Origin: a virus | Taxonomy: Duplodnaviria; Caudoviricetes | Reading direction: 5' to 3' (one strand) | Length of the DNA: 60,173 nt | IMG/VR virus record: IMGVR_UViG_3300027769_001255 | Coordinates: 1 to 60,173 of that record | Shown here: positions 1 through 60,173 of the stretch, one piece after another | Position numbering within the stretch: position 1 is the stretch's first letter | How the letters are laid out: every line of letters starts with the position of its first letter | Program-made: the position numbers and the translations under genes | The notes under the pieces: generated by a model | The model's input: only the letters and a program-made list of their open reading frames with translations | Database searches by the model: none | What the model was told of the DNA's origin: nothing

Positions 1-514
1 CAAGCCAGGATTCAATGAACACGAGGAAAAGGGTGTTAGTGCGTTTGAAACTATCACGCACGAGAGTTTCCCAGGCAAGTGGAAGGTGATCTATTACTAT
101 CCCAAGGCCTTTACATTTGTTTGCCCAACTGAGATCGTGGCCTTTGACCGATTGGCCAAGGACTTTGCTGATCGTGATTGTGTGCTGTTGGGCGGATCAA
201 CTGACAACGAGCATGCACAACTGGCATGGCGTCGTGCACACAAGGATCTAGATCGACTGGGTCACTATGCGTTTGGTGACACCTTGGGCCAGTTCCAGGG
301 CAACTTGATTGATCAGTTGGGTGTGCGAGATGAAAAGGAAGGCGTGGCTCTTCGTGCCACATTTATTGTTGACCCAGACAATGTGATCCAGCATGTGAGT
401 GTTAACAACCTTAACGTAGGACGTAATCCAGAAGAAATCCTGCGCATCCTTGATGGTCTCCAGACTGACGAACTTTGCCCTTGCAATCGCGGGGTAGGCG
501 GAGCCACTCTATGA
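1..514 (+). CDS. ahpC: Peroxiredoxin AhpC (5' end outside window)
   Basis: FTFVCPTE peroxidatic motif, GRN motif, C-terminal LCPC; frame is open back to window start. Confidence 0.95.
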   Translation, partial: KPGFNEHEEKGVSAFETITHESFPGKWKVIYYYPKAFTFVCPTEIVAFDRLAKDFADRDCVLLGGSTDNEHAQLAWRRAHKDLDRLGHYAFGDTLGQFQGNLIDQLGVRDEKEGVALRATFIVDPDNVIQHVSVNNLNVGRNPEEILRILDGLQTDELCPCNRGVGGATL

Positions 515-1020
515 GTTGGGTTGATCACTACAAGGACTTGATCCCAGATTGGGCCAAGGATATCAGGCTCAATCTTGATGCAGTGATCAATCGTAGCAGT
601 CTGGATGCAGTTGATGCACAAGCAGTGGCTCTGGCTGCTGCCTTTGCTACCAAGAACACTGCATTGACTGCCGCGATACGTGCAGACTTTGCTGATGAAC
701 CAGAACATGCGGCTGCTCTCACAGCGGCATCATTGATGGGCATGAACAATGTTTGGTATCCCTATGTGGAAATGGCCTCCGACGATGACCTAAAAACACA
801 GCGTCCAGAACTGCGCATGAACGCCTATGCCACATTTGGTGGTGTGAGCCGTGAAAAGTTTGAGATGTATGCATTGGCCGCAAGCATTGTGGGCAAATGT
901 CATTTCTGCATTGGTAGCCATTACAAGCTACTCAAGGAGCATGGTATCACAGTGACACAACTGCGTGATATTGGTCGTATTGCCGCTGTTGTTTCGGCAG
1001 TGTCTCAGGTCACAGCTTGA
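511..1020 (+). CDS. ahpD: Alkylhydroperoxidase AhpD
   Basis: AKDIRLNL N-terminus, CHFC (CxxC)-H motif, ATGA overlap with ahpC. Confidence 0.92.
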   Translation: MSWVDHYKDLIPDWAKDIRLNLDAVINRSSLDAVDAQAVALAAAFATKNTALTAAIRADFADEPEHAAALTAASLMGMNNVWYPYVEMASDDDLKTQRPELRMNAYATFGGVSREKFEMYALAASIVGKCHFCIGSHYKLLKEHGITVTQLRDIGRIAAVVSAVSQVTA

Positions 1021-1035
1021 TCAAATAGTAACCAA

Positions 1036-1064
1036 AGAAAAGGGTCTCCGGACCCTTTTCTCTT
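1036..1064 (+). terminator. Intrinsic terminator
   Basis: AGAAAAGGGTC-TCCG-GACCCTTTTCT hairpin right after ahpD. Confidence 0.8.
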
Positions 1065-1104
1065 AGGATTAAATACAAGCATAATTTTGAAATCGAGCAA
1101 TTAA

Positions 1105-2295
1105 ATGACCGCAGAAAATAATTTTTGTCAATTTCCATGGACCTGGCTCTCGGTCAACCTCGAGAGCGACCTTTGGCGCTGGTGCTGTAAGGTTCCCTTC
1201 ACACCAGGTTTCCAAGAGCATTACCCCATCACAAAACGTCTAACAGAAGTCAAAGAACTGTTGATGGAGAATCGTAAACCAACTGCATGCAAAGCATGCT
1301 GGGATGATGAGGATAGAGGCTCCACTAGCTATCGTAAAGCCAACAACGGCACAGATGCGTCTGTGTTGGGCCTGCGATATATAGATATCGTACTCAGCAC
1401 CACATGCAATATGAAATGTGCCACATGCGGTCCAGGATTCAGCAGTCAGTGGCAAGGCATACTACAGATAAATGAAAAGCCAAAAGAATTTCACTGGCTC
1501 AATAGTGATCAAAGAAAAGCAGTAGTTTCTGAAGAGAAGCGTCAGTTGGCATTGACAAAGTTGCTTGACACAATCAAACGTCACGCAAAAACAATTGAAC
1601 GTATACATGTATATGGTGGTGAACCCAGTGTTGATCCAACCTTTGTTACATTTGTTGACCAATTGCTAGAAATTGAATTTGCAAACAAGCCAGCCATCAG
1701 GATTACCAGCAATGGTAATTTCACCGATCGTTATGGTGAAAAATTCATGGAGCAGTTGGATAGGCTTAGAGATGCAGGCTGGAGTATTGACATACGGCTA
1801 AGTGTTGATGCGGTGGGGGAGGCAGCTGAATTTATTCGCGGCGGGCTTAAATGGTCAGTGTTTGAAAAGAACATTCAGCTGTTGCACGAACGTGGATACT
1901 GCCATGAAATCAACGTAACTGTTAGTACATTAAGCTATGCATCTCTACCAGCCATTCCTGCTTGGTTAGAAAGCATTGGATTGTTGGATTCAATCATCCC
2001 TACATTCAATTTGGCAGTCACGCCTGGATGGACCAGCCCTGGAGTCTTAGGTCACTTGGCCAGCGATCTTGCGCCCAACTGGGGCAAATATAAAACACAT
2101 TTTCAATGGCATGAATTTGTGATAAAGGTAGAGAATCTAACAAGGAAACAGATGAATCAGGAACCAGTTTTGAATTCACTCAAAACCATGAATACCTTTT
2201 TGACTTGGTACTCTGATGTCACTCGTAAAACTGTTCCTGCTGAGGTAGCACAAGTACGATATCTAAGCGATCTGGCTACAAGGCACTACGGATAA
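1105..2295 (+). CDS. Radical SAM protein with N-terminal Cys-rich (twitch-like) domain
   Basis: CNMKCATC (CxxxCxxC), YGGEP, TSNG; N-terminal C..CC..CxxC. Confidence 0.85.
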   Translation: MTAENNFCQFPWTWLSVNLESDLWRWCCKVPFTPGFQEHYPITKRLTEVKELLMENRKPTACKACWDDEDRGSTSYRKANNGTDASVLGLRYIDIVLSTTCNMKCATCGPGFSSQWQGILQINEKPKEFHWLNSDQRKAVVSEEKRQLALTKLLDTIKRHAKTIERIHVYGGEPSVDPTFVTFVDQLLEIEFANKPAIRITSNGNFTDRYGEKFMEQLDRLRDAGWSIDIRLSVDAVGEAAEFIRGGLKWSVFEKNIQLLHERGYCHEINVTVSTLSYASLPAIPAWLESIGLLDSIIPTFNLAVTPGWTSPGVLGHLASDLAPNWGKYKTHFQWHEFVIKVENLTRKQMNQEPVLNSLKTMNTFLTWYSDVTRKTVPAEVAQVRYLSDLATRHYG

Positions 2296-2862
2296 TTTAG
2301 ACAGCACAATATCTGCGGCAGCACGGTCCTGTAGTATTTCATAATGATTACAGTCGATCTTGATGATGTCCATGTATTCAATCAAGGCCAACTGACTTGA
2401 CACAGTGACCACACCGTCATTGTGTCCTGGTAGATAAGGCACACGCCCGCTTGATGTAACCACAGCAGTCCAGTTTGATGGTTTAGTATTCTGTATGATA
2501 TGTTGAGCTTCCGTTATGGGATTGCTTGCAGTGCCTGTATCCCTGAATAGTCTTGTGAACGGATGCACGAACATCAACATGTCGCTCAGTTCACTGCCAC
2601 CATATGGTGTACTAAGACTCACTGCTCCTTTGAACCTGCTGCCTAGAAAAGAACTCAAGTGGATCGAATAGATACCGCCCAGGCTGTGCGACACAATAAA
2701 CCAATCGCCTTGCGTTACTTGATCTTGCATGCGCTTTAGATTGTTGAAGAATCCGTCGCTACTGCTGTAGTCGGCAAATTCGGAATCATGCGATATCAAG
2801 TTTGAGAGGAAGGTAAAGCTCTGGGGAGAAGCATTTGCCCCATGGATGTAAAAGATCTTCAT
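2263..2862 (-). CDS. Alpha/beta hydrolase
   Basis: YIHGAN, SHSLGG nucleophile elbow, STPYGG, NDGVV, NH. Confidence 0.85.
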   Translation of the reverse strand: MKIFYIHGANASPQSFTFLSNLISHDSEFADYSSSDGFFNNLKRMQDQVTQGDWFIVSHSLGGIYSIHLSSFLGSRFKGAVSLSTPYGGSELSDMLMFVHPFTRLFRDTGTASNPITEAQHIIQNTKPSNWTAVVTSSGRVPYLPGHNDGVVTVSSQLALIEYMDIIKIDCNHYEILQDRAAADIVLSKLSVVPCSQIA

Positions 2863-2870
2863 GTCACCTC

Positions 2871-3035
2871 TCAGTGCAACAAGAGGCCAATTATATAGCC
2901 CAAGCTAAAACTGATGATAGTGATTGATATCACGTCCAGTATGTTGAATATGCGTCGTCTGTACGGACTAAGCAGTTCTTTAAGGGGACATGATGTAGCA
3001 TGTTGATCTATGTGGTGACCGATATAGTTGCCCAT
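2871..3035 (-). CDS. Small membrane protein (54 aa, not in ORF track)
   Basis: MGNYIGHH...IISFSLGYIIGLLLH*; TAAATA 4 nt upstream; its 3' end is followed by the RBS (GAGGT) of the hydrolase. Confidence 0.55.
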   Translation of the reverse strand: MGNYIGHHIDQHATSCPLKELLSPYRRRIFNILDVISITIISFSLGYIIGLLLH

Positions 3036-3088
3036 GAGTTATTTAAGCAGTTAACTCTAGGCCGTAAACGACGTACATAAATATGTTG

Positions 3089-3727
3089 ATGACAAAATAT
3101 CTTCTAATTGACAAATACACTTCTGTGTTGTTGGGTGTTGATCAAAACGCTCAGATACCAAACTTTTTGGCACAGGGCTTAGATAAAACCAAAGTGCTTA
3201 GGATGGATCGCGCCCACCCTCTTTATTCTCAAATCAACAAAACCATGATGGCAGGAAAAATATTGACAGTGAGTCCAAGACTCACTGTCAAAGACGAATC
3301 CACAACTTTATTTCCAGAAGAAACAGTAACAACGATAAATTACGTAAAATTACGCGAACCCATCATGTCTGGTCTTTTCAATCTAGTGGCAAGATGGATT
3401 TCTCACTCAACTGAGTTGATTTTTCCAGGCATGGAAAGCATAGTTGAAATTGAACTGCGAGACTGTGACCATAGCAACAATGAGTACACTGCAAACATAC
3501 ATTTCCATGCTGAAATGATGGGCATGACTGCGTCAGAAGCATACGAACAGCTCAATGCAATAGCCGCACGTGGTCAAAAGAAACGCATGCAAGGCATGAG
3601 TTTTATCTACAAGTATTCCAAGATGATAAACAATGTTGTCACTCATAGTGATGCTGAACGCATCAATGCACTGATGTATCAGGAATGGGACGCATTTACA
3701 GAAAAATTTACAAAGGAGATGTCATGA
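3089..3727 (+). CDS. Hypothetical protein
   Basis: Long ORF, TAAATA-N5-ATG start, overlaps next gene. Confidence 0.7.
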   Translation: MTKYLLIDKYTSVLLGVDQNAQIPNFLAQGLDKTKVLRMDRAHPLYSQINKTMMAGKILTVSPRLTVKDESTTLFPEETVTTINYVKLREPIMSGLFNLVARWISHSTELIFPGMESIVEIELRDCDHSNNEYTANIHFHAEMMGMTASEAYEQLNAIAARGQKKRMQGMSFIYKYSKMINNVVTHSDAERINALMYQEWDAFTEKFTKEMS

Positions 3728-4524
3728 GTCAGAAAATATTAATCATGGGTTTACCTGGAGCAGGAAAGACTTTCCTGGCCAAGGAACTCAAAGCACAAAT
3801 TGAAGCACGTGGCCGCCGGGTTGAGTGGTTCAATGCCGACGAGATACGTACCAAGTACAACGACTGGGATTTCAGTCCCGAAGGTCGTATGCGTCAAGCC
3901 AACCGCATGCGTACACTGGCCGAAGAGTGCACAGCAGACTATGTGATCTGTGACTTTGTGGCACCAACAGAACAGATGCGCAGTGCTTATCACGCAGACT
4001 GGACCATATGGGTTGACACCATTGACAAGGGTCGATTTGAAGACACCAACAAGATGTTTGTTCCGCCCACAGTGTATGACTTCCGCATCACTGAACAAAA
4101 ATGCGAAGTCTGGGCAGAGTTTGTAGCAGATCATATTGTGATGAACAAGCGACGCTCTGTGTTTGACTGGAAGAAAGAAACAGTACAGATGTTGGGTCGC
4201 TGGCAACCTTGGCATCCGGGTCATCGTGCCTTGTTTGAAAGACTGTTGCAACGCACAGGACAAGTGATCATTCAGATTCGAGATGTACAGGGTTGGCAGG
4301 GTAGCAATCCATTTGCTGTGGATCAGGTTAAAGGGTATATCACACGTGACCTAGATCCTCTTTATCAAGGCATGTATGAAATACAAGTAGTACCTAACAT
4401 TGTACACATTGGTTGGGGCCGCGGTGTAGGTTACACATCAGGTGAAGAAACATTTGATGAAAGCATCACACAGATCAGTGCCACCAACATCCGTGCTGAA
4501 ATGAAGGCCAAAGGCGAACTGTGA
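3724..4524 (+). CDS. Adenylylsulfate-kinase-like domain fused to HIGH-type nucleotidyltransferase domain
   Basis: GLPGAGKT P-loop, NADEIR, DFVAP; C-terminal LGRWQPWHPGH and SAT motif. Confidence 0.8.
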   Translation: MSQKILIMGLPGAGKTFLAKELKAQIEARGRRVEWFNADEIRTKYNDWDFSPEGRMRQANRMRTLAEECTADYVICDFVAPTEQMRSAYHADWTIWVDTIDKGRFEDTNKMFVPPTVYDFRITEQKCEVWAEFVADHIVMNKRRSVFDWKKETVQMLGRWQPWHPGHRALFERLLQRTGQVIIQIRDVQGWQGSNPFAVDQVKGYITRDLDPLYQGMYEIQVVPNIVHIGWGRGVGYTSGEETFDESITQISATNIRAEMKAKGEL

Positions 4525-4724
4525 GCGATACCAACCGCAGGAGTCTTGCCAAGGCAATCAGCTGGAGAGCAACAGGAACTCTAGATACCTTTTTAATCAG
4601 TTGGTTGATCACAGGCGAACTTGCGCTGGCTGGCGGTATTGCACTAACAGAAGTTGTTACCAAAATATTCTTGTTCTGGGCACATGAGCGTGTTTGGAAC
4701 AAGATAAAATGGGGAAGAACTTGA
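4521..4724 (+). CDS. DUF2061-like small membrane protein
   Basis: RSLAKAISWR...HERVWNKI pattern. Confidence 0.8.
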   Translation: MSDTNRRSLAKAISWRATGTLDTFLISWLITGELALAGGIALTEVVTKIFLFWAHERVWNKIKWGRT

Positions 4725-4749
4725 CATAACAATAGCTTTTTGCTATTAT
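4721..4749 (+). promoter_or_regulatory. Sigma70-type promoter for the tRNA-like RNA
   Basis: TTGACA-17nt-TATTAT with extended TG. Confidence 0.75.
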
Positions 4750-4791
4750 GTCATAATTAAATTACCGGCCGAGAAGGCCGGTAATGCTTTA

Positions 4792-4882
4792 GGAAGTGTG
4801 GCAGAGTGGTTTAATGCTCTTGTAACACACAAGTGAGCCACGTTTAATGGGTTCCGTGGGTTCGAATCCCACCGCTTCCGCC
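4792..4882 (+). tRNA. tRNA-Ser-like RNA with non-canonical 5-nt anticodon loop
   Basis: GGAAGTG/CGCTTCC acceptor stem, G73, D-loop GG, long variable arm, GTGGG-TTCGAAT-CCCAC T-arm; anticodon arm CTTGT-AACAC-ACAAG. Confidence 0.8.
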
Positions 4883-4941
4883 GGCGACCAGCTCCGGGAT
4901 TCCGAGAGGAATACGGTAAATAATTGATGGGAACTAACACA

Positions 4942-5301
4942 ATGAATAAGTCTTATTGGGGTTATCATCTTATCCTGGATTGCGCTGACGGAAGGCGCGA
5001 TGCGGTGACTGATGGTAAACATATCGCAGAATTCGCCAAGACACTAGTCAAGGATATTGATATGGTTGCTTACGGCGACCCACAGGTGGTGTTGTTTGGA
5101 ACAGGCAACAAGGAAGGCTATACGCTTGTCCAGTTGATTGAAACCAGCAACATTTGCGGACATTTTTGTAGCGAAAGCGGAGACCTTTATTTGGACGTCT
5201 TCAGCTGTAAGCCATACGATAAGGAAGTTGTAAAGAAGTTGGCTTACGAGTATTTTGGATTCACAAGCATGCGCGAAACCTACTTGGTTCGCCAGGCTTG
5301 A
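4942..5301 (+). CDS. speD: S-adenosylmethionine decarboxylase proenzyme (phage type)
   Basis: GYHLILD, LIETSNICGH cleavage region, YLDVFSCK. Confidence 0.85.
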   Translation: MNKSYWGYHLILDCADGRRDAVTDGKHIAEFAKTLVKDIDMVAYGDPQVVLFGTGNKEGYTLVQLIETSNICGHFCSESGDLYLDVFSCKPYDKEVVKKLAYEYFGFTSMRETYLVRQA

Positions 5302-5315
5302 AATAAACTATGGAT

Positions 5316-5346
5316 ACGGGGGTACCTTAAAAATACCCCCGTTTCT
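5316..5346 (+). terminator. Terminator-like hairpin
   Basis: ACGGGGGTA...TACCCCCGT followed by TTCT. Confidence 0.6.
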
Positions 5347-5362
5347 GTGGATGCAATACCAG

Positions 5363-5391
5363 TTGACAACAACACACAGACCTTGTATAAT
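5363..5391 (+). promoter_or_regulatory. Sigma70 promoter
   Basis: TTGACA-17nt-TATAAT. Confidence 0.8.
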
Positions 5392-5421
5392 ACAGAGACT
5401 GACACAGTAACATCGTAAGGA

Positions 5422-5673
5422 ATGCAAATGACAAAGACAGAACTAACCGAAATGTTGCGCAAGCAAGATGCAACGGTTACCTTCACCAAGAAGGATGGCA
5501 CTCAGCGTGTGATGCGCTGTACGCTACGCCCTGATGCATTACCCGAGATGATCACAGAGTCAACACGGACCAGTACTGAACGACGCGAGTCAGACAGTAC
5601 GATCGCGGTGTGGGATCTTGACCTCGGAGCCTGGCGTAGTTTCCGGCTCGATAGCTTGGTTGAAATCGCCTAA
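5422..5673 (+). CDS. WYL/SH3-like small phage protein (DUF2693-like)
   Basis: VTFTKKDGTQRVMRCT...VWDLDLGAWRSFR. Confidence 0.75.
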   Translation: MQMTKTELTEMLRKQDATVTFTKKDGTQRVMRCTLRPDALPEMITESTRTSTERRESDSTIAVWDLDLGAWRSFRLDSLVEIA

Positions 5674-5781
5674 CAACGTCGTGATCACTAGCTTCCCGAT
5701 ATTGGAGAAGCCTGCGTGAATCAAAGTGGACAGGTACACGGTCCACAAAGAGAAACGTAGCTAACCGAGAGGAGAATCGAA

Positions 5782-6450
5782 ATGATCGAACGTCTTAAAG
5801 GCACGTTCACTATGAACCTAGTTGGCTGGCTTTGCCTGCCTGCTTTGATTCTTAGTTTCATTCTATCAATACCGCCAGTGGCTGTGCTAACTGCCCTGGC
5901 CAATCAGACCGACATTCAAGGGTCTATACGAGAGACAATTCACAGAGATTTGTCTATGATTGCGTTACCTGAGTCTGCCAGTGTAGCACCTGCACGAAGA
6001 GATCCATTTGATATTGCCGAGTCATACAGCCGATGGTTGCCGGAACGCATGTTGCGCGATCGTCAAGTTATTTGCTTGGCCAAAAATATCTGGTATGAAA
6101 GCCGAGGTGAACCTTCAGATGGCCAATTGGCAGTGGGTTTAGTCACATTGAATCGTGCGGAACATACGTCCTGGCCTAAAACCATATGCGAAGTAGTTTA
6201 TCAGCCTGGACAATTCAGCTGGACAGCAGAACCGAGCTTACGTAATAAAAAGCCAACGGGCGAGCAATGGGAACAGATTGTGTTGCTCAGCGCCACCTTG
6301 ATGCATCGTAAGGATCTCTTTGATGACATCACAGATGGTGCTACTTACTTCCATGCGGCTTACATAAAGCCAGGTTGGAGCAAACTACAGCATCACACGG
6401 TGAGACTAGGTCAGCACGTTTTTTATAAACCAAAAGAACAACAAAACTAG
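5782..6450 (+). CDS. SleB-like cell wall hydrolase (Hydrolase_2) with N-terminal TM anchor
   Basis: CLAKNIWYESRGE, VTLNR, CEVVYQPGQFSW, GATYFH, GQHVFY. Confidence 0.9.
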   Translation: MIERLKGTFTMNLVGWLCLPALILSFILSIPPVAVLTALANQTDIQGSIRETIHRDLSMIALPESASVAPARRDPFDIAESYSRWLPERMLRDRQVICLAKNIWYESRGEPSDGQLAVGLVTLNRAEHTSWPKTICEVVYQPGQFSWTAEPSLRNKKPTGEQWEQIVLLSATLMHRKDLFDDITDGATYFHAAYIKPGWSKLQHHTVRLGQHVFYKPKEQQN

Positions 6451-6465
6451 GTAAATATACTCACT

Positions 6466-7806
6466 ATGGCATATCTCGTACTATTCATTGCACTTGCACT
6501 ATCAGCTGTTGCCGCATGGTATTCGGTTGCCGGCCTCATGGTGCTTTTTGCGGCAGCTAGTCTGCCAGTTGCCATCATGGCATCCACGCTAGAAGTGGCC
6601 AAACTGGTCACAGCATCTTGGTTGTACAATAACTGGAGAAGGGTGCCCTTTATTCTGAAAGGGTATCTCAGTTTTGCTGTGTTTGTTCTTATGTTCGTAA
6701 CTAGCTTGGGCATTTTTGGCTTTCTCAGCAAGGCGCACCTGGACCAGGCCATGCCTGCAGGTGACATAGCGACCAAGATAGAGATCATCGACGAGAAGAT
6801 CAAAGCACAACAGGCCAATATTGATTCAGCAAAAACTGTGTTAAGGCAAATGGACGATGCTGTTAACCAGGCGTTAGGAAGAGGTGTTGGCAACATTGCA
6901 TCCAATGCCACTGCCGCTCAGCAACAGGCCGCGCAGGCCGCGGCCGAGCGTAATACTAATCAGGCCGCAAACTTGCGCAGAACCCAGGCCAAAGAACGAG
7001 ATGTACAGCAGGGTATTATCAACAAGTCACAAGAAACAATTCAAAAGCTTCGTGAAGAACGTGCACCTGTTGCGGCACAGATGCGTACACTTGAAGCCGA
7101 GGTTGGGCCAATCAAATACGTAGCTGAAATGATTTGGGGAGGAGATGCCAAGAGCCATTTTGATTCTGCTGTGCGTTTTCTGATCATCACCCTTATCTTT
7201 GTGTTTGATCCGCTGGCTGTGCTGTTAGTTATAGCAGCCAACATGAATATGAGATGGAATAAGGAAGAAAAAGAAGCACTCAAGTCTTTTCCGCCAGCAG
7301 TAAATGACCAAATAACTGATTCTGTCACGCAGAAGCCAGACGTTGTTAACCCACAGATCACTGACGCAGTAACACAGATCAATTTGGGCCAAATTGATGT
7401 TGAGTCAAATCTTGAGACTGTGGTAGCCAAAGCCGAGGCAAAGGAGACGGCAGCGGAAACTGATCCTCTCCCTTTCGTCCAAAGGCCAGCAGAGCCTCCA
7501 AAAGAGATGATCTGGCCCAAAGCAAAGATTCATAGTGTAAAATCCAAAATAGACATTGAACTGGGCAAGAAGAGCAAGACCGAGGTTGACAAACAAGTAG
7601 ATAAATCTATAATAGAAACAATAGATGGTTTACCCGAGGACGATTTGAAAGAAGTTTTATCCAAAGCCGACGACGAAACACTACAACAAGTATATGCTCG
7701 TATAGTAGAAGAGAACCGTGTTGATGATCCATTTAGCCGACGTCAAAACTCAGGTGGCCCTCCGGGATTTGTTGCGCCACCGCGTGATATAACTAAAAAA
7801 GGTTAA
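6466..7806 (+). CDS. Multi-TM coiled-coil phage membrane protein
   Basis: Three N-terminal TM helices, long coiled coil, EVGPIKY, IFVFDPLAV TM. Confidence 0.75.
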   Translation: MAYLVLFIALALSAVAAWYSVAGLMVLFAAASLPVAIMASTLEVAKLVTASWLYNNWRRVPFILKGYLSFAVFVLMFVTSLGIFGFLSKAHLDQAMPAGDIATKIEIIDEKIKAQQANIDSAKTVLRQMDDAVNQALGRGVGNIASNATAAQQQAAQAAAERNTNQAANLRRTQAKERDVQQGIINKSQETIQKLREERAPVAAQMRTLEAEVGPIKYVAEMIWGGDAKSHFDSAVRFLIITLIFVFDPLAVLLVIAANMNMRWNKEEKEALKSFPPAVNDQITDSVTQKPDVVNPQITDAVTQINLGQIDVESNLETVVAKAEAKETAAETDPLPFVQRPAEPPKEMIWPKAKIHSVKSKIDIELGKKSKTEVDKQVDKSIIETIDGLPEDDLKEVLSKADDETLQQVYARIVEENRVDDPFSRRQNSGGPPGFVAPPRDITKKG

Positions 7807-7812
7807 TGGTCA

Positions 7813-8232
7813 ATGTCTGATACATCAGCACTTTATGTAACACCTCCTACGGTGTATATGCCTAGCACAGGATTAAGATTCAGTTTGATCAGCACAGACG
7901 AAGACTGGATCAAAGAAACCAGTGACGCACTAGAAAAAAGTTTTCATACCAAATTGACTTTTTATCATATCGAATCACCAGAAACGCCAGAGGATATAAC
8001 TTGGCAACTTTTATACATTCCATATTCAGACTTTGTGCTGTTGGATACCAACAGTCTAACAGTAGCGCAAAGCATGATTGGTTCTGCTCATGTAGAACAG
8101 AGCAATGTTTGGTGGCATGTTACTGATGATACCGAAGAAACACTGCAATCTCTTCTCACTGCTATTGCCGCTCGAACCTACGACGATATAGACACATTTC
8201 TCGAATCAATCAAGGAAAGAAATAATGGTTGA
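7813..8232 (+). CDS. Hypothetical protein
   Basis: ORF packed between neighbours. Confidence 0.7.
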   Translation: MSDTSALYVTPPTVYMPSTGLRFSLISTDEDWIKETSDALEKSFHTKLTFYHIESPETPEDITWQLLYIPYSDFVLLDTNSLTVAQSMIGSAHVEQSNVWWHVTDDTEETLQSLLTAIAARTYDDIDTFLESIKERNNG

Positions 8233-9469
8233 CACCAAGAAGGGACTAGTATGCAGTTTCTGTGCAAAGCCCAGAGACGAAGTTAAAAAACTAGTGGCAG
8301 GTGATTCGGCATTCATATGCGACGAGTGTATCACACTGTGTCATGACATCATCAAAGACGTTCCAAAAAATCAAGAAGGTTTAATAGACAAGACACCAGA
8401 AGCCATCAAGGCTTTCTTGGACAGATATGTCATTGGGCAAGACTATGCAAAGAAAGTACTTGCTGTAGGCGTGTATAATCATTTCAAGCGCATCTCTGGA
8501 ACAGCTGACACTGAAATAGACAAAAGCAATATTCTCATGCTCGGGCCAACTGGATCAGGCAAGACCTTGTTGGCCAAAACTGTGGCCAGACTGCTCGATG
8601 TTCCTTTTGCTGTGGCAGATGCGACTAGCCTTACAGAATCAGGTTATGTCGGTGACGACGTGGAAAGCGTGATACATCGACTGATTGTTGCCGCTGAAGG
8701 CGATGTCAAGAAAGCAGAGCGTGGTATCATATACCTTGATGAGTTTGACAAGAAAGCTCGCAAGGGTGGTGAGAATACCAGCATCACACGCGATGTAAGT
8801 GGCGAAGGTGTACAGCAAGCATTACTCAAGATCATTGAAGGAACTGAATGTAAGGTTCCTCCTGCTGGCGGTCGCAAGCATCCAGGGCAAGACATGCTCA
8901 CAGTGAACACCACCAATATCTTGTTCATCCTTGGCGGTGCGTTTGTTGGGCTCGATGAGATCGTAACCAAGCGCCGTGCAGGAAAAACCAGCATTGGATT
9001 TGCCGCAAGCCTTAAAAATGAATCTGATTCCCATGATTGGGAACAAGATGTACGTCCAGAAGATCTGCATTCATATGGTGTGATTCCAGAACTGGTAGGT
9101 CGCTTGCCCAACGTGGTTGGACTCAAAGCCCTGACAGAAGAGGATCTTGTACGTGCAATGAATGTACCAGAAAACTCCATTGAAAAACAAATGTGCAGTT
9201 TGTTCAGGATCGACGGAGTAGAACTAGAACTAACACAACCTGCTAGACTAGCAGTTGCCAAGGAATGTCTTGAGCGTGGTACTGGCGCCCGAGGACTTAG
9301 AAGTGTCTTGGAAAAAGCACTGCTAGAAACACAGTATCGATTGCCCACACTGGCCAAAGAAGGTGCACTGAGGATAATCGTAGATGAAGACGTAATCAAC
9401 GGTAAAAAGGAACCCATGATCATATACGGAGAGGCTCGTGTGAACAACACCCGAGGTAATGTAGCTTAA
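8225..9469 (+). CDS. clpX: ATP-dependent Clp protease ATP-binding subunit ClpX
   Basis: C4 zinc finger CSFC..CDEC, GPTGSGKT, DATSLTESGYVG, RDVSGEGVQQALLK, IGF loop, GARGLR. Confidence 0.97.
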   Translation: MVDTKKGLVCSFCAKPRDEVKKLVAGDSAFICDECITLCHDIIKDVPKNQEGLIDKTPEAIKAFLDRYVIGQDYAKKVLAVGVYNHFKRISGTADTEIDKSNILMLGPTGSGKTLLAKTVARLLDVPFAVADATSLTESGYVGDDVESVIHRLIVAAEGDVKKAERGIIYLDEFDKKARKGGENTSITRDVSGEGVQQALLKIIEGTECKVPPAGGRKHPGQDMLTVNTTNILFILGGAFVGLDEIVTKRRAGKTSIGFAASLKNESDSHDWEQDVRPEDLHSYGVIPELVGRLPNVVGLKALTEEDLVRAMNVPENSIEKQMCSLFRIDGVELELTQPARLAVAKECLERGTGARGLRSVLEKALLETQYRLPTLAKEGALRIIVDEDVINGKKEPMIIYGEARVNNTRGNVA

Positions 9470-9470
9470 T

Positions 9471-10028
9471 ATGGCTAGACAACTACAACCTGTGCGGAAA
9501 GACCTTCCTGCACACAACGAAGGAATTCGTGCTTGGAAATTGCGAGTAGTCGCAATCACCGAAGACGGAGAAAAAAACTTAGGCATTCTTGACACAAGAG
9601 ATGCGCTGAGAATGGCACAAGAACAAGGACTGGATCTTGTGGTCATTAACCCTCAGGTAGATCCCCCTGTAGCAAAGATCATGGACATGGGCAAATGGCT
9701 TTATCAAAAGTCCAAGTCTGAAAAAGAACGTCGTGCAGCCGAGCGCAATCGCGGCGGTGAAGTGCATGAGCTGACCATGAGACCCGGTATTGACGATCAT
9801 GACTTGGGTGTCAAGATTCGTAAAATACAAGAATGGGTTGAAAGTGGTGATCGCGTGAAGATCACAATACGTTTTCGCGGACGCGAAAATAGTCGTGCCG
9901 GTGACTTGGGTAAAGACCTAATAGAAAAAATCATTACTCAAAGCGGCGCCCAACGAGAGGGTAGAGAAGAACTCAATGGTAACCGGATGAGTCTTCTTCT
10001 TGGACGAGCAAAGACAGCGAGCAAGTAA
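9471..10028 (+). CDS. infC: Translation initiation factor IF-3
   Basis: NEGIRA, GLDLVVI, PPVAKIMD, RPGIDDHD, RFRGRE. Confidence 0.92.
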   Translation: MARQLQPVRKDLPAHNEGIRAWKLRVVAITEDGEKNLGILDTRDALRMAQEQGLDLVVINPQVDPPVAKIMDMGKWLYQKSKSEKERRAAERNRGGEVHELTMRPGIDDHDLGVKIRKIQEWVESGDRVKITIRFRGRENSRAGDLGKDLIEKIITQSGAQREGREELNGNRMSLLLGRAKTASK

Positions 10029-10262
10029 ATGGCTAGAGAATATAAGCCCAAGGCATTGACTGGATTAACAGTCGAGGTTCGTGAGAACGAACCTTTTGCC
10101 AAGGCATTGAGTAGATTCAAACGCAAGGTAAATGATTCGGGCATTCTTAAAGAACTACAAGAAAAGCAGTTCTACGTAAAGCCCAGCATCCAGCGCAGAG
10201 AGGCCAAGAAGGCGGCCAAGAAGCGTTGGCAAAAATATGTTGACAGCCAGCGTCTAAAGTAA
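10029..10262 (+). CDS. rpsU: Ribosomal protein bS21
   Basis: VRENEPFAKALSRFKRKV...FYVKPS..RR. Confidence 0.92.
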   Translation: MAREYKPKALTGLTVEVRENEPFAKALSRFKRKVNDSGILKELQEKQFYVKPSIQRREAKKAAKKRWQKYVDSQRLK

Positions 10263-10268
10263 TACAAT
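10240..10268 (+). promoter_or_regulatory. Sigma70 promoter
   Basis: TTGACA-17nt-TACAAT. Confidence 0.7.
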
Positions 10269-10293
10269 ACATACACACATATAGGAGGCCACT

Positions 10294-10683
10294 ATGGCAA
10301 CATGGAAACTTTCAAATCTCGAGAAGAAGAGTTGTATCGAGCGCGAACATTGGACACACCCAGATTATGATGAACCCATCACGAGAGAGACTGGGTTCCG
10401 CTGGGGTACTTTCTATTGCGAAAGCGACGAAAAGCCAGACATTGATCTTGCCAATCCCAATGGTTACTCTGTATATGACAGCGACTACGATTGGGAACTG
10501 GACAGCATGGATGACGGCTGTTGGGAAGATTGGACTTGGCCAGACAGCATTCCAGAGGAAGAACGTGAACGTCTAGAAGCACTATGGGAAGAAGATTCCT
10601 ACAGTGCCTGGGAAGAAGCTGGTCTTTATAACAGTGACACCGATGTTGAATTGATTGGTGAGCTATCTTTGGAGGAAGCATGA
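10294..10683 (+). CDS. Acidic hypothetical phage protein
   Basis: AGGAGG RBS, D/E/W-rich ORF. Confidence 0.8.
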   Translation: MATWKLSNLEKKSCIEREHWTHPDYDEPITRETGFRWGTFYCESDEKPDIDLANPNGYSVYDSDYDWELDSMDDGCWEDWTWPDSIPEEERERLEALWEEDSYSAWEEAGLYNSDTDVELIGELSLEEA

Positions 10684-11240
10684 TGAACAGAAAAATGTGG
10701 TTGGCACTGGCAACACTTGGAGTTGCTTCGGCGGCACTGTTGATTAGTATCAACAGTCAGATCACTGACGCAGTAACACAACTGCCAAATCCCAACATTG
10801 AACGATCTGATCGCATCAATGGTGAAGTACCACCTAACAAGCCCAGCAAGACCATGTTTGAAAGTCGATTGCTCACACAAGATGTACTAGATGCCAAAGG
10901 TAAACCCACAGGCTGGGTAGTAGTTACTTCACGTAGTGTACGTGACCAAGGCACACGCAGTCCTATTCATGTGCACCCACATGGCGGGCAGACTTGTGTA
11001 GTGTCAGGTGAAATGAGTCTGTACCTGGATGGCGAACCCACTATACAAAAAGCTGGTCCGGGCGATTGCTATTGGATGCCTGCAGGACGCAGGATGAGTG
11101 GTGTCAACTCAGCAGACAGCCGTACTATCATGATTGATACTTTTGTTGTGCCCAAGGGTGAGCAGGTGTGGATTGTTGTTGAACCTGGCATGGAAGATGC
11201 CCAGAATCAGTTTGACAAGCTGTTCCATACAGGGCATTAA
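10680..11240 (+). CDS. Exported cupin-domain protein
   Basis: Signal-like N-terminus, HVHPHGG..GEMSL, WMPAG. Confidence 0.75.
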   Translation: MMNRKMWLALATLGVASAALLISINSQITDAVTQLPNPNIERSDRINGEVPPNKPSKTMFESRLLTQDVLDAKGKPTGWVVVTSRSVRDQGTRSPIHVHPHGGQTCVVSGEMSLYLDGEPTIQKAGPGDCYWMPAGRRMSGVNSADSRTIMIDTFVVPKGEQVWIVVEPGMEDAQNQFDKLFHTGH

Positions 11241-11241
11241 C

Positions 11242-11964
11242 ATGAAGAAGCTATTGTATTTTACAGCAGACTGGTGCGATCCTTGCCGTATGTCAAGTGC
11301 GATAATCTCAGATATATTTGGCACCAATGATGGCGTCAAAAATCATTATTCATTGGAACGTATCAATATAGATCAAGAACCAGACCGAGTCGCTCCGCTA
11401 GGCATTCGTGGTGTTCCTGCTTTTATCGTTTTAGACGAAAACGGACAAGAAATATCTCGCCGTGTTGGTGTTATACCGAAACAGAAAATGCTTGAGTGGT
11501 TGTCAAATGATGTACCGTCTAAGTTTAGATTGGCGCTGAAAGCACCCGTTGCTATGCTAACATCAGTCTTGGCAGAGAAATGTAAATTGGGAGGTCGTTG
11601 GGACGAGCAGGACTTTCAAAAGTCATGCCAAGACACGATATATTTCGATCCTGACAGCGCAGTAATCACCAATGCCGCTGCCGGCGATCTATTCAAGCAG
11701 TTGGATTGGATGAAGAAGCACGAAGGACTTGTACTTTTAATCGAAGGGCATTGCGATAGCAAAGGAACCACAGAATATAATCTCATGCTGGGAGAAAAAC
11801 GAGCCCAGGCCGTCAAGGATTTTTTTGTGTCACACAATGCAATGAGCGGGTATGTTCGTGAAATTCAGATCGTCAGTTATGGCAAGGAACGTCCTATTAT
11901 TTTTGCCGAGCATGATGAACGAGATCGCGCCCTAAACAGAAGAGCCCTTACGATTATCCGATAA
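11242..11964 (+). CDS. Thioredoxin fused to OmpA/Pal-like peptidoglycan-binding domain
   Basis: FTADWCDPC and GVPAF; then IYFD, IEGHCD, YNLMLGEKRA, SYGKERP, NRR. Confidence 0.85.
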   Translation: MKKLLYFTADWCDPCRMSSAIISDIFGTNDGVKNHYSLERINIDQEPDRVAPLGIRGVPAFIVLDENGQEISRRVGVIPKQKMLEWLSNDVPSKFRLALKAPVAMLTSVLAEKCKLGGRWDEQDFQKSCQDTIYFDPDSAVITNAAAGDLFKQLDWMKKHEGLVLLIEGHCDSKGTTEYNLMLGEKRAQAVKDFFVSHNAMSGYVREIQIVSYGKERPIIFAEHDERDRALNRRALTIIR

Positions 11965-12018
11965 ACGGGCGCGATACGGACATTTTTCGCTTGACAGTTA
12001 GTACCAAGATAATAAATA

Positions 12019-12108
12019 ATAGCTGTAGAGTGCCGAAGACGGGCTCTACCGAGTAATGTGTCTACCCAGAACATTACTTTGTTAACTCGCTTAAAAGGAG
12101 AAAACATC
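12019..12108 (+). promoter_or_regulatory. ROSE-like RNA thermometer candidate in hsp20 leader
   Basis: CTCGCT can pair with AGGAG RBS; upstream GTAGAG/CTCTAC hairpin; TAAATA at 12013. Confidence 0.55.
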
Positions 12109-12534
12109 ATGGGTAATAACTTTAATCTAGCACCTTACTATCACAGCTTTGTAGGCATCGATCGCCTGTTCAATGAGCTCAATCGTTTCATGGATGAACC
12201 TAAGAGTGTGTCGGGATATCCTCCTTGCAACGTGATTCGCAACGGCGAAGATCACTATGTGATTGAACTTGCAGTTGCAGGCTTTGCTCAGGAAGACATT
12301 GACCTACATGTCAAGGACGGCATTCTCACTGTAGAAGCCGCCAAGAAAGAAGCCGACGAGCGTGAGTACCTCCATAAGGGAATCGGAACACGTGCTTTTT
12401 CACGCACATTCCGATTGGCCGATCACATGGAAGTAAAAGGAGCAGATCTTCGCAACGGAATGCTCACGGTAACACTTGAAAGAGTTGTACCGGAAGAAGC
12501 CAAGCCCAAGCGTATTGCTATCGCCGCCAGCTAA
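12109..12534 (+). CDS. Small heat shock protein Hsp20/IbpA-like
   Basis: GYPPCN, IELAVAGF, YLHKGIGTRAFSRTF, NGMLTV. Confidence 0.95.
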   Translation: MGNNFNLAPYYHSFVGIDRLFNELNRFMDEPKSVSGYPPCNVIRNGEDHYVIELAVAGFAQEDIDLHVKDGILTVEAAKKEADEREYLHKGIGTRAFSRTFRLADHMEVKGADLRNGMLTVTLERVVPEEAKPKRIAIAAS

Positions 12535-12543
12535 TGGCCTAAC

Positions 12544-12569
12544 GTACTGGGGGATAAAACCCCCAGTAC
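12544..12569 (+). terminator. Hairpin after hsp20
   Basis: GTACTGGGGG-ATAAAA-CCCCCAGTAC, no strong U-tract. Confidence 0.5.
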
Positions 12570-12588
12570 TATTACACAGGGAAACACA

Positions 12589-12900
12589 ATGAGCATAGAT
12601 ACCGAAGTCCAAACTCAACAAAAAGAACGCACCAAGCGAGGTCCAAAAGAACCTGGGCGTTTTGCCGTGGTGTTTCACAATGACGATGTGACTCCTATGG
12701 ATTTTGTGATGCAGATACTAGAAGCAATATTTCATCACAATCATGACAGATCAACAGAGCTCACTGTAAAGATACACAATGATGGACGAGCCGCTGTAGG
12801 TGTGTATTCTCTAGAAGTAGCTGAACAAAAAGCAGGCGAAACAATTACCATTGCACGTAACAACGGGTTTCCGCTGGCAGTCACAGTAGAGCCAGAATAA
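12589..12900 (+). CDS. clpS: Clp protease adaptor ClpS
   Basis: NDDVTPMDFV, IHNDG, VAEQK, FPL. Confidence 0.93.
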   Translation: MSIDTEVQTQQKERTKRGPKEPGRFAVVFHNDDVTPMDFVMQILEAIFHHNHDRSTELTVKIHNDGRAAVGVYSLEVAEQKAGETITIARNNGFPLAVTVEPE

Positions 12901-12982
12901 AACCCTACTTAAACCCTCTATAAAAGTTGGTTCTGCTGATAAGTAATAGTAGAAAGTAGATATCCAATTATAGGGGGTTTTT

Positions 12983-13411
12983 ATGAGAAAGAAATCCGAA
13001 ATTGAAAAACGCAAACGCGGCATACAGCGATTGCGCAAGTTGGCTGAGCATGGGCAAGAAGATGGCGTATTCTGGAAGCCAGACGCACAGTATGCTGAAC
13101 GTGTGTATAATGCATTGAATCGAACTGTGTTCAAAGGGCAACTTTCTCGTCCTAAAATAGTCATACGTGACTACAAACAAAACTTCTGGGGCGAGTGCGA
13201 AGGCATGTATGTTTACGGCAAGCCAGTTTGCAAAGTGATTCGCATGCATCGTTGGATTCCCAACAGCAAAACATTCATACGTGTGATGGCTCATGAGATG
13301 GTGCATCAATGGGAGTTTGAAAAAGGCCCATATCATCGAATGACACACGGACAGCGTACATTTTATTCCTGGAAACCTGAATGCGCTCGTTGGGGAATAA
13401 ATCTCACTTGA
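12983..13411 (+). CDS. SprT-like zinc metalloprotease
   Basis: HEMVH plus downstream HG..F. Confidence 0.75.
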   Translation: MRKKSEIEKRKRGIQRLRKLAEHGQEDGVFWKPDAQYAERVYNALNRTVFKGQLSRPKIVIRDYKQNFWGECEGMYVYGKPVCKVIRMHRWIPNSKTFIRVMAHEMVHQWEFEKGPYHRMTHGQRTFYSWKPECARWGINLT

Positions 13412-13436
13412 CAAACAAGTCTGTATCAGGTATACT
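13408..13436 (+). promoter_or_regulatory. Sigma70 promoter, likely leaderless transcript
   Basis: TTGACA-17nt-TATACT-6nt-ATG. Confidence 0.75.
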
Positions 13437-13442
13437 GTTACA

Positions 13443-13871
13443 ATGAATAACAACACAAAAAACATCATATTTGAGTTGGGCAATAAACTGTCCAATCGTG
13501 TGGCCAGCCTCCAAGGCGACATAGAAGCAAGATCGCAACAGGTAAATGATCTACGTTCTGTTATGTTCAGTGCCGCAACAGCTCTAAGACTGCTGGATGC
13601 TGAAAAACATGCCGCAGTGATTGCCATGTTAGAACTTCCAAATCATAATTGCGACGGTAGCGGATGCAATCATGCTCAATTGCTCGAACGCAGGATCGAC
13701 GAACAACAGGAGCAGATACGCACACTGGAATCTCAAATTTATGAATATGAAAATATTGCCATGACGCTGGCCAATCAAATGGGCGTGAATCCATTTGACG
13801 ACAACGACTATCAGGATAGTGGATGCTGTCCTAGGATTGTTCCTAATTTGGACGACAGTGCATCCGTTTGA
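13443..13871 (+). CDS. Hypothetical coiled-coil protein
   Basis: ORF behind promoter, heptad character. Confidence 0.7.
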   Translation: MNNNTKNIIFELGNKLSNRVASLQGDIEARSQQVNDLRSVMFSAATALRLLDAEKHAAVIAMLELPNHNCDGSGCNHAQLLERRIDEQQEQIRTLESQIYEYENIAMTLANQMGVNPFDDNDYQDSGCCPRIVPNLDDSASV

Positions 13872-13955
13872 TGTCAACGGTTGATGTGTCTAAAGCGTTA
13901 TATGTATATGCAAGGCAATATCGCCAAGCATAGTTTCTAACCTAAGGAGATATCC

Positions 13956-14165
13956 ATGAAACTCGTATCCGCACTCGTAGCATCATTGTTTGCAGTATCA
14001 GCATTTGCTCAAGCACCTGCCAAGAAAGAAGAAGCCAAGCCAGCCGCACCTGCCGCTTCAGCACCTGCTAAAGCAGAAGCCAAGAAAGACGAAAAGAAGC
14101 CTGTCAAAAGCGAACCTGCTAAGAAAGACGCACCTAAAGCAGACGCAAAAGCCGCTACTAAGTAA
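13956..14165 (+). CDS. Small exported Lys/Ala/Pro-rich protein
   Basis: AAGGAG RBS, signal peptide ending SAFA-Q, low-complexity tail. Confidence 0.8.
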   Translation: MKLVSALVASLFAVSAFAQAPAKKEEAKPAAPAASAPAKAEAKKDEKKPVKSEPAKKDAPKADAKAATK

Positions 14166-14326
14166 TCTAGAGCACAATGATGACGTTGTCATTGATGACG
14201 AAGTCACATTTGGTCGCAATCTAAAATCACGTGAATTTGGCAAGATAGTAGATGAAGATCCGGTACTATCCGACTATGTGAAGTTTAGATTATGGCTGGC
14301 TAGACAACTAGCACTAAGGAAGTTTG

Positions 14327-14360
14327 AAAAAGCCTGGGCTCAAAAAGCCTAGGCTTTTTT
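14327..14360. terminator. Bidirectional terminator between convergent genes
   Basis: AAAAAGCCTGGGCT-CAAAA-AGCCTAGGCTTTTT. Confidence 0.75.
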
Positions 14361-15140
14361 ATTCCATCCAGATTCTTGTTCTAATTGTTTCCAATCTGTA
14401 ACTGCTGGCCATTCTTCTCTGGGTGGTCTTTCTTTAGTTCCATCCCATGTGGTCCAATCGTCTCTACAGTTCCAATTTTTAGTGTAAGGCCTAAGAGATG
14501 TTTTCAGCACATCAAACAGCATGATGATCCGGAAGTCGTTGCCGCGATGGGCTGTGCCATGCAGTACTGACCCATCATCAAAGCCAAATATTTCTTTTTC
14601 CTTCCAGGCATGCTGTTCGCCTTGTATGTCAAACACACAATGTGGGTCAGCCTTGAAGCAAAGATGACAGCGCAAATACCTGCGATCCAGTCCCCAATGA
14701 TGATTTAGCGTGGTTCCTGGATGCATGATATTAAATGTCACAGCACCAATTGCGTCAAAGTTGGTATCAATCCAGTCACGCAAAAACGGCATCTGTTTCA
14801 GTCTTGTGTAGTATATTCTACGTTGTTCTTTTTCACCCCAGACCATGTCTCGCTTTTCAGCATCGTCCAGCAGACTCTTGCGTAAAAATACAGGTATGGC
14901 TTTGAAATTGCCAAAGTACAATGGGGCACCATCAAATGACATGCTTTCTCTGTTGAGTTTTTTGCCCATTTCCATACCCCAATTTAGTGCAGGGTTTTCA
15001 CCGCCGGTGTTTTTGATATGTTGCTCAAAGCGCAAGAGGTCATAAAATTCGTTTTTTACTGTGTCATAGTTGAGTTCTAGTGGATCCGTAATTGGATTGG
15101 GATCAAAATACATGTAGTGGCTTGGATTTTTCGTTGTCAT
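14349..15140 (-). CDS. Aspartyl/asparaginyl beta-hydroxylase-like 2OG-Fe(II) oxygenase
   Basis: PGTTLNHHWG, RCHL, FDDGSVLH, RIIMLFD. Confidence 0.8.
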   Translation of the reverse strand: MTTKNPSHYMYFDPNPITDPLELNYDTVKNEFYDLLRFEQHIKNTGGENPALNWGMEMGKKLNRESMSFDGAPLYFGNFKAIPVFLRKSLLDDAEKRDMVWGEKEQRRIYYTRLKQMPFLRDWIDTNFDAIGAVTFNIMHPGTTLNHHWGLDRRYLRCHLCFKADPHCVFDIQGEQHAWKEKEIFGFDDGSVLHGTAHRGNDFRIIMLFDVLKTSLRPYTKNWNCRDDWTTWDGTKERPPREEWPAVTDWKQLEQESGWNKKA

Positions 15141-15183
15141 AGTTTCCTCTATAGGTATTTAATCTTGTAACAGGGTATGCTGG

Positions 15184-15229
15184 TTGACATTCTGTAGAGT
15201 GTTAGCTATAATGCACTGCAACATAAATA
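15184..15229 (+). promoter_or_regulatory. Sigma70 promoter plus TAAATA late motif
   Basis: TTGACA-17nt-TATAAT; TAAATA at 15224. Confidence 0.75.
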
Positions 15230-15312
15230 GTATTAGTAGAAACCATTACACGTTTTCACTAGTTGGTGCTCAAGAGAGGCCAACAAGCACTGCTCGCTTA
15301 ATAAGGAGAGAA

Positions 15313-15489
15313 ATGATGACTATGATAGCAAAGCTACTAGAACGTCTGGCTGAAATGTTTCCAAAGCAAGACTACCAGTCTCGATTGGAAAATTATTTGG
15401 CCAGTAAAAACATCAGCAACTCAGCTGATCTAGACCATTGGATCACGAGATACAATAGAATCGAAGAGGGAAATCAATCATGGATTTAA
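15313..15489 (+). CDS. Small protein, possibly DUF3563-like
   Basis: AAGGAG RBS; ENYLAS..ADLDHW pattern. Confidence 0.65.
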   Translation: MMTMIAKLLERLAEMFPKQDYQSRLENYLASKNISNSADLDHWITRYNRIEEGNQSWI

Positions 15490-15605
15490 TCAAGACTATT
15501 TTATTTGCACCGTTCAAAGCAGTATGGATGTTCCTGGTGGCAATTGAAGACGCCCGCGCCATGCAGGAAGAATTTCACAAGAAGCACGGAAACAGATATC
15601 TATGA
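15480..15605 (+). CDS. Small protein (41 aa, not in ORF track)
   Basis: MDLIKTILFAPFK...NRYL*; GAGGG RBS; overlaps neighbours. Confidence 0.55.
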   Translation: MDLIKTILFAPFKAVWMFLVAIEDARAMQEEFHKKHGNRYL

Positions 15606-15721
15606 TTGGAAGATTTTTTTCACTTTGGATATCTGGAATGATTGCCAGCGGAGAGCGTAGAGCCAACCAATATTTGGTCAGGCGTTATGGTCCCAATTGG
15701 CAAACTCAGATTCTGAAATAA
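15602..15721 (+). CDS. Small protein (39 aa, not in ORF track)
   Basis: MIGRFFSLW...QILK*; ATGA overlap; ends just before terminator. Confidence 0.55.
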   Translation: MIGRFFSLWISGMIASGERRANQYLVRRYGPNWQTQILK

Positions 15722-15736
15722 TTTTTAGTTGTTGAC

Positions 15737-15766
15737 AAAAAAGGGCCACTGTGGCCCTTTTCTTTT
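15737..15766 (+). terminator. Intrinsic terminator
   Basis: AAAAAAGGGCCA-CTG-TGGCCCTTTTCTTTT. Confidence 0.85.
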
Positions 15767-15833
15767 GACCTAGGTTGACTGCAATAGAAATCACTGCTAC
15801 AATGTACATTATAAATTTCTTCAAGGAGTAGCC

Positions 15834-16133
15834 ATGTTTAGAAATGGGTGGAATAGATATCGCATGTTTTTCAAGAAGAGTCTGTCAACGGGTGCCACTG
15901 CCGCATCCGTGACCATAATTGGATCATTGATTGGCCTGTCTGTTGCCAATACATTGATTGAAATTTTCACCAGCATGGCCAATCAGAGTACACCTAGAGA
16001 AGCCGCCATGGCTTTTGTGCTGGGGGTTATTTTTTGGTTGATCGCTGTTGTTATTTTTGCCTCTGTTATTGCTTATGATCGTTACAAGAATGATCAACAA
16101 CAATTCCGCAAAGAAGTGGGATTCATAGAATAA
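15834..16133 (+). CDS. Two-TM membrane protein
   Basis: Promoter TTGACT-17-TACAAT at 15775, AAGGAG RBS, two hydrophobic helices. Confidence 0.7.
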
Positions 16134-16143
16134 GGAAATCACA

Positions 16144-16482
16144 GTGACCTATGTAGTCAACGATAATTGTATCAAATGCAAGTACACAGATTGTGTCAGT
16201 GTGTGCCCTGTGGACTGTTTCTACGAAGGGGAGAACATGCTGGTAATCAATCCTGACGAGTGCATTGATTGCGGAGTGTGTGTACCAGAATGTCCAGCCG
16301 AGGCAATCCAAGCAGACAGTGATACAGGCGCAGACAAGTGGATCAAGTTGAATGCTGAATTTTCCAAGACATGGCCACAAATCTACAAGCAAATTTCTCC
16401 GCCAGAAGATGCAGACCGCTGGTTGGGTGTGCCTGGCAAGTACCCGAGCGAGTTCTCAGAGAAGCCTGGCCAAGGCAGCTGA
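16144..16482 (+). CDS. fdxA: 7Fe/8Fe ferredoxin (FdxA family)
   Basis: [30 protein letters not shown]. Confidence 0.92.
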
Positions 16483-16486
16483 ACGA

Positions 16487-16735
16487 ATGCGCAAGGCTGA
16501 TTATCACATCAAGGTCTATGAAAAGGTAGAGTTACCCAAGCGCAAGATCAGACTGCGAGTGATAATGCAAGACCCAGACAACACAGAGGGTTGGGCACCT
16601 GCCGCACCAGAATACCTGGTTGAAGAAATGGCCGAGTGGTGTAAAGAAACAGGATGTGGCAAACGTACAGCATATGACATATTTGAGTTTCGAGACGAGC
16701 AGGCTGCAATGATGTTCAAGCTGAGGTGGATGTGA
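16487..16735 (+). CDS. LRW-family small protein 1
   Basis: Ends FRDEQAAMMFKLRWM. Confidence 0.75.
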   Translation: MRKADYHIKVYEKVELPKRKIRLRVIMQDPDNTEGWAPAAPEYLVEEMAEWCKETGCGKRTAYDIFEFRDEQAAMMFKLRWM

Positions 16736-16998
16736 CTGTAGATGTAGAACAAGAGCTGGCCAGCGTTCTTGCCAGCGAAATGGCAAGAGAAATTGACAAA
16801 GAAATCTTGTGGGGCATGTTACAGGGAATAGGATGGGTTAGGGTAACCTTGCCCAGCTTTAGAAGCAACGAACATGCAGTTGATATTGCTTACTGGATTG
16901 CTGAAAATTGCAACAGCAAGATTGAAAGAACAGGCAGTGACTTCCTGTTTGAGAATGGCGAGGATGCTGTGATCTTTACCCTAAGGTGGATGGGTTGA
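16732..16998 (+). CDS. LRW-family small protein 2
   Basis: GTGA overlap; ends FENGEDAVIFTLRWMG. Confidence 0.75.
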   Translation: MTVDVEQELASVLASEMAREIDKEILWGMLQGIGWVRVTLPSFRSNEHAVDIAYWIAENCNSKIERTGSDFLFENGEDAVIFTLRWMG

Positions 16999-17267
16999 AT
17001 TTTGGTTATGACTTTGCAGGAGAGTGCTATTGGTCGCCAACCATACGCAAGTTCGTTGACAGCAAGACGCTATGGTGTTATGCTGAAAATATTGCACCTT
17101 TCAAGCGTCCTTATCCGGGGTTTGAATATCTCGAAGAATGGCTGTTGGTAAATTGTCCGGGTGCAACATATGAAAGATTATACAACGATGGTAGTCCTGT
17201 ATTACAAGTGCGCTTTGCTGATGAACAGCAGGCTTTCTGGTTTACACTGATGAGTGACGTTGAATGA
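16995..17267 (+). CDS. LRW-family small protein 3
   Basis: TTGA overlap; ends FADEQQAFWFTLM. Confidence 0.7.
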   Translation: MNFGYDFAGECYWSPTIRKFVDSKTLWCYAENIAPFKRPYPGFEYLEEWLLVNCPGATYERLYNDGSPVLQVRFADEQQAFWFTLMSDVE

Positions 17268-17533
17268 ATACTGCTACACTTGAAAGGTCTGCAGATGAAA
17301 CGCAGTGGTATGCTATCCCCATCAGGGAAATATCATCACCGCAGAAGAAGTTTATAGACATGGATCGTTGGTGCACGGATATGTTTGGTCAAGGTATCGT
17401 TGCATCCAAACATTTCCCAAACATGGCCAACTTGGAAAATTACAACGACGAAGGACGTTGGGGGATATTCCAAGGCAGGATATTCTTTCGCTATAGGGAA
17501 GACATGTTGATGTTCATGCTGAGGTGGTCATGA
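17264..17533 (+). CDS. LRW-family small protein 4
   Basis: Ends FRYREDMLMFMLRWS. Confidence 0.75.
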   Translation: MNTATLERSADETQWYAIPIREISSPQKKFIDMDRWCTDMFGQGIVASKHFPNMANLENYNDEGRWGIFQGRIFFRYREDMLMFMLRWS

Positions 17534-17925
17534 AATTTCCAGTCGGAATGCCGGGCGCACATATTGATCCTGCTGTTGGTGCAATCCGTTTCAACACAAC
17601 AATATCAACGATTGAAATGTATGATGGCTATAACTGGGTGGTCAGTGCCGTTATGGCACAACAAGAAACGCCAGAACTCATCATGAAGGTTGGCTATGTC
17701 ACAGGAATAGTGTATAATTGCGTGGCACCGCGTGGCAAGAGTTGGCCAGATATGTTTCTCTGGTGTGTTGAAACAATGGGCAAATGTGGTAATAGGAATG
17801 CAGATCCACAATGGCCATCTAGAAACGAAGACTTTGTGTTACACGCACGATGGTACATGAAAGAAAGCATGTTTTGGTTTAAGGATCCAGAGGATAGGGT
17901 AATGTTCGTATTGAGGTGGTCATGA
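17530..17925 (+). CDS. LRW-family small protein 5
   Basis: ATGA overlap; ends FKDPEDRVMFVLRWS. Confidence 0.75.
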   Translation: MKFPVGMPGAHIDPAVGAIRFNTTISTIEMYDGYNWVVSAVMAQQETPELIMKVGYVTGIVYNCVAPRGKSWPDMFLWCVETMGKCGNRNADPQWPSRNEDFVLHARWYMKESMFWFKDPEDRVMFVLRWS

Positions 17926-18218
17926 ATTATATAGAACCCATTAGGCGAGGCAACAGCATACACCACTGGCGCTTTGAAGATGGCAAGACACCACCCAACG
18001 CCGGTCATCCTATCAAAGAGTTGATACAGGATCCTTCGCCTCGTGGATGGTATTGCTGGATGTATCCCAGCAACGATGAAGAATTTAGAACGTGGATGGC
18101 TCAATGTTGTCCAACAGCAGAGGTGATACATAGGTTCAATTCAGGTGATCCTATGTGGACAGTATACATCAGCGACGAGAACGAAGCTATGTTATTCAAA
18201 TTGAAATGGAGCACATGA
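17922..18218 (+). CDS. LRW-family small protein 6
   Basis: ATGA overlap; ends ISDENEAMLFKLKWST. Confidence 0.75.
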   Translation: MNYIEPIRRGNSIHHWRFEDGKTPPNAGHPIKELIQDPSPRGWYCWMYPSNDEEFRTWMAQCCPTAEVIHRFNSGDPMWTVYISDENEAMLFKLKWST

Positions 18219-18595
18219 TGGGAACAATGATGCCAAGCCAAGCGCAGGTAGCAATGAGAGATGAATATGCACCTTACAATGCCAAGATGCAATTAAAGAG
18301 GAAAACAAAGATGTCACTAAAACAAAGAATACGCAACTGGTTGAAAGATGATGAAAGCGAAAAGGAAGAGTGGGCATTGCCTATCACCAAGTCCACTCTT
18401 TCTTCCCCTGAACGATTTGATATGGATGGAATGAACATTACCATCCATAGCGCCAATGGCGGGTATGTTGCACAGTTCCGTCGTTACGATCAAAAGATTG
18501 ATCGCCACCAGGCACAGTTGTATGTGATCACCAGCGATCAGAAGTTTGAAGAAGCACTTGCTCACTGCATTGCTATGGAATGTCTCAGTCGTTAA
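18215..18595 (+). CDS. Hypothetical phage protein
   Basis: ATGA overlap, ANGGYV motif. Confidence 0.7.
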   Translation: MMGTMMPSQAQVAMRDEYAPYNAKMQLKRKTKMSLKQRIRNWLKDDESEKEEWALPITKSTLSSPERFDMDGMNITIHSANGGYVAQFRRYDQKIDRHQAQLYVITSDQKFEEALAHCIAMECLSR

Positions 18596-18610
18596 CACAA
18601 AGGAAATAAA

Positions 18611-19204
18611 ATGAGCTTAGTACCAATGGTCATTGAGACCACCGGACGCGGTGAACGTGCATATGATATCTACAGTCGCTTGCTCAAGGAACGCATCGTC
18701 CTACTTGAAGGCGAAGTGCATGACCAGATGGCCAATCTGATCGTGGCACAGCTATTGTATCTTGAAGCTGAAGATCCCAAGCGTGATATCAATCTGTGGA
18801 TCAACTCACCAGGTGGTAGTGTCACAGCAGGCATGGCCATCTATGATACCATGCAGTTCCTGGCACCAGATGTGAGTACTGTGGTAATGGGCCAGGCCTG
18901 TAGCATGGGGTCATTGCTGGCACAAGCAGGTGCCAAGGACAAGCGTATGATCTTGCCCAACGCACGACACATGATCCATCAACCCTCAGGTGGTGCTCGT
19001 GGACAGGCCACAGACATGGAAATCCAAGTGCGTGAGATCTTGGCCATGAAGAAGAACCTGACGCAGATCTATGTGGACCATAATTCAGCCAGCAAGAGCT
19101 TTGAAGACCTTGCCCGGGACATGGAGCGCGACTTCTTTATGAGTGCCGAAGAAGCAGTTGCATATGGATTGGCAGATAAGGTAATGACAAAGAGGACAGC
19201 ATGA
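18611..19204 (+). CDS. clpP: ClpP proteolytic subunit
   Basis: [20 protein letters not shown] (Ser), MIHQP (His), ERDFF (Asp). Confidence 0.97.
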
Positions 19205-19476
19205 ACTATGTAGAAGGTCCGTATCATACTGGTATGGTCAGATGGCACGGAGGTAGTCGTAACCTTGAAGTCATGGACCAAAGCGGAGGTTGGCAGACGC
19301 TTTGGTTCAAAGAACAACACCACCTGCCCCCAGATGCATATGAGTTGCTAAACTGGGCCAGGGAAGAACGACAACGCCAACAAAATATACGAGCACTTCG
19401 TGAACAATATCCTACCCTGGACCAAGCTCTTACCCACGTTGAAGTCATTACAGCTCTCGTTACAGAACGTGGATAA
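19201..19476 (+). CDS. Hypothetical phage protein
   Basis: GMVRW..LEV.D..GW motif then helical tail. Confidence 0.7.
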
Positions 19477-19684
19477 AAGCCAACATCCGCACGTGGTTGA
19501 TGTTGACTGGAGCATGGCACAGGCGCGAGAAGATTGGTGGGATCTGATCTGCATCTATGCCATAGAAGAATTTGGACTTCCGGGAGATCGCTTTATCACT
19601 GAAGCTACCCCGGAAAACATGCGCTTCTATTTTCGAGATCCACAGGATGCCATGATCATGCGGTTGCGTTGGCACATATTATAA
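19469..19684 (+). CDS. LRW-family small protein 7
   Basis: Ends FRDPQDAMIMRLRWHIL. Confidence 0.7.
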   Translation: MDKSQHPHVVDVDWSMAQAREDWWDLICIYAIEEFGLPGDRFITEATPENMRFYFRDPQDAMIMRLRWHIL

Positions 19685-19692
19685 ATATGTGC

Positions 19693-20385
19693 ATGAAACA
19701 CAAGGTAGCAATATTTTTACACCATCCCGAATGTTCTCAGGACTGTGTTGATGGAATGGCTGAGGCCCTGCTACCGCACTATGACATAGTGACCTTTTCT
19801 GAAGACACCTTGAACGCCGCTATCTTAAGCGGCGTTTCTGTGATTGCGTTCCCTGGAGGCATAGGAGACAGTGATTCCTATTATGAATTCTTCCGTCGCA
19901 GGACAGCCAATATCGTGGCAGACTTTGTTGCCAAGGGTGGCAAGTACCTTGGCATTTGCATGGGTGCATACTGGGCAGGCAAGCACTACTTTGATATCTT
20001 AGAAGACGTTGATGCTGTGCAGTATATCAAAAGACCTGGAGCAGACGTGCGCCGTAGCTTTGGAACAAAGACGCCAGTGACTTGGAATGGTCAACTGGAA
20101 CACATGTACTTCTATGATGGATGCGCACTTGTGGGCAATGAAAGCCGATTTGAAACTGTGGCACGTTATGCCAACGGAGATCCAATGGCGATCATCCAGG
20201 GCAACATTGGTATCATTGGTTGCCATCCAGAAAGCAGCCACTACTGGTATCAAGCACCGTGGCAGTATTTAGAACCCTACTGGCATGAAGGACGCCATCA
20301 CAAGTTATTATTGGGTTTTGTTGACAAATTGGTAAATATTTGTCCAGGAGGACACAACCATGAAACAGAAAAAGCTATTAGCTAA
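19693..20385 (+). CDS. Class I glutamine-amidotransferase-like (BPL_N-like) protein
   Basis: [16 protein letters not shown]. Confidence 0.8.
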
Positions 20386-20518
20386 ACTGTACAGGGCTTG
20401 CGTCGACCAAGATACAGAAACCATTGCCAAACTCCGCGAAAAAGAGTTTGCGAAGATACTGAAACACAAGGCCGAAGGCAAACCATTTAGTACAAAATGG
20501 ACTTTGGTAAGGATTTAA
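20360..20518 (+). CDS. Small basic protein (52 aa, not in ORF track)
   Basis: AGGAGG RBS, TAAATA upstream, [14 protein letters not shown]... Confidence 0.6.
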
Positions 20519-20536
20519 CAGTAACAAAACTGTAAT
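20519..20536 (+). promoter_or_regulatory. Pho-box-like element
   Basis: CAGTAAC-AAAA-CTGTAAT versus PhoB consensus CTGTCAT-A(A/T)A(T/A)-CTGTCAY. Confidence 0.45.
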
Positions 20537-20569
20537 CTTTTCAACTACGATGCTACGATAAATACTGCC

Positions 20570-21346
20570 ATGCAGAAAACTTATCGTAGCATTTTCATTA
20601 GCGATATACATCTAGGCAGCAGGGGTTGCAAAGCTGACCTACTGTGCAACTTCCTCAAAAATAATTCAGCAGAAACCATGTACCTTGTGGGTGACATCAT
20701 TGATGGCTGGCGCCTTCAGCGCAACTGGTACTGGCCACAAGAACACAGCAACGTAGTACGACGTTTCCTTACAGCCGCCAAGCGCGGTACAAAAATCATC
20801 TACATAGCAGGCAATCACGATGAAGCCATACGCCCTTGGTTGCGACACATTCCAGACATTGGCAATGTGACATTCCAGAACAAAGCAGAACACATAGGTG
20901 TAGATGGAAAACGATATCTCATAGTACATGGTGATATGTTTGACACCTTGATGCATGCCACATCAGGCAAGCTGATCATGCACATTGGAGACAAATTGTA
21001 TGATGTCATAGTACGTCTCAATGATTGGTGGGCCTTATTGCGAGCCAAGCTGGGTTTGGAATATTGGAGCATGAGCAAATGGATCAAGCAGAACACCAAG
21101 CAAGCTGTTGGCTATGTGCTTAACTTCGAAGGCTTGCTTGCTGACTATTGCAAAGCCAAAGGATATGATGGTATCATATGCGGACATATCCATACAGCAT
21201 CCATAAGAGATGTAGATGGTATAACATACATGAATGACGGCGACTGGGTGGAGAGTTGTACAGCACTGGTTGAACATCACAACGGCGAGTGGGAATTGAT
21301 ACACTGGAAATATCAAGATGAAAAAAATTCTAATAGTAACAGATAA
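20570..21346 (+). CDS. LpxH/PlcP-family metallophosphoesterase
   Basis: SDIHLG, GDIIDGW, GNHD, HGD, CGHIH, GDWVESC. Confidence 0.9.
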   Translation: MQKTYRSIFISDIHLGSRGCKADLLCNFLKNNSAETMYLVGDIIDGWRLQRNWYWPQEHSNVVRRFLTAAKRGTKIIYIAGNHDEAIRPWLRHIPDIGNVTFQNKAEHIGVDGKRYLIVHGDMFDTLMHATSGKLIMHIGDKLYDVIVRLNDWWALLRAKLGLEYWSMSKWIKQNTKQAVGYVLNFEGLLADYCKAKGYDGIICGHIHTASIRDVDGITYMNDGDWVESCTALVEHHNGEWELIHWKYQDEKNSNSNR

Positions 21347-22316
21347 TTTACCGGATCAAATAAATGGCGTGGTTACGACATACAAGAACATTGAAGCTTG
21401 TGCGCTACTGGATGGTTATACTTTTGATTATCTTCACCCCGGGCGGTTCAGCTATTTTGATTGCCCTAGGTATAACGAAGTCAAGATTAGCTTTCCCTAC
21501 AAGATGGGGCAGAAGATCCAGGAGACTGGTCCGGATCATATCCATGTCGCCACGGAAGGTCCTTTGGGTCTGTACGCTGGAATTTATCTTACAAATAATG
21601 GGATTAAGTACAATACTGCTTACCATACTAAATTTCCTGAAGGGCTGAAGAAGCTGTTTGGTATTCCGGAAAGTTGGACCTGGCGATATGTACGCTGGTA
21701 TCACAAGCACAGCGGCAAGGTACTGACCACAACTGAAAGCATGGTCAAAGAATTACAAGCACATGGATTCGGCGATGTCATTCCCTGGACTCGTGGAGTT
21801 GATAGAACCATATTCCATCCAGGACATAGAGGCACAACTGTAGCCAGTCGTCCGATATTGGTATGTGTTGCACGTGTGAGCAAAGAAAAGAACCTTGAGG
21901 CTTTCTTTGAACTGGACTACCCGGGTGCTACAAAAATCATGGTGGGCGATGGCCCCATGCTGGAAACATACCGCAAACAATATCCAGATGTGATCTTCAC
22001 AGGATTCAAGACAGGCAATAGCCTAGCAGAGTACTATGCCAATGCTGATGTGTTTGTGTTTCCAAGCCGTTGGGAAACATTTGGCATTGTGATGATCGAA
22101 GCCATGGCCTGCGGCACGCCAGTTGCTGCCTTTCCTTGCCAGGGTCCGTTGGATGTGGTGGAACCGGGTGTTACAGGATTCATGAACGAAGATCTAAAAC
22201 AAGCAATTGACGACTGCTTGAAATTAGATCGAAACGACGTGCTCAACGGAAGTGTCAAATGGACATGGCAACGTGCCTGGGAAATCTTTAGAGATAACCT
22301 GATATCTTCTAAATAA
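21318..22316 (+). CDS. GT4 glycosyltransferase (Agt-like)
   Basis: [37 protein letters not shown]. Confidence 0.9.
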
Positions 22317-23496
22317 TCTGTTTCAGTGCAGACACAAGATTACTCATCATGGCATCGGTATGCAAAGGAGTTGGAGCAAACCTAAGTCGCTCTGTTCCAA
22401 CTGCCACAGTGGGATAGTTGATTGCTTGCACATAGATATTGAATTCTTCTATCAAGCGGTCACTGGCCGCTTTACATTTCACAGCATCACCTATCAGCAC
22501 AGGAACGATGTGAGTTTCGTTTAGCATCACAGGCAAGCCTGCTGCCATCAACATTCCTTTAAGGGTACGAGCACGTTCTTGATGTGCTTCTCTCAGTTCA
22601 TTGTGGTCTTTGAGGTATTTGACTGCTGCCAATGCGCCAGCGCATAACACAGGACTGATGCTGGTGGTAAAAATAAACCCACTGGCAACGCTACGTATGG
22701 CATCTATCACCTGATCGTCAGCGGCAATGTAACCGCCTTGCACACCAAATGCTTTGCCTAGCGTACCGTTGACAATGTCAATCCTGTCTTGCAGGCCTAG
22801 CTTTTCAAGATAGCCTGCGCCTGTGGCACCATACAATCCCACAGCATGCACTTCATCAAGATATGTGATGGCGCCATACTTGTCTGCTAGGTCGCATATT
22901 TCTTTCAGCATACTAACATCGCCATCCATGCTATACACACTCTCAAACACGATGCACGGAGTTTCTTCGCGCATGACCGCTGCCTTAAGACTGTCTTCTA
23001 GGCTAGTCATATCGTTGTGTTTGAATATGATCCGGTGCGCACCCGAATGGCGCATGCCTTCTATCAGGCTTGCATGATTTTTGCTGTCGCTTACGAAGGC
23101 CAAGTTTGGTATGATCTTGGCAAGAGCAATTAGAGTCCACTCGTTAGCCACGTATGCAGAACTGAACAGCAACGCTCGCTGTTTGCGATGCAGTCGGGCC
23201 AATTCCATTTCCAATGCCACATGATAGTGACTGGTTCCGGAGATGTTGCGTGTGCCACCTGATCCTGCTCCAGACTGATCCAGTGCAGTGTGCATGGCAT
23301 CCAAGACCACTTTGTGCTGGCCCATGCCCAGGTAGTCGTTGGAACACCAGTTCACAATCTTTTTGATGTTGTACGGACCGTACCATATGGCATTGGGATA
23401 GCTACCTCGCTCGCGTAGCACGTCGTTGAACACTCGATAGCGTCCGTTTGAACGCAGATTATTCAGTACCGTTTCAAAGTGGGTTATGGGTATCAT
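22309..23496 (-). CDS. hemA: 5-aminolevulinate synthase (PLP, Shemin pathway)
   Basis: [46 protein letters not shown]. Confidence 0.92.
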
Positions 23497-23539
23497 GGTG
23501 TTGTATTTAAGCAACACCTGTGCCCGTCCAAAATTGCAC

Positions 23540-23601
23540 AAAAAACAGGCACTTTTGAGCCCAAAAACTTCTGAAAAAACAGGCACTTTTGAGCCCAAAA
23601 A
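23540..23601 (+). repeat. 28-nt direct repeat, 2 copies, 34-nt period
   Basis: AAAAAACAGGCACTTTTGAGCCCAAAAA at 23540 and 23574. Confidence 0.9.
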
Positions 23602-23604
23602 ACT

Positions 23605-23739
23605 CCAATGATTTCAATGACTTAGCTTGGCGTTGAAAATCAATGACTTAGCCTAAACTGTGGCATTTTTGCAACACTGGCAGATTTCTGAAAAAAAGTT
23701 CAAAAAACGGTTGACGCACCCGGGCCCATTTGCTATACT
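23605..23739 (+). promoter_or_regulatory. Early promoter cassette copy 1
   Basis: 2x TCAATGACTTAGC, TGT-N12-ACA (23659-23676), TTGACG-17-TATACT. Confidence 0.8.
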
Positions 23740-23745
23740 ACATAC

Positions 23746-24066
23746 ATGATAAAGAAACGCAAGACACGCTCGGATCGCACTCACATCATTTACCAAGCCA
23801 CTTGCGTGGCTACTGGTGAACTGTATGTGGGCGTGACTGCCAAGACCCAGCCCACACTGGCCAAGAGCTTGTGGACTCGCTGGAGGAAGCACCTGCAACG
23901 TGCCCGCACTGAGAACAAGAAATGGACTCTGTGCAAGGCAATCCGCAAGCATGGTGCAGAAGCTTTTGAAGTCATTATCATCGAAACAGTTCGCGGTAAG
24001 GCACTTGCACACGAACGTGAGCGCGAGCTTACCGTGGAACTAGGTGCCACGCTCAACACTCTGTGA
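23746..24066 (+). CDS. GIY-YIG-like nuclease domain protein
   Basis: IIY..LYVG, RWRKH, AIRKHG, E motif. Confidence 0.75.
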   Translation: MIKKRKTRSDRTHIIYQATCVATGELYVGVTAKTQPTLAKSLWTRWRKHLQRARTENKKWTLCKAIRKHGAEAFEVIIIETVRGKALAHERERELTVELGATLNTL

Positions 24067-24074
24067 GGTATACA

Positions 24075-24212
24075 ATGCTCAAGATGATCATAGCCGCACT
24101 GGCCCTGATGGGCACCACGATTGTAATTGGCGCCATTTTGGATGACGGTGCCATGCAAAAATGCCAGCTCATTTATTCGTATGACACCTGCTTTTATTCA
24201 CTCAACCGTTAA
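24075..24212 (+). CDS. Small exported protein (45 aa, not in ORF track)
   Basis: GAGGT RBS, hydrophobic N-terminus, two Cys. Confidence 0.55.
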   Translation: MLKMIIAALALMGTTIVIGAILDDGAMQKCQLIYSYDTCFYSLNR

Positions 24213-24224
24213 GGAGAGACACAC

Positions 24225-24581
24225 ATGATCAAGTTCAACACCACTCTAACCACAAGCGGCACTGGCTACTGGAGCACTGTTCGCAAGAATGTTCGTGCTA
24301 CCAGCATTGGTGTTTCGTACATCAATGACGAGCGAGATTTTGGAGAGCTCCGTGTTTACTTTGACACTGAGACCTGGGACGTTGAAACGGACGGCCTCAT
24401 CTACACCGATGCTCGCTTTCTAGCGGAACTCACTACCGTACTGGCTCAAGCTGGGTTTGCTGTATCTGATATCGGCTACAGCGAGCAGGGCATGCAAGGT
24501 GACGATTACGTGAGCTTGGATGTTGGCCAGGCGTTCCTTGACAGCTGGTTTGATATTGTTGGCACCACAGAGGAGGCTTGA
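24225..24581 (+). CDS. Hypothetical phage protein
   Basis: AAGGAG RBS; GLIYTD, YSEQGMQG. Confidence 0.75.
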   Translation: MIKFNTTLTTSGTGYWSTVRKNVRATSIGVSYINDERDFGELRVYFDTETWDVETDGLIYTDARFLAELTTVLAQAGFAVSDIGYSEQGMQGDDYVSLDVGQAFLDSWFDIVGTTEEA

Positions 24582-24899
24582 ATGGACAAGGTAATACGTG
24601 ACGGACGGGTGGCTGTACTATACAGTCCGGGCTTTGGTGCTGGCTGGTATAGTTGGAATACTGAAAAGCCAGAACTGCTATATGAGCCCAACCTTGTGGC
24701 CATGATCGAAGACGGCCGTCCAGCACACGAACTGGAAGCCTATATTGAAACCAAGTATGGGGAAGATGCACCTTACTGTGGTGGCTTGCGCGACATTCAA
24801 ATTGAATGGTTACCCGTTGGCGTATTGTTTCGAATCCACGAGTATGATGGATCCGAAACTATTGAGGTCAAAGAGGACATGAGCTGGTTGACAGCCTAA
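24582..24899 (+). CDS. Hypothetical phage protein
   Basis: VLYSPGFGAGW, EYDGSE. Confidence 0.75.
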   Translation: MDKVIRDGRVAVLYSPGFGAGWYSWNTEKPELLYEPNLVAMIEDGRPAHELEAYIETKYGEDAPYCGGLRDIQIEWLPVGVLFRIHEYDGSETIEVKEDMSWLTA

Positions 24900-24943
24900 T
24901 TGGTCCATGCTACAGTAACAACACACTAACACAGGAGATCATT

Positions 24944-25333
24944 ATGGGCTTGGATATGTATGCACACCGCGTAGCCGCGGAACATGCTGTAGATGATTTT
25001 ACCGTTGCCCGCAACGAAAACGACGAGGGCTACGAAGAAGAACTCTTCTACTGGCGCAAACATCACGACCTGCATGGTTGGATGGAGCGACTGTATCGTA
25101 CCAAGGGCGGCGATGCTGAAAGCTTCAACTGTGTCAAGGTGCGCCTGACCATGGAAGATCTAGATGCGCTAGAAAAAGATGTGCTGTCTTACAACCTGCC
25201 ATCAACACAAGGCTTCTTCTTTGGCAACAATCCCCCAGATGAAGATAGTGTCCAGAGAGACATGGAATTCATTTCTAAGGCCAAAACTGCTGTTGCCATG
25301 GGCGATGCAGTTTATTATGACAGCTGGTGGTAA
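24944..25333 (+). CDS. Hypothetical phage protein (MGLDMY/YWRK type)
   Basis: Promoter TTGACA-17-TACAGT at 24888; MGLDMY, YWRKH, GFFFG, YYDSWW. Confidence 0.8.
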   Translation: MGLDMYAHRVAAEHAVDDFTVARNENDEGYEEELFYWRKHHDLHGWMERLYRTKGGDAESFNCVKVRLTMEDLDALEKDVLSYNLPSTQGFFFGNNPPDEDSVQRDMEFISKAKTAVAMGDAVYYDSWW

Positions 25334-25345
25334 AGGAGAAATATC

Positions 25346-25801
25346 ATGGGAACTCGTTCGGCTATTGCAGTTGCACACGGTGATGTGATCAAGGCAGTTT
25401 ATTGTCATTGGGATGGATATCTCGAACACAATGGGCGTATCTTGCAGAAACATTATCCCAGCCACTTGGCTAACCAGCTGGTGTCCATGGGAGACATTTC
25501 TAGCTTGCGTCCGGAGATTGGTGAGAAGCATGCGTTCAGTCCTGCCATTGCCAAGATGAGCATGGACGAATATGATGCCCAATATGGCAACATGACCACA
25601 TTCTATGCACGTGACCGCGGAGAAGATGGCGCTGACTGGAGTGTGTTCAACAGCCGCGAAGACTTTGTTAACGAGATGGGTCATCGGGGTTGTGAATATC
25701 TTTATCTGATGGATGAGGGTATTTGGTACGTCAGCACTGGCGACAAATTCCAGCGTCTTGATGTTGCACTTGAATCTACAAGGGAGAATGAAAATGCCTA
25801 A
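25346..25801 (+). CDS. Hypothetical phage protein
   Basis: MGTRSAI, YCHWDGY. Confidence 0.8.
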   Translation: MGTRSAIAVAHGDVIKAVYCHWDGYLEHNGRILQKHYPSHLANQLVSMGDISSLRPEIGEKHAFSPAIAKMSMDEYDAQYGNMTTFYARDRGEDGADWSVFNSREDFVNEMGHRGCEYLYLMDEGIWYVSTGDKFQRLDVALESTRENENA

Positions 25802-26384
25802 TTGGTGTTCAAACGTATTGACCCTCACGCACGAGGATCCTACAATGCTGGCTCGTGCTAGGCAGGGATTTCTGTCAGGCAAACTGCTGTCTGAGTTTCT
25901 TCCTTGTCCAGAGGAATTGCTGGACGAAGGCAGCACCACACATGCGCCGGGTGATGCGGGGCAAAAGTATGATGACCTGCGAGACCGACTTCGAGAGAAA
26001 TATGGCTTTGCCAGTTGGTATGATTGGCAAGTGTCCAATTGGGGCACCAAGTGGGACGTGGGTAGCGAAGGCAGTGAAGAAAGTGATTATCCCATTGATG
26101 GAGATACGATCACCTTCCACTTTGACTCTGCATGGTCTCCGCCTGTGGAAGCCATGAGTGCATTTGAAGAAGAAGGCTTTGTGGTGCATCTCAGCTATCA
26201 CGAGCCCGGTATTGGCTTCTGCGGATATTTCAGCACCGAAGATGGCGACGAGGAATATGACCTCAGCGGCATGAGTTCTGAACAGGTCAAGGAAGAACTT
26301 CCAGACTGGCTGGACGACATGTTTGCCATCACTGAGACCATGGCTGAATATGAATCCGAGCAGGACTATGAGGAGGAAGAGTGA
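25794..26384 (+). CDS. DUF1281/Api92-like ferredoxin-fold protein
   Basis: MPNWCSN, WYDW..NWGTKWD, FDSAWSPP, EPG. Confidence 0.8.
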   Translation: MPNWCSNVLTLTHEDPTMLARARQGFLSGKLLSEFLPCPEELLDEGSTTHAPGDAGQKYDDLRDRLREKYGFASWYDWQVSNWGTKWDVGSEGSEESDYPIDGDTITFHFDSAWSPPVEAMSAFEEEGFVVHLSYHEPGIGFCGYFSTEDGDEEYDLSGMSSEQVKEELPDWLDDMFAITETMAEYESEQDYEEEE

Positions 26385-26584
26385 TGGGTTGGCGAGTCTA
26401 CATGGAACTTGACGGCGACAAGGAATACCTTGGCAGTTTTCCCACACAAGAGGAAGCTGAGATTGTTTGCGAACATGCGGTAGAGGACGAAGTGGATGCA
26501 TACGGCTTTGTGATGGATCCAGATGGTGAAATAGTGTATCGTATCAACGAGCCCAAAGAGGAGTGGCTGTATGATGATGAGTGA
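26381..26584 (+). CDS. Hypothetical protein
   Basis: Overlapping start/stop, acidic. Confidence 0.6.
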   Translation: MMGWRVYMELDGDKEYLGSFPTQEEAEIVCEHAVEDEVDAYGFVMDPDGEIVYRINEPKEEWLYDDE

Positions 26585-26780
26585 TTGGTCATACAGTTTC
26601 CGCTGGACCCAGCCCTATCCAAATTGGCGTCCCATCCAGTTGCGTGTGGCCCACAATGATGGGCATCGCAGGGCTGTGCAAGCAGAACTAGACCAGCTTG
26701 ATGCTCTGGAAAAACAGGTGCAAACAGCTGATCTTGGGCCTATTGCTAACCTATTGAAATCATTGGGGAAAAATTCCTAG
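26571..26780 (+). CDS. Hypothetical protein
   Basis: GGAG RBS, overlap. Confidence 0.55.
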   Translation: MMMSDWSYSFRWTQPYPNWRPIQLRVAHNDGHRRAVQAELDQLDALEKQVQTADLGPIANLLKSLGKNS

Positions 26781-26873
26781 CAAAATCAAGCACTTAGCAG
26801 GTGTTGTATTTGTGCAACACCTGCATCTTTCTGGAAAATTTTGGTTGACCGCGAGCCCGTTTTGTTGCATAAT
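26751..26873 (+). promoter_or_regulatory. Early promoter cassette copy 2
   Basis: ATTGAAATCATTGG, AAAATCAAGCACTTAGC, TGT-N12-ACA (26802-26819), TTGACC-17-CATAAT. Confidence 0.8.
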
Positions 26874-26903
26874 ACGAGTATGGTAAGCAAAAAGGAGCAA
26901 ACG

Positions 26904-27182
26904 ATGAGCTATTATGTAATTGCAAAAGGTACCGGTCTTATTGTCACAGACGGTCCCAATCGCACTCGTGCATACAAGACCTGGGGTGCCGCAAAGGCAG
27001 TGATTACTCGACTTATCAACAAGGCAGGCTGGAGTGCAAACGATCTTCAGATTGTTGACCGGGCCACTTACAAGCCACGCATGGTCACTCGCAAGAATTT
27101 GATGTCGGGCCAGGACTACCAGGAAGATGTAAACACGCCGCTTTGCTGTTCACCTGCTAGCGAAACCTACTGGAGCATGTGA
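26904..27182 (+). CDS. Hypothetical phage protein (in-frame leaderless ATG also at 26880)
   Basis: AAGGAG RBS; NTPLCCSPASETYWSM. Confidence 0.75.
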   Translation: MSYYVIAKGTGLIVTDGPNRTRAYKTWGAAKAVITRLINKAGWSANDLQIVDRATYKPRMVTRKNLMSGQDYQEDVNTPLCCSPASETYWSM

Positions 27183-27183
27183 T

Positions 27184-27330
27184 ATGAAGATTGTGTTCAA
27201 TCAGATTCTCAATGGTTGGTACATTGTTCGTGGTCGTCATCAGACTCCTATCAGTGGACGCTTTGAAAGCAAGCAAGAGGCCTTGGCCTATTTGCGTCGT
27301 CGCAACCCTTTGTATACCGAGGTGATGTGA
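27184..27330 (+). CDS. Small protein (48 aa, not in ORF track)
   Basis: MKIVFNQILNGWYIVRGRHQTPI... Confidence 0.6.
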   Translation: MKIVFNQILNGWYIVRGRHQTPISGRFESKQEALAYLRRRNPLYTEVM

Positions 27331-27332
27331 AC

Positions 27333-27575
27333 ATGAACTATCAAGAAATGACCAAGACGTTCACTGCCAAAGCCGCCAAATGCCGGTCGCTTTGGGAAGT
27401 TGAACTCTGTCTCAAGGACATTCGAGATACCTTGGAAATTTGGCATGGTGAGATGATGATTGAGACGCTGAACGGAAACAGTGTCAACAACCTCTACGTG
27501 CAAAAACTACTGTGCGAGCGTGATGCATATCTTGCTCGCTATGATCAACTCAAACGCAAAATGGAGAAGGCTTAA
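27333..27575 (+). CDS. Hypothetical protein
   Basis: GAGGTG RBS. Confidence 0.65.
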   Translation: MNYQEMTKTFTAKAAKCRSLWEVELCLKDIRDTLEIWHGEMMIETLNGNSVNNLYVQKLLCERDAYLARYDQLKRKMEKA

Positions 27576-27576
27576 C

Positions 27577-27861
27577 ATGGCACAGCAATTTGTTGCTCTG
27601 TTGCACAATTACCAGGACGGTCATGACAAGATCTGGGGCGCCATCGAAGGTAACCAGTGTGTGCTCAGTTTCTGGGGCAAGCGTGGCTCTAAGCTGGCTT
27701 TCAAGGAATATGCATACACATGGCAGGCTGAAGAACAAGCCCACAAGAAACTGCGCAAGGGCTATGAACGTGCCCAGCAAGACATCTTGCCCGCAGACTT
27801 TGATGCACAGCTCATGATGGCCACATTGGGCATGGTTAAATTTAGATTGGAGACAGTATGA
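27577..27861 (+). CDS. WGR-like domain protein
   Basis: HDKIW, FWGKRG, KLRKGY. Confidence 0.65.
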   Translation: MAQQFVALLHNYQDGHDKIWGAIEGNQCVLSFWGKRGSKLAFKEYAYTWQAEEQAHKKLRKGYERAQQDILPADFDAQLMMATLGMVKFRLETV

Positions 27862-28091
27862 TGAACGAATGGATCTTGCTAGTTTTCTTGCTCAGCCCAG
27901 GTGGCGACTTCATGGACAAGATTCCTGTGACCATGCCCACTCAAGCGGCATGTACACGAGCTATCAAACAACTGCCCCGCAAAGGCGAGCACCCAATGGG
28001 AGTGCAGTTTCGTGGAATTTGTGTGACTCGTGCACACTGGGAAGGCAAGGAAGTGATGCCTAATGTGCCGCTGGAACCCACTTTCAAATAA
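27858..28091 (+). CDS. Hypothetical protein
   Basis: ATGA overlap, hydrophobic N-terminus. Confidence 0.6.
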   Translation: MMNEWILLVFLLSPGGDFMDKIPVTMPTQAACTRAIKQLPRKGEHPMGVQFRGICVTRAHWEGKEVMPNVPLEPTFK

Positions 28092-28105
28092 CAGGAGCAC
28101 GTCAC

Positions 28106-28234
28106 ATGGCCAGTGTCAAGAAAGGTACAATGACCCGTCCACCACAATGGTGGAAGCATCTCAAAGAATGGAAACGAGTGTTCTGGAAATCAGAACGGCA
28201 GGCTCACAAACAACAAGCACGGAAGGATATCTGA
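28106..28234 (+). CDS. Small basic protein (42 aa, not in ORF track)
   Basis: AGGAG RBS; QWWKHLKEWKRVFWKSER. Confidence 0.6.
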   Translation: MASVKKGTMTRPPQWWKHLKEWKRVFWKSERQAHKQQARKDI

Positions 28235-28383
28235 TGAAACGCTATACATTTCTTTTTGAAGATGGCAAAGAGTTCCATGTGATTGGATATAATTGGAACG
28301 ACGCATTTGGTCGCTTTCAAACAGTCTCTCATGTTTTGGGTCAGACTGCGGAAACAATCGTACACATTCAGGAGAAACAATGA
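28234..28383 (+). CDS. Hypothetical protein
   Basis: TGATG overlap. Confidence 0.55.
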   Translation: MKRYTFLFEDGKEFHVIGYNWNDAFGRFQTVSHVLGQTAETIVHIQEKQ

Positions 28384-28661
28384 TGGCCTGGTACAGTGAA
28401 AAAACACATCTGCCTAACATTGCCAGAGGCGTCAATACCGGATGCTGGGATGAATTCCGAGATGCTTGGTACACTGATTTGGAAAAGCTGACCACAGCTA
28501 ATACCAAGGACGAAGCTTTGCAAACGGCCAATGCCTATCTCAAATACTACGGCGCCAGGACCAAGATCACAGACGTGGGCTGGGACCTTGACAACAGGTG
28601 CTTCACTTGGGAAGTGCTTGACTTTGGTGGCCCGGTTGACAGCGCACGAGATTTCAGTTAA
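28380..28661 (+). CDS. Hypothetical protein
   Basis: AGGAG RBS, ATGA overlap. Confidence 0.6.
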   Translation: MMAWYSEKTHLPNIARGVNTGCWDEFRDAWYTDLEKLTTANTKDEALQTANAYLKYYGARTKITDVGWDLDNRCFTWEVLDFGGPVDSARDFS

Positions 28662-28693
28662 ACTACAAGCAAGTTCAAGATCAGGAGATCCAG

Positions 28694-29095
28694 ATGGATT
28701 TGACCACAGGTACACAGGTAGAAGTAACATACCGCAATGCCATGTATGACAAGAGGCACGTGTATGCCCGGCACATGCACATTCCGGAATTTGTTACCTA
28801 CACTGGTGCAGTATATCCTCGCCAGAAATGGCAAAGCCCTAAGACCCTGAACTTGACCACAGGTATGCCCGACTTTCCCTGGCGCGAATTGCAAGATGCG
28901 CAGATAGTTGAGGTACGAGCAGGCGACCAAAAGATCACTCCACTGGTAGAAGCAGTGTCGCAGGATCGGGTATGGGAAGTGGCAGGATCAAAGGGCAATG
29001 TGTACACTGTAACCGAGTCAGCAGGCAAGCGAACTTGCACCTGCACTGGATTCACCTTTAGACATTCGTGCAAGCATATCAACGAGGTAAAGTGA
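28694..29095 (+). CDS. SWIM zinc-finger protein
   Basis: GSKGNVYTV..CTC..F..CKH. Confidence 0.8.
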   Translation: MDLTTGTQVEVTYRNAMYDKRHVYARHMHIPEFVTYTGAVYPRQKWQSPKTLNLTTGMPDFPWRELQDAQIVEVRAGDQKITPLVEAVSQDRVWEVAGSKGNVYTVTESAGKRTCTCTGFTFRHSCKHINEVK

Positions 29096-29448
29096 TGGCA
29101 AAGATAATCAACATCAATCCAAAGTCCAACAGACTTCTGCATATTGACGAGTGGAAGCATTACGAAAATATTCCCGAGCATACTCGAGGTGCGCTACTGC
29201 GCTATCGAGACAAGGGATATGAACCTGGTAGCTTTTTGGCAAGTGTCCTGGCCAATGACCTTATGGGTGCGGTGTCTCGAGCCGACAGCGAAAATAAACA
29301 TGTGCTCAAAGAAATATGCAATTGGATCTACATGCGCATGCCCAGTTCTTCTTGGGGCAATGCTGACAAAGTAGAAACATGGATCAGCCATGCTGGTGCA
29401 AGCGGATTGTTGGATAAAATCAATCAAGAGGCAGAACAAGATGTTTGA
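29095..29448 (+). CDS. Hypothetical phage protein
   Basis: PGSFLASVLANDL, WG motif. Confidence 0.75.
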   Translation: MAKIININPKSNRLLHIDEWKHYENIPEHTRGALLRYRDKGYEPGSFLASVLANDLMGAVSRADSENKHVLKEICNWIYMRMPSSSWGNADKVETWISHAGASGLLDKINQEAEQDV

Positions 29449-29824
29449 AACTTTGGTTTGGATTGGGATAGGCGCCGCGATTGTGGCCGCACTTGCTGTT
29501 GGGTTTGGCCTAGGGCTAAAGATGACCTTGAATGCTCTTAGCAACATGGAGCCAGAGAAGTTCATTGATGTAGTGCAAGGGCTTCGTGCGGCCAATGAAG
29601 AAAATCCAGGAATGGACAAGATAAAAGACATCTTGCCAAAGCCCAATGTTCGCATCACAGTCACAGCGGCCAATAATGCGCTACTGGCACATGATGCTGA
29701 AACTGGAGAATTTATTGCACAAGGCATGGACAGCCAGGAACTGATACTGAGTGCGCTAAAGCGTTTTCCTAACAAGATGTTCACTATTGCCATTGAAGAT
29801 AACTCAGTGGAGGTATCATCATGA
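29441..29824 (+). CDS. Membrane-anchored hypothetical protein
   Basis: N-terminal TM, FIAQG motif. Confidence 0.7.
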   Translation: MFETLVWIGIGAAIVAALAVGFGLGLKMTLNALSNMEPEKFIDVVQGLRAANEENPGMDKIKDILPKPNVRITVTAANNALLAHDAETGEFIAQGMDSQELILSALKRFPNKMFTIAIEDNSVEVSS

Positions 29825-30573
29825 ATTGGGAAGACTTAGTCAGCGCGGCCAGCAAAGAAAAGATCAGGGTCATTCCTGTCACGCATCCTTGGTGGGGAAA
29901 GTTCATATGCAAGATTGGAGTGCATACCAAGTCCGAATCCTACGATCGAAGAGGCTACAGCGGACGAAGCGGTAGAGCATCATTATGGGCTCTAAGATCC
30001 GACCTGCTGTCTAACCCAGACCAGAATGTCGGCCGTGCACGTATTGAAAATCATCACATGGGATTGTTTTTTGAAACAGCAGAAGATGCTGCCTTGACAC
30101 TGGACTATCTTTTGACATTACCAGATGACACTTATTCAGTTACTGAACTGCATTGCCCTATCAACCAACTTCACACAGAAACCATGAATGCAGATTTCCC
30201 AACACAGGTCAGACCAACTCTATTCCAGGATCGATATCGCTATCGTATCGTAGCCACAATTCCGTGGGGCATGAGAACAGACCCGTCGCGTCTTGACAGC
30301 ATGATGGATTCTTGGTTGGAATGGGAAAAGAAAAAGGATGGCGAAATCTCGGATGGTTGCCGCTACAGGTTTGAAGCACGAAAGAAGAAAAGCAAAAACG
30401 GTTATGCCAACGCAGGCATTATGAGTTTTTACACAGACGATCAAGAGTTAAGTTTCATCATGCGACTCAGCTATCCGGAGTTTCACAAGACAACAGAAAA
30501 AGCAGTCACACTCAAGGAGATTGAAGATGCAACCAGAGACAGAGCGGAAACCACACAAGAGCAGTCCGTTTAG
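29821..30573 (+). CDS. Hypothetical protein, paralog of 55848..56594
   Basis: Shared blocks incl. RYRYR(I/V)V. Confidence 0.75.
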   Translation: MNWEDLVSAASKEKIRVIPVTHPWWGKFICKIGVHTKSESYDRRGYSGRSGRASLWALRSDLLSNPDQNVGRARIENHHMGLFFETAEDAALTLDYLLTLPDDTYSVTELHCPINQLHTETMNADFPTQVRPTLFQDRYRYRIVATIPWGMRTDPSRLDSMMDSWLEWEKKKDGEISDGCRYRFEARKKKSKNGYANAGIMSFYTDDQELSFIMRLSYPEFHKTTEKAVTLKEIEDATRDRAETTQEQSV

Positions 30574-30718
30574 ACTTTGGGTTCAAGAAATATATTTCTT
30601 GAACAGGGACGAACGCCTGTTGCATCAAGAGTCAGAACTTAGGCTAGAAGAATATTGGCGCATGTACAAGTGGTGGCTCAAACGTGAGTACGTGCATCAG
30701 CAGAGACGTTCCGTCTAA
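30527..30718 (+). CDS. Hypothetical protein
   Basis: AAGGAG RBS; FRLWV..YKWWLKREY. Confidence 0.65.
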   Translation: MQPETERKPHKSSPFRLWVQEIYFLNRDERLLHQESELRLEEYWRMYKWWLKREYVHQQRRSV

Positions 30719-30722
30719 TCAA

Positions 30723-30912
30723 CGGATACTGTGACCCGCAGGATGAGAAGTGGTGTGATAGCCAAGGGTGGTTCCAGTCCTACCAAACTGGCGCTGGCAA
30801 TGCGAGAATCTTTCCTGGTCGGGAAGCGGGTGGAAGGCACGTGTGATGGTTCATTGTTCGCAAGGACGCATGGGTTTGATGTGCTACAATTACCGCCGCA
30901 GGAAAGGAGCCT
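30723..30912 (+). ncRNA. Candidate structured non-coding RNA
   Basis: Intergenic, GC-richer, nested stems CTTTCCTG/CAGGAAAG, GGCACGT/ATGTGCT, GTTC-GCAA-GGAC, CCAGT/ACTGG. Confidence 0.45.
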
Positions 30913-30915
30913 TTG

Positions 30916-31029
30916 TAAGTCATTGATTTCATTGAAGAAATTATTTTGTAGAAATCTGCTAAGTCATTGATTTTGCTGTGGTTTTTTTGCAACAAAACGG
31001 TTGACCTATGTGCCCAGATCGCTTATACT
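30916..31029 (+). promoter_or_regulatory. Early promoter cassette copy 3
   Basis: 2x TAAGTCATTGATTT, TGT-N12-ACA (30977-30994), TTGACC-17-TATACT. Confidence 0.8.
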
Positions 31030-31060
31030 ATAAAAACAGTAAGGACACAGGAGAACACAA

Positions 31061-31462
31061 ATGGCTTATATTTCCGCAAAAGACGTGGCAGCTATCCGCA
31101 AAGAACTCAAGGATCAGCTTCCAGAATTCAAGTTTAGTGTACGCAAAGGCTCAGGTAGCCTCAGCGTTGATGTTACCATCAAGAGTGGTCCTTCAGACTT
31201 TTCAGATGTTACTGCTCACGGTCTCGGCTACGGTCAGGTCAATCAGTACTACCTGAGCAATTATCTCGGCCACGAGCCATTGCTGACCAAGATCAGCGAA
31301 ATCATGCACAATGCTCCTGGTCGTGCAGGCGGTAAGGTCTACTTTGATGAGAGCGATGCGATGACTGATTATTTCCATACCGCATTCTACACTCATCTGC
31401 AGATTGGTTCATGGAACGACCCCTACGTTTGCACTCAACCCGCACTTAAAAAGGCCGCTTGA
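31061..31462 (+). CDS. Hypothetical phage protein (LPD29-like)
   Basis: IRKELK..P.FKFSVR, DAMTDYF. Confidence 0.7.
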   Translation: MAYISAKDVAAIRKELKDQLPEFKFSVRKGSGSLSVDVTIKSGPSDFSDVTAHGLGYGQVNQYYLSNYLGHEPLLTKISEIMHNAPGRAGGKVYFDESDAMTDYFHTAFYTHLQIGSWNDPYVCTQPALKKAA

Positions 31463-32142
31463 TGTCTGAGGAACCCAAACCTCGTGTGGTTTTCAACACT
31501 ACAGCAGAGAAAGCCTGGGCCGCCGCAGTGGCGGCTCAGCGCATCAACGGTCGCTATGTCAAAGCCGGAGAATATGCAGTTGATGCACACAACAACCCCA
31601 TGCCTACCAACAAAGAGGTCATGGTAGAATTGCTGACTGCACCAGGCAACGACCTGGTCACCCGGGAGGACATTGAGCAAGGTAAACAAGCACGTGAGTG
31701 GTTCCAGGGTCAGCTGTTCAACCTCTTGGGCGGCACTTTGAATGAGTTTATGCAGAAGGCCGCCGAGGTTGCTGTCAAGGAAGAAATCAATTTAAGAGTA
31801 GACTCCGGTATGGTGGCATGCTTGCCTGCCACATGGCAACGTGCCACTCAAAAAGAACGAGTGCGAGATATTGTAAACGAAAGCTCAAGTGAACACGTTG
31901 GTTCACTTACTGAAAAAATCACACGCATGATAGAGGTGCTTGAAGTCAAGCCTGGCGTGAGTTTTTCTGGTTGGTTGGTCACTGCTACTGACGGTCACAA
32001 TATCCTACGCTGGTGCTCTAGTATCCAATTTACTGGCGGAGAAGCTGTTCGCATACAAGGCAAGGTTAAAAAGCACGACCATGACAGAGAAACCAGCAAG
32101 CCAGTGACTTGGTTAAACTATGTCAAAAAGCTGACTGAATAA
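31462..32142 (+). CDS. Hypothetical protein with OB-fold-like C-terminus
   Basis: GKVKKH...TWLNYVK. Confidence 0.65.
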   Translation: MSEEPKPRVVFNTTAEKAWAAAVAAQRINGRYVKAGEYAVDAHNNPMPTNKEVMVELLTAPGNDLVTREDIEQGKQAREWFQGQLFNLLGGTLNEFMQKAAEVAVKEEINLRVDSGMVACLPATWQRATQKERVRDIVNESSSEHVGSLTEKITRMIEVLEVKPGVSFSGWLVTATDGHNILRWCSSIQFTGGEAVRIQGKVKKHDHDRETSKPVTWLNYVKKLTE

Positions 32143-32170
32143 ATATCCATAGAATAAAAGGAATCATTCC

Positions 32171-33079
32171 ATGGATAAAACTCCTAACAATATTGCACTC
32201 TGGGCCATGCATCGTGCAGGTAGCACACATTTTGGTCAGCGACTGGCTTCAAGTCTGGCAGAGGTCTACGGAAAATATCCTGCGGTATCAAATTTAGGAG
32301 AAGCAACAGGTGCATCTGGAATTGTTTCAACCAAGCTCAATGGCAGTGGAATTTGGGCAGAGCTAGAAGGACATTTGTCTTTGGGAGCCGAATTTGTTAG
32401 CACTCATATTCGATGGGAATTTGACAAAGATAAAAATCTAATATGTGAAAATCATATGGGATCCATCAACTATGAAATGCATAGACGCATAGGTCTTATA
32501 AAATTGTCTGAATGGAAAAATCATTTGGTTCTTAGGAACATGCGATGGCCAAAAATGAATCATATCAGTATGGAATATGATCGTGCATTTGTTGCTGGAG
32601 ACTTTCATCATGTGGTGCTATGGCGGCGAGATCTATTTGATTGGATATGCAGTCGTTTTATCTTCCGTGTAACAGGAACACCGCATGGAATGAATCTTCA
32701 ATATGATGATGTTGAATATAAATTTGCAGAAGAGCGTATGGCTGATGAATTCATGTCTAAACTGAGAGGATATATTTTTAGTTTCCGTGATAGTTTGGAT
32801 TGTTTACCAAAAGAACGTACACTAATGGTTGAAACAACAACAATCAATAATGTACAGCAATTAAATTGGCTGGATCAAACAACACTCGAATTGATTGATC
32901 CACTTTCAATTCATCGAGGTGCAACTGTTTGGAAATCAAAGACTACCAATGAACGAGTACGCCCTGTGGACATGATAACCAACGAGACTAAAGAAAAATT
33001 CAAAAAGTGGACAGACAACCTTAACGAGGAACTGGATTGGTCCAACCTTGACTATAATACAGGATTAAAACTAGCATAG
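32171..33079 (+). CDS. Sulfotransferase-like P-loop protein
   Basis: HRAGST resembles 5'-PSB RSGST; LGE; LWRRD..S; AT-rich; TAAATA upstream. Confidence 0.5.
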   Translation: MDKTPNNIALWAMHRAGSTHFGQRLASSLAEVYGKYPAVSNLGEATGASGIVSTKLNGSGIWAELEGHLSLGAEFVSTHIRWEFDKDKNLICENHMGSINYEMHRRIGLIKLSEWKNHLVLRNMRWPKMNHISMEYDRAFVAGDFHHVVLWRRDLFDWICSRFIFRVTGTPHGMNLQYDDVEYKFAEERMADEFMSKLRGYIFSFRDSLDCLPKERTLMVETTTINNVQQLNWLDQTTLELIDPLSIHRGATVWKSKTTNERVRPVDMITNETKEKFKKWTDNLNEELDWSNLDYNTGLKLA

Positions 33080-33155
33080 TCCTTGTAGCTCAGCTGGATA
33101 GAGCATCGGTTTCCTAAACCGAGGGTCGCATGTTCAAGTCATGCCAAGGACACCA
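33079..33155 (+). tRNA. tRNA-Arg (anticodon CCT)
   Basis: GTCCTTG/CAAGGAC acceptor, TCGGT-TTCCTAA-ACCGA arm, TTCAAGT loop, encoded CCA. Confidence 0.93.
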
Positions 33156-33229
33156 CTTTTGGTGTTAACACCAATTGACATACAGTTGGTATTACGTTAC
33201 ACTATAAAATATGAGAAAAGGAAAATAAA

Positions 33230-33826
33230 ATGACAGACGACGTAGATGACCTTGACAGCATACTCGACGACATGGATTCGGGTAGCAAAAAGCCTACATT
33301 GAGTACTGCCGGAATTTTTCTTTTCGCCGAGGAATTCACTGCTGAGAGCACAAGCAAAGCTATCAAGTTCATTATTGAACGAAATCTCCTGCCTAAGAAA
33401 GATCGCTTGGGTAATCTTACTTTGATTATCAATAGCCCAGGTGGAGACCTTAACAGCGCATTTGCCTTGATTGATATCATGAAGGGTAGCAAGATTCCTA
33501 TCCATACACTTGGCATTGGACAGATATCCAGCTGTGGCCTGTTGACCTTTATGTCAGGGCAAAAAGGTTTCAGAACTATCACACCTAATACCAGCATTTT
33601 GAGTCATCAATACAGCTGGGGCAGTTATGGCAAGGAACATGAATTGATTGCACGTATCAAAGAGTTTGACCTGACAGGCGAACGCATGCTCAATCACTAC
33701 AAGAAATGCACAGGTCTTAGCGAAAAGGTAATCAAAGAAATATTGATGCCGCCACAGGATGTTTGGCTCAGTGCCAAAGAGGCTGTCAAATACGGTATCG
33801 CTGATCAAGTTAAAAACACCTATTAA
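33230..33826 (+). CDS. Second, divergent ClpP-family protease
   Basis: INSPGGD, ISSCG (Ser), LSHQ (His), DVWLSA.EA..YG..D. Confidence 0.88.
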   Translation: MTDDVDDLDSILDDMDSGSKKPTLSTAGIFLFAEEFTAESTSKAIKFIIERNLLPKKDRLGNLTLIINSPGGDLNSAFALIDIMKGSKIPIHTLGIGQISSCGLLTFMSGQKGFRTITPNTSILSHQYSWGSYGKEHELIARIKEFDLTGERMLNHYKKCTGLSEKVIKEILMPPQDVWLSAKEAVKYGIADQVKNTY

Positions 33827-33836
33827 GGTAAACAAC

Positions 33837-34238
33837 ATGACAATGCATCTTGTAGGTCCTTATCTAACCACTACCAATCTCAAGAAGCGCAAAAACATCA
33901 AGTTCAAAAGCGCAGAACACAAAGCCAAGTACATGGCCGAACAAGAAGCTTGGGCCAAACTTCTCAAGAAGCACAAGGTTGACCCTGACAGTCTTGCCAA
34001 GCGCAAACGCAACAAGGTTGAACCTTGGGTGCCACAGCCAAAGACAGTTGTGCGAGAGGTTGCTGAAGTGTCCTCATCAAAGGTCGATCATGGCATTGTA
34101 CCTGGTACTTGTGCTAAACCTGCACCAAAGATCTACACAGGCAACAAGTTGATTGGCATCGCTACTATGCACAAGAGCAACATGGTTCCTGTGTTCAAGA
34201 TGGAAGACGCAGAAGATATCGCTAGGATGCGTCGATGA
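33837..34238 (+). CDS. Conserved T4-like-phage hypothetical protein
   Basis: YTG..LIGIATMHKSNMVPVF...ARMRR. Confidence 0.75.
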   Translation: MTMHLVGPYLTTTNLKKRKNIKFKSAEHKAKYMAEQEAWAKLLKKHKVDPDSLAKRKRNKVEPWVPQPKTVVREVAEVSSSKVDHGIVPGTCAKPAPKIYTGNKLIGIATMHKSNMVPVFKMEDAEDIARMRR

Positions 34239-34474
34239 GATATTACTGTTACAACGAGTATGATCCTGATTCACCTAGAGCTAATGGTACTGATGGATAT
34301 GTAGAAACTTTGTCCGAAGAAGAAATTCGTCAACGGTACTGGCCATATTGGTACGGTAAGATGTGTGAGAAATTTGGCAAGGATCATGTTGACGCCAACT
34401 ATTGCTTTGAGGATTGCTTAGATGATTGGATAGTGGTCAACTGGGCATGGGAGTCAACAGATGAAAAAAGCTAA
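34235..34474 (+). CDS. Hypothetical protein
   Basis: ATGA overlap. Confidence 0.7.
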   Translation: MRYYCYNEYDPDSPRANGTDGYVETLSEEEIRQRYWPYWYGKMCEKFGKDHVDANYCFEDCLDDWIVVNWAWESTDEKS

Positions 34475-34670
34475 ACAATTCAACTATGCTGTAGGCCATT
34501 ATTGGGATGGCAACAACGGATCAGTGGGTGTGTATGCTTACCATAGCGAAGTGCATTATGGCACAATGGAAGACGCACAGAACTTTCTCGAATATGTACG
34601 AGGTCAACAAAAGACCGAAGTAGAAAAAGCCAAGTACAAGATTTTCCAATTGATCGAGGTACCAGTATGA
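34461..34670 (+). CDS. Hypothetical protein
   Basis: GGGAG RBS, overlap. Confidence 0.65.
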   Translation: MKKAKQFNYAVGHYWDGNNGSVGVYAYHSEVHYGTMEDAQNFLEYVRGQQKTEVEKAKYKIFQLIEVPV

Positions 34671-34984
34671 ATAAATTTGGTATCAAGTTTCACGGGAAAC
34701 GCCCTCCAAATTATGAAAAAGTATATGCACAGGTCAACAAAGAACTATGTGGATTATACAATGATCTTAGAGGAAGACCCGAAGGCTTGATCTTCCACAC
34801 AGTGATATTGACCAAAGACTTTGATGGCCCCACAGTGTTCTGTTGGGGCGATCCAGAAGAACCAGGCGTATTCCAATGCGAGTATTCACACCAAACACAA
34901 TGGGTAACATTAGATGACCAACCAACAAGCACCTCAAAACGTCGTACAATATCTCATCCTAGGCCTCCTAAAGGAATGGTATAG
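34667..34984 (+). CDS. Hypothetical protein
   Basis: ATGA overlap. Confidence 0.6.
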   Translation: MNKFGIKFHGKRPPNYEKVYAQVNKELCGLYNDLRGRPEGLIFHTVILTKDFDGPTVFCWGDPEEPGVFQCEYSHQTQWVTLDDQPTSTSKRRTISHPRPPKGMV

Positions 34985-35141
34985 CGCCGGAAAGACTCAT
35001 GCATCCTTGCACGAACTGTATGAGTCACTGGGTGTTGATTATACACAAGACGAATTCAACGAGCATTTTGAAATCAGTCAGCGTGTGCTAGAAATAGAAG
35101 ATGAACTGATTCAGGCCGGTATTGGCAACCACATTCAATAA
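34914..35141 (+). CDS. Hypothetical protein
   Basis: ORF fills gap before radical SAM gene. Confidence 0.5.
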   Translation: MTNQQAPQNVVQYLILGLLKEWYSAGKTHASLHELYESLGVDYTQDEFNEHFEISQRVLEIEDELIQAGIGNHIQ

Positions 35142-35161
35142 GTGTGTAGATAAATATCATC

Positions 35162-36109
35162 ATGAAAGCACTTATACACAACAGTCCCGAGCACTCTGAA
35201 TGGTTCGTAGTCAATTGGTGTCTAGGAAACACATGTAATTTTTCCTGTACCTATTGTCCAGCCATCTTGCACGACGGTTCAAACGCATGGCCTGAACTTG
35301 AAGTTATTAAGAAATTCATTGACCGCGTGTATCAACAAAAGCCAGGAAAGAAATTGGCATTTGAATTCACAGGTGGTGAAGTCACAGTATACAGACACTT
35401 TGAGGAACTGTGTAACTTTATCAAAATGCGAGGTGGTGCTGTACTGTTTATCAGCAATGGCAGTCGTACCTTGCGTTTCTGGGAAGGAATGAAGGGCAAG
35501 GCTGACCATGTTTGCCTGAGCTATCATGCCGAAGAAGGTGATCCGGATCATTTCTTCAAAGTGGTTGAAACATTACATGACAACATGAAAGTTCACGTGA
35601 ACGTGATGATGCATCCGGATCATTGGGCAACATGTATGGATCTCGCCGAACATGTGATAACTGTTCCAGGTATCACCATTGCGATCCAACCGCTCATACA
35701 CGATTTTGGTGACAAGGTGTTTGATTACGAACCCTGGCAACAGGTGGTGTTCAAGGAACAATACCGTTTGTTCCAGTCTAGGATCACGCCGTCAGATGGC
35801 AAAACAGGATTTTCTGTTAGAGGGGCCATGCGCGAAACACAGCGCGGTCAACCCAGCAAAGTGGTACAGCCACACATATTGATCTCTGAAAACAAAAACG
35901 ACTGGTCTGGTTGGAGTTGTGCCGCTGGCGTTGAACAGATCATTGTTGATATGGATCGCACTGTATGGCGTGGCTGGTGTCGAGAAGGCGGCCTGATTGG
36001 CCGGATCGATGATCCAGAATTGAAGTTGCCAAATGATTGGGTTAACTGCGGAAAGAAATTTTGTCACTGTAACTTTGACATCATGTGTACCAAACTGGAG
36101 CCAAAATAA
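35162..36109 (+). CDS. Radical SAM protein with C-terminal twitch/SPASM-like domain
   Basis: CNFSCTYC, FTGGE, SNGSR; C-terminal CAAG..WC..C..CHC..D..C. Confidence 0.9.
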   Translation: MKALIHNSPEHSEWFVVNWCLGNTCNFSCTYCPAILHDGSNAWPELEVIKKFIDRVYQQKPGKKLAFEFTGGEVTVYRHFEELCNFIKMRGGAVLFISNGSRTLRFWEGMKGKADHVCLSYHAEEGDPDHFFKVVETLHDNMKVHVNVMMHPDHWATCMDLAEHVITVPGITIAIQPLIHDFGDKVFDYEPWQQVVFKEQYRLFQSRITPSDGKTGFSVRGAMRETQRGQPSKVVQPHILISENKNDWSGWSCAAGVEQIIVDMDRTVWRGWCREGGLIGRIDDPELKLPNDWVNCGKKFCHCNFDIMCTKLEPK

Positions 36110-37155
36110 TGGCAGAAGCGGCAAAATATATATTGGGAATCACACAGGATGGGCGAGAATTAAACCTCGCTGTGGAAGATGTTGTAGGCAGACAGTTGAA
36201 TCGATTCCTTGGTTGGACATGTAATGCCGGTGTTCAGACTTTATACATAGACTATGATGGCAGTATGTGGGTAGCAAACTGTGCAGGTAGTCACATGAAT
36301 CCTAATTTCCTTTCCAAAGACATAACCAAGGAATGGGGATATGTCGGAGACATCTTCAAAGACACTTACAAGTGGCCTAGCGGACCTACGATATGCCCTT
36401 TTACCAGTTGTGGCTGTGGTGCTGACATCTGTGCCAGTAAAAATTCACAGCAGGTAAAAATACCAGCTAACTCTGTTAAAAATATAAATCCTGTTACAAG
36501 TGATACCGAATTAGTTTCTCTTAGTATGAACTATCACTGGCCCAAGCACATATTATGGGACATTGGTCGTTGGTGCAATTATTCTTGTTCTTATTGCTGG
36601 GATTGGGTGCATAACAAAACTGATCCACACAAGAAACTTGATGTGATGAAACGTGTGGTTGATCAGGTACACGACAATTGGTCTGGACCAGAAATGATAC
36701 GCTGGAGTTTTGGCGGCGGCGAACCTACAGTTAATCCAGATTTCTTACCACTGGTTGAATATATCAAAAGTCGCGGAGACTATGTGCTTACTGTTAGTAA
36801 TGGTAGTCGCAATCCCGAATACTATGCCAAGTTGGCTCGTGTAGTGGACTGCATACAGCTCAGTGTGCATTTTGAATATTGGAAGAGCGACAACTTTGTG
36901 CTTAACGTAGACACAATACTCAGGGCATTCAAAGAACAAGGGCACGGATGGATGGATGTCAAAATCATGTGCAAGCCAGGTCTTGTGCAAGAAGGTATTG
37001 ATTGGCGCAACAAGTTCAACGGCATGATTGATCAGGTGGTAGCAGGCGGCCGTTGGCTGGGTTATGCTACTTGTGTACCTATTAGAGACAAAGACGATGG
37101 CGGAGAACTGGTAGGTTACTCACCAGAAGAAGCCGCACTACTAAACGATGGCTGA
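36109..37155 (+). CDS. Radical SAM protein with N-terminal twitch/SPASM-like domain
   Basis: N-terminal CNAG..NC..C..CGC..D..C; then CNYSCSYC, GGGEPT, SNGSR. Confidence 0.9.
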   Translation: MAEAAKYILGITQDGRELNLAVEDVVGRQLNRFLGWTCNAGVQTLYIDYDGSMWVANCAGSHMNPNFLSKDITKEWGYVGDIFKDTYKWPSGPTICPFTSCGCGADICASKNSQQVKIPANSVKNINPVTSDTELVSLSMNYHWPKHILWDIGRWCNYSCSYCWDWVHNKTDPHKKLDVMKRVVDQVHDNWSGPEMIRWSFGGGEPTVNPDFLPLVEYIKSRGDYVLTVSNGSRNPEYYAKLARVVDCIQLSVHFEYWKSDNFVLNVDTILRAFKEQGHGWMDVKIMCKPGLVQEGIDWRNKFNGMIDQVVAGGRWLGYATCVPIRDKDDGGELVGYSPEEAALLNDG

Positions 37156-37810
37156 CATGTCAAAGAAAATACTCATCCTTGGTGCCAGCAAAGGTATCGG
37201 GGCATGCTGTGCCGATCATTTTCAGAACAAAGGACACACTGTTATCACAGTGGCTAGGACTGGTAATATGACACTACCTGGTGATATTACCAAACCGGAT
37301 ATCAGGAATCAAGTTCTTGCACAAGAAGTAGATGTGGTAGTCAACTGCATAGGTGGCTGGGGCAACCAACCTTATGCACATGCTATGCATGTGAATGCAG
37401 GAGTAGCTGTAGATCTCATGATGCGCTTCTACGATAACCTTGCCGCAGGATCTCATATCATTAACATATCTTCCTTGGCCGGTAACTTTACATCTGGCTG
37501 GGAAAATATGTCAGCCGAGCGTGTGGTATACATGGCCAGCAAACAGGCCATGAGTGCCGCAACCACTGCACTGGCACAAAGCAAACGCAGAGACATCAGG
37601 GTAACCACAATCGAACCTGGTGAAGTGCATCCGACTTCGTTTGGCCCCAATAGACAAGTGCCAGACTCAAATTATACCAATTTTCAATTTGAGAGCTTTA
37701 CTCCATATCGCCCACAGGACATTGCAGATGTTGTGGATTGGGTGATATCAAGTCCTCCATGGTTTGGCATCAGCAGGATAACTCTCAACAATCACTGCAA
37801 GAAAGGGTGA
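37148..37810 (+). CDS. Short-chain dehydrogenase/reductase
   Basis: GASKGIG, NISS, YMASK (YxxxK), IEPG. Confidence 0.88.
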   Translation: MADMSKKILILGASKGIGACCADHFQNKGHTVITVARTGNMTLPGDITKPDIRNQVLAQEVDVVVNCIGGWGNQPYAHAMHVNAGVAVDLMMRFYDNLAAGSHIINISSLAGNFTSGWENMSAERVVYMASKQAMSAATTALAQSKRRDIRVTTIEPGEVHPTSFGPNRQVPDSNYTNFQFESFTPYRPQDIADVVDWVISSPPWFGISRITLNNHCKKG

Positions 37811-37813
37811 GTA

Positions 37814-38038
37814 ATGTCTGAAATGTGGTTGAATTCGGCATTGGCATGCGAAGCCGAACTAGATATAGCAAACAGAAAACTACACGAACTTCAAAAGTTC
37901 TTTTCGGCTGTGTGCGACTTGACATCACAGCACGATACAGCGTACAATGAGCATGGTGAAGAGATTGCGAGTGTTAGTCCTCGTAAACTTGGAGAACTAT
38001 TAGAAACAATTGATCCCAATTGGTACAAAAAGGAATAG
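37814..38038 (+). CDS. Hypothetical protein
   Basis: Packed ORF. Confidence 0.6.
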   Translation: MSEMWLNSALACEAELDIANRKLHELQKFFSAVCDLTSQHDTAYNEHGEEIASVSPRKLGELLETIDPNWYKKE

Positions 38039-38040
38039 CC

Positions 38041-38493
38041 ATGCTTTTACGGTTACTTGACAAACTTGGTCGCAAGCGTGTGATCATGGACCGTGTGAAT
38101 AATGAACCGTATCTAGAACGCTACTATTTGTTTCTCAAAGAACGCAAGCGGTTTCCGTTCAACATCTTCATACACAAGTTTCTCAAAGGCGATCCAGATG
38201 ACGTGCATGATCATCCGTGGCCTTATGCCACACTAATTTTGAAAGGTGGTTACTATGAATGGGTTCCAGAATTTGATGGAAAAGGCCAAATGGTGGGTCA
38301 ACGGCGTTACTGGCGGCGCCCCGGACATTTTCGCATTTGCCGTCCTACTAGCTATCATAGGATTGAGTTGGCTCCTGACGTGACAGCCTGGACGCTGTTC
38401 ATGCCTGGCCCACATGTTCGTGAATGGGGCTTTCTTGTGCGCGACAAGTGGATACAGCATGATCAATATCTTGAAGGACGATCAAAGTCATGA
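38041..38493 (+). CDS. Cupin-like phage protein
   Basis: HDHPW, GGYYE, HRIEL, EWGF. Confidence 0.75.
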   Translation: MLLRLLDKLGRKRVIMDRVNNEPYLERYYLFLKERKRFPFNIFIHKFLKGDPDDVHDHPWPYATLILKGGYYEWVPEFDGKGQMVGQRRYWRRPGHFRICRPTSYHRIELAPDVTAWTLFMPGPHVREWGFLVRDKWIQHDQYLEGRSKS

Positions 38494-38933
38494 AGCCTAA
38501 ACTCAAGCAAGCCTACATGGCCACCGCAAGGATCTTTGCTGAACTCAGCCATGCACGACGATTACATGTGGGTGCGATCGTGGTCAAAGACAATCGCATC
38601 ATTTCAATTGGCTACAACGGCATGCCTGCAGGTTGGGACAACAACTGTGAGGACATTATCCGCCATTCAGATGACACTACCTCACTCAAAACTAAACCGG
38701 AGGTGTTGCATGCTGAATCAAATGCGATTACTAAATTGGCTAGAAGCAATGACTCTGGCCTCGATGCTGATATATTTGTCACTCACAGTCCTTGCGTGGA
38801 ATGCGCCAAGCTCATTTATCAGTCTGGCATCCGACGTGTATTTTATGGCACTAGCTATCGTGACAATCACGGTATCGACTTTCTTACGAAGTCGGGGATA
38901 CACGTAGAAAAAATGGACGACAACACCACTTGA
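38490..38933 (+). CDS. dCMP deaminase
   Basis: GYNG, HAESNA, PCVEC. Confidence 0.92.
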   Translation: MKPKLKQAYMATARIFAELSHARRLHVGAIVVKDNRIISIGYNGMPAGWDNNCEDIIRHSDDTTSLKTKPEVLHAESNAITKLARSNDSGLDADIFVTHSPCVECAKLIYQSGIRRVFYGTSYRDNHGIDFLTKSGIHVEKMDDNTT

Positions 38934-38968
38934 CCTATGTGCTATAATCAACTATAATTCACTATAAT
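38930..38968 (+). promoter_or_regulatory. Sigma70 promoter with three TATAAT boxes at 10-bp period
   Basis: TTGACC at 38930; TATAAT at 38943, 38953, 38963. Confidence 0.7.
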
Positions 38969-38985
38969 CGACTACGGAGTGTCTT

Positions 38986-39387
38986 ATGAAAATTGGATTT
39001 AGTTTTGGGCGTTGCATCCGGGACATCGTCAATGGCGAAGTGGACATCAACGATGTACTGGTTATCGTTGCTCGCACACGTATGCCAGACTTGAAGTCTG
39101 TTAACATGGTCATCTCAGATTACATGTATAGAAATGACTATCTTGCTGGTCTAGACGAAGATGAGTGCCAGTCAATAGGCGCTCAACTGTTTGAGTCGGG
39201 TCGTGTTCATCAGGCCAGAATGGAAAGTGGTAACATCTGGGGCACGGGCGCGGCGCACAACAATGCAGTCTGGGCCGATGTGGTGCCAACCACACACATG
39301 AACGACCAGGTAAAGGAAGCATGGAACCACTACAGGTTCTTGTTGAACATGACATCTAACATTCCAGAAAAGGAGATCTACAAATGA
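38986..39387 (+). CDS. Hypothetical phage protein
   Basis: KIGFSFGRCIRDIV. Confidence 0.75.
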   Translation: MKIGFSFGRCIRDIVNGEVDINDVLVIVARTRMPDLKSVNMVISDYMYRNDYLAGLDEDECQSIGAQLFESGRVHQARMESGNIWGTGAAHNNAVWADVVPTTHMNDQVKEAWNHYRFLLNMTSNIPEKEIYK

Positions 39388-40082
39388 GTTACAATGATAC
39401 ATATACGTCTTATTTCCCCACTGCTGAGGAAATCAACAACAGCATGGTGCGTGTGTACAATCACATGGCTTCAGGTGTGTTTATTTCCGGAGCCACGGCG
39501 TGGCTGATTGCGCAGAGCCCTGCGCTGATGGCCATGCTGTTCAAGACCTGGCTGGTATGGCCAGTAATGTTACTGCCGCTGGCGTTTGTTCTCATCATGA
39601 CATTCGGTGCAGAGAAGCTAAGTGCCAAGGCGCTGGGAGTGATGTTCTACGCTTATTCAATTGCCAGCGGTGCAAGCCTTGCCACAATCTTTGCTGTGTA
39701 CACGGGAGGATCAATCTTTACTGCATTCTTTATCAGTGCGGCATTGTTCTTGACCATGAGTGCATACGGATATTTCACCAAGCGAAGCCTTGAGAGCATT
39801 GGGCAGTTCTTGTTTATTGGCCTCATTGGCATTCTTATTGCAGGCATTGTCAACATCTTCTTGCAGAACAGCGTGATGCAGATGGTGATCAGTGCATTGG
39901 CTGTGGTCATCTTTACAGGTCTTACTGCATATGATACTCAGCGGATACGAGAACAAATCCGCTTTGGTAATGGTGACAATGGAAAGGTAGAAGTTCTTGG
40001 TGCACTGACACTGTATCTTGACTTTATCAACATCTTTATCAATCTACTGCAATTGATTGGCGGACGCAAAAGCGACGACTGA
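39384..40082 (+). CDS. Bax inhibitor-1/YccA family membrane protein
   Basis: VYNHM, 7 TM, AYDTQRI, LYLDFINIF. Confidence 0.92.
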   Translation: MSYNDTYTSYFPTAEEINNSMVRVYNHMASGVFISGATAWLIAQSPALMAMLFKTWLVWPVMLLPLAFVLIMTFGAEKLSAKALGVMFYAYSIASGASLATIFAVYTGGSIFTAFFISAALFLTMSAYGYFTKRSLESIGQFLFIGLIGILIAGIVNIFLQNSVMQMVISALAVVIFTGLTAYDTQRIREQIRFGNGDNGKVEVLGALTLYLDFINIFINLLQLIGGRKSDD

Positions 40083-40777
40083 TGTACTGCCCCAACAGAT
40101 GGATATTGTTGGATAGGCTGAGTCTCTTAGACAAATGGGCAGTTGGTAAGACGAGAACAAGTCTTGCAACTGCCCGTGCAGTTTCTAGAGCCCTACAAGA
40201 GCCTTCCATTAAATGGGTAGCCGGCCCAAATCATGATCTTGATCCCGGTGACTTTACTGTGAGTGGCTTGTATGATCCTGCCGCTGACGAAAATGAAGAA
40301 AACGTGTTCATCGAATGCTCTGTGAGCATTGGCGCTGGTTCAACAATCTGGAACGATATTTCCTGGTTGAAATTCAAACGCAATGTGGCAGATGTTGTAT
40401 GCCATGAACAACTGCACACACATAGGCATCGCTCTAGAAACTTTGCCACACCAAAGTCATACGAAGCCAAGTTATCTGCGGATGAGCTTGAAAAAGAAAA
40501 AGTCTATCTCAAGGACCCAGACGAGATAGAATGTTATGCACACAACATTGCATCCGAATTGCTGGACTTTTATGGTCACATTCGATTTGCAAGAAAATAC
40601 GATTGGCAATATTTGATCCAGATGCCTCCTCCAGACTGCCCCAGTATAAATCTCTGGGCATATGGACGAGCACACGGTCGAAATAAAAAACTAATGAACT
40701 CGCTGATGGATCAGGTGTACAAATTTATGGACGAAATACACAATCAATATCAAGAGTTTTTGATTGGCAACGACTGA
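40082..40777 (+). CDS. Putative zincin metalloprotease
   Basis: HEQLH and Y...DEIE motif. Confidence 0.6.
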   Translation: MYCPNRWILLDRLSLLDKWAVGKTRTSLATARAVSRALQEPSIKWVAGPNHDLDPGDFTVSGLYDPAADENEENVFIECSVSIGAGSTIWNDISWLKFKRNVADVVCHEQLHTHRHRSRNFATPKSYEAKLSADELEKEKVYLKDPDEIECYAHNIASELLDFYGHIRFARKYDWQYLIQMPPPDCPSINLWAYGRAHGRNKKLMNSLMDQVYKFMDEIHNQYQEFLIGND

Positions 40778-40798
40778 GCTTTGTGCTATACTAACACA

Positions 40799-40978
40799 AT
40801 GAAAACTTACACTGCACACGTTGAAGAAGACCCAGAAACTAAAGAACTCGTATTGGTGTTCCCTGACGAAGTTATGGAACAAGTTGGTTGGAACATTGGT
40901 GATACCATCCAGTGGACCGACAACAAAAACGGATCATGGACTCTTACACGTAAAGAAAGCAATGACACGGAAAGTTAA
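40799..40978 (+). CDS. AbrB/MazE-like small protein
   Basis: LVFPDEV..VGWNIGD; promoter TTGGCA-17-TATACT-6nt-ATG. Confidence 0.7.
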   Translation: MKTYTAHVEEDPETKELVLVFPDEVMEQVGWNIGDTIQWTDNKNGSWTLTRKESNDTES

Positions 40979-41882
40979 TCCTCCCTACGCAGGCCCTGTT
41001 ACATTCCTTGGAATAGATCCTGGGCCGCGAGAAGGTGCGAGATTTTCCGTGGTAGGAGTTCCATGGGATGGGGCAGTAAGCAATAGGCCAGGTCAACGGT
41101 TTGGTCCTCGTAACATACGACTGGCATCAACCATGCTCACACAAGAGGAGCATCCGCTATTCCTTACTGCCCCGCATGCGGTCACGCAAGACCTTGGTGA
41201 CATATTGCTGGAGCAACATTCCTACAGTGCACATCAACATTTAGAAAAAGAACTCAAGGCAGTGCTGGTTGAACAAGGTCTAATCAATAGAAATGTTGAA
41301 CCAATAATCCTTGGTGGTGATCACTCTATCACATTGCCTATTCTACGCACATTGAAACCAGTTGTAGGCGCACCGCTGGCCTTGTTGCATCTAGATGCAC
41401 ACCACGATAACTGGAGCAACGTGTTTGACGAACACATCAGCCATGGCACTTGGCTACACAGGGCTCTTTCAGACAACCTAGTTGAAGCAGAATTGATCTG
41501 TCAACTGGGTGTACGCAGTCCTAGTAATCCCAAGCACAACCAAGACCTAGCTAAGAAAGGTGCCATGGTCCTCACTGCACGTGAGTTGATGAAAAAAGAT
41601 CCAGGTGCAGTGGCCACTGCGATCTACAATAGAATTGGTAACACACCTGTGTGGTTTACCTTGGATATTGATTGTCTTGATCCTGCATTTGCTCCTGCTG
41701 TGGGTACACCGGAAGTGGGTGGACTGAGTACAATATGGTTGTTGGAGTTTATTGAGAATCTAAGACAGTTGAACTTTGTTGGAATGGATGTGGTAGAAGT
41801 GTCCGACAATGACGTTAATCAAATAACCGGTCTCGCTGCCGCAACAGCGGTATGGACCTACATGGCAATGAGGATGAAATGA
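40962..41882 (+). CDS. speB: Agmatinase (ureohydrolase family)
   Basis: GQRFGP, GGDHS, DAHHD, SHGT, DIDCLDP, PEVGG. Confidence 0.88.
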   Translation: MTRKVNPPYAGPVTFLGIDPGPREGARFSVVGVPWDGAVSNRPGQRFGPRNIRLASTMLTQEEHPLFLTAPHAVTQDLGDILLEQHSYSAHQHLEKELKAVLVEQGLINRNVEPIILGGDHSITLPILRTLKPVVGAPLALLHLDAHHDNWSNVFDEHISHGTWLHRALSDNLVEAELICQLGVRSPSNPKHNQDLAKKGAMVLTARELMKKDPGAVATAIYNRIGNTPVWFTLDIDCLDPAFAPAVGTPEVGGLSTIWLLEFIENLRQLNFVGMDVVEVSDNDVNQITGLAAATAVWTYMAMRMK

Positions 41883-42445
41883 GCAGAAGCAGTGATATCA
41901 TGGTAGACATTGAGACTTTGGGCACCAAGCCTAACTCGGTCATGTTGACAATTGGTGCGGTAAGGTTTGATCCTTTTGCAGACGACAGTGTGTTAAAAAA
42001 TGGACCAAACGACATGGACATGTTTTATGCTCGTGTTGATCCAGAATCATTTACCTGGCCCGATGCTGAGATTGACGATAACACCTTAGAATGGTGGAGC
42101 AAACAAAGCGAAGCAGTCAGAGAAGAAGCATTTACAGAACAGGATCGTAAACCGATCCTGCAGGTCATGCAAGACTTTTACAAGTGGTGTCAACCGCATG
42201 ACCGTATCTGGGCCAACGGCCCTGCTTTTGACATTGTTATTCTAGAAAACATCTATCGTAAGCTGGGTAGAGGTTTTCCGTGGCAGTATTATCAAGTGAG
42301 AGATGCTCGTACTCTGTACAAGCTGGCACCTCGATATGAACGTGTGAATCCTGCACTGCACCATGCCGCATGGGATTGCTGGGCACAGGTAGTGGCTCTA
42401 CAAAGATGTTTGAAGTTGTTGAATATCACGGAACTGGAAAAGTGA
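41879..42445 (+). CDS. DEDDh 3'-5' exonuclease (DUF5051/DexA-like)
   Basis: DIETL, WANGPAFD, RDART, HHA..D. Confidence 0.85.
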   Translation: MSRSSDIMVDIETLGTKPNSVMLTIGAVRFDPFADDSVLKNGPNDMDMFYARVDPESFTWPDAEIDDNTLEWWSKQSEAVREEAFTEQDRKPILQVMQDFYKWCQPHDRIWANGPAFDIVILENIYRKLGRGFPWQYYQVRDARTLYKLAPRYERVNPALHHAAWDCWAQVVALQRCLKLLNITELEK

Positions 42446-42458
42446 AGTAAATAGAGCA

Positions 42459-42522
42459 AGCGGTCTTTCTGGCATTCATCCCGCTATAAAAATTCTGCAA
42501 GCCTATGCTATAAACATAGGAG
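42459..42522 (+). ncRNA. Candidate preQ1-like riboswitch / structured leader of queD
   Basis: AGCGG/CCGCT stem, A-rich 3' tail, possible pseudoknot, hairpin CCTATG/CATAGG covering RBS. Confidence 0.45.
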
Positions 42523-42528
42523 AAATAA

Positions 42529-43056
42529 ATGGCAAGATATCTATCAACAAAAACGTACGGCAATGATCGCGGGCTGTCGTGTTGTTTCAGACAATGGCGT
42601 GCCACGCATAGCCACTGCTCTACACTGCACGGGTATTCAATTGGTATCAAATTGATTTTTGAATGCAACACATTGGATGACAAAAACTGGGTTATGGACT
42701 TTGGCGGACTAAAGCTGTTCAAAGAGTGGGCAGATTACATGTTTGATCACACAGTGGTTATTGCACAGGATGACCCAATGTTGGATTTTTTCAAACACAT
42801 GAACGAGATTGTGGACTCTAATAGTAAAAATCATCTAAGTAAGATTCCATACGAACGAGGTGCATTGTGTGATCTTCGCATAGTTGAGGGTGTAGGATGC
42901 GAAATGTTTGCCAAACTATGCTATGACGAAATGTCACGTATACTTGAAGAGCTCAAGCAAGGATCAACTGGTCGATATCCAGTCAATGCTGGAGTTCGTC
43001 TTGTGAGCGCAGAAGTGTTTGAACACGGCGCAAATTCTGCAATTTACGAAGGGTGA
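42529..43056 (+). CDS. queD: 6-carboxytetrahydropterin synthase (QueD/PTPS family)
   Basis: C..LHGY, WVMDFG, FDH, E motif. Confidence 0.85.
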   Translation: MARYLSTKTYGNDRGLSCCFRQWRATHSHCSTLHGYSIGIKLIFECNTLDDKNWVMDFGGLKLFKEWADYMFDHTVVIAQDDPMLDFFKHMNEIVDSNSKNHLSKIPYERGALCDLRIVEGVGCEMFAKLCYDEMSRILEELKQGSTGRYPVNAGVRLVSAEVFEHGANSAIYEG

Positions 43057-43061
43057 TATAA

Positions 43062-44303
43062 TTGACTAGTGCTATTGTAATTGGAGCAGGGATCACTGGT
43101 GTTACCACTGCGTACTATCTAGCACGTCAAGGATTTGACGTCACTGTTCTCGACAAAGAACACACGGCAGGTATGCTGACCTCTTATGCAAATGGAGGTC
43201 AGCTATCCGTTAGCAATAGCGAAGTTTGGAACACATGGCCCAATGTGCTACACGGCATCCAATGGATGTTCAATTCCTCTGCACCGCTGAAAGTGGGATT
43301 TCCTACTATTAGCAAGTCAGCATGGATGACTAAATTCCTATTGCATACTGCAATTGGTGGATACAAAAGAAATACCATGCGCACCATTGAGATGGGACTG
43401 GCCGCAAGAAATTGTTATGCCGAGATCATTGAGAATGAAGGAATTCAATTTGACCATGTACAACAGGGCATATTGCATTTCTACCATGATCTAAAGACAT
43501 TTGAAAAAGCCAAAGAGTCATGCAAGCTCTATTGGGATATGAATGTTGATCGTCACATACTCACTGCGGGACAAGTCATTCAACGTGAACCTACCTTGGC
43601 GCATCTGGTAGATAACATCGTGGGTGGCACATATACTCAGTCAGACAGCATGGGCGACATACACAAGTTCTGTGTTAATCTTGCCAAAGTGTGCAAAGAC
43701 AAATACAATGTTAAGTTTGCATACAATACCGAAGTACTCAACATCATGTATTATGACGTTGGAAATTCTCTGGTCCAGACCAACAACAAGGAATACAGTG
43801 CAGAACATTTGGTAATTTGTGCTGGTGTGTATTCTGATAAAGTGGCTGCTAAAATACACTGGCTAAATGAAACCAGCGGCGAGTACTCTGACCATACAGG
43901 AATCTATCCTGTGAAAGGATATAGCATCACTATACCCAAAGGCAATGGAATATTGCCTAAAGTAAGTCTGCTAGACGATGCGGCCAAAATTGTATCTAGT
44001 ACACTGGGCGATCGCTTGCGTGTTGCTGGCACAGCAGAATTAGCAGGTTGGAACTTTGACATACGCAAACAAAGAACTGATCCACTACTACATTGGGCAC
44101 AGAAGTATTTTCCAGATCTAGACTACGAAAATGTTGTGCCCTGGGCAGGATTGCGTCCAATGACACCAAACATGATGCCAGTTGTGCGTAGGCATCATGC
44201 ACATAGGAATATCTGGTTTAACACAGGACACGGACATCTAGGATGGACTTTGGGTGCATACACCGCCAAGCAGGTATCCGGCATGATTGCTGATGCTGGT
44301 TAA
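43062..44303 (+). CDS. dadA: D-amino acid dehydrogenase (DadA-like)
   Basis: GAGITG, TSYANGG, PVKGYS, WAGLRPMTP, NTGHGHLGWT. Confidence 0.88.
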   Translation: MTSAIVIGAGITGVTTAYYLARQGFDVTVLDKEHTAGMLTSYANGGQLSVSNSEVWNTWPNVLHGIQWMFNSSAPLKVGFPTISKSAWMTKFLLHTAIGGYKRNTMRTIEMGLAARNCYAEIIENEGIQFDHVQQGILHFYHDLKTFEKAKESCKLYWDMNVDRHILTAGQVIQREPTLAHLVDNIVGGTYTQSDSMGDIHKFCVNLAKVCKDKYNVKFAYNTEVLNIMYYDVGNSLVQTNNKEYSAEHLVICAGVYSDKVAAKIHWLNETSGEYSDHTGIYPVKGYSITIPKGNGILPKVSLLDDAAKIVSSTLGDRLRVAGTAELAGWNFDIRKQRTDPLLHWAQKYFPDLDYENVVPWAGLRPMTPNMMPVVRRHHAHRNIWFNTGHGHLGWTLGAYTAKQVSGMIADAG

Positions 44304-44326
44304 ATATACATCTTGGAGCAAAGGAA

Positions 44327-44893
44327 ATGTCATTGATTACTGAATACCGAAAAATGAGACAAATACTAGAGGAAGCCGAACGAGCTCCTCTAGAGCAGGA
44401 TCGCTTGCGCTACAAGCGCACAGATCTGGATCCTGTAATGAGTCAAGCCACCCTAGATGCGCATTATGGCAAGCTGGCCAGGGCCTATGTTGATCGATAC
44501 AACAAAGGCGAAGGCGACGCCAACTTCAACTATGGTGGTGCACGTTTGCACAACATTTACTTTTCACAATTTCTAGAGCCAAAGTCAAGCAACAAACCCA
44601 GCGGGCGAGCTTTAGAAATCATCAATGACAAATACGAATCTTTTGCCAATTTCCAGGAAGAGATAACTAAGGCTGCCATGAGCATACAAGGCTCAGGTTG
44701 GTTATACATGGATAACCGTGGCGAAATACGTGTTATCAAGAATCACGAATACAAGGACAACATGAAGATCGTGTTGCTCATTGACTGGTGGGAACATGCA
44801 TGGTTCCTAGATTATCAAAGCGACAAAAAGAAGTACCTGCAAAACATATGGCGCATCATTGATTGGGACGTCATTAATCAAAGACTCGTTTAA
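44327..44893 (+). CDS. Fe/Mn superoxide dismutase
   Basis: HYG, LHN, QGSGW, DWWEHA. Confidence 0.88.
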   Translation: MSLITEYRKMRQILEEAERAPLEQDRLRYKRTDLDPVMSQATLDAHYGKLARAYVDRYNKGEGDANFNYGGARLHNIYFSQFLEPKSSNKPSGRALEIINDKYESFANFQEEITKAAMSIQGSGWLYMDNRGEIRVIKNHEYKDNMKIVLLIDWWEHAWFLDYQSDKKKYLQNIWRIIDWDVINQRLV

Positions 44894-44905
44894 GGAGAGA
44901 GAGAC

Positions 44906-45175
44906 ATGGAAACATTTATCGCATCAATTATGTGGGTTGCATTTACCTATGCACCGATGGGAACAGTAGAAGCAAACGGGCAATGTCTGCCTGTCAACAA
45001 CAATAATGCGGCAATGTATTCATTGCTAGGCACAAGATATGGCGGCAATGGCCGAGACAACTTCTGCTTACCGGATCTAAGACCAAAGAGTGCTGATGGC
45101 AAACCTGATCCTAATTGGAACAATGGTCCACGTGCTGTAATCGTAACGCAAGGCCTTTGGCCTAGTCGTCCATAA
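44906..45175 (+). CDS. Phage tail collar-domain small protein
   Basis: NGQCL..YSLLGTRYGG..FCLPDLR. Confidence 0.8.
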   Translation: METFIASIMWVAFTYAPMGTVEANGQCLPVNNNNAAMYSLLGTRYGGNGRDNFCLPDLRPKSADGKPDPNWNNGPRAVIVTQGLWPSRP

Positions 45176-45177
45176 TC

Positions 45178-45564
45178 ATGGCATATAGCGAAAAAGTCAT
45201 AGATCATTATGAGCACCCGCGAAATGTGGGCAGTCTTGATAAGTCTGATCCTTCCGTTGGTACTGGTATGGTTGGCGCACCTGCTTGTGGTGATGTTATG
45301 AAATTACAAATACAAGTTGATGATGCTACTGGCATCATCAAAGATGCAAAATTCAAAACCTATGGTTGCGGAAGTGCGATAGCATCAAGCAGCCTGGTCA
45401 CTGAATGGGTCAAAGGCAAGACCTTAAGCGAAGCTGAGGCTATCAAGAATTCTGAGATAGCAACAGAACTAGCATTGCCACCAGTCAAGATACATTGCAG
45501 TATCCTGGCTGAAGATGCTATCAAGGCTGCGATAGAAGACTATCGCCGTAAGCATCCTAACTAA
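45178..45564 (+). CDS. iscU: Fe-S cluster scaffold IscU
   Basis: GAPACGD, GCGSAIASSS, LPPVKIHCS. Confidence 0.97.
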   Translation: MAYSEKVIDHYEHPRNVGSLDKSDPSVGTGMVGAPACGDVMKLQIQVDDATGIIKDAKFKTYGCGSAIASSSLVTEWVKGKTLSEAEAIKNSEIATELALPPVKIHCSILAEDAIKAAIEDYRRKHPN

Positions 45565-45575
45565 AGGAGCATAAT

Positions 45576-45848
45576 ATGTTCAAGAAGATCATGGAATGGC
45601 TGGCCGGCAAGCCTGAGGGCGGAATCGAGCAGCCAGCGGTCACTGAAACAGCAACAGTAGTTGTCAAGCAGGCACCGGAAATCAAAGTAACAGAAGTCAA
45701 GCCAGTTGAAGTTGCCCCCAAGGCCAACGCAAAAGAGCTGGAAAGCATGGACAAGAAAGCATTGCTTGCCAAGGCCAAAGAACTTGGCGTTGCAGTAAAC
45801 GGCCGCATGAATAAAGAAGATATCAAGAACAAGATCTTGAGAGGATGA
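45576..45848 (+). CDS. Small protein with Rho_N/HeH-like C-terminus
   Basis: AAGGAG RBS; LESMDKKALLAKAKELG..MNKEDI. Confidence 0.65.
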   Translation: MFKKIMEWLAGKPEGGIEQPAVTETATVVVKQAPEIKVTEVKPVEVAPKANAKELESMDKKALLAKAKELGVAVNGRMNKEDIKNKILRG

Positions 45849-45852
45849 TGTT

Positions 45853-46191
45853 ATGACAACGCCAATCATAACTGTGACTGATACTGCCAAGAACAAAATC
45901 GTAGAATCCGTGCGTAATCGCGGTGGAAATACATTAGGTATACGCATTGGAGTAAACACCAGGGGCTGTAGCGGTCACAGTTATGTTTTGGAATTCTGTG
46001 AACGGGAAGATCCGCTAGCAGATAAAGTTGTATTGGATCAAAATGTTTCTATTTTTATAGATCCAAAAAGTCTGTTGTATATCCTGGGATTGCAAATAGA
46101 CTGGAAGAAAGAAAAACTCAAAGAAGGCTTTGTGTTTGAGAATCCCAATGCCAAAGGATCTTGTGGATGCGGGGAGAGTTTCAATGTCTAA
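45853..46191 (+). CDS. iscA: Fe-S carrier IscA/HesB family
   Basis: GCSG, NPNA..CGCGESF. Confidence 0.92.
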   Translation: MTTPIITVTDTAKNKIVESVRNRGGNTLGIRIGVNTRGCSGHSYVLEFCEREDPLADKVVLDQNVSIFIDPKSLLYILGLQIDWKKEKLKEGFVFENPNAKGSCGCGESFNV

Positions 46192-46444
46192 TGGTTATGG
46201 TGTTGATCAAAGCATAACAAATCCATTTTTCGATGCAAGCCTCTTGACAGAAGAACAAATATTGTCTAAAATGTCAGATGTGGATAAGAAAATATCAGCG
46301 GCATTTAATTCTGGTGCAAGCCAAAGTGTAATTGAGCAAATGTATGCAGTCAAGGATGCTCTTTCAAGAGAGTTTTCTGAAAGATCAATGAAACGCTTTG
46401 GAAGCAAAGACAATGGAGAACAGTTTGACGGGCTCATTGGTTGA
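46184..46444 (+). CDS. Hypothetical protein
   Basis: Packed ORF. Confidence 0.65.
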   Translation: MSNGYGVDQSITNPFFDASLLTEEQILSKMSDVDKKISAAFNSGASQSVIEQMYAVKDALSREFSERSMKRFGSKDNGEQFDGLIG

Positions 46445-46445
46445 T

Positions 46446-46958
46446 ATGAAAACAGATGCAACAGGACTTCCGATCATGTCGGAACAAGACATCATTGAGT
46501 TGATGTACCGGGGGCATAAGCATCAAGAACTGTTTGTTGACGACGACGCATTGTTTGAAAATGTACAACGTGCAGTAAAGGATCTGGCATTGCCCATGCC
46601 GTTTACTATCAAAATGCATGAAGCACGTACTCCAGATGAAATGACCAACTGTTGGCAAATACCAGAAGAGTATGTCAACATAGAGATTGAGTCTTGGTTT
46701 GCCGATAAGATATCAACAGAAGAACAAGCGATAAGAGTAGCAACTGAATTGTCTCTTTACAAATCCGGCGGATTATATCCATTACTGAGATTTTTGATAT
46801 ATCTGGTAGATCTTATGCGAGAAAATAAGATAGTATGGGGAGTGGGTCGAGGATCCAGCGTGTCCAGCTATTGCCTTTTCTTAATAGGCATACATAAAAT
46901 AGACAGTATGAAATATAACTTAGAAATCAAGGAGTTCCTTAAATGGCAAAACATGTAA
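46446..46958 (+). CDS. Stand-alone fragment of a DnaE (Pol III alpha)-type polymerase
   Basis: RVATEL, WGVGRGSSVSSYCLFLIGI, YNL..EFL. Confidence 0.8.
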   Translation: MKTDATGLPIMSEQDIIELMYRGHKHQELFVDDDALFENVQRAVKDLALPMPFTIKMHEARTPDEMTNCWQIPEEYVNIEIESWFADKISTEEQAIRVATELSLYKSGGLYPLLRFLIYLVDLMRENKIVWGVGRGSSVSSYCLFLIGIHKIDSMKYNLEIKEFLKWQNM

Positions 46959-47353
46959 CCTTTCGTGGTACACAGTTTAATATGACAGCATTTGCTGACC
47001 AACACGGAGATACCACTGCGGTAGGTAACAGCGGGCGAAATGCACGTGGCGATGTATTAAATGCAAGAGGCGAAGTGATCGCAACTGCAAAGCAAGTCAA
47101 TGATGTGTACCATAGAAAAAATCCCAAGGCGGTTGCCAAGGTAAGCATCAACGAGGATCCAGACGAGCGTCTTGTGTCACAGGCGCCCAAGGCCAAAGTG
47201 GCACCCAAGGTTGCACCAACAGTGTCTGCAACTGCCGCTGCCACAACCGAAGACCCGTCACAGCAGGTTGTTGGTCGTCGTGTGTTTATGGACAAGAACG
47301 GCGAAGAAAAAACCGAAATCACTTATGCAGACGGAAGCGTAGAGGTTGTATGA
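46943..47353 (+). CDS. Hypothetical phage protein
   Basis: AVGN..NARGD motif, AAGGAG RBS. Confidence 0.75.
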   Translation: MAKHVTFRGTQFNMTAFADQHGDTTAVGNSGRNARGDVLNARGEVIATAKQVNDVYHRKNPKAVAKVSINEDPDERLVSQAPKAKVAPKVAPTVSATAAATTEDPSQQVVGRRVFMDKNGEEKTEITYADGSVEVV

Positions 47354-47673
47354 TGTTGAAACTTAAACCATTGCCAGAAAAAATACTTGGTACAGTTTAT
47401 ATTGGCGAACGTAGATTTGGTAATATCATTGTAAGAGATGACCTAGGAAAAGAAAACGGTATTCGTCCTCGCTGGACAAAGATCTATGCTGTTGGAGACA
47501 AAATTGATTGGGTCAAACCCGGTCAATGGGTATTAGTTGAATACGGTCGCTGGACCGAACACACTCGATTAGACTTAGGTGGTGACAAGCCAACTCGGAT
47601 CGCTCAGATAGATCCAAACGCTTGCATTCTTGTGCAAGATGAGAAACCAGAAGAGCTCGACGAAGAAGAATAA
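47350..47673 (+). CDS. GroES-like co-chaperonin
   Basis: LKPL, IYAVG, VKPGQWVL. Confidence 0.7.
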   Translation: MMLKLKPLPEKILGTVYIGERRFGNIIVRDDLGKENGIRPRWTKIYAVGDKIDWVKPGQWVLVEYGRWTEHTRLDLGGDKPTRIAQIDPNACILVQDEKPEELDEEE

Positions 47674-47730
47674 ACTTGACTTCCTCGGCGCAATGCGCTA
47701 CACTTACACATACACAACTGAGAGGATAAC

Positions 47731-48660
47731 ATGGCGGCACTTAAAGAGCTCTGGGTAGAAAAATATCGACCCAAGACCATCGAAGACTATGTCTGGATGG
47801 ACGATAATCAAAAACATCAAGTGGAACAGTGGATTGCAGATCGCTATATCCCGCATCTGCTGTTGAGTGGCAGTGCAGGAGTAGGTAAGACCACCTTGGC
47901 CAAGATCCTAGTTGAAGCACTTGACATTGAGCCCATGGACTTCCTGCATATCAACGCCAGTCGCGACAACGGTGTTGAGTTTATCAAAAACAAAATTACC
48001 AGCTTTGGCCAAACCAATCCGTTTGGTGATTTCAAGGTAGTGTTGCTAGACGAAGCAGACTACTTGTCACTGAACGCACAGGCCACACTGCGTGGCATCA
48101 TGGAAGAATATGCCAGCGTGTTGCGCATCATTATCACCTGTAACTATCCCAACAAGATCATGCCTGCTATACACAGCAGGACACAAGGCTTTCACTTCAA
48201 ACTGCTGGATGAAGAACAGTTCATGCGTAACCTTGCGCAGATCTTGGTCAAAGAAAATATCGAGTTTGACATTGACACGTTTTCTAGCTTTATCAAAGCC
48301 AGCTATCCAGACATGCGCAAAGCCATCAATAATCTACAACAGCACAGCACAACTGGTACGCTGACGCTGGCAGCGGAAGGCGGAGCAGAGCGCGACTACA
48401 GGCTTGAGATGGTAGCACTATTCCGTGAGAAGAAATATCGTGAAGCACGTGAGCTGGCTATCAAGCAGATTGCAGGCGACGAGTATGAAGACATGTTCCG
48501 CTTCCTGTATCGTAACTTGGAGTTTTGGGGATCAACACCTGATCAGCAAGATTCAGCATTGCTGGTCATACGACAGGGCATTGTCAATCACGGCATGGTG
48601 AGCGACCCTGAGATCAACCTGGCAGCAACAATGATTGAACTGGAGAGAGTAGCCGCATGA
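47731..48660 (+). CDS. Clamp loader small subunit (gp44/RFC-like AAA+)
   Basis: WVEKYRP, GVGKTT, INASRDNG, LDEAD, SR; promoter TTGACT-17-TACACT at 47676. Confidence 0.93.
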   Translation: MAALKELWVEKYRPKTIEDYVWMDDNQKHQVEQWIADRYIPHLLLSGSAGVGKTTLAKILVEALDIEPMDFLHINASRDNGVEFIKNKITSFGQTNPFGDFKVVLLDEADYLSLNAQATLRGIMEEYASVLRIIITCNYPNKIMPAIHSRTQGFHFKLLDEEQFMRNLAQILVKENIEFDIDTFSSFIKASYPDMRKAINNLQQHSTTGTLTLAAEGGAERDYRLEMVALFREKKYREARELAIKQIAGDEYEDMFRFLYRNLEFWGSTPDQQDSALLVIRQGIVNHGMVSDPEINLAATMIELERVAA

Positions 48661-49238
48661 CAAAAGTGATATTGACTGACGTAGATGGAGTATTATTAAA
48701 CTGGGCGGCCGGATTTGATGCCTGGATGCTTGATCAAGGATTTAGACATGTGCCAGGCAACGAACATGCATATCTAATGAATGAACGCTTCATTGACGTT
48801 GAGTACGATCAAGGCAAGCAACTGATTCGAGAATTCAATGAGAGCAAGGCAGTGGGGGAATTGCTTCCGCTTAGAGATGCGGTGCAAGGTGTTGCACGAT
48901 TGGCCCGTAACGGCTACAAGTTTGGCGTGATTTCCAGCCATTCAGATGTTGAGCATGCTTGCCGTCAGCGCGAAGCCAACCTAAAAAGACATTTTACCAA
49001 TGTGTTTGATTTCTTTGTACACTTGCCAACCGGTGCAGATAAAGATGATGCGCTAGAACCATATCGCGGATCAAACTTATGGTGGGTTGAAGACAAGACT
49101 GAAAATGCCGTGGCTGGTGCAGTAAGAGGCCTAAGGTGTATACTTGTGGATCACGAACACAACAATGATGATCGTCCACACAATGTCATTAGGGCCTACA
49201 ACTGGAACGAGATCGCTGATCTCATCCTGTCAAAATAA
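48657..49238 (+). CDS. HAD-family 5'-nucleotidase-like protein (T4 30.2-like)
   Basis: TDVDGVLL, WVEDK..N. Confidence 0.82.
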   Translation: MTKVILTDVDGVLLNWAAGFDAWMLDQGFRHVPGNEHAYLMNERFIDVEYDQGKQLIREFNESKAVGELLPLRDAVQGVARLARNGYKFGVISSHSDVEHACRQREANLKRHFTNVFDFFVHLPTGADKDDALEPYRGSNLWWVEDKTENAVAGAVRGLRCILVDHEHNNDDRPHNVIRAYNWNEIADLILSK

Positions 49239-49276
49239 TCTAAAGCGAAACCCAAGGTGCTGGGCCAGATTTGGTT

Positions 49277-49993
49277 TTAGGCGTCGCCGTAGATCTTCAA
49301 AACTTCACTTACCGCAGGATGTCTTTCAACATCCTGTGCAGTGAAGACAACTGATGCTAGATACTCTGAATTTTTCTCCTTTAGTTTTTCCATGAAGTCT
49401 TTAAGGCCGTTTTCAGCAAAGCCTCGATCATGTTGAGCTAGATCGCCTGTTACTATGATTCTAGAGCCAGGTCCTATTCTAGTCAACAACATTTTCATCT
49501 GTTCACGTGTTGCGTTTTGCATTTCGTCAGCAATCACGATTGCATTCGTGAATGTGCGTCCGCGCATGTAGGCCAATGGTGCTACTTCAATCACGTTCTC
49601 AGATACCATGTCATTTACAGTTTTGACTGACCAGTGCTGTTCAAAAATATCAAATATTGGTCTAGTCCAGGGTGCCATTTTCTCTATCAATGTGCCAGGC
49701 AGAAAGCCATGCTGTTCGTCCACGCTTACAGCTGGTCTAGTCACGATTACTTTGTTGATCTTGCCAGCTTTGAGTTCCCTAACAGCATACATTGCGGCCA
49801 TAATGGTTTTACCTGTACCCGCAGGTCCAAGTGCAAATATGATGTTTTTTTGGGAATCTTCTAACAGCGCCAGGTAATCTTCCTGGTGCAGATTGCGTGG
49901 TACGATTCGTACCTGTGTCTGTGCTCGCTTCGTGTACTCATTGAAGCTTATTACATTGCGCTCTTTTGGCGCTCGGTTGGTTCTTTTGCTCAC
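49277..49993 (-). CDS. phoH: PhoH-like ATPase
   Basis: GPAGTGKT, TRPAV, GFLPG, YMRGRT, DEMQN, LTRIG, TGD. Confidence 0.95.
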   Translation of the reverse strand: MSKRTNRAPKERNVISFNEYTKRAQTQVRIVPRNLHQEDYLALLEDSQKNIIFALGPAGTGKTIMAAMYAVRELKAGKINKVIVTRPAVSVDEQHGFLPGTLIEKMAPWTRPIFDIFEQHWSVKTVNDMVSENVIEVAPLAYMRGRTFTNAIVIADEMQNATREQMKMLLTRIGPGSRIIVTGDLAQHDRGFAENGLKDFMEKLKEKNSEYLASVVFTAQDVERHPAVSEVLKIYGDA

Positions 49994-50105
49994 TAGATTC
50001 TCCTTGGAGGTTAAATCGTCTGAGCCCAGCGGACCTTGGGTCCAACAGTATTTACATGGCAACTTTGATAAATGTACTCAAATGGGGTGAACGCTAAATA
50101 ACTGC

Positions 50106-50639
50106 ATGAGAAACCAACTTGATATTTTTAACACTATTGATGACGTTTTTGTGAGCGAGAACACGCTGGAAGTCATGCTGGAATTTGAACGTGTTTTAGA
50201 CCAAATGGACATGTATGCCTACGAAAACTGGATCAAGGGTGAACTAGTTGAAGGACCTAATGTCACACGTTACTGGGTAGAATGCGCATTTATGTGGCCG
50301 CTAAAGCTGATGCCAGATCCCAGTGCCGCATTGCGTTTGACCAATAGAAAATGCAAAGTCTACTACAGCAGAGATTACTATGTGGAGCCAATGGCTGCAG
50401 AGCCAGGCAACGCCAATCTCATGATAGATCCGCTGACGCAAAAACCAAGACCCAAGATGAAGAAGACCCCTGTGTGGGTTGTAACAATCAAAATACCACG
50501 TAGATTTATTGACGGTGAAGCGGCCGCTGATCGCATGAATTCCAGTTCAACTGTTGACCTGGATTCAGTAAATCAAGCCTACGATCAGGATCTTGAATCT
50601 AACATAGCTACAGGAGCAGATAATGAGCTTGAGGCCTAA
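50106..50639 (+). CDS. Conserved hypothetical phage protein
   Basis: FERVLD, NWIKGE, MPDP; TAAATA-N5-ATG. Confidence 0.8.
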   Translation: MRNQLDIFNTIDDVFVSENTLEVMLEFERVLDQMDMYAYENWIKGELVEGPNVTRYWVECAFMWPLKLMPDPSAALRLTNRKCKVYYSRDYYVEPMAAEPGNANLMIDPLTQKPRPKMKKTPVWVVTIKIPRRFIDGEAAADRMNSSSTVDLDSVNQAYDQDLESNIATGADNELEA

Positions 50640-51138
50640 TGATCTAGAAGGACTGGTCATGTCACAGATCAGCATAGACGAATTTAAGAGCAAACTAGGT
50701 GAAGACCGTAGTGTTGTTGTTATTGCTATCCCAGTAACAGAAGAAAGTGCCGCACACGATTTAGGAGACTTCATTGAGCGTGGGCCATTCAAACTGTGGG
50801 ATGTCGATATTAGTCCAGCACCTGATAACAAAGGTAATTATTATGTGTTCATTGAACTTGAGCGCAGTCATCTCATGTGGAACACCATTATTTCTGTGTT
50901 TGAACACACAGAAAGGCTAATTGGTAAAGTGTTTGAATCAATCACTTTTACCTGCCCAGGAAAAGACCGACCACAGCCACTTACTGAAGAAAATTTCAAG
51001 TCCAGCATCTTGCAAAGTCCTTATCGTTGGGACATTGCACATGACGTGTATCCCGAAGTTCCGTCTGACGAAACTGAAGTTACATCAAATGATGAGCAGG
51101 AAATACAAAAGCGAATGAAATTTTTAGCGGACTATTGA
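50623..51138 (+). CDS. Hypothetical phage protein
   Basis: SIDEFKSKLG, VFIELER. Confidence 0.75.
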   Translation: MSLRPNDLEGLVMSQISIDEFKSKLGEDRSVVVIAIPVTEESAAHDLGDFIERGPFKLWDVDISPAPDNKGNYYVFIELERSHLMWNTIISVFEHTERLIGKVFESITFTCPGKDRPQPLTEENFKSSILQSPYRWDIAHDVYPEVPSDETEVTSNDEQEIQKRMKFLADY

Positions 51139-51141
51139 TGC

Positions 51142-51360
51142 ATGCCAAAAGAAGAAACAATCAAGATCAGAGGTAAGGTAATCGATGTGTTGCCCAACGC
51201 ATTGTTTAAGATAGAAGTAGAGAATGGGCATGTGATGATTGGACATATATCCGGCAAAGTTCGCAAGAACAATATCAAGATATTGGTCAACGACGAGGTA
51301 GATGTTGAAGTCAGCGCATACGACCTATCTAAGTGTCGCATAACATACAGGTACAAATAA
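51142..51360 (+). CDS. infA: Translation initiation factor IF-1
   Basis: LPNALF..ENG..HISGK.R..YDLSK.RITYR. Confidence 0.95.
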   Translation: MPKEETIKIRGKVIDVLPNALFKIEVENGHVMIGHISGKVRKNNIKILVNDEVDVEVSAYDLSKCRITYRYK

Positions 51361-51361
51361 A

Positions 51362-51955
51362 ATGTTTGGATTAAGCGGAATAGGATTGAAAATTGCAATC
51401 ATGTTGGCATTGTCAGGTGCCGCAACAGGTGCATGGTTCTATGTACAAAACCTCCGAGGCGAGCTGGCATTAGCTGCCGAACGCCAAGCAAGATTAACTG
51501 ATGTAGTTGATAGCCAAAAGCAGGCCATGGAAACTATACAGAAAGACATAGGGCGTATGCAAGCCGCTACGTCAGAACTCAACAAAAAACTCGTGGAAGC
51601 AGAACAAGGTCGTAGAGAACTTGAAAACAAGTTCAATCAGACCAGCGCAGGCCGGCCGAGAGATTTTGCGGCCTTGGCAAACAAAGAACCAGAGAAGATT
51701 GAAGAAAGCATCAACAGAGGCACACGTGATGCTCATCGTTGTAACGAAATTGTAAGTGGTTCCGATTTAACCGCAGATGAACAAGCAGGTAAGGTTCGCA
51801 ACACCATGTGCTCAAACTTACTGCCAGCATACAAAGGACCACCCGAAGTTGCAACTGCGCCGACGCCGGCAGCAAGCGCACCAGTAGCATCAAAGCCTAC
51901 AACACCTTCCAGAGTTGTTGTTGATCCAAGCAAAATTAAAAGGGCTAAACAATGA
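51362..51955 (+). CDS. i-spanin-like protein
   Basis: N-terminal TM, long coiled coil, overlaps lipoprotein gene. Confidence 0.7.
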   Translation: MFGLSGIGLKIAIMLALSGAATGAWFYVQNLRGELALAAERQARLTDVVDSQKQAMETIQKDIGRMQAATSELNKKLVEAEQGRRELENKFNQTSAGRPRDFAALANKEPEKIEESINRGTRDAHRCNEIVSGSDLTADEQAGKVRNTMCSNLLPAYKGPPEVATAPTPAASAPVASKPTTPSRVVVDPSKIKRAKQ

Positions 51956-52323
51956 AAAACACACACATTCTATCCGCTGTATTGTTAGCACTAGCACTAG
52001 CAGGATGCGCATCTACTAAAGAAACATTGGTGGTAAAACCACAAGTGGTCGAAAGACCCCGACTAGAAGTACCATCTCCTCAGCCGGTACAACAACTCCC
52101 GTTTGAATGGATTGTTATTACCAAAGAAAACTACGAAAAGAAATTCAAGGAAATTGAAAGCAAGGGTGGTAGTGTGACATTGTTTGCATTGACTCCTCAA
52201 GGTTATCAGAATCTTTCAATGAATGTGGCAGAACTGCGTCGCTTTATGCAACAACAGAAGGCAGTGATTGCCGCGTTGAAAAAGTATTACGAAGCAACTG
52301 AAGACAAACCCGCGGAGAAGTAA
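51952..52323 (+). CDS. o-spanin-like lipoprotein
   Basis: LAGC lipobox, Pro-rich, YQNLSMN. Confidence 0.7.
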   Translation: MKNTHILSAVLLALALAGCASTKETLVVKPQVVERPRLEVPSPQPVQQLPFEWIVITKENYEKKFKEIESKGGSVTLFALTPQGYQNLSMNVAELRRFMQQQKAVIAALKKYYEATEDKPAEK

Positions 52324-53132
52324 TGGATCCGTGGGCAACACTTAGGGTTTCCAGAGACGCTAGCCCTGAGGACATCAAGCAGGCTTATCGTAAGTTGGCA
52401 ATGAAGCACCATCCAGATCGCGGTGGTGATGAAGCCGAATTCAAAAACATACAAACAGCATACGATGACATAACGTCGGGCCGTGCAAACCAACCACCTC
52501 CGGGTGCAGGATTCAACCCTGGAGATCACTTTGGTTGGTCAGCACACTTTGGTGAAGGGTTTGGTGCTCCGCCATTTGGTTTCCAGCATCAGCGTATGCG
52601 ACGTATGGAAGACCTAAGTGTGGAGTATGCTATTTCCCTGGAAGACTTGTACCATGGCAAGTCTGACAAGATACGCATAATGACTCCTGACCGCGGTGCT
52701 TATATTGAGCTGGACGTAAACATAACTCCAGGCATGCCCAGCAACGCCAGGATCAGATATCCCGGAGCGGCGTCAACACATATACCCGGCGTGGTGCCGG
52801 GTGATGTATTCATACTCATAGCACAAAAGCCGCATGCATCTTTCCGCAGAGATGGTGACGATCTACATACCGAAAAGGAAGTATCTATATTTGATGCCAT
52901 GTTGGGCAAGGATATTTCGTTGACCACGCTGGATGGTAGACTGTTACAAATGCGCATTCCTCCAGGTGCTCGCCCAGGACTGCGCATGCGAGTAGCCGGA
53001 TCCGGAATGCCTAAATCCAATGGTAGTAGCAACAATGGAGATCTCTACGTTCAATTAAATATGAAAGTACCCAGACTGAAAGAAGAAGATTTAGACAAAA
53101 AACTAGTTGACATCATGCGTGAGAACAAGTAA
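52323..53132 (+). CDS. DnaJ-class (type II, CbpA-like) co-chaperone
   Basis: J-domain HPD, G/F region, C-terminal domain, no zinc finger. Confidence 0.92.
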   Translation: MDPWATLRVSRDASPEDIKQAYRKLAMKHHPDRGGDEAEFKNIQTAYDDITSGRANQPPPGAGFNPGDHFGWSAHFGEGFGAPPFGFQHQRMRRMEDLSVEYAISLEDLYHGKSDKIRIMTPDRGAYIELDVNITPGMPSNARIRYPGAASTHIPGVVPGDVFILIAQKPHASFRRDGDDLHTEKEVSIFDAMLGKDISLTTLDGRLLQMRIPPGARPGLRMRVAGSGMPKSNGSSNNGDLYVQLNMKVPRLKEEDLDKKLVDIMRENK

Positions 53133-53135
53133 AAT
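53107..53135 (+). promoter_or_regulatory. Sigma70 promoter, likely leaderless def transcript
   Basis: TTGACA-17-TAAAAT-6nt-ATG. Confidence 0.7.
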
Positions 53136-53141
53136 AGAACA

Positions 53142-53639
53142 ATGCAAAATTTATCCCTTGTAATAGAAGACCACCCTGCGCTTAGGCAATCCTGTGTAGA
53201 ATGGACAGGACAGGAAGATGCTGAAACACTGGTAAAGGACATGCTTCGATTGATGTTTGCTACCAACGGACTCGGACTTTCGGCTCCGCAGGTGGGTAAA
53301 AATTATCGGATGTTTGTGATGGGCAATCAGGATCGCATGTATGCATGTTTCAATCCCAGGATCATATCAGCCAGCATAGAAATGGAAATGGGCAAAGAAG
53401 GTTGTTTGAGTTTTCCAGGACTATGGCTGAATGTCAAACGACATACCGACATAGTTGTACAGTATGAGGATGTTGAAGGCAACAAACAGGAACAAACCTT
53501 TAGCGGAATTATTGCTAGATGTTTCCAGCATGAACTAGATCATCTAGATGGAGTTTGTTTTGTGGATCGTGCCGCCAAGCTCAGTCTTAAGATGGCACGT
53601 GAACGTCAATCCAAGTGGCTTAAAAAAGGTATCAAATAA
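53142..53639 (+). CDS. def: Peptide deformylase
   Basis: GLGLSAPQ, EGCLS, QHELDHL. Confidence 0.96.
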   Translation: MQNLSLVIEDHPALRQSCVEWTGQEDAETLVKDMLRLMFATNGLGLSAPQVGKNYRMFVMGNQDRMYACFNPRIISASIEMEMGKEGCLSFPGLWLNVKRHTDIVVQYEDVEGNKQEQTFSGIIARCFQHELDHLDGVCFVDRAAKLSLKMARERQSKWLKKGIK

Positions 53640-55864
53640 TGGAAAACGAAGAGCGTATCAGTCAAGTAATTCGTCGTGCACATGAACTTGCACACAGCCA
53701 CGAACATGAGTATGTAACACTGGAGCATATCCTCAGTGTGTTGCTGGAAGATGAAGAACTGTTATCACTGCTGGAGAAAATGCAGATTGATTACAAGATC
53801 ATTGCTGATCATGTGAATCAATGGTTGGCCGATGCCACTGAAATACGTGTACCAGGTTTGGTGCGGCCGCGCAAAACTGCTACATTAGAGCGTGTGTTCA
53901 ATCGTGCATTCATGCAAGCACTATTTTCCGGCCGCCATTCTATATCCCCCGTTGACTTGCTGACCAGCATACTCAGCGAGAAGAATAGCCATGCATCATA
54001 CTTCTTACAGCAAGCAGGATTGAACAAGAATTCTGTGCTGAAAACACTTACAGAAATTTCCACAGAAGACAGCGACCCGGTGCAAGATACCAAGCGCAAT
54101 TCTAACAAAATTCTCAACAAGTTCTGTGTGAATCTCAACGAAGAAAGCAAGAAGGGCAAAGTTGATCCGCTAATTGGGCGAGAAGATGAAGTTACCAACA
54201 TGGTAGACATCATGGCACGACGTAAGAAGAACAATGTGGTCCTGGTCGGCGAACCCGGTGTAGGTAAAACTGCCTTGGTTGAAGGTATGGCCCGTATGAT
54301 CACAGAAGGTCGAGTTCCTAACACACTTAAAGATCAAACCATCTACAGCCTGGACATTGCGGCATTGCTTGCCGGTACCAAGTTCCGCGGTGAATTTGAA
54401 GAGCGTCTCAAAATGATCATCAACGCACTGGAACAGCGAGATGATGCAATTTTGTTCATCGACGAGATCCACCAAATCATGGGTGCAGGTGCAGGCAGCA
54501 ACGGTGCAATGGATGCCGCGCAAATGCTGAAACCAAGCCTAGCACGTGGTAGTATTCGTTGCATTGGTAGTACCACATACGAAGAGTTCCGCAAGCACTT
54601 TGAAAAAGATCGTGCACTATTGCGTAGGTTTACCAAGGTAGACGTTGAAGAAATGACTGCTGAATCTACCAAGATCATGTTACGCCAACTGATGCCCAGC
54701 TATGTTGAATTCCACAAGGTTGGTGTCACAGAAGAAGCCATGGATCTAGCAGTTGATCTCAGTCGTCAACACATCCTGGATCGCTACTTGCCAGACAAGG
54801 CCATTGATGTGCTGGACTCTGCCATGGCCAGACTGCGTGTGCGTGGTATTGAAGACAGCACAGTTGATGCCAATGTTGTGCGCGAACAGATCAGCAAGAT
54901 GGCACGTATTCCAACCAGCCAGGTTAGCGAAGATCAAAAGATCGGCGTGCTGGAACTGGAAAGCCGCATCAAGACCAATGTGTTTGGACAGGATACTGCT
55001 GTGGACAAATTGCTGGATGCTGTGTACATTGCACGTGCTGGGTTGAAAGATGCAGAGCGTCCAATGGGCTGTTACTTGTTTGCTGGCCCGACTGGTACAG
55101 GCAAGACTGAACTGGCATTGCAGTTGGCAACAGGGCTTGGTGTTCCGCTGTTGCGCTACGACATGAGCGAGTACATGGAGCCACACAAGATCGCTACCTT
55201 GATTGGTAGCCCTCCCGGATATGTTGGTTATGCTGATGGTGGTGCAGGTTCAGGCAAGTTGATCAATGATCTTGAAAAGAGTCCAAACTCTGTGTTGCTG
55301 TTTGACGAAGTTGAAAAAGCACACCCTGACATTCTCAATGTGTTGCTGGGACTCATGGACAATGGCATCGTGACCAGCAGTAACGGCAAGACGGTGGTAG
55401 CGCGAAATGCCACCATCATCATGACATCTAACTTGGGTGCCGCTGCCAGCGAAAAGAAAGTGATTGGCTTTGGTAGCTCGCTCAACACTTCGGCTATCAC
55501 AGACGCAGTCAACAAGCATTTTGCACCAGAATTCCGCAACAGGCTGGATGCAGTGGTTGAGTTTGAAAGACTCAAGCCCGAAGTGCTTGCAAGCATCGCT
55601 GACAAGTTCATACGTGCCCTGAACAAGCAATTGGACACAGACGACCGTCATTTGCGACTCAAGCTAACTGATGCCGCCCGTGATGCATTGCTGAAAGAAG
55701 GGTATTCTGAGACAATGGGTGCTCGTCCAATGAAGCGTGTGATCAACGAACGCATCAAGAAGCCTCTGAGCCGCAAGGTACTGTTTGAGAGCTGGAATCA
55801 AGGCAATGTGAACATTGACTACGATGGCAACGATTTTAGTCTCAGGTATGACCCGACAAGCTAG
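53639..55864 (+). CDS. clpA: ATP-dependent Clp protease ATP-binding subunit ClpA
   Basis: HEYVTLEH N-domain, GEPGVGKT and GPTGTGKT, no ClpB M-domain, IGF loop, PEFRNR, MGAR. Confidence 0.93.
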   Translation: MENEERISQVIRRAHELAHSHEHEYVTLEHILSVLLEDEELLSLLEKMQIDYKIIADHVNQWLADATEIRVPGLVRPRKTATLERVFNRAFMQALFSGRHSISPVDLLTSILSEKNSHASYFLQQAGLNKNSVLKTLTEISTEDSDPVQDTKRNSNKILNKFCVNLNEESKKGKVDPLIGREDEVTNMVDIMARRKKNNVVLVGEPGVGKTALVEGMARMITEGRVPNTLKDQTIYSLDIAALLAGTKFRGEFEERLKMIINALEQRDDAILFIDEIHQIMGAGAGSNGAMDAAQMLKPSLARGSIRCIGSTTYEEFRKHFEKDRALLRRFTKVDVEEMTAESTKIMLRQLMPSYVEFHKVGVTEEAMDLAVDLSRQHILDRYLPDKAIDVLDSAMARLRVRGIEDSTVDANVVREQISKMARIPTSQVSEDQKIGVLELESRIKTNVFGQDTAVDKLLDAVYIARAGLKDAERPMGCYLFAGPTGTGKTELALQLATGLGVPLLRYDMSEYMEPHKIATLIGSPPGYVGYADGGAGSGKLINDLEKSPNSVLLFDEVEKAHPDILNVLLGLMDNGIVTSSNGKTVVARNATIIMTSNLGAAASEKKVIGFGSSLNTSAITDAVNKHFAPEFRNRLDAVVEFERLKPEVLASIADKFIRALNKQLDTDDRHLRLKLTDAARDALLKEGYSETMGARPMKRVINERIKKPLSRKVLFESWNQGNVNIDYDGNDFSLRYDPTS

Positions 55865-56594
55865 AAACTTTCCTGGATTCAAGTATCATATCATCGAACG
55901 TCCTTACTTTGGCATGTTCATGTACAAGATACTTTTCCGGGGAGCAGATGTAAATGACACTCCGATCAGGCGCAACTGGGTAAACTCAATGTTGCCAAAG
56001 TCACAGATATTTGAGCTACAGAAATATCGCAAATTACATGCTCTGATCAGAGATCGTGCCAGAGAACTCAGCAGCGACAAGGACTTTCGTTTCAGGCAAG
56101 ATTCTGGACTCAATGTGTACTTGTACAATCAAACATGTGTGAAGAATCTTGCTACGGAATTCAAAGATCATGTTATAGGAATTTGGGGGCCATTAGATGA
56201 TGCACATCAACAGCATGCAATGGCCAGTCCAAAAATACGCACAAGAAAGATATTGTGGAAAGGCCGCTATAGATATCGAGTGGTGCTACACCCGGAACCT
56301 GAACAAGCTGTTGCACTTGCTCGTATACTAGAAGATCTGGTACTGGGAGATGACTACGATGTCAATCGTAGTCTGGAAGATTTCATTACAATTGGACACC
56401 CTAGTTCATTTTTCTCTTGGCAATCCGGAGAAAAACTGCTATACTGTAATGACGAACAACTGATAATGATGATCAGTCTTAGCTGTACAGATGCAGTGCA
56501 CAAAATTGACAAGGTAATTACACACAATGAACTCAGCCAACAAGAAAAGATTGCTACGCAAGATGCTAGAGAGAAGCCTGGTAACCAGGCATAG
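55848..56594 (+). CDS. Hypothetical protein, paralog of 29821..30573
   Basis: Shared blocks incl. RYRYRVV. Confidence 0.75.
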   Translation: MTRQARNFPGFKYHIIERPYFGMFMYKILFRGADVNDTPIRRNWVNSMLPKSQIFELQKYRKLHALIRDRARELSSDKDFRFRQDSGLNVYLYNQTCVKNLATEFKDHVIGIWGPLDDAHQQHAMASPKIRTRKILWKGRYRYRVVLHPEPEQAVALARILEDLVLGDDYDVNRSLEDFITIGHPSSFFSWQSGEKLLYCNDEQLIMMISLSCTDAVHKIDKVITHNELSQQEKIATQDAREKPGNQA

Positions 56595-56802
56595 CCTAGT
56601 AGAATGCCAGATCAAAGAGCCGGGCATAAACGAAACCACGGTGATTGATCTCAATCACGTGGTAGAAGAAGCTGGGGAATTGAGCTTCGTTGGGCGAGAC
56701 ATAGACAGCGGCGCCCATAAAGTGCTGAACTTCCGTAGCGTGGTTCGTGTTAACGGACAGCCGTTAGAAAGCCTGTATCAACAGCTAAAACGTCGACGAT
56801 AA
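56527..56802 (+). CDS. Hypothetical protein
   Basis: Packed ORF. Confidence 0.55.
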   Translation: MNSANKKRLLRKMLERSLVTRHSLVECQIKEPGINETTVIDLNHVVEEAGELSFVGRDIDSGAHKVLNFRSVVRVNGQPLESLYQQLKRRR

Positions 56803-56871
56803 GCAAAACTCTCCAAGCTAACCTCCGTTGCTTTGGGCCTAGGCCCATAAATACAGCACGGAGGTTTTCTT

Positions 56872-57036
56872 ATGGCGAAAATACACGAAGAAATCATTAT
56901 CATCAAGGTCAGCAAGCTGGTTAAAGACAGCGATGCGGCGCAGGCTATTGCAGGGCAAGACATTGTGCTTGGTCTAGAAGCAGTGGTACAAGAGATGGTT
57001 GGTGATGCAGTGGTTGTAGAAGTTATCAAGGAGTAA
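56872..57036 (+). CDS. Small late protein (54 aa, not in ORF track)
   Basis: TAAATA, GGAGG RBS, MAKIHEEIIIIKVSKL... Confidence 0.7.
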   Translation: MAKIHEEIIIIKVSKLVKDSDAAQAIAGQDIVLGLEAVVQEMVGDAVVVEVIKE

Positions 57037-57040
57037 TCAC

Positions 57041-57484
57041 ATGCCAAAACCAGCAACAACATTGCTAAATGGCGATGCGGCACAGCTCAATCAGACCGGA
57101 TCGGCCCAACGAGCTGCCGGTTATTACAGCACGGCTGTGAATGGTGGCTGGCACACAATCAGTGCAGATCTTGTGGATTTTACCGGAAGAATTATCATAG
57201 AAGCTACTCTGGTAGCCGATCCTGCAGAAGCTGACTGGTTTGAAGTACAGTTAACGTCAGCCAATGCTGGCGGAGATATCGATGGCGGCACTGCTGATAC
57301 TGCATCAAACTATGCCCAGTATCCCCAAGACCCTGACAATCCAACCGGTGCGCATGGCGATACCGGAACAGTTGGATGGACATTACGTGGTAATTTTGTA
57401 TGGATCAGAGCCCGTGTTGACCGCAGTTATCTAGTAGATACTTCAAACGTAGGCAATGCACGTAAGATTTTGATGGTCGTATGA
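57041..57484 (+). CDS. Putative virion structural protein
   Basis: FTGRIIIEATL..DWF, GNFVWIRA; late context. Confidence 0.65.
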   Translation: MPKPATTLLNGDAAQLNQTGSAQRAAGYYSTAVNGGWHTISADLVDFTGRIIIEATLVADPAEADWFEVQLTSANAGGDIDGGTADTASNYAQYPQDPDNPTGAHGDTGTVGWTLRGNFVWIRARVDRSYLVDTSNVGNARKILMVV

Positions 57485-57510
57485 CCGCCCGATAACAAGG
57501 AATAATAAAA

Positions 57511-58758
57511 ATGGCAACCAGAATTAAACTAAGAAGAGATACAGCCACAAGATGGCAAAACATCAATCCTGTACTGTCACTGGGTGAGCCAGGTGTTGAA
57601 ACCGACACAGGCAAAATGAAAATCGGCGATGGTACTAAGACCTGGAATCTTTTGGATTACTTTGCTGGTGATGCAGGCGGCGCAGGCAGCAGGCTAGTCA
57701 ATGGTGCCAACGAAGTTGTACTGGGCGCAGATGGTGTGCTAACATTACCAAACAACGGCACTATAAATGATTACGTTGGCAGTCCTGGTATTCTTGGCAT
57801 ACTTATTGATAGAACTTTTCAAACTCCCGACAATACCAACCCTGCAAACTTTGGAACAAACACCATAAAACTACTGCTATCAGATGTTGAGGCAGAAGAG
57901 ATAAGAGAATACATATTAGCAGGTATTGGAGTAAGGGTTTGGTTCAACCAAGGCGACAGTTATCCAATTACCAGTTGTGTTCAAGTGTCTACTGGTGTAT
58001 GGACAGTCACAGCCACAGGCATGGGCAACAGATTTACTACCTTTGCGGCCAGTAACACATTGATATTCATCTACACTGGCGCTACTCCGAATACCTATAC
58101 AAACTTCCCGCAATATGTTCCAGCGGGTGACGGCGCTGGCATTACTATTTCTAAAGGCGGAAACAGTTGGAACTTTGGCACTGACGGTGCGTTAACACTA
58201 CCAAGTGGTGAGCCAATACTGTTTGGCAATGGTAACTCACGTATATTCGCGGGAATGGGTTTCCACATCAACAGTGAAGAAGGTATTTCATTAGAAGCAG
58301 TTGATACCACCGATCCAGCACTGCCTACCACTCATCAATGGTACTTTGGCACAGATGGTGTACTGACAGATGCTGGTGGTAGTTGGACAAAAACAACACT
58401 GAACCAACTTGCTACCACAGTACTAACAAAGGTTGTATGGACTGCCACTGCAGATTACATCAGCGGCGCCAAACTTACCATCCAAGTAGAGTGCAATGAA
58501 ACTGGTGGCACTGGCAATTGGGAAACTCAGGTCTGTGAAGCTGTGATTGCTGTGAGAGGTTGGGATAATACCAGTGTACCCGTAATATCTGTATACGGTG
58601 TAACACATACCAGTGTAGCCCCACTGATGACATTCACAGTAGACCGCAATCCAACAACTGGTTTGATTGAGATTGTGGGAACTAGAACAGGCACAGCTTC
58701 ACCCACTGGCGGTGCAAGTTTAAGAATATACTCCGTAGAAACGGCAACTAGAGATTAA
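57511..58758 (+). CDS. Tail fibre-like protein with Mtd_N-like N-terminus
   Basis: RIKLRRDT..NPVL..GE.G.ETDT.KMKIGDG; W-x-FGTDG-x-LT repeats; G/T rich. Confidence 0.8.
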   Translation: MATRIKLRRDTATRWQNINPVLSLGEPGVETDTGKMKIGDGTKTWNLLDYFAGDAGGAGSRLVNGANEVVLGADGVLTLPNNGTINDYVGSPGILGILIDRTFQTPDNTNPANFGTNTIKLLLSDVEAEEIREYILAGIGVRVWFNQGDSYPITSCVQVSTGVWTVTATGMGNRFTTFAASNTLIFIYTGATPNTYTNFPQYVPAGDGAGITISKGGNSWNFGTDGALTLPSGEPILFGNGNSRIFAGMGFHINSEEGISLEAVDTTDPALPTTHQWYFGTDGVLTDAGGSWTKTTLNQLATTVLTKVVWTATADYISGAKLTIQVECNETGGTGNWETQVCEAVIAVRGWDNTSVPVISVYGVTHTSVAPLMTFTVDRNPTTGLIEIVGTRTGTASPTGGASLRIYSVETATRD

Positions 58759-58771
58759 GGAATAATATAAC

Positions 58772-60173
58772 ATGGCAAACAAACCTTTCGCAATACAAGG
58801 AGCTGACCTAACACTAGGCGGCGTTAACATACAAGCAGGTGCAACTGGTGTTGTTATTCCTGGCGTTACACAAGCTGCCAACTATTTTGTAGAAGAAGTA
58901 GATGATCGAGACGGCAATAACCCAGACACATTTGGCAGCAATGAAAATGCTGTCACAGTTATAGACAATGCTGAATATGTATATAGAAGTGGCAGCGCCA
59001 TTGAGAGTGCTGATTATGTTTCGGCCACTTACAGTGTTGACGAACTAGACGATGGCGAAATTGAAGAGATCACGGTTGAAACACCAGGTGTGTTTTTAGC
59101 CGCTGACAAGACTCGTGTGGAAGCAGCCAACATGTGGGCCACTACAACGCCTAATCCGTTTGTGTCATTCAACACGGCCAACTGGACACAGATTCCTTTC
59201 CGTCCTAAAATGCGAGCAGGTGAAGTTGAGAACGTTGGTGGTGGTAATGCCAACACTGGAAACTTCTCATTCAACGAAGACACTATCACAAACAATGACG
59301 GAATGATCTTGGCCACCAATAGAGGCACATTGGCCATGGGTACCAACATGGAAGTGCCAGGTGTAGCACAACACTTCCACATTGCCTTTGACGGTAGTAA
59401 CAGTAATCCGCCCGCTAGTGACCTGTTCCTAGGTGACGACTACAACTATGTTAAATTACCTGGATCCGAACTTAATCCCGCCACATATGGTGTGGAGATT
59501 GGCACAGACAATAGAAACCTTGGACCACAGAATATTGAAGTTGGTACAGTAGATGAACTTGTGCCACCAGGTGGCGTTTGGCGGTTGTTTATTGATCACG
59601 ATACCTATCCTAACTTAGGCTCTTCTGTCAGCGTAGGTGACACAGTGACCACCTCATGGGGAACACCCATAACTGCTACAATCACAGACGTTGTTGAAGA
59701 ACCTGGTAATTGGTGGAAAATTCATGTTGCTCAAGATATTACCGCTGGATTCAGTGGTGGTGGCATGGTTTCATTTGGTACATCGAGCGACAGTTATACT
59801 TGGCGTTTTGGCACAGATGGTGCGCTAACTGCTCCTGGCGACATTAAAACAGGCGTCAGTGGTGGTAGATTCATACAAGACTGTGACGATGGTACAACTT
59901 CAATGCGTTGGATCAACGTAACTGTTGAAAGCGAAAGCACACAACTTATTCGAGCCTACAGTGGTGATCCAGATGGTGAAGGTGACAGTGACGAACGAGC
60001 ACAGATTAAACTAAACTGGCAGGATGAAGATCGCAGTGGCCTAACCATTAGAGCATTTGATCGCACAGATCCAGAAGATACTGTTAGCCATGATTGGAAC
60101 TTTTCTGGAGATGGTGATCTCTACATTCCACCGGGCAAGACCATCCGTGACGCTATGACTGGTGATGACCTTT
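58772..60173 (+). CDS. Tail fibre-like protein (runs off window end)
   Basis: AAGGA RBS, MANKPFAIQG..., in-frame WRFGTDGALTAP (59801) and WNFSGDGDLYIP (60095). Confidence 0.75.
   Translation, partial: MANKPFAIQGADLTLGGVNIQAGATGVVIPGVTQAANYFVEEVDDRDGNNPDTFGSNENAVTVIDNAEYVYRSGSAIESADYVSATYSVDELDDGEIEEITVETPGVFLAADKTRVEAANMWATTTPNPFVSFNTANWTQIPFRPKMRAGEVENVGGGNANTGNFSFNEDTITNNDGMILATNRGTLAMGTNMEVPGVAQHFHIAFDGSNSNPPASDLFLGDDYNYVKLPGSELNPATYGVEIGTDNRNLGPQNIEVGTVDELVPPGGVWRLFIDHDTYPNLGSSVSVGDTVTTSWGTPITATITDVVEEPGNWWKIHVAQDITAGFSGGGMVSFGTSSDSYTWRFGTDGALTAPGDIKTGVSGGRFIQDCDDGTTSMRWINVTVESESTQLIRAYSGDPDGEGDSDERAQIKLNWQDEDRSGLTIRAFDRTDPEDTVSHDWNFSGDGDLYIPPGKTIRDAMTGDDL

Follow-up and report, generated by a model that had tools for sequence, protein, structure and literature searches.

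Promoters of two classes abut start codons in a freshwater jumbo phage fragment and probably give rise to leaderless mRNAs

The window analysed here, the whole 60,173-nucleotide stretch of IMG/VR record IMGVR_UViG_3300027769_001255, is a 60 kb piece of an uncultured freshwater jumbo phage (CheckV completeness 16%); the isolates closest to it are Sinorhizobium phage Phosso and Agrobacterium phage Atu_ph07. Contigs from three RNA runs also contain parts of this phage. Our own gene calling yielded 109 ORFs, which include a gp44-like clamp-loader subunit and several components of the translation apparatus. The first-pass annotation had credited the phage with IF-1, IF-3, bS21 and peptide deformylase (def), and Pfam matches confirm all four. 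The phage IF3 carries both domains (IF3_N, 1.3e-24; IF3_C, 2.2e-19) and aligns with Thermus IF3 across residues 16-182, bS21 (Ribosomal_S21, 1.1e-18) starts directly after the IF3 stop codon and can be aligned to solved bS21, and IF1 matches the eIF-1a/IF-1 family (1.4e-21). In these three proteins the family domains are present over their full length. The cellular IF3s nearest to the phage protein are alphaproteobacterial, with only 40-44% identity.

A hexamer, TAAATA, lies exactly five nucleotides ahead of an ATG at five places in the window. Dinucleotide shuffling yields a mean of 0.61 such arrangements, with none of 100 shuffles reaching five, and a separate set of 200 shuffles gave the same outcome (0.71 expected, 0/200). 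Four more boxes stand 4, 4, 7 and 8 nucleotides ahead of an ATG. The hexamer as such is not abundant (22 copies against 25.2 expected), and 15 of the 22 copies lie 4-29 nucleotides upstream of a correctly oriented ORF start; the box is positioned rather than merely frequent. The complete box TATAAATA occurs at only one of the nine ATG-abutting sites (19682), whereas the TAAATA core is invariant by design of the search.

The second arrangement is a sigma70-type promoter (at least 10 of 12 hexamer matches, 17-nucleotide spacer) followed by six nucleotides and an ATG. Five such sites, scoring 10-11 of 12, are present against 0.117 expected, and the maximum among 300 shuffles was one. Four sigma70 matches at other distances from an ATG open reading frames of merely 3-17 codons. 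The sites of both classes that the first-pass annotation had listed are all located where it placed them, including those with N4, N7 and N8 spacings, and its proposed comparison with shuffled sequence yields enrichment for both classes. One further site, ahead of the S-adenosylmethionine decarboxylase gene, was absent from its list.

Positions of promoter-like elements and selected genes in the window
Position	Strand	Element	ATG	Gene or remark
3033..3045	-	TAAATA-N4-ATG	3035	54-aa ORF, uncertain gene
3078..3091	+	TAAATA-N5-ATG	3089	212-aa ORF (3089-3727), no family; no SD
4917..4929	+	TAAATA-N4-ATG	4927	S-adenosylmethionine (AdoMet) decarboxylase (Pfam)
6452..6468	+	TAAATA-N8-ATG	6466	446-aa ORF; first in co-directional array with ClpX, IF3, bS21
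19682..19695	+	TATAAATA (complete T4-type box)-N5-ATG	19693	BPL_N-like protein
20559..20572	+	TAAATA-N5-ATG	20570	metallophosphoesterase; Pfam match begins at residue 7
23494..23509	-	TAAATA-N7-ATG	23496	class I/II aminotransferase
35151..35164	+	TAAATA-N5-ATG	35162	radical SAM protein
50095..50108	+	TAAATA-N5-ATG	50106	virion structural protein phrog_12928; first in array with IF1
13408..13445	+	TTGACA-17-TATACT-N6-ATG	13443	142-aa ORF; no relatives found
23711..23748	+	TTGACG-17-TATACT-N6-ATG	23746	GIY-YIG endonuclease-like
26845..26882	+	TTGACC-17-CATAAT-N6-ATG	26880	ambiguous start
40764..40801	+	TTGGCA-17-TATACT-N6-ATG	40799	59-aa protein, phrog_661 end to end
53107..53144	+	TTGACA-17-TAAAAT-N6-ATG	53142	peptide deformylase, def (53142-53639)
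20333..20362	+	leadered TAAATA, 21-nt spacer with AGGAGG	20360	
1070		leadered TAAATA, N29, no SD		
32140		leadered TAAATA, N25		
44301		leadered TAAATA, N20		
56848		leadered TAAATA, N18		
15161	-	leadered TAAATA, N15		
9471-10028	+			IF3
10029-10262	+			bS21
47731-48660				gp44-like clamp-loader subunit
51142-51360	+			IF1

The candidate ATGs look like real starts. ATG is the start codon in all 14 cases, and the ORFs they open range from 54 to 446 amino acids. A Shine-Dalgarno (SD) core of at least five nucleotides precedes none of them; the rates are 34 of 109 among the ORF calls and 3.5% at random positions. The four-base motif AGGT lies inside the promoter in two of the 14, compared with 11% at random positions. 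For def (residue 7 aligned to profile position 5), the metallophosphoesterase, phrog_661 and phrog_12928 the alignment to the family starts within residues 1-9, and 74 of 80 orthologue matches of the aminotransferase begin at residue 1. An SD-led alternative was found at only one of the 14, where the gene at 26880 may instead be SD-led because the in-frame ATG at 26904 has AAGGAG six nucleotides upstream. The ATG at 40799 is the start of the phrog_661 ORF and not of the arginase-family gene. The 54-aa ORF at 3035, whose box stands back to back with that at 3078, has no homologue among the fetched loci and may not be a true gene.

Promoters of the same two kinds also occur farther from their genes. 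Where they do not abut the ATG, leaders are 15-31 nucleotides long and an SD is present in 14 of 15 cases. The spacing is bimodal for TAAATA (N4-N8 at nine sites without an SD; N15-N29 at six sites, five with an SD) and for sigma70 promoters (N6 at five sites without an SD; N25-N31 at nine with one), and 14 of the 29 promoter-gene junctions that can be paired in the window are of the abutting kind. The first-pass annotation had proposed two tiers of translation, and at sequence level two kinds of initiation region do coexist: one is SD-led, and in the other an ATG without an SD coincides with the predicted +1.

The same spacing peaks are seen in 258 related loci (3.0 Mb). These hold 159 unique TAAATA-N5-ATG sites, 135 of which (85%) open ORFs of at least 50 amino acids; ATGs at offsets 9-15 from the box do so in merely 0-33% of cases. 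At the 135 sites position -1 is occupied by T 99 times and by C 24 times, a pyrimidine before the purine of the start, and no conserved -35 element was found upstream of the box. Likewise, ATGs lie at N6 from 36 of the relatives' 386 TTGACN-17-TANNNT motifs, with 27 of these opening ORFs of at least 50 amino acids, and a second mode falls at N24-N37. An orthologue of the 23746 gene (locus L118, 52% identity) retains TTGACA-17-TATAAT-6-ATG, and 34 of 48 distinct upstream contexts of aminotransferase orthologues retain the box 4-8 nucleotides before the start.

T4 late promoters (TATAAATA) are read by gp55 together with gp33 and the gp45 clamp, and transcription from sigma70 promoters in E. coli starts about seven nucleotides past the -10 hexamer. 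The T4 late box is described as occupying positions -13 to -6 (PMC1524935); an ATG with N5 spacing would then have its A at +1, which makes leaderless mRNA probably the best reading of the abutment. These predictions borrow T4 and E. coli spacing rules, which may not be those of the host. We consider it likely, with a probability of roughly three in four, that some 14 genes are first cistrons of messages that begin at the A of the AUG or within 0-3 nucleotides of it. With spacings of N4, N7 and N8 the A cannot be exactly at +1 in every case, and some messages would then carry leaders of 1-3 nucleotides or have shifted starts.

By analogy with these systems we infer the transcription start sites, the form of polymerase that reads the boxes and the route of translation. 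For nine genes the promoter would be the T4-type late core TAAATA, which aligns with -11 to -6 in the T4 box and may be recognised by host RNA polymerase carrying a gp55-like phage sigma factor; for the other five it would be a consensus sigma70 promoter, presumably used by the host holoenzyme. Translation from a 5′-terminal AUG without an SD could then follow the leaderless pathway, with either a 70S ribosome or a 30S subunit carrying IF2 and fMet-tRNA binding at the 5′ AUG. Ordinary SDs would serve the downstream cistrons and every other transcription unit.

The likeness to T4 may extend beyond the identical six-base core and the lack of a conserved -35 element. Four of five related records encode a gp55-like ORF (280-295 aa, E 3.7e-8 to 6.6e-5); the window itself, at 16% completeness, contains no gp55 gene. 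In addition, boxes precede the virion structural gene at 50106 and a small ORF at 56872, with a tail-fibre gene two genes further downstream. However, many box-led genes in the window are metabolic rather than virion genes, and positions -13 and -12 are not conserved in this group (G in 50 and A in 62 of the relatives' 135 sites, respectively). Moreover, behind the 32 full boxes of T4 the ORF-opening ATGs span N13-N34, with the mode at N28 and N4-N8 unoccupied, whereas nine of 15 gene-linked boxes in the window are at N4-N8. Atu_ph07 has been reported to encode a late sigma factor (PMC6102473).

Other systems share parts of this pattern. Transcription of lambda cI from PRM is described as using a sigma70-type promoter that puts the A of the AUG at +1 with no SD (PMC10491246), but this is a single regulatory gene, whereas the window, from a lytic-type jumbo phage, has about 14 such genes in 60 kb, divided between two promoter classes, an arrangement common to a whole group of relatives. 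In leaderless-rich bacteria a -10 element directly next to the start codon is usual throughout the genome, and the cited shares of leaderless mRNA run from about 0.5% in E. coli and 7% in Methylorubrum up to 47% in Deinococcus deserti (PMC9320726); here it is a phage genome that shows this arrangement, and one of the promoter classes involved is phage-specific. The large phages phiKZ and AR9 also have their own transcription programmes, but dRNA-seq is reported to have revealed no leaderless transcript in phiKZ (PMC8244752), and the 5′UTRs of AR9 are given as 26-491 nucleotides (PMC5312081). Sinorhizobium phage AP-J-162 resembles the window in that ClpX adjoins IF3 and S21 is present (PMC11242549), and Phosso has the same gene order of DnaJ, def and Clp ATPase but no enrichment of TAAATA-N5-ATG (3 observed, 2 in the control). 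Vibrio phage 2.275.O (3/3), PA5oct (15/12) and Ecwhy_1 (4/14) also lack the layout, as does T4 (10/5); the corresponding counts for Atu_ph07 are 15/9. Because the cultured relatives are without it, there is no experimental precedent in the group. We found no published description of the abutment in the literature, and the words 'promoter' and 'leaderless' do not occur in the genome papers on Atu_ph07-like jumbo phages.

One proposal would add to the leaderless reading rather than replace it, namely that phage IF3, IF1 and bS21 shift ribosomes between leaderless and SD-led tiers. All three genes look intact, and, judged by the layout of promoters alone, the 6452 box stands ahead of IF3 and bS21 and the 50095 box ahead of IF1, no plus-strand terminator-like site intervening between box and factor gene. 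Published work also speaks for such retuning: IF3 disfavours leaderless mRNA when bound to the 30S subunit but promotes it when bound to the 50S subunit of 70S ribosomes (PMC8138138), and ribosomes without uS2 and bS21 favour the lambda cI leaderless mRNA (PMC10491246). The distribution of the factors nevertheless makes this unlikely. We compared TAAATA-N5-ATG with a reversed-pattern control in 12 related records at least 90% complete, using raw counts uncorrected for relatedness or base composition, so that the outcome is a trend and not a test. Observed and control counts are 15/9, 30/20, 17/8, 2/3 and 17/16 in the five records with IF3, which show the weakest enrichment, and 20/5, 44/4, 36/5, 28/5, 45/12, 28/12 and 10/13 in the seven without it, six of which are clearly enriched. 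By arithmetic on these raw counts, the IF3-bearing record has the larger excess in just five of 35 pairs. IF1 occurs in nine records; Atu_ph07 lacks it, as do the two records with the strongest enrichment (44/4 and 36/5). Since enriched records occur without IF3 or IF1, and bS21 is present in all 12, three of them unenriched, the layout needs none of the three factors. The link between layout and factors suggested in the first-pass annotation is not supported across these relatives, where IF3 tends the other way.

Alternatively, long read-through transcripts might be the main source of expression from the SD-less ATGs, through termination-reinitiation or 70S scanning past the preceding cistron, with the adjacent promoters secondary. 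Nine of the 14 candidates lie at most 51 nucleotides behind a co-directional gene or tRNA (9 nucleotides at 53142, about 8 at 19693, 20 at 35162 and 21 at 40799), and no plus-strand terminator-like hairpin was found in these gaps in the scanned parts (1-20000 and 40200-60173), so read-through with reinitiation could also express these genes. As the principal route it is improbable, because it leaves the exact distance from promoter box to ATG and the pyrimidine at -1 unexplained, and because five candidates (3035, 3089, 23496, 23746 and 50106) have a divergent neighbour and lack any cistron upstream.

We give little credence to the idea that TAAATA is an A/U-rich ribosome-binding element replacing the SD rather than a promoter. 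Such an element too would be expected to stand at a constant short distance from the ATG with no SD present, but six window genes have the same box 15-29 nucleotides upstream, in five of them followed by a canonical SD. Among orthologues of the 50106 gene the box is present in 29 of 30 distinct upstream contexts, in 13 at N5 or N8 and in 15 at N10-39 with an SD; this switching between abutting and SD-leadered layouts would be expected of a promoter, not of a translational signal. The match to the T4 late core, the gp55-like proteins of the relatives and the same abutment in an unrelated sigma70 promoter type also argue against it. Chance or mis-called start codons, for which one could cite our home-made ORF calls and the alternative start at 26880, can be dismissed given the shuffle controls, the 85% of N5 ATGs in relatives that open long ORFs, and the homology that supports the N-termini.

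If these genes are indeed expressed from leaderless mRNAs, each would be translatable only from transcripts that begin at its own promoter, because on read-through transcripts its AUG would be internal and without an SD.

TAAATA, the core of the T4-type late promoter box, is not over-represented in the window (22 occurrences observed, 25.2 expected). Fifteen of the 22 boxes are followed, 4-29 nt on, by an ORF start in the correct orientation, and their distances to the ATG, written Nk for k intervening nucleotides, comprise nine short spacings (table) and the longer N15, N18, N20, N21, N25 and N29. A Shine-Dalgarno sequence (SD) precedes none of the nine short-spaced ATGs and five of the six long-spaced ones. 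The TAAATA-N5-ATG arrangement occurs five times, always on the + strand, against 0.61 expected from 100 shuffled sequences and 0.71 from a second set of 200, and no shuffle in either set reached five.

A second promoter class behaves similarly. Strong sigma70 promoters, defined by at least 10 of 12 hexamer matches and a 17-nt spacer, are followed by ATG at N6 from the −10 hexamer five times, against 0.117 expected and a maximum of one in any of 300 shuffles. Each of the five begins an ORF, of 59-165 aa, while the four matches with ATG at other spacings open 3-17 codons only. With a looser cut-off (at least 9 of 12) N3 and N8 rise somewhat too (4 versus 0.7-0.8), and at 10 of 12 or better only N6 stands out. 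A loose consensus scan gave no overall excess of sigma70-like sequences (43 versus 33.8 in positions 1-20000, 39 versus 36.2 in 40200-60173). Nine other strong sigma70 promoters stand before genes that have good SDs and whose ATG lies 25-31 nt beyond the −10 hexamer, so that the abutted kind makes up 14 of the 29 promoter-gene junctions that could be paired.

The first-pass annotation had proposed leaderless mRNAs from both promoter classes and had named enrichment of the spacing over shuffled sequence as a check. All of its sites are present where it placed them, a TAAATA-N4-ATG at 4927 can be added to them, and TAAATA-N5-ATG and sigma70-N6-ATG are both enriched.

Features of the window bearing on promoter-start codon spacing and translation
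Feature	Position	Spacing	Basis
ATGs abutting TAAATA	3035(-), 4927	N4	
ATGs abutting TAAATA	3089, 19693, 20570, 35162, 50106	N5	
ATG abutting TAAATA	23496(-)	N7	
ATG abutting TAAATA	6466	N8	
ATGs abutting sigma70	13443, 23746, 26880, 40799, 53142	N6	
Leadered sigma70 genes with SD	5422, 10294, 15834, 24944, 28694, 31061, 33230, 38986, 47731	N25-N31	
IF3	9471-10028		Pfam
bS21	10029-10262		Pfam
IF1	51142-51360		Pfam
Peptide deformylase (def)	53142-53639		Pfam

Two sigma70 promoters deserve separate mention. The one before the second ClpP gene (33175-33229) has an ATG 7 nt after the −10 hexamer, which opens a 5-codon mini-ORF overlapping the SD of the ClpP gene. At 15184-15230 a perfect promoter (TTGACA-17-TATAAT) precedes a TAAATA box by 11 nt, and the 45 nt that follow contain no ATG.

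Wrongly chosen start codons could in principle mimic this layout, and starts in our gene set, a greedy call of 109 ORFs, were checked singly. SDs are the rule in this phage: a core of at least 4 nt precedes 62 of the 109 ORFs versus 11% of random positions, and one of at least 5 nt precedes 34 of the 109 versus 3.5%. No core of at least 5 nt was found at any of the 14 candidates. Protein alignments reach close to the proposed starts, with def matching its family from residue 7 (profile position 5), the metallophosphoesterase at 20570 from residue 7 (position 3), the 59-aa ORF at 40799 matching phrog_661 over residues 1-57 (4-59 of 61), and the 50106 protein matching the virion protein phrog_12928 from residue 9. 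For the aminotransferase, 74 of 80 orthologue matches start at residue 1 of the protein begun at ATG 23496. Candidate 26880 is the sole one with an in-frame SD-led alternative (AAGGAG, 6 nt, ATG 26904) and is for that reason treated as ambiguous; the 54-aa ORF at 3035(-) is an uncertain gene.

The T4 late box TATAAATA spans −13 to −6, while the CTAAATA of phage Aeh1 starts at −12 (PMC1524935); roughly one helical turn separates the box from the transcription start that follows it (PMC2988020). By analogy with T4, TAAATA would occupy −11 to −6 and, five bases on, the A of an N5 ATG would be +1. A gp55-like ORF is present in four of five related records, and a late sigma factor is reported in the paper on Agrobacterium phage Atu_ph07 (PMC6102473). 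T4 has the same late box and yet lacks the abutted layout: after the 32 TATAAATA boxes of its own genome the ORF-opening ATGs fall within N13-N34, most often at N28 and never at N4-N8. Positions 12000-31900 were compared with three RNA runs that contain parts of this phage or close relatives, in the form of contigs, which cannot show transcript starts. One RNA contig starts at 20558, 12 nt before ATG 20570; with fewer than 31 letters upstream it bridges nothing and argues neither way.

The same spacing recurs in 258 loci (3.0 Mb) that surround orthologues of four genes of the window. In these loci TAAATA-Nk-ATG has a sharp peak at k = 5, with 159 unique N5 sites of which 135 (85%) open ORFs of at least 50 aa. 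Smaller classes also open long ORFs (N4, 41 of 52; N7, 29 of 49; N8, 36 of 63), whereas at offsets 9-15 the share is 0-33%. Transcription usually starts at a purine (+1) preceded by a pyrimidine (−1), and the base before the ATG at the 135 N5 sites is T in 99 and C in 24. Of 386 unique TTGACN-17-TANNNT motifs, 36 are followed by ATG at N6, 27 of these opening long ORFs, and a second, broad ATG mode lies at N24-N37.

A box so close to the ATG might instead serve as a ribosome-binding signal. Among orthologues of the 50106 gene, however, 29 of 30 contexts have a box, placed at N5 or N8 in 13 and at N10-39 followed by an SD in 15; such alternation in one gene, between a box abutting its ATG and a box, leader, SD and ATG, is expected of a promoter and not of a ribosome-binding signal. 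The aminotransferase has a box 4-8 nt before its start in 34 of 48 distinct upstream contexts, none within 45 nt in 12, and one at N24 or N26 in the other two. A GIY-YIG orthologue of 52% identity keeps TTGACA-17-TATAAT-6-ATG. Distant orthologues of 40799 and 35162 (about 40-65% identity) mostly lack the abutted layout, many of the latter being translationally coupled (GGATGGTAATG), and viral contigs yielded no relative for the 13443 protein. Orthologues of def vary, some having a TAAATA box 3-8 nt before the start and others an SD. In the window, 80 nt ahead of def, the 3′ end of the DnaJ gene contains an extra TAAATA box (53056-53061), and def may also be carried on a late transcript from this box, on which its ATG would be internal and without an SD.

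Late boxes pointing in opposite directions stand back to back (CAT..TATTTA..TAAATA..ATG) at 3033-3091, and also upstream of aminotransferase orthologues, for example in the fetched loci L093, L099 and L125. Both divergent genes flanking such boxes look leaderless.

Counts of TAAATA-N5-ATG against a reversed-pattern control are 20/5, 24/6, 44/4, 36/5, 32/6, 28/5 and 45/12, among others, in uncultured relatives; the excess is weak in Atu_ph07 (15/9) and absent in four cultured jumbo phages (3/2, 3/3, 15/12 and 4/14). A large group of uncultured aquatic jumbo phages appears to make leaderless mRNAs systematically, from both host-type and phage-type promoters. Sequence and comparison together support the leaderless reading well, and we put its probability at about 0.75.

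The window phage itself is known from a fragment: CheckV completeness is 16% for 60,173 bases, which implies a phage of ~375 kb. A search of sequencing runs gave 22, of which 3 are RNA; the DNA runs that contain nearly all of a 9.5 kb stretch are freshwater metagenomes. Megablast found no close phage relative, positions 35000-45000 giving no match among phages, and protein comparison places it nearest to the isolates Sinorhizobium phage Phosso and Atu_ph07, whose ClpA-like proteins show 45% and 42% identity; Phosso shares the gene order DnaJ, def, Clp ATPase. Further Pfam families include ClpX, two ClpP, ClpS, the ClpA-like ATPase, DnaJ, HSP20, a gp44-like clamp loader and many metabolic genes. 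ClpX, IF3 and bS21 form a tight module at 8225-10262; IF3 also adjoins bS21 in three related records (G006, G007 and G009), and ClpX adjoining IF3 is described in Sinorhizobium phage AP-J-162 (PMC11242549). The closest cellular IF3s are from Alphaproteobacteria MAGs, at 40-44% identity, a similarity too weak to name a host.

Rfam and ARAGORN found two tRNAs and no other RNA family in the window. One, of 91 nt (region 4721-4882; called Cys by ARAGORN, anticodon ACA), lies 42 nt after a consensus sigma70 promoter (TTGACA-17-TATTAT, TG before the −10), with a strong hairpin between. About eight small, paralogous-looking ORFs at 16352-18595, matching no family, are joined by repeated ...GAGGTGG(T/A)(C/T)ATGA... 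junctions. A gap of ~490 nt without an ORF (30573-31061) has no Rfam match; an RNA-library contig of depth 1358 touches 30753-30818 with short flanks and may be another organism's.

The layout had also been linked to the phage's own IF3, IF1 and bS21, with the suggestion that they may retune leaderless against SD-led initiation, and here the comparison gave no support. Among 12 related records at least 90% complete, with counts uncorrected for relatedness or AT content, N5/control values are 15/9, 30/20, 17/8, 2/3 and 17/16 where IF3 is present and 20/5, 44/4, 36/5, 28/5, 45/12, 28/12 and 10/13 where it is not. All 12 carry bS21 and nine carry IF1, which Atu_ph07 and the two most enriched records lack. 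These counts suggest that the layout needs none of the three factors. For IF3 they trend opposite to the proposed link, which, on genome counts, we take as no positive link shown rather than a negative one: IF3-bearing records have high control counts, and most of their N5 sites among those listed still carry T or C at −1. Contrary to the trend, the window combines IF3 with strong enrichment.

Judged by layout alone, the box at 6452 and an internal sigma70 promoter (7586-7613) stand upstream of IF3 and bS21, and the box at 50095 upstream of IF1, with no + strand terminator-like hairpin in between. Published effects on leaderless mRNA point in both directions: when IF3 is on the 30S subunit it discriminates against such mRNA, when on the 50S subunit of 70S ribosomes it is said to have a promoting effect (PMC8138138), and lambda cI leaderless mRNA is favoured by ribosomes without uS2 and bS21 (PMC10491246).

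Leaderless mRNAs are rare in E. coli-type bacteria, and those of phages are, to our knowledge, mainly single cases such as lambda cI. Their share is put at about 0.5% in E. coli and up to 47% in Deinococcus (PMC9320726). The two jumbo phages with mapped starts differ from the layout described here, no leaderless transcripts being reported for phiKZ (PMC8244752) and UTRs of 26-491 nt, none leaderless, for AR9 (PMC5312081). Leaderless mRNAs and T4-type late promoters are known separately; in full-text searches covering the main text of articles mostly outside subscription journals, we found for T4-like or jumbo phages no description of promoters fused to start codons or of late mRNAs that are leaderless. 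The two genome papers on the nearest isolates make no mention of promoters (PMC6102473, PMC11242549).

One speculative and rather unlikely possibility is that fusion of promoter and start codon gates translation. The window phage genome appears to have few terminators, and genes of this kind would be translated only from transcripts of their own promoter and be silent on read-through RNA, so that the promoter used, early sigma70 or late gp55-type, would determine translation along with transcription; in addition, IF3, IF1 and bS21, downstream of late boxes, could shift ribosomes between leaderless and SD-led messages late in infection. The abutted layout offers a direct way to test the role of these phage-borne factors. 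If it is confirmed, gene callers and promoter finders should read TAAATA-N5-ATG as marking a start in these phages, translation late in such infections must handle many SD-less messages, and the group would provide a natural system in which to study what purpose leaderless initiation serves, temporal gating being one example.

What the first reader, a model, noticed from the sequence alone, without database searches (positions are those of the whole stretch)
4761..4915. tRNA-Ser body with a 5-nt, anticodon-less loop, own promoter and flanking hairpins
Seen: acceptor stem, G73, D-arm, long variable arm and T-arm are intact and serT-like, but the anticodon arm is CTTGT-AACAC-ACAAG (5-nt loop, no U33) and the 3' end reads GCCG, not CCA. 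It has a near-consensus promoter, a perfect 10-bp hairpin (4761-4785) before it and an ATTCC-GAGA-GGAAT hairpin after. Established: SerRS ignores the anticodon. Inference: a chargeable but non-decoding RNA (seryl donor, decoy against anticodon nucleases, or EF-Tu/SerRS sink), or an ACA-presenting mis-decoder of Cys codons.
Basis: partly seen in the sequence, partly recalled or inferred. Interest (0 to 1): 0.72.

Follow-up and report, generated by a model that had tools for sequence, protein, structure and literature searches.

The report
Anticodon-less serine tRNA look-alike in phage
A large freshwater phage carries a well-kept copy of a serine tRNA whose codon-reading loop has been replaced by a short hairpin cap, so it can look like a tRNA to enzymes but almost certainly cannot read codons; what it is used for is still open.

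Summary
Window 4792-4880(+) is a tRNA-Ser(UGA)-type gene (Rfam tRNA 43.4 bits). All arms are intact, with G73 and a long variable arm. The anticodon arm is a 5-bp stem capped by 5 nt (AACAC) where 14 of 15 compared relatives have CTTGAAA.

It is not an assembly error. Contigs from 4 other sequencing runs of 4 studies carry it letter for letter. One comes from an RNA library and bridges the element into the downstream speD gene.

A second phage lineage (L142/L143, 81-83% nt identity) has the ortholog. Its loop is still 5 nt (GACAC), which can now close to a 6-bp stem with a 3-nt loop. Its variable arm is rebuilt but again forms a 5-bp stem. Promoter, 5' hairpin and 3' GNRA hairpin are all kept. 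Outside the variable arm the body changed at 2 of 68 positions, against about 12-14% at nearby neutral-like sites (p about 0.003-0.02).

Best reading: a selected, non-decoding tRNA-Ser mimic co-transcribed with speD. Its job is unproven. It could be a decoy for proteins that read the tRNA-Ser shape, a cis processing signal, or a young pseudogene. Mis-decoding of Cys codons is unlikely.

The scan noted comparable non-decoding tRNA-like genes on other DNA, none on this genome. New variant of a known kind; moderate interest.

The parts
4721..4749 (+). Sigma-70-type promoter-like site: TTGACA, 17 nt, TATTAT, with TG before the second hexamer
   Evidence: 11 of 12 matches. The ortholog L143 has one change, in the spacer.
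4761..4785 (+). Perfect 10-bp hairpin with a 5-nt loop in the 5' leader, 6 nt before the tRNA-like body
   Evidence: In L143 only the first loop letter differs.
4792..4880 (+). tRNA-Ser(UGA)-derived tRNA-like gene, 89 nt up to discriminator G73, followed by CCG
   Evidence: Rfam tRNA 43.4 bits and ARAGORN. Alignment with 14 tRNA-Ser(UGA) relatives and one Ser-like tRNA, L097. Identical in contigs of 4 other runs. Ortholog in L142/L143.
4819..4833 (+). Pseudo-anticodon hairpin: 5-bp stem CTTGT/ACAAG with a 5-nt loop AACAC at 4824-4828
   Evidence: L084 and L096 have the same stem with the normal loop CTTGAAA. The L143 loop is GACAC, which can form 6 bp plus a 3-nt loop.
4834..4855 (+). Long variable arm: one free base, 5-bp stem GAGCC/GGTTC with a 10-nt loop, one free base
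   Evidence: In L143 it is replaced by GAACT/AGTTC with a 6-nt loop. One pair changed on both sides and one on one side, with 9 of 21 letters different plus a 4-nt length change.
4881..4941 (+). 3' trailer and speD leader, with the hairpin ATTCC-GAGA-GGAAT (4899-4912) and outer pairs 4894-4896/4914-4916
   Evidence: L143 keeps the hairpin with a GCGA loop, which like GAGA fits the GNRA pattern, and has a longer outer stem. No terminator-like site on the + strand between the tRNA-like gene and speD.
4942..5301 (+). S-adenosylmethionine decarboxylase (speD-like) gene, downstream on the same strand
   Evidence: Pfam AdoMet_dc, E 3.6e-15. An RNA-library contig covers 4776-5242 in one piece.

Best explanation
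The element is a serine tRNA (UGA type) gene that lost its decoding loop and has since been kept by selection as a tRNA-shaped, non-decoding RNA.

It would be transcribed by host RNA polymerase from the promoter at 4721-4749, together with speD. It has every feature that tRNA-handling enzymes read:
- acceptor stem and T arm, for RNase P, 3' trimming and CCA addition;
- the D/T elbow nucleotides;
- the serine identity set (long variable arm, G73, G1-C72, G2-C71), which does not include the anticodon.

Its 5-nt loop cap (effectively a 3-nt loop in the ortholog) cannot present an anticodon.

My preferred mode of action is that the released RNA works in trans as a stand-in for tRNA-Ser. It would act as a decoy or competitor for proteins that pick tRNA-Ser by its body: the variable arm and the acceptor end. 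Examples are host toxins or immune nucleases aimed at tRNAs, or SerRS itself. It would do this without disturbing decoding.

Shown: the anatomy, its reality, its conservation in a second lineage, and an RNA-library contig that bridges it to speD. Inferred: processing, charging, the trans-acting role and any target.

Confidence that it is a selected, non-decoding tRNA-like RNA of some function is about 0.65. Confidence in the decoy/competitor mode specifically is the figure given below.
For: (1) Derivation. The first 26 bases and both strands of the anticodon stem match L084, which has the normal loop (blastn 97% over 33 nt). The T arm and 3' acceptor strand are identical to L086-L088 and L094.

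(2) Reality. Four runs of four studies hold it unchanged:
- X3 record 16: 10,993 nt, spans 4300-5500, 1 difference, 0 gaps.
- X9 record 29.
- X10 record 3.
- X12 (RNA library) record 11: covers 4776-5242.

(3) Ortholog. L142 and L143 are syntenic, at 83.0% identity over 2,698 nt and 81.1% over 7,906 nt. The loop length is kept. Every difference in the RNA lies in a loop or keeps pairing.

(4) Constraint. The body outside the variable arm differs at 2 of 68 positions. Four-fold sites of the three nearest genes differ at 15 of 108 (binomial p 0.0027). Those sites pooled with two other intergenic stretches of the same block differ at 41 of 336 (Fisher p 0.013). The promoter-plus-hairpin leader differs at 2 of 67 (p 0.003 and 0.014).

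(5) The variable arm changed far more than the neutral rate: 9 of 21 letters plus a 4-nt length change (p about 0.001). It still forms a 5-bp stem with one free base on each side.

(6) Literature read:
[quoted passage not shown] - Septu and retron-Eco7 cut the variable arm of tRNA-Tyr, and T5's own tRNA-Tyr escapes through a different variable loop (PMC13096335 passages).
- Cas12a3 cuts CCA tails after reading the acceptor stem and T arm (PMC12851939 passages).
Against: - Only two lineages are known, so the statistics rest on one pairwise comparison.
- The element sits in a block of about 1.3 kb (about 4550-5900) that is 91-97% identical, against 55-89% elsewhere. Little time has passed for decay, and p values of 0.003-0.02 are modest.
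- The rebuilt variable arm could be one patch copied from another tRNA-Ser gene. That would keep pairing without any selection.
- A working tRNA-Ser would serve as a decoy and as a supplement at once, so loss of decoding is not explained by the decoy idea.
- No partner gene was seen among the 40 window proteins scanned with Pfam.
- Nothing shows that the RNA is cut out, CCA-tailed or charged. The RNA-library contig may contain DNA.
- No other phage with such an element was found.
Confidence: 0.35

Rival explanations
1. Cis-acting processing and stability module for the speD message, working like the t-elements of plant mitochondria. RNase P and a 3' endonuclease would cut at the tRNA shape. 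That removes the 5' hairpin leader and leaves a speD mRNA that starts with its own GNRA hairpin. The released tRNA-like piece is a by-product.
For: Promoter, hairpin, tRNA-like gene, hairpin and speD lie in one orientation, with no terminator-like site on the + strand between them. An RNA-library contig runs from 4776 to 5242. The whole unit from promoter to speD start is conserved in L143. The changes fall where RNase P does not look: the variable arm, the pseudo-anticodon loop and a D-loop position. t-elements are tRNA-like, define mRNA ends, get CCA tails and are not charged (PMC1920247, listing abstract; bioRxiv 10.1101/2024.09.09.612099, abstract and passages).
Against: speD genes of other phages do without it. 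Only 3 of 42 speD loci hold any tRNA within 2.5 kb, and none has this arrangement. A processing signal does not need an intact variable-arm stem, G73 or the serine acceptor pairs. With so little divergence their retention proves little either way.
Confidence: 0.28
2. Young pseudogene. A solitary tRNA-Ser(UGA) gene lost its anticodon loop and is carried along in a conserved or recently exchanged block. The phage's other tRNA genes do the decoding.
For: The surrounding block is unusually similar between the two lineages: four-fold-site divergence is 0.125-0.167 here against 0.39-0.59 in the other genes (profile). Related phage genomes at least 90% complete hold 10-46 tRNA matches each (6 of 6 records), and related loci carry normal tRNA-Ser(UGA) genes (for example L056), so a spare copy is plausible. 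The window is only about 16% of the genome. tRNA-like oddities are not rare in these loci: 9 of 113 acceptor-plus-T-arm candidates were not ARAGORN tRNAs.
Against: The body changed less than neighbouring intergenic and four-fold sites. All differences spare pairing. The loop change is not a simple deletion of the normal loop. The promoter and both flanking hairpins are kept.
Confidence: 0.25
3. Seryl carrier for a reaction outside the ribosome, as with aminoacyl-tRNA-dependent transferases. The RNA would be charged by SerRS and kept away from decoding by its missing anticodon.
For: The serine identity features are present and do not need the anticodon.
Against: No transferase of that kind was seen among the 40 window proteins scanned with Pfam. 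About 84% of the genome is unseen. The T stem equals that of ordinary tRNA-Ser relatives, so nothing suggests that it avoids the elongation factor.
Confidence: 0.05
4. Unusual decoder. With the last stem pair open, a 7-nt loop presents ACA, and a seryl-tRNA reads UGU (Cys) codons.
For: ARAGORN makes this call in the window and in both ortholog contigs. The letters ACAC are kept in both lineages.
Against: Position 33 would be A or G and position 37 would be C. The stem would have 4 pairs. In L143 the first and last loop letters can pair, giving 6 bp and a 3-nt loop. That U33 and a purine at 37 are near-universal is recalled knowledge, not a tool result.
Confidence: 0.03
5. Assembly or sequencing artefact.
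For: None found.
Against: The sequence is identical in contigs of 4 further runs from 4 studies. The 5-nt loop is also present in two metagenome contigs of a different lineage.
Confidence: 0.01

Closest known systems
Canonical bacterial and phage tRNA-Ser(UGA), for example the genes in L084, L086 and L096, and tRNA-Ser of Pseudomonas phage ZC03 (KU356690.1)
   Same: Acceptor stem, D arm, anticodon stem, T arm and discriminator G are shared. The variable arm is built alike: one free base, a 5-bp stem, one free base. The first 26 bases and the anticodon stem equal L084. The T arm and 3' strand equal L086.
   Different: A 5-nt loop (AACAC or GACAC) stands in place of CTTGAAA, so there is no U33, no serine anticodon and no purine at 37. 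The variable-arm loop is longer. It stands alone upstream of speD, not in a tRNA array.
Pseudo-tRNA 'tRNA-Other' of Bacillus cereus (PMC3399842, abstract read)
   Same: A tRNA-derived gene that does not work in translation, is expressed as part of a longer RNA, and was proposed to have been recruited to another function.
   Different: tRNA-Other flanks a genomic island in a bacterium. This element is in a lytic-type jumbo phage fragment, keeps a full serine identity set, and has a shortened loop. No sequence relation was tested.
t-elements of plant mitochondria (PMC1920247, listing abstract; bioRxiv 10.1101/2024.09.09.612099, abstract and passages)
   Same: tRNA-like structures next to protein genes on the same transcript, recognised by tRNA end-processing enzymes. 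They are CCA-tailed but not used in translation.
   Different: t-elements were reported as not aminoacylated and are organellar. Here cleavage has not been shown, and the serine identity features are intact.
Phage tRNAs that counter tRNA-directed defences, such as T5 and T6 tRNA-Tyr against retron-Eco7 and Septu (PMC13096335, passages)
   Same: A phage-encoded class II tRNA body whose variable arm is the contested part. Early, strong expression is proposed to matter.
   Different: Those tRNAs still decode. This one cannot, so it could only soak up or block an effector, not replace the lost tRNA. No defence system is linked to it by any result here.

Membership tests
tRNA (Rfam RF00005) | Score at or above the curated cut-off, with the full-length cloverleaf matched | tested here: met
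   43.4 bits against a cut-off of 29, model positions 1-71.
tRNA (Rfam RF00005) | 7-nt anticodon loop able to present an anticodon (U33, purine 37) | tested here: not met
   The loop is 5 nt in the model alignment. The forced 7-nt reading has A or G at 33 and C at 37. L143 folds to a 3-nt loop.
Bacterial tRNA-Ser (class II) | Long variable arm with a stem, and the flanking free bases as in tRNA-Ser | tested here: met
   5-bp stem with one free base on each side, as in L084. The stem is kept in L143 through paired changes.
Bacterial tRNA-Ser (class II) | G73, G1-C72 and G2-C71, the acceptor features named for bacterial serine identity | tested here: met
   Read from the sequence. The features are as listed in PMC9976931 passages.
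Bacterial tRNA-Ser (class II) | Serine anticodon (NGA or GCU) | tested here: not met
   The loop is AACAC or GACAC. 14 of 15 compared relatives have CTTGAAA.
Bacterial tRNA-Ser (class II) | Charged with serine by SerRS | not testable with these tools
   Needs an aminoacylation assay.
tRNA-like processing signal (t-element kind) | Lies on the same transcript as a neighbouring mRNA | tested here: inconclusive
   An RNA-library contig bridges 4776-5242, but DNA carry-over is not excluded. No + strand terminator-like site lies between them.
tRNA-like processing signal (t-element kind) | Cut by RNase P and a 3' endonuclease at its borders | not testable with these tools
   Contigs cannot show RNA ends (notes).
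Pseudo-tRNA / decaying tRNA pseudogene | Evolves at the neutral rate, with stem-breaking changes | tested here: not met
   2 of 68 changes against 15 of 108 and 41 of 336 at control sites. No change breaks a stem. The test has only one ortholog pair, so it is weak.

The most novel reading that the evidence does not exclude
A jumbo phage makes, from a strong early promoter, a chargeable but non-decoding copy of tRNA-Ser. It serves as a molecular decoy or sponge for host immune effectors or toxins that recognise class II tRNAs by their variable arm and acceptor end. The variable arm is the fast-evolving interface of that arms race. This would be the first tRNA-shaped anti-defence RNA that works by mimicry and not by resupplying a decoder.
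Probability: 0.15. Interest if true: 0.8.

Novelty: new variant of a known kind. Interest (0 to 1): 0.52.

Why it matters
Phage tRNAs are now seen as tools against defences that destroy host tRNAs, but all known cases still decode. A conserved phage RNA that keeps every handle of tRNA-Ser except the anticodon would separate two roles: being recognised as a tRNA, and reading codons. It gives a simple test object for two questions:
- Can a tRNA body alone blunt effectors aimed at the variable arm or the CCA end?
- Do phages use tRNA shapes as processing signals for auxiliary metabolic genes such as speD?

If it is only a young pseudogene, it is still a clean example of how gene finders mislabel such genes: ARAGORN calls it tRNA-Cys(ACA).

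Tried and rejected
Searches for more copies:
- Exact and gapped patterns for the odd arm found nothing in viral contigs or metagenome contigs.
- A looser pattern in metagenome contigs gave the two ortholog contigs and one chance hit, L144.
- The same-stem, 5-nt-loop pattern gave 4 loci in viral contigs. One is L145, a different tRNA-like RNA. The other three (L146-L148) are identical and lie in sequence with no tRNA features.
- The same pattern gave 14 loci in genome contigs. L155 shows the same letters as L145 over the stretch printed. L156 is a short archaeal tRNA-like. The other 12 lack a 7-bp acceptor pairing in my check.

Synteny:
- 80 loci around relatives of the upstream 279-aa gene (65-74% aa identity) and 42 loci around speD relatives do not contain the element.
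- In the isolate-phage collection the only matches are ordinary tRNA-Ser genes, two of them unannotated.
- E. coli genomes gave no match.

RNA evidence: in run X12 the stretches 4713-4775 and 5243-5394 have no contig. They include the two promoter-like sites, which would fit transcript starts. A part without cover in one contig-level run is not evidence, and I do not use it.

Variable arm as the real anticodon arm: I found no 7-nt loop with a U at position 33 closed by a stem (read; folds).

Origin of the L143 variable arm: its full 16-nt motif occurs only in L142/L143 among all loci held. A 10-nt core occurs elsewhere by chance. No donor was found.

Papers: searches for a described phage tRNA-like with a shortened or missing anticodon loop returned nothing relevant in their listings.

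Earlier scan notes: none on this genome or on this sequence.

Full report
**What the window is.** The window is a whole IMG/VR virus record of 60,173 bases. CheckV rates it about 16% complete, so it is a fragment of a jumbo phage. Its genes fit that: IF3, ClpX, ClpP, a ClpB-like ATPase, DnaJ, Hsp20, three radical SAM proteins, an agmatinase-family enzyme, speD, PhoH and a clamp loader. Contigs related through the neighbouring 279-aa gene or through speD reach 340-450 kb. Records at least 90% complete hold 10-46 tRNA matches each (6 of 6 such records; 14 of 18 records searched had a match). The window itself has only two tRNA-type genes. One is a normal tRNA-Arg(CCU) at 33079-33155 (68 bits). 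The other is the element in question.

**The observation.**
- Acceptor stem: 7 pairs (4792-4798 with 4873-4879), then discriminator G at 4880.
- D arm with the GG of the D loop.
- Hairpin CTTGT-AACAC-ACAAG at 4819-4833.
- Long extra arm GAGCC/GGTTC at 4835-4854, with one free base on each side.
- Canonical T arm at 4856-4872.
- The gene is followed by CCG.

Rfam's tRNA model scores 43.4 bits against a cut-off of 29. Its alignment shows 5 loop letters where the model has 7. ARAGORN reports 'tRNA-Cys (aca)' by opening the last stem pair.

The 10-bp hairpin at 4761-4785 and the ATTCC-GAGA-GGAAT hairpin at 4899-4912 are there. The promoter-like site (TTGACA, 17 nt, TATTAT, with TG) lies at 4721-4749. 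The number of such sites in the region is what shuffles give (2 found, 1.5 +/- 1.4 expected). The missing CCA is ordinary: 6 of 15 compared relatives lack it too.

**Where it comes from.** A pattern of the first 18 bases plus the T loop found 16 loci in viral contigs. ARAGORN of these 16 as tRNA-Ser(UGA) at that place. I aligned 15 comparators: 14 of those loci, leaving out L090 and L099 (same tRNA coordinates and ARAGORN call as L086), plus the tRNA-Ser of Pseudomonas phage ZC03.
- 14 of the 15 have the loop CTTGAAA, and one (L097) has CTTTAAA.
- L084 shares the window's first 26 bases and both strands of its anticodon stem, but has the normal loop.
- L086-L088 and L094 share its T arm and 3' acceptor strand exactly.

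So the element is a tRNA-Ser(UGA) gene in which only the loop was replaced. The change is not a simple two-base deletion. The extra arm is also longer than in the relatives.

**Not an artefact.** One call laid contigs of four other runs from four studies on 4300-5500.
- X3: a 10,993-nt contig spans the whole stretch with 1 different letter (4897, outside the RNA) and no gaps.
- X9: a contig covers 4758-5072.
- X10: a contig covers 4678-4946.
- X12, an RNA library: a contig covers 4776-5242.

All agree with the window inside the tRNA-like gene. No insertion or deletion was listed in any run. The X12 contig bridges the tRNA-like gene and speD. The tool warns that DNA can be present in such libraries, so this is a hint of co-transcription, not proof.

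**A second lineage.** A gapped pattern in metagenome contigs gave L142 (2,686 nt) and L143 (8,966 nt), plus one chance hit. Both are syntenic with the window, at 83.0% identity over 2,698 nt and 81.1% over 7,906 nt. Their copy of the element differs as follows.
- One D-loop letter differs.
- The first loop letter is changed (AACAC to GACAC). The loop is still 5 nt, but its first and last letters can now pair. The predicted fold is a 6-bp stem with a 3-nt loop.
- The extra arm is rebuilt to GAACT/AGTTC with a 6-nt loop. One pair changed on both sides and one on one side, and the same single free bases flank it.
- The promoter has one spacer change.
- The 5' hairpin has one loop change.
- The first 11 trailer bases are unchanged.
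- The 3' hairpin keeps a GNRA-type loop (GAGA to GCGA) and gains outer pairs.

**How strong is the constraint?** Most genes differ at 39-59% of four-fold sites between the two lineages. The three genes around the element differ at only 12.5-16.7% (15 of 108 sites). A sliding profile shows a block at about 4550-5900 with 91-97% identity. The proper yardstick is therefore local.

| Part | Differences | Test against local controls |
|---|---|---|
| RNA body outside the extra arm | 2 of 68 | binomial p 0.0027 vs 15/108; Fisher p 0.013 vs 41/336 |
| Promoter and hairpin leader | 2 of 67 | p 0.003 and 0.014 |
| Trailer | 6 of 61 | not different |
| Extra arm | 9 of 21, plus a 4-nt length change | p about 0.001 for excess |

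The 41 of 336 control pools the four-fold sites with two other intergenic stretches of the block. This speaks for purifying selection on the tRNA shape and its promoter, and for an unusually labile extra arm. It rests on one pair of sequences. The extra-arm change could be a single patch event.

**No further copies.** Searches found no further copy.
- Exact or same-stem patterns in viral, metagenome and genome collections.
- 80 loci around the upstream gene and 42 around speD.
- The isolate-phage collection, where matches are normal tRNA-Ser genes.
- E. coli genomes.

Only 6 of 80 and 3 of 42 of those loci hold any ARAGORN tRNA at all. The scan's earlier notes hold nothing on this genome or sequence. 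They do describe comparable non-decoding tRNA-like genes elsewhere.

**What it can and cannot do.** Decoding is very unlikely. The loop is 5 nt, or effectively 3 in L143. The forced 7-nt reading has A or G at position 33 and C at 37. That U33 and a purine at 37 are near-universal is recalled knowledge.

Everything else that tRNA enzymes read is present. [quoted passage not shown] All of these are in the sequence. Processing, CCA addition and charging are therefore plausible but not shown.

**How it most likely works.** I put about 0.65 on a selected, non-decoding tRNA-like RNA. Within that I slightly prefer a trans-acting tRNA-Ser stand-in (0.35).
- Three kinds of effector that choose tRNAs by the body, not by the anticodon, are now described:
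  - Septu and retron-Eco7, which cut the extra arm of tRNA-Tyr, with phage T5's variant arm escaping (PMC13096335).
  - Cas12a3, which cuts CCA tails after reading the acceptor stem and T arm (PMC12851939).
- The labile but always well-formed extra arm and the strong early-type promoter fit such a contest.
- Against it: a working tRNA-Ser would do the same and more, no target is known, and only about 16% of the genome is seen.

**Rival readings.** The nearest rival (0.28) is a cis-acting processing and stability signal for the speD message, like plant mitochondrial t-elements. The layout and the bridging RNA contig fit this, and so do the positions of the changes. A young pseudogene riding in a recently exchanged block stays at 0.25. 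A seryl donor (0.05), a Cys-codon mis-decoder (0.03) and an artefact (0.01) are minor.

**Comparison and novelty.** It passes the Rfam tRNA score but fails the defining anticodon-loop feature, so I do not file it as a tRNA or as a tRNA-Ser. It is a tRNA-Ser-derived tRNA-like RNA. Known kinds it resembles are the pseudo-tRNA tRNA-Other (PMC3399842 abstract), t-elements, and phage anti-defence tRNAs.

I found no paper describing a conserved phage tRNA body with a shortened, anticodon-less loop in the listings of three searches. Supplements were not available. I rate it a new variant of a known kind, with interest 0.52. The object is real, conserved in two lineages and easy to test, but its function is unproven and the comparative evidence is thin.

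Noticed in passing
L097:907-1006 (+): A tRNA-Ser-like gene with the same first 18 bases as the window element, but with anticodon loop CTTTAAA (anticodon UUA, which would read the stop codon UAA) and a roughly 29-nt variable arm. Rfam tRNA scores 52.4 bits; ARAGORN does not call it. Counting open frames with TAA read as sense gave no clear sign of recoding in the 11 kb held.
   Followed up: partly
L145:4356-4448 (-), with the same letters in L155 (Achromobacter marplatensis contig): A 93-nt tRNA-like RNA gene between two terminator-like hairpins in a prophage-like region near terminase genes. It has a 7-bp acceptor stem, a T arm, a long extra arm, and a hairpin with the same stem as the window's and a 5-nt loop TGCAC. 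Rfam tRNA scores only 18.5 bits. The stem identity was imposed by my search pattern; the shared CAC in the loop may be chance.
   Followed up: partly
L033/L035/L037/L040:1905-2019 (-) and L031:178-281 (-): tRNA-like elements of 104-115 nt (7-bp acceptor stem plus a canonical T arm, with a large irregular middle). They lie about 1 kb upstream of the relatives of the 279-aa gene, on the other strand. ARAGORN does not call them; Rfam, run on L033 and L031 only, gave no match at E<=0.01.
   Followed up: partly
window 4550-5900: A block holding the DUF2061 gene, the tRNA-like gene, speD, a WYL_2 gene and the start of a cell-wall hydrolase gene. It is 91-97% identical to L143, while the flanks are 55-89%. 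Four-fold-site divergence is 0.13-0.17 against 0.39-0.59. This looks like a recent exchange between two phage lineages.
   Followed up: partly
window 5363-5391 and 5422-5673: A perfect TTGACA-17-TATAAT site (12 of 12) lies before a stand-alone 83-aa WYL_2 (Sm-like barrel) gene. A WYL_2 gene also lies directly upstream of speD in L111, L127 and L128.
   Followed up: no
window 8225-10028, 12058-12534, 18611-19204, 33230-33826, 40821-41882, 52323-55864: The fragment encodes a full IF3, ClpX, two ClpP-like proteins, a ClpB/ClpA-like ATPase, DnaJ and Hsp20. It also encodes an arginase/agmatinase-family enzyme that, with speD, points to polyamine synthesis.
   Followed up: no
L156:6808-6894 (+) (Nitrosopumilus MAG contig): An 87-nt RNA gene with a 7-bp acceptor stem, a T arm, an encoded CCA and a hairpin with a 5-nt loop. 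Rfam aligns it to the two ends of tmRNA at 28.9 bits, below the cut-off of 47.
   Followed up: partly
L163:1201-1290 (MN047793.1) and L164:1202-1294 (MG752970.1): Ordinary tRNA-Ser genes (UGA and CGA) that carry no annotation in the deposited records of Xanthomonas phage Xoo-sp13 and Ralstonia phage RsoM2USA.
   Followed up: yes
window 57511-58758: A 415-aa protein with an N-terminal Mtd_N domain (major tropism determinant), which may be a target of a diversity-generating retroelement.
   Followed up: no
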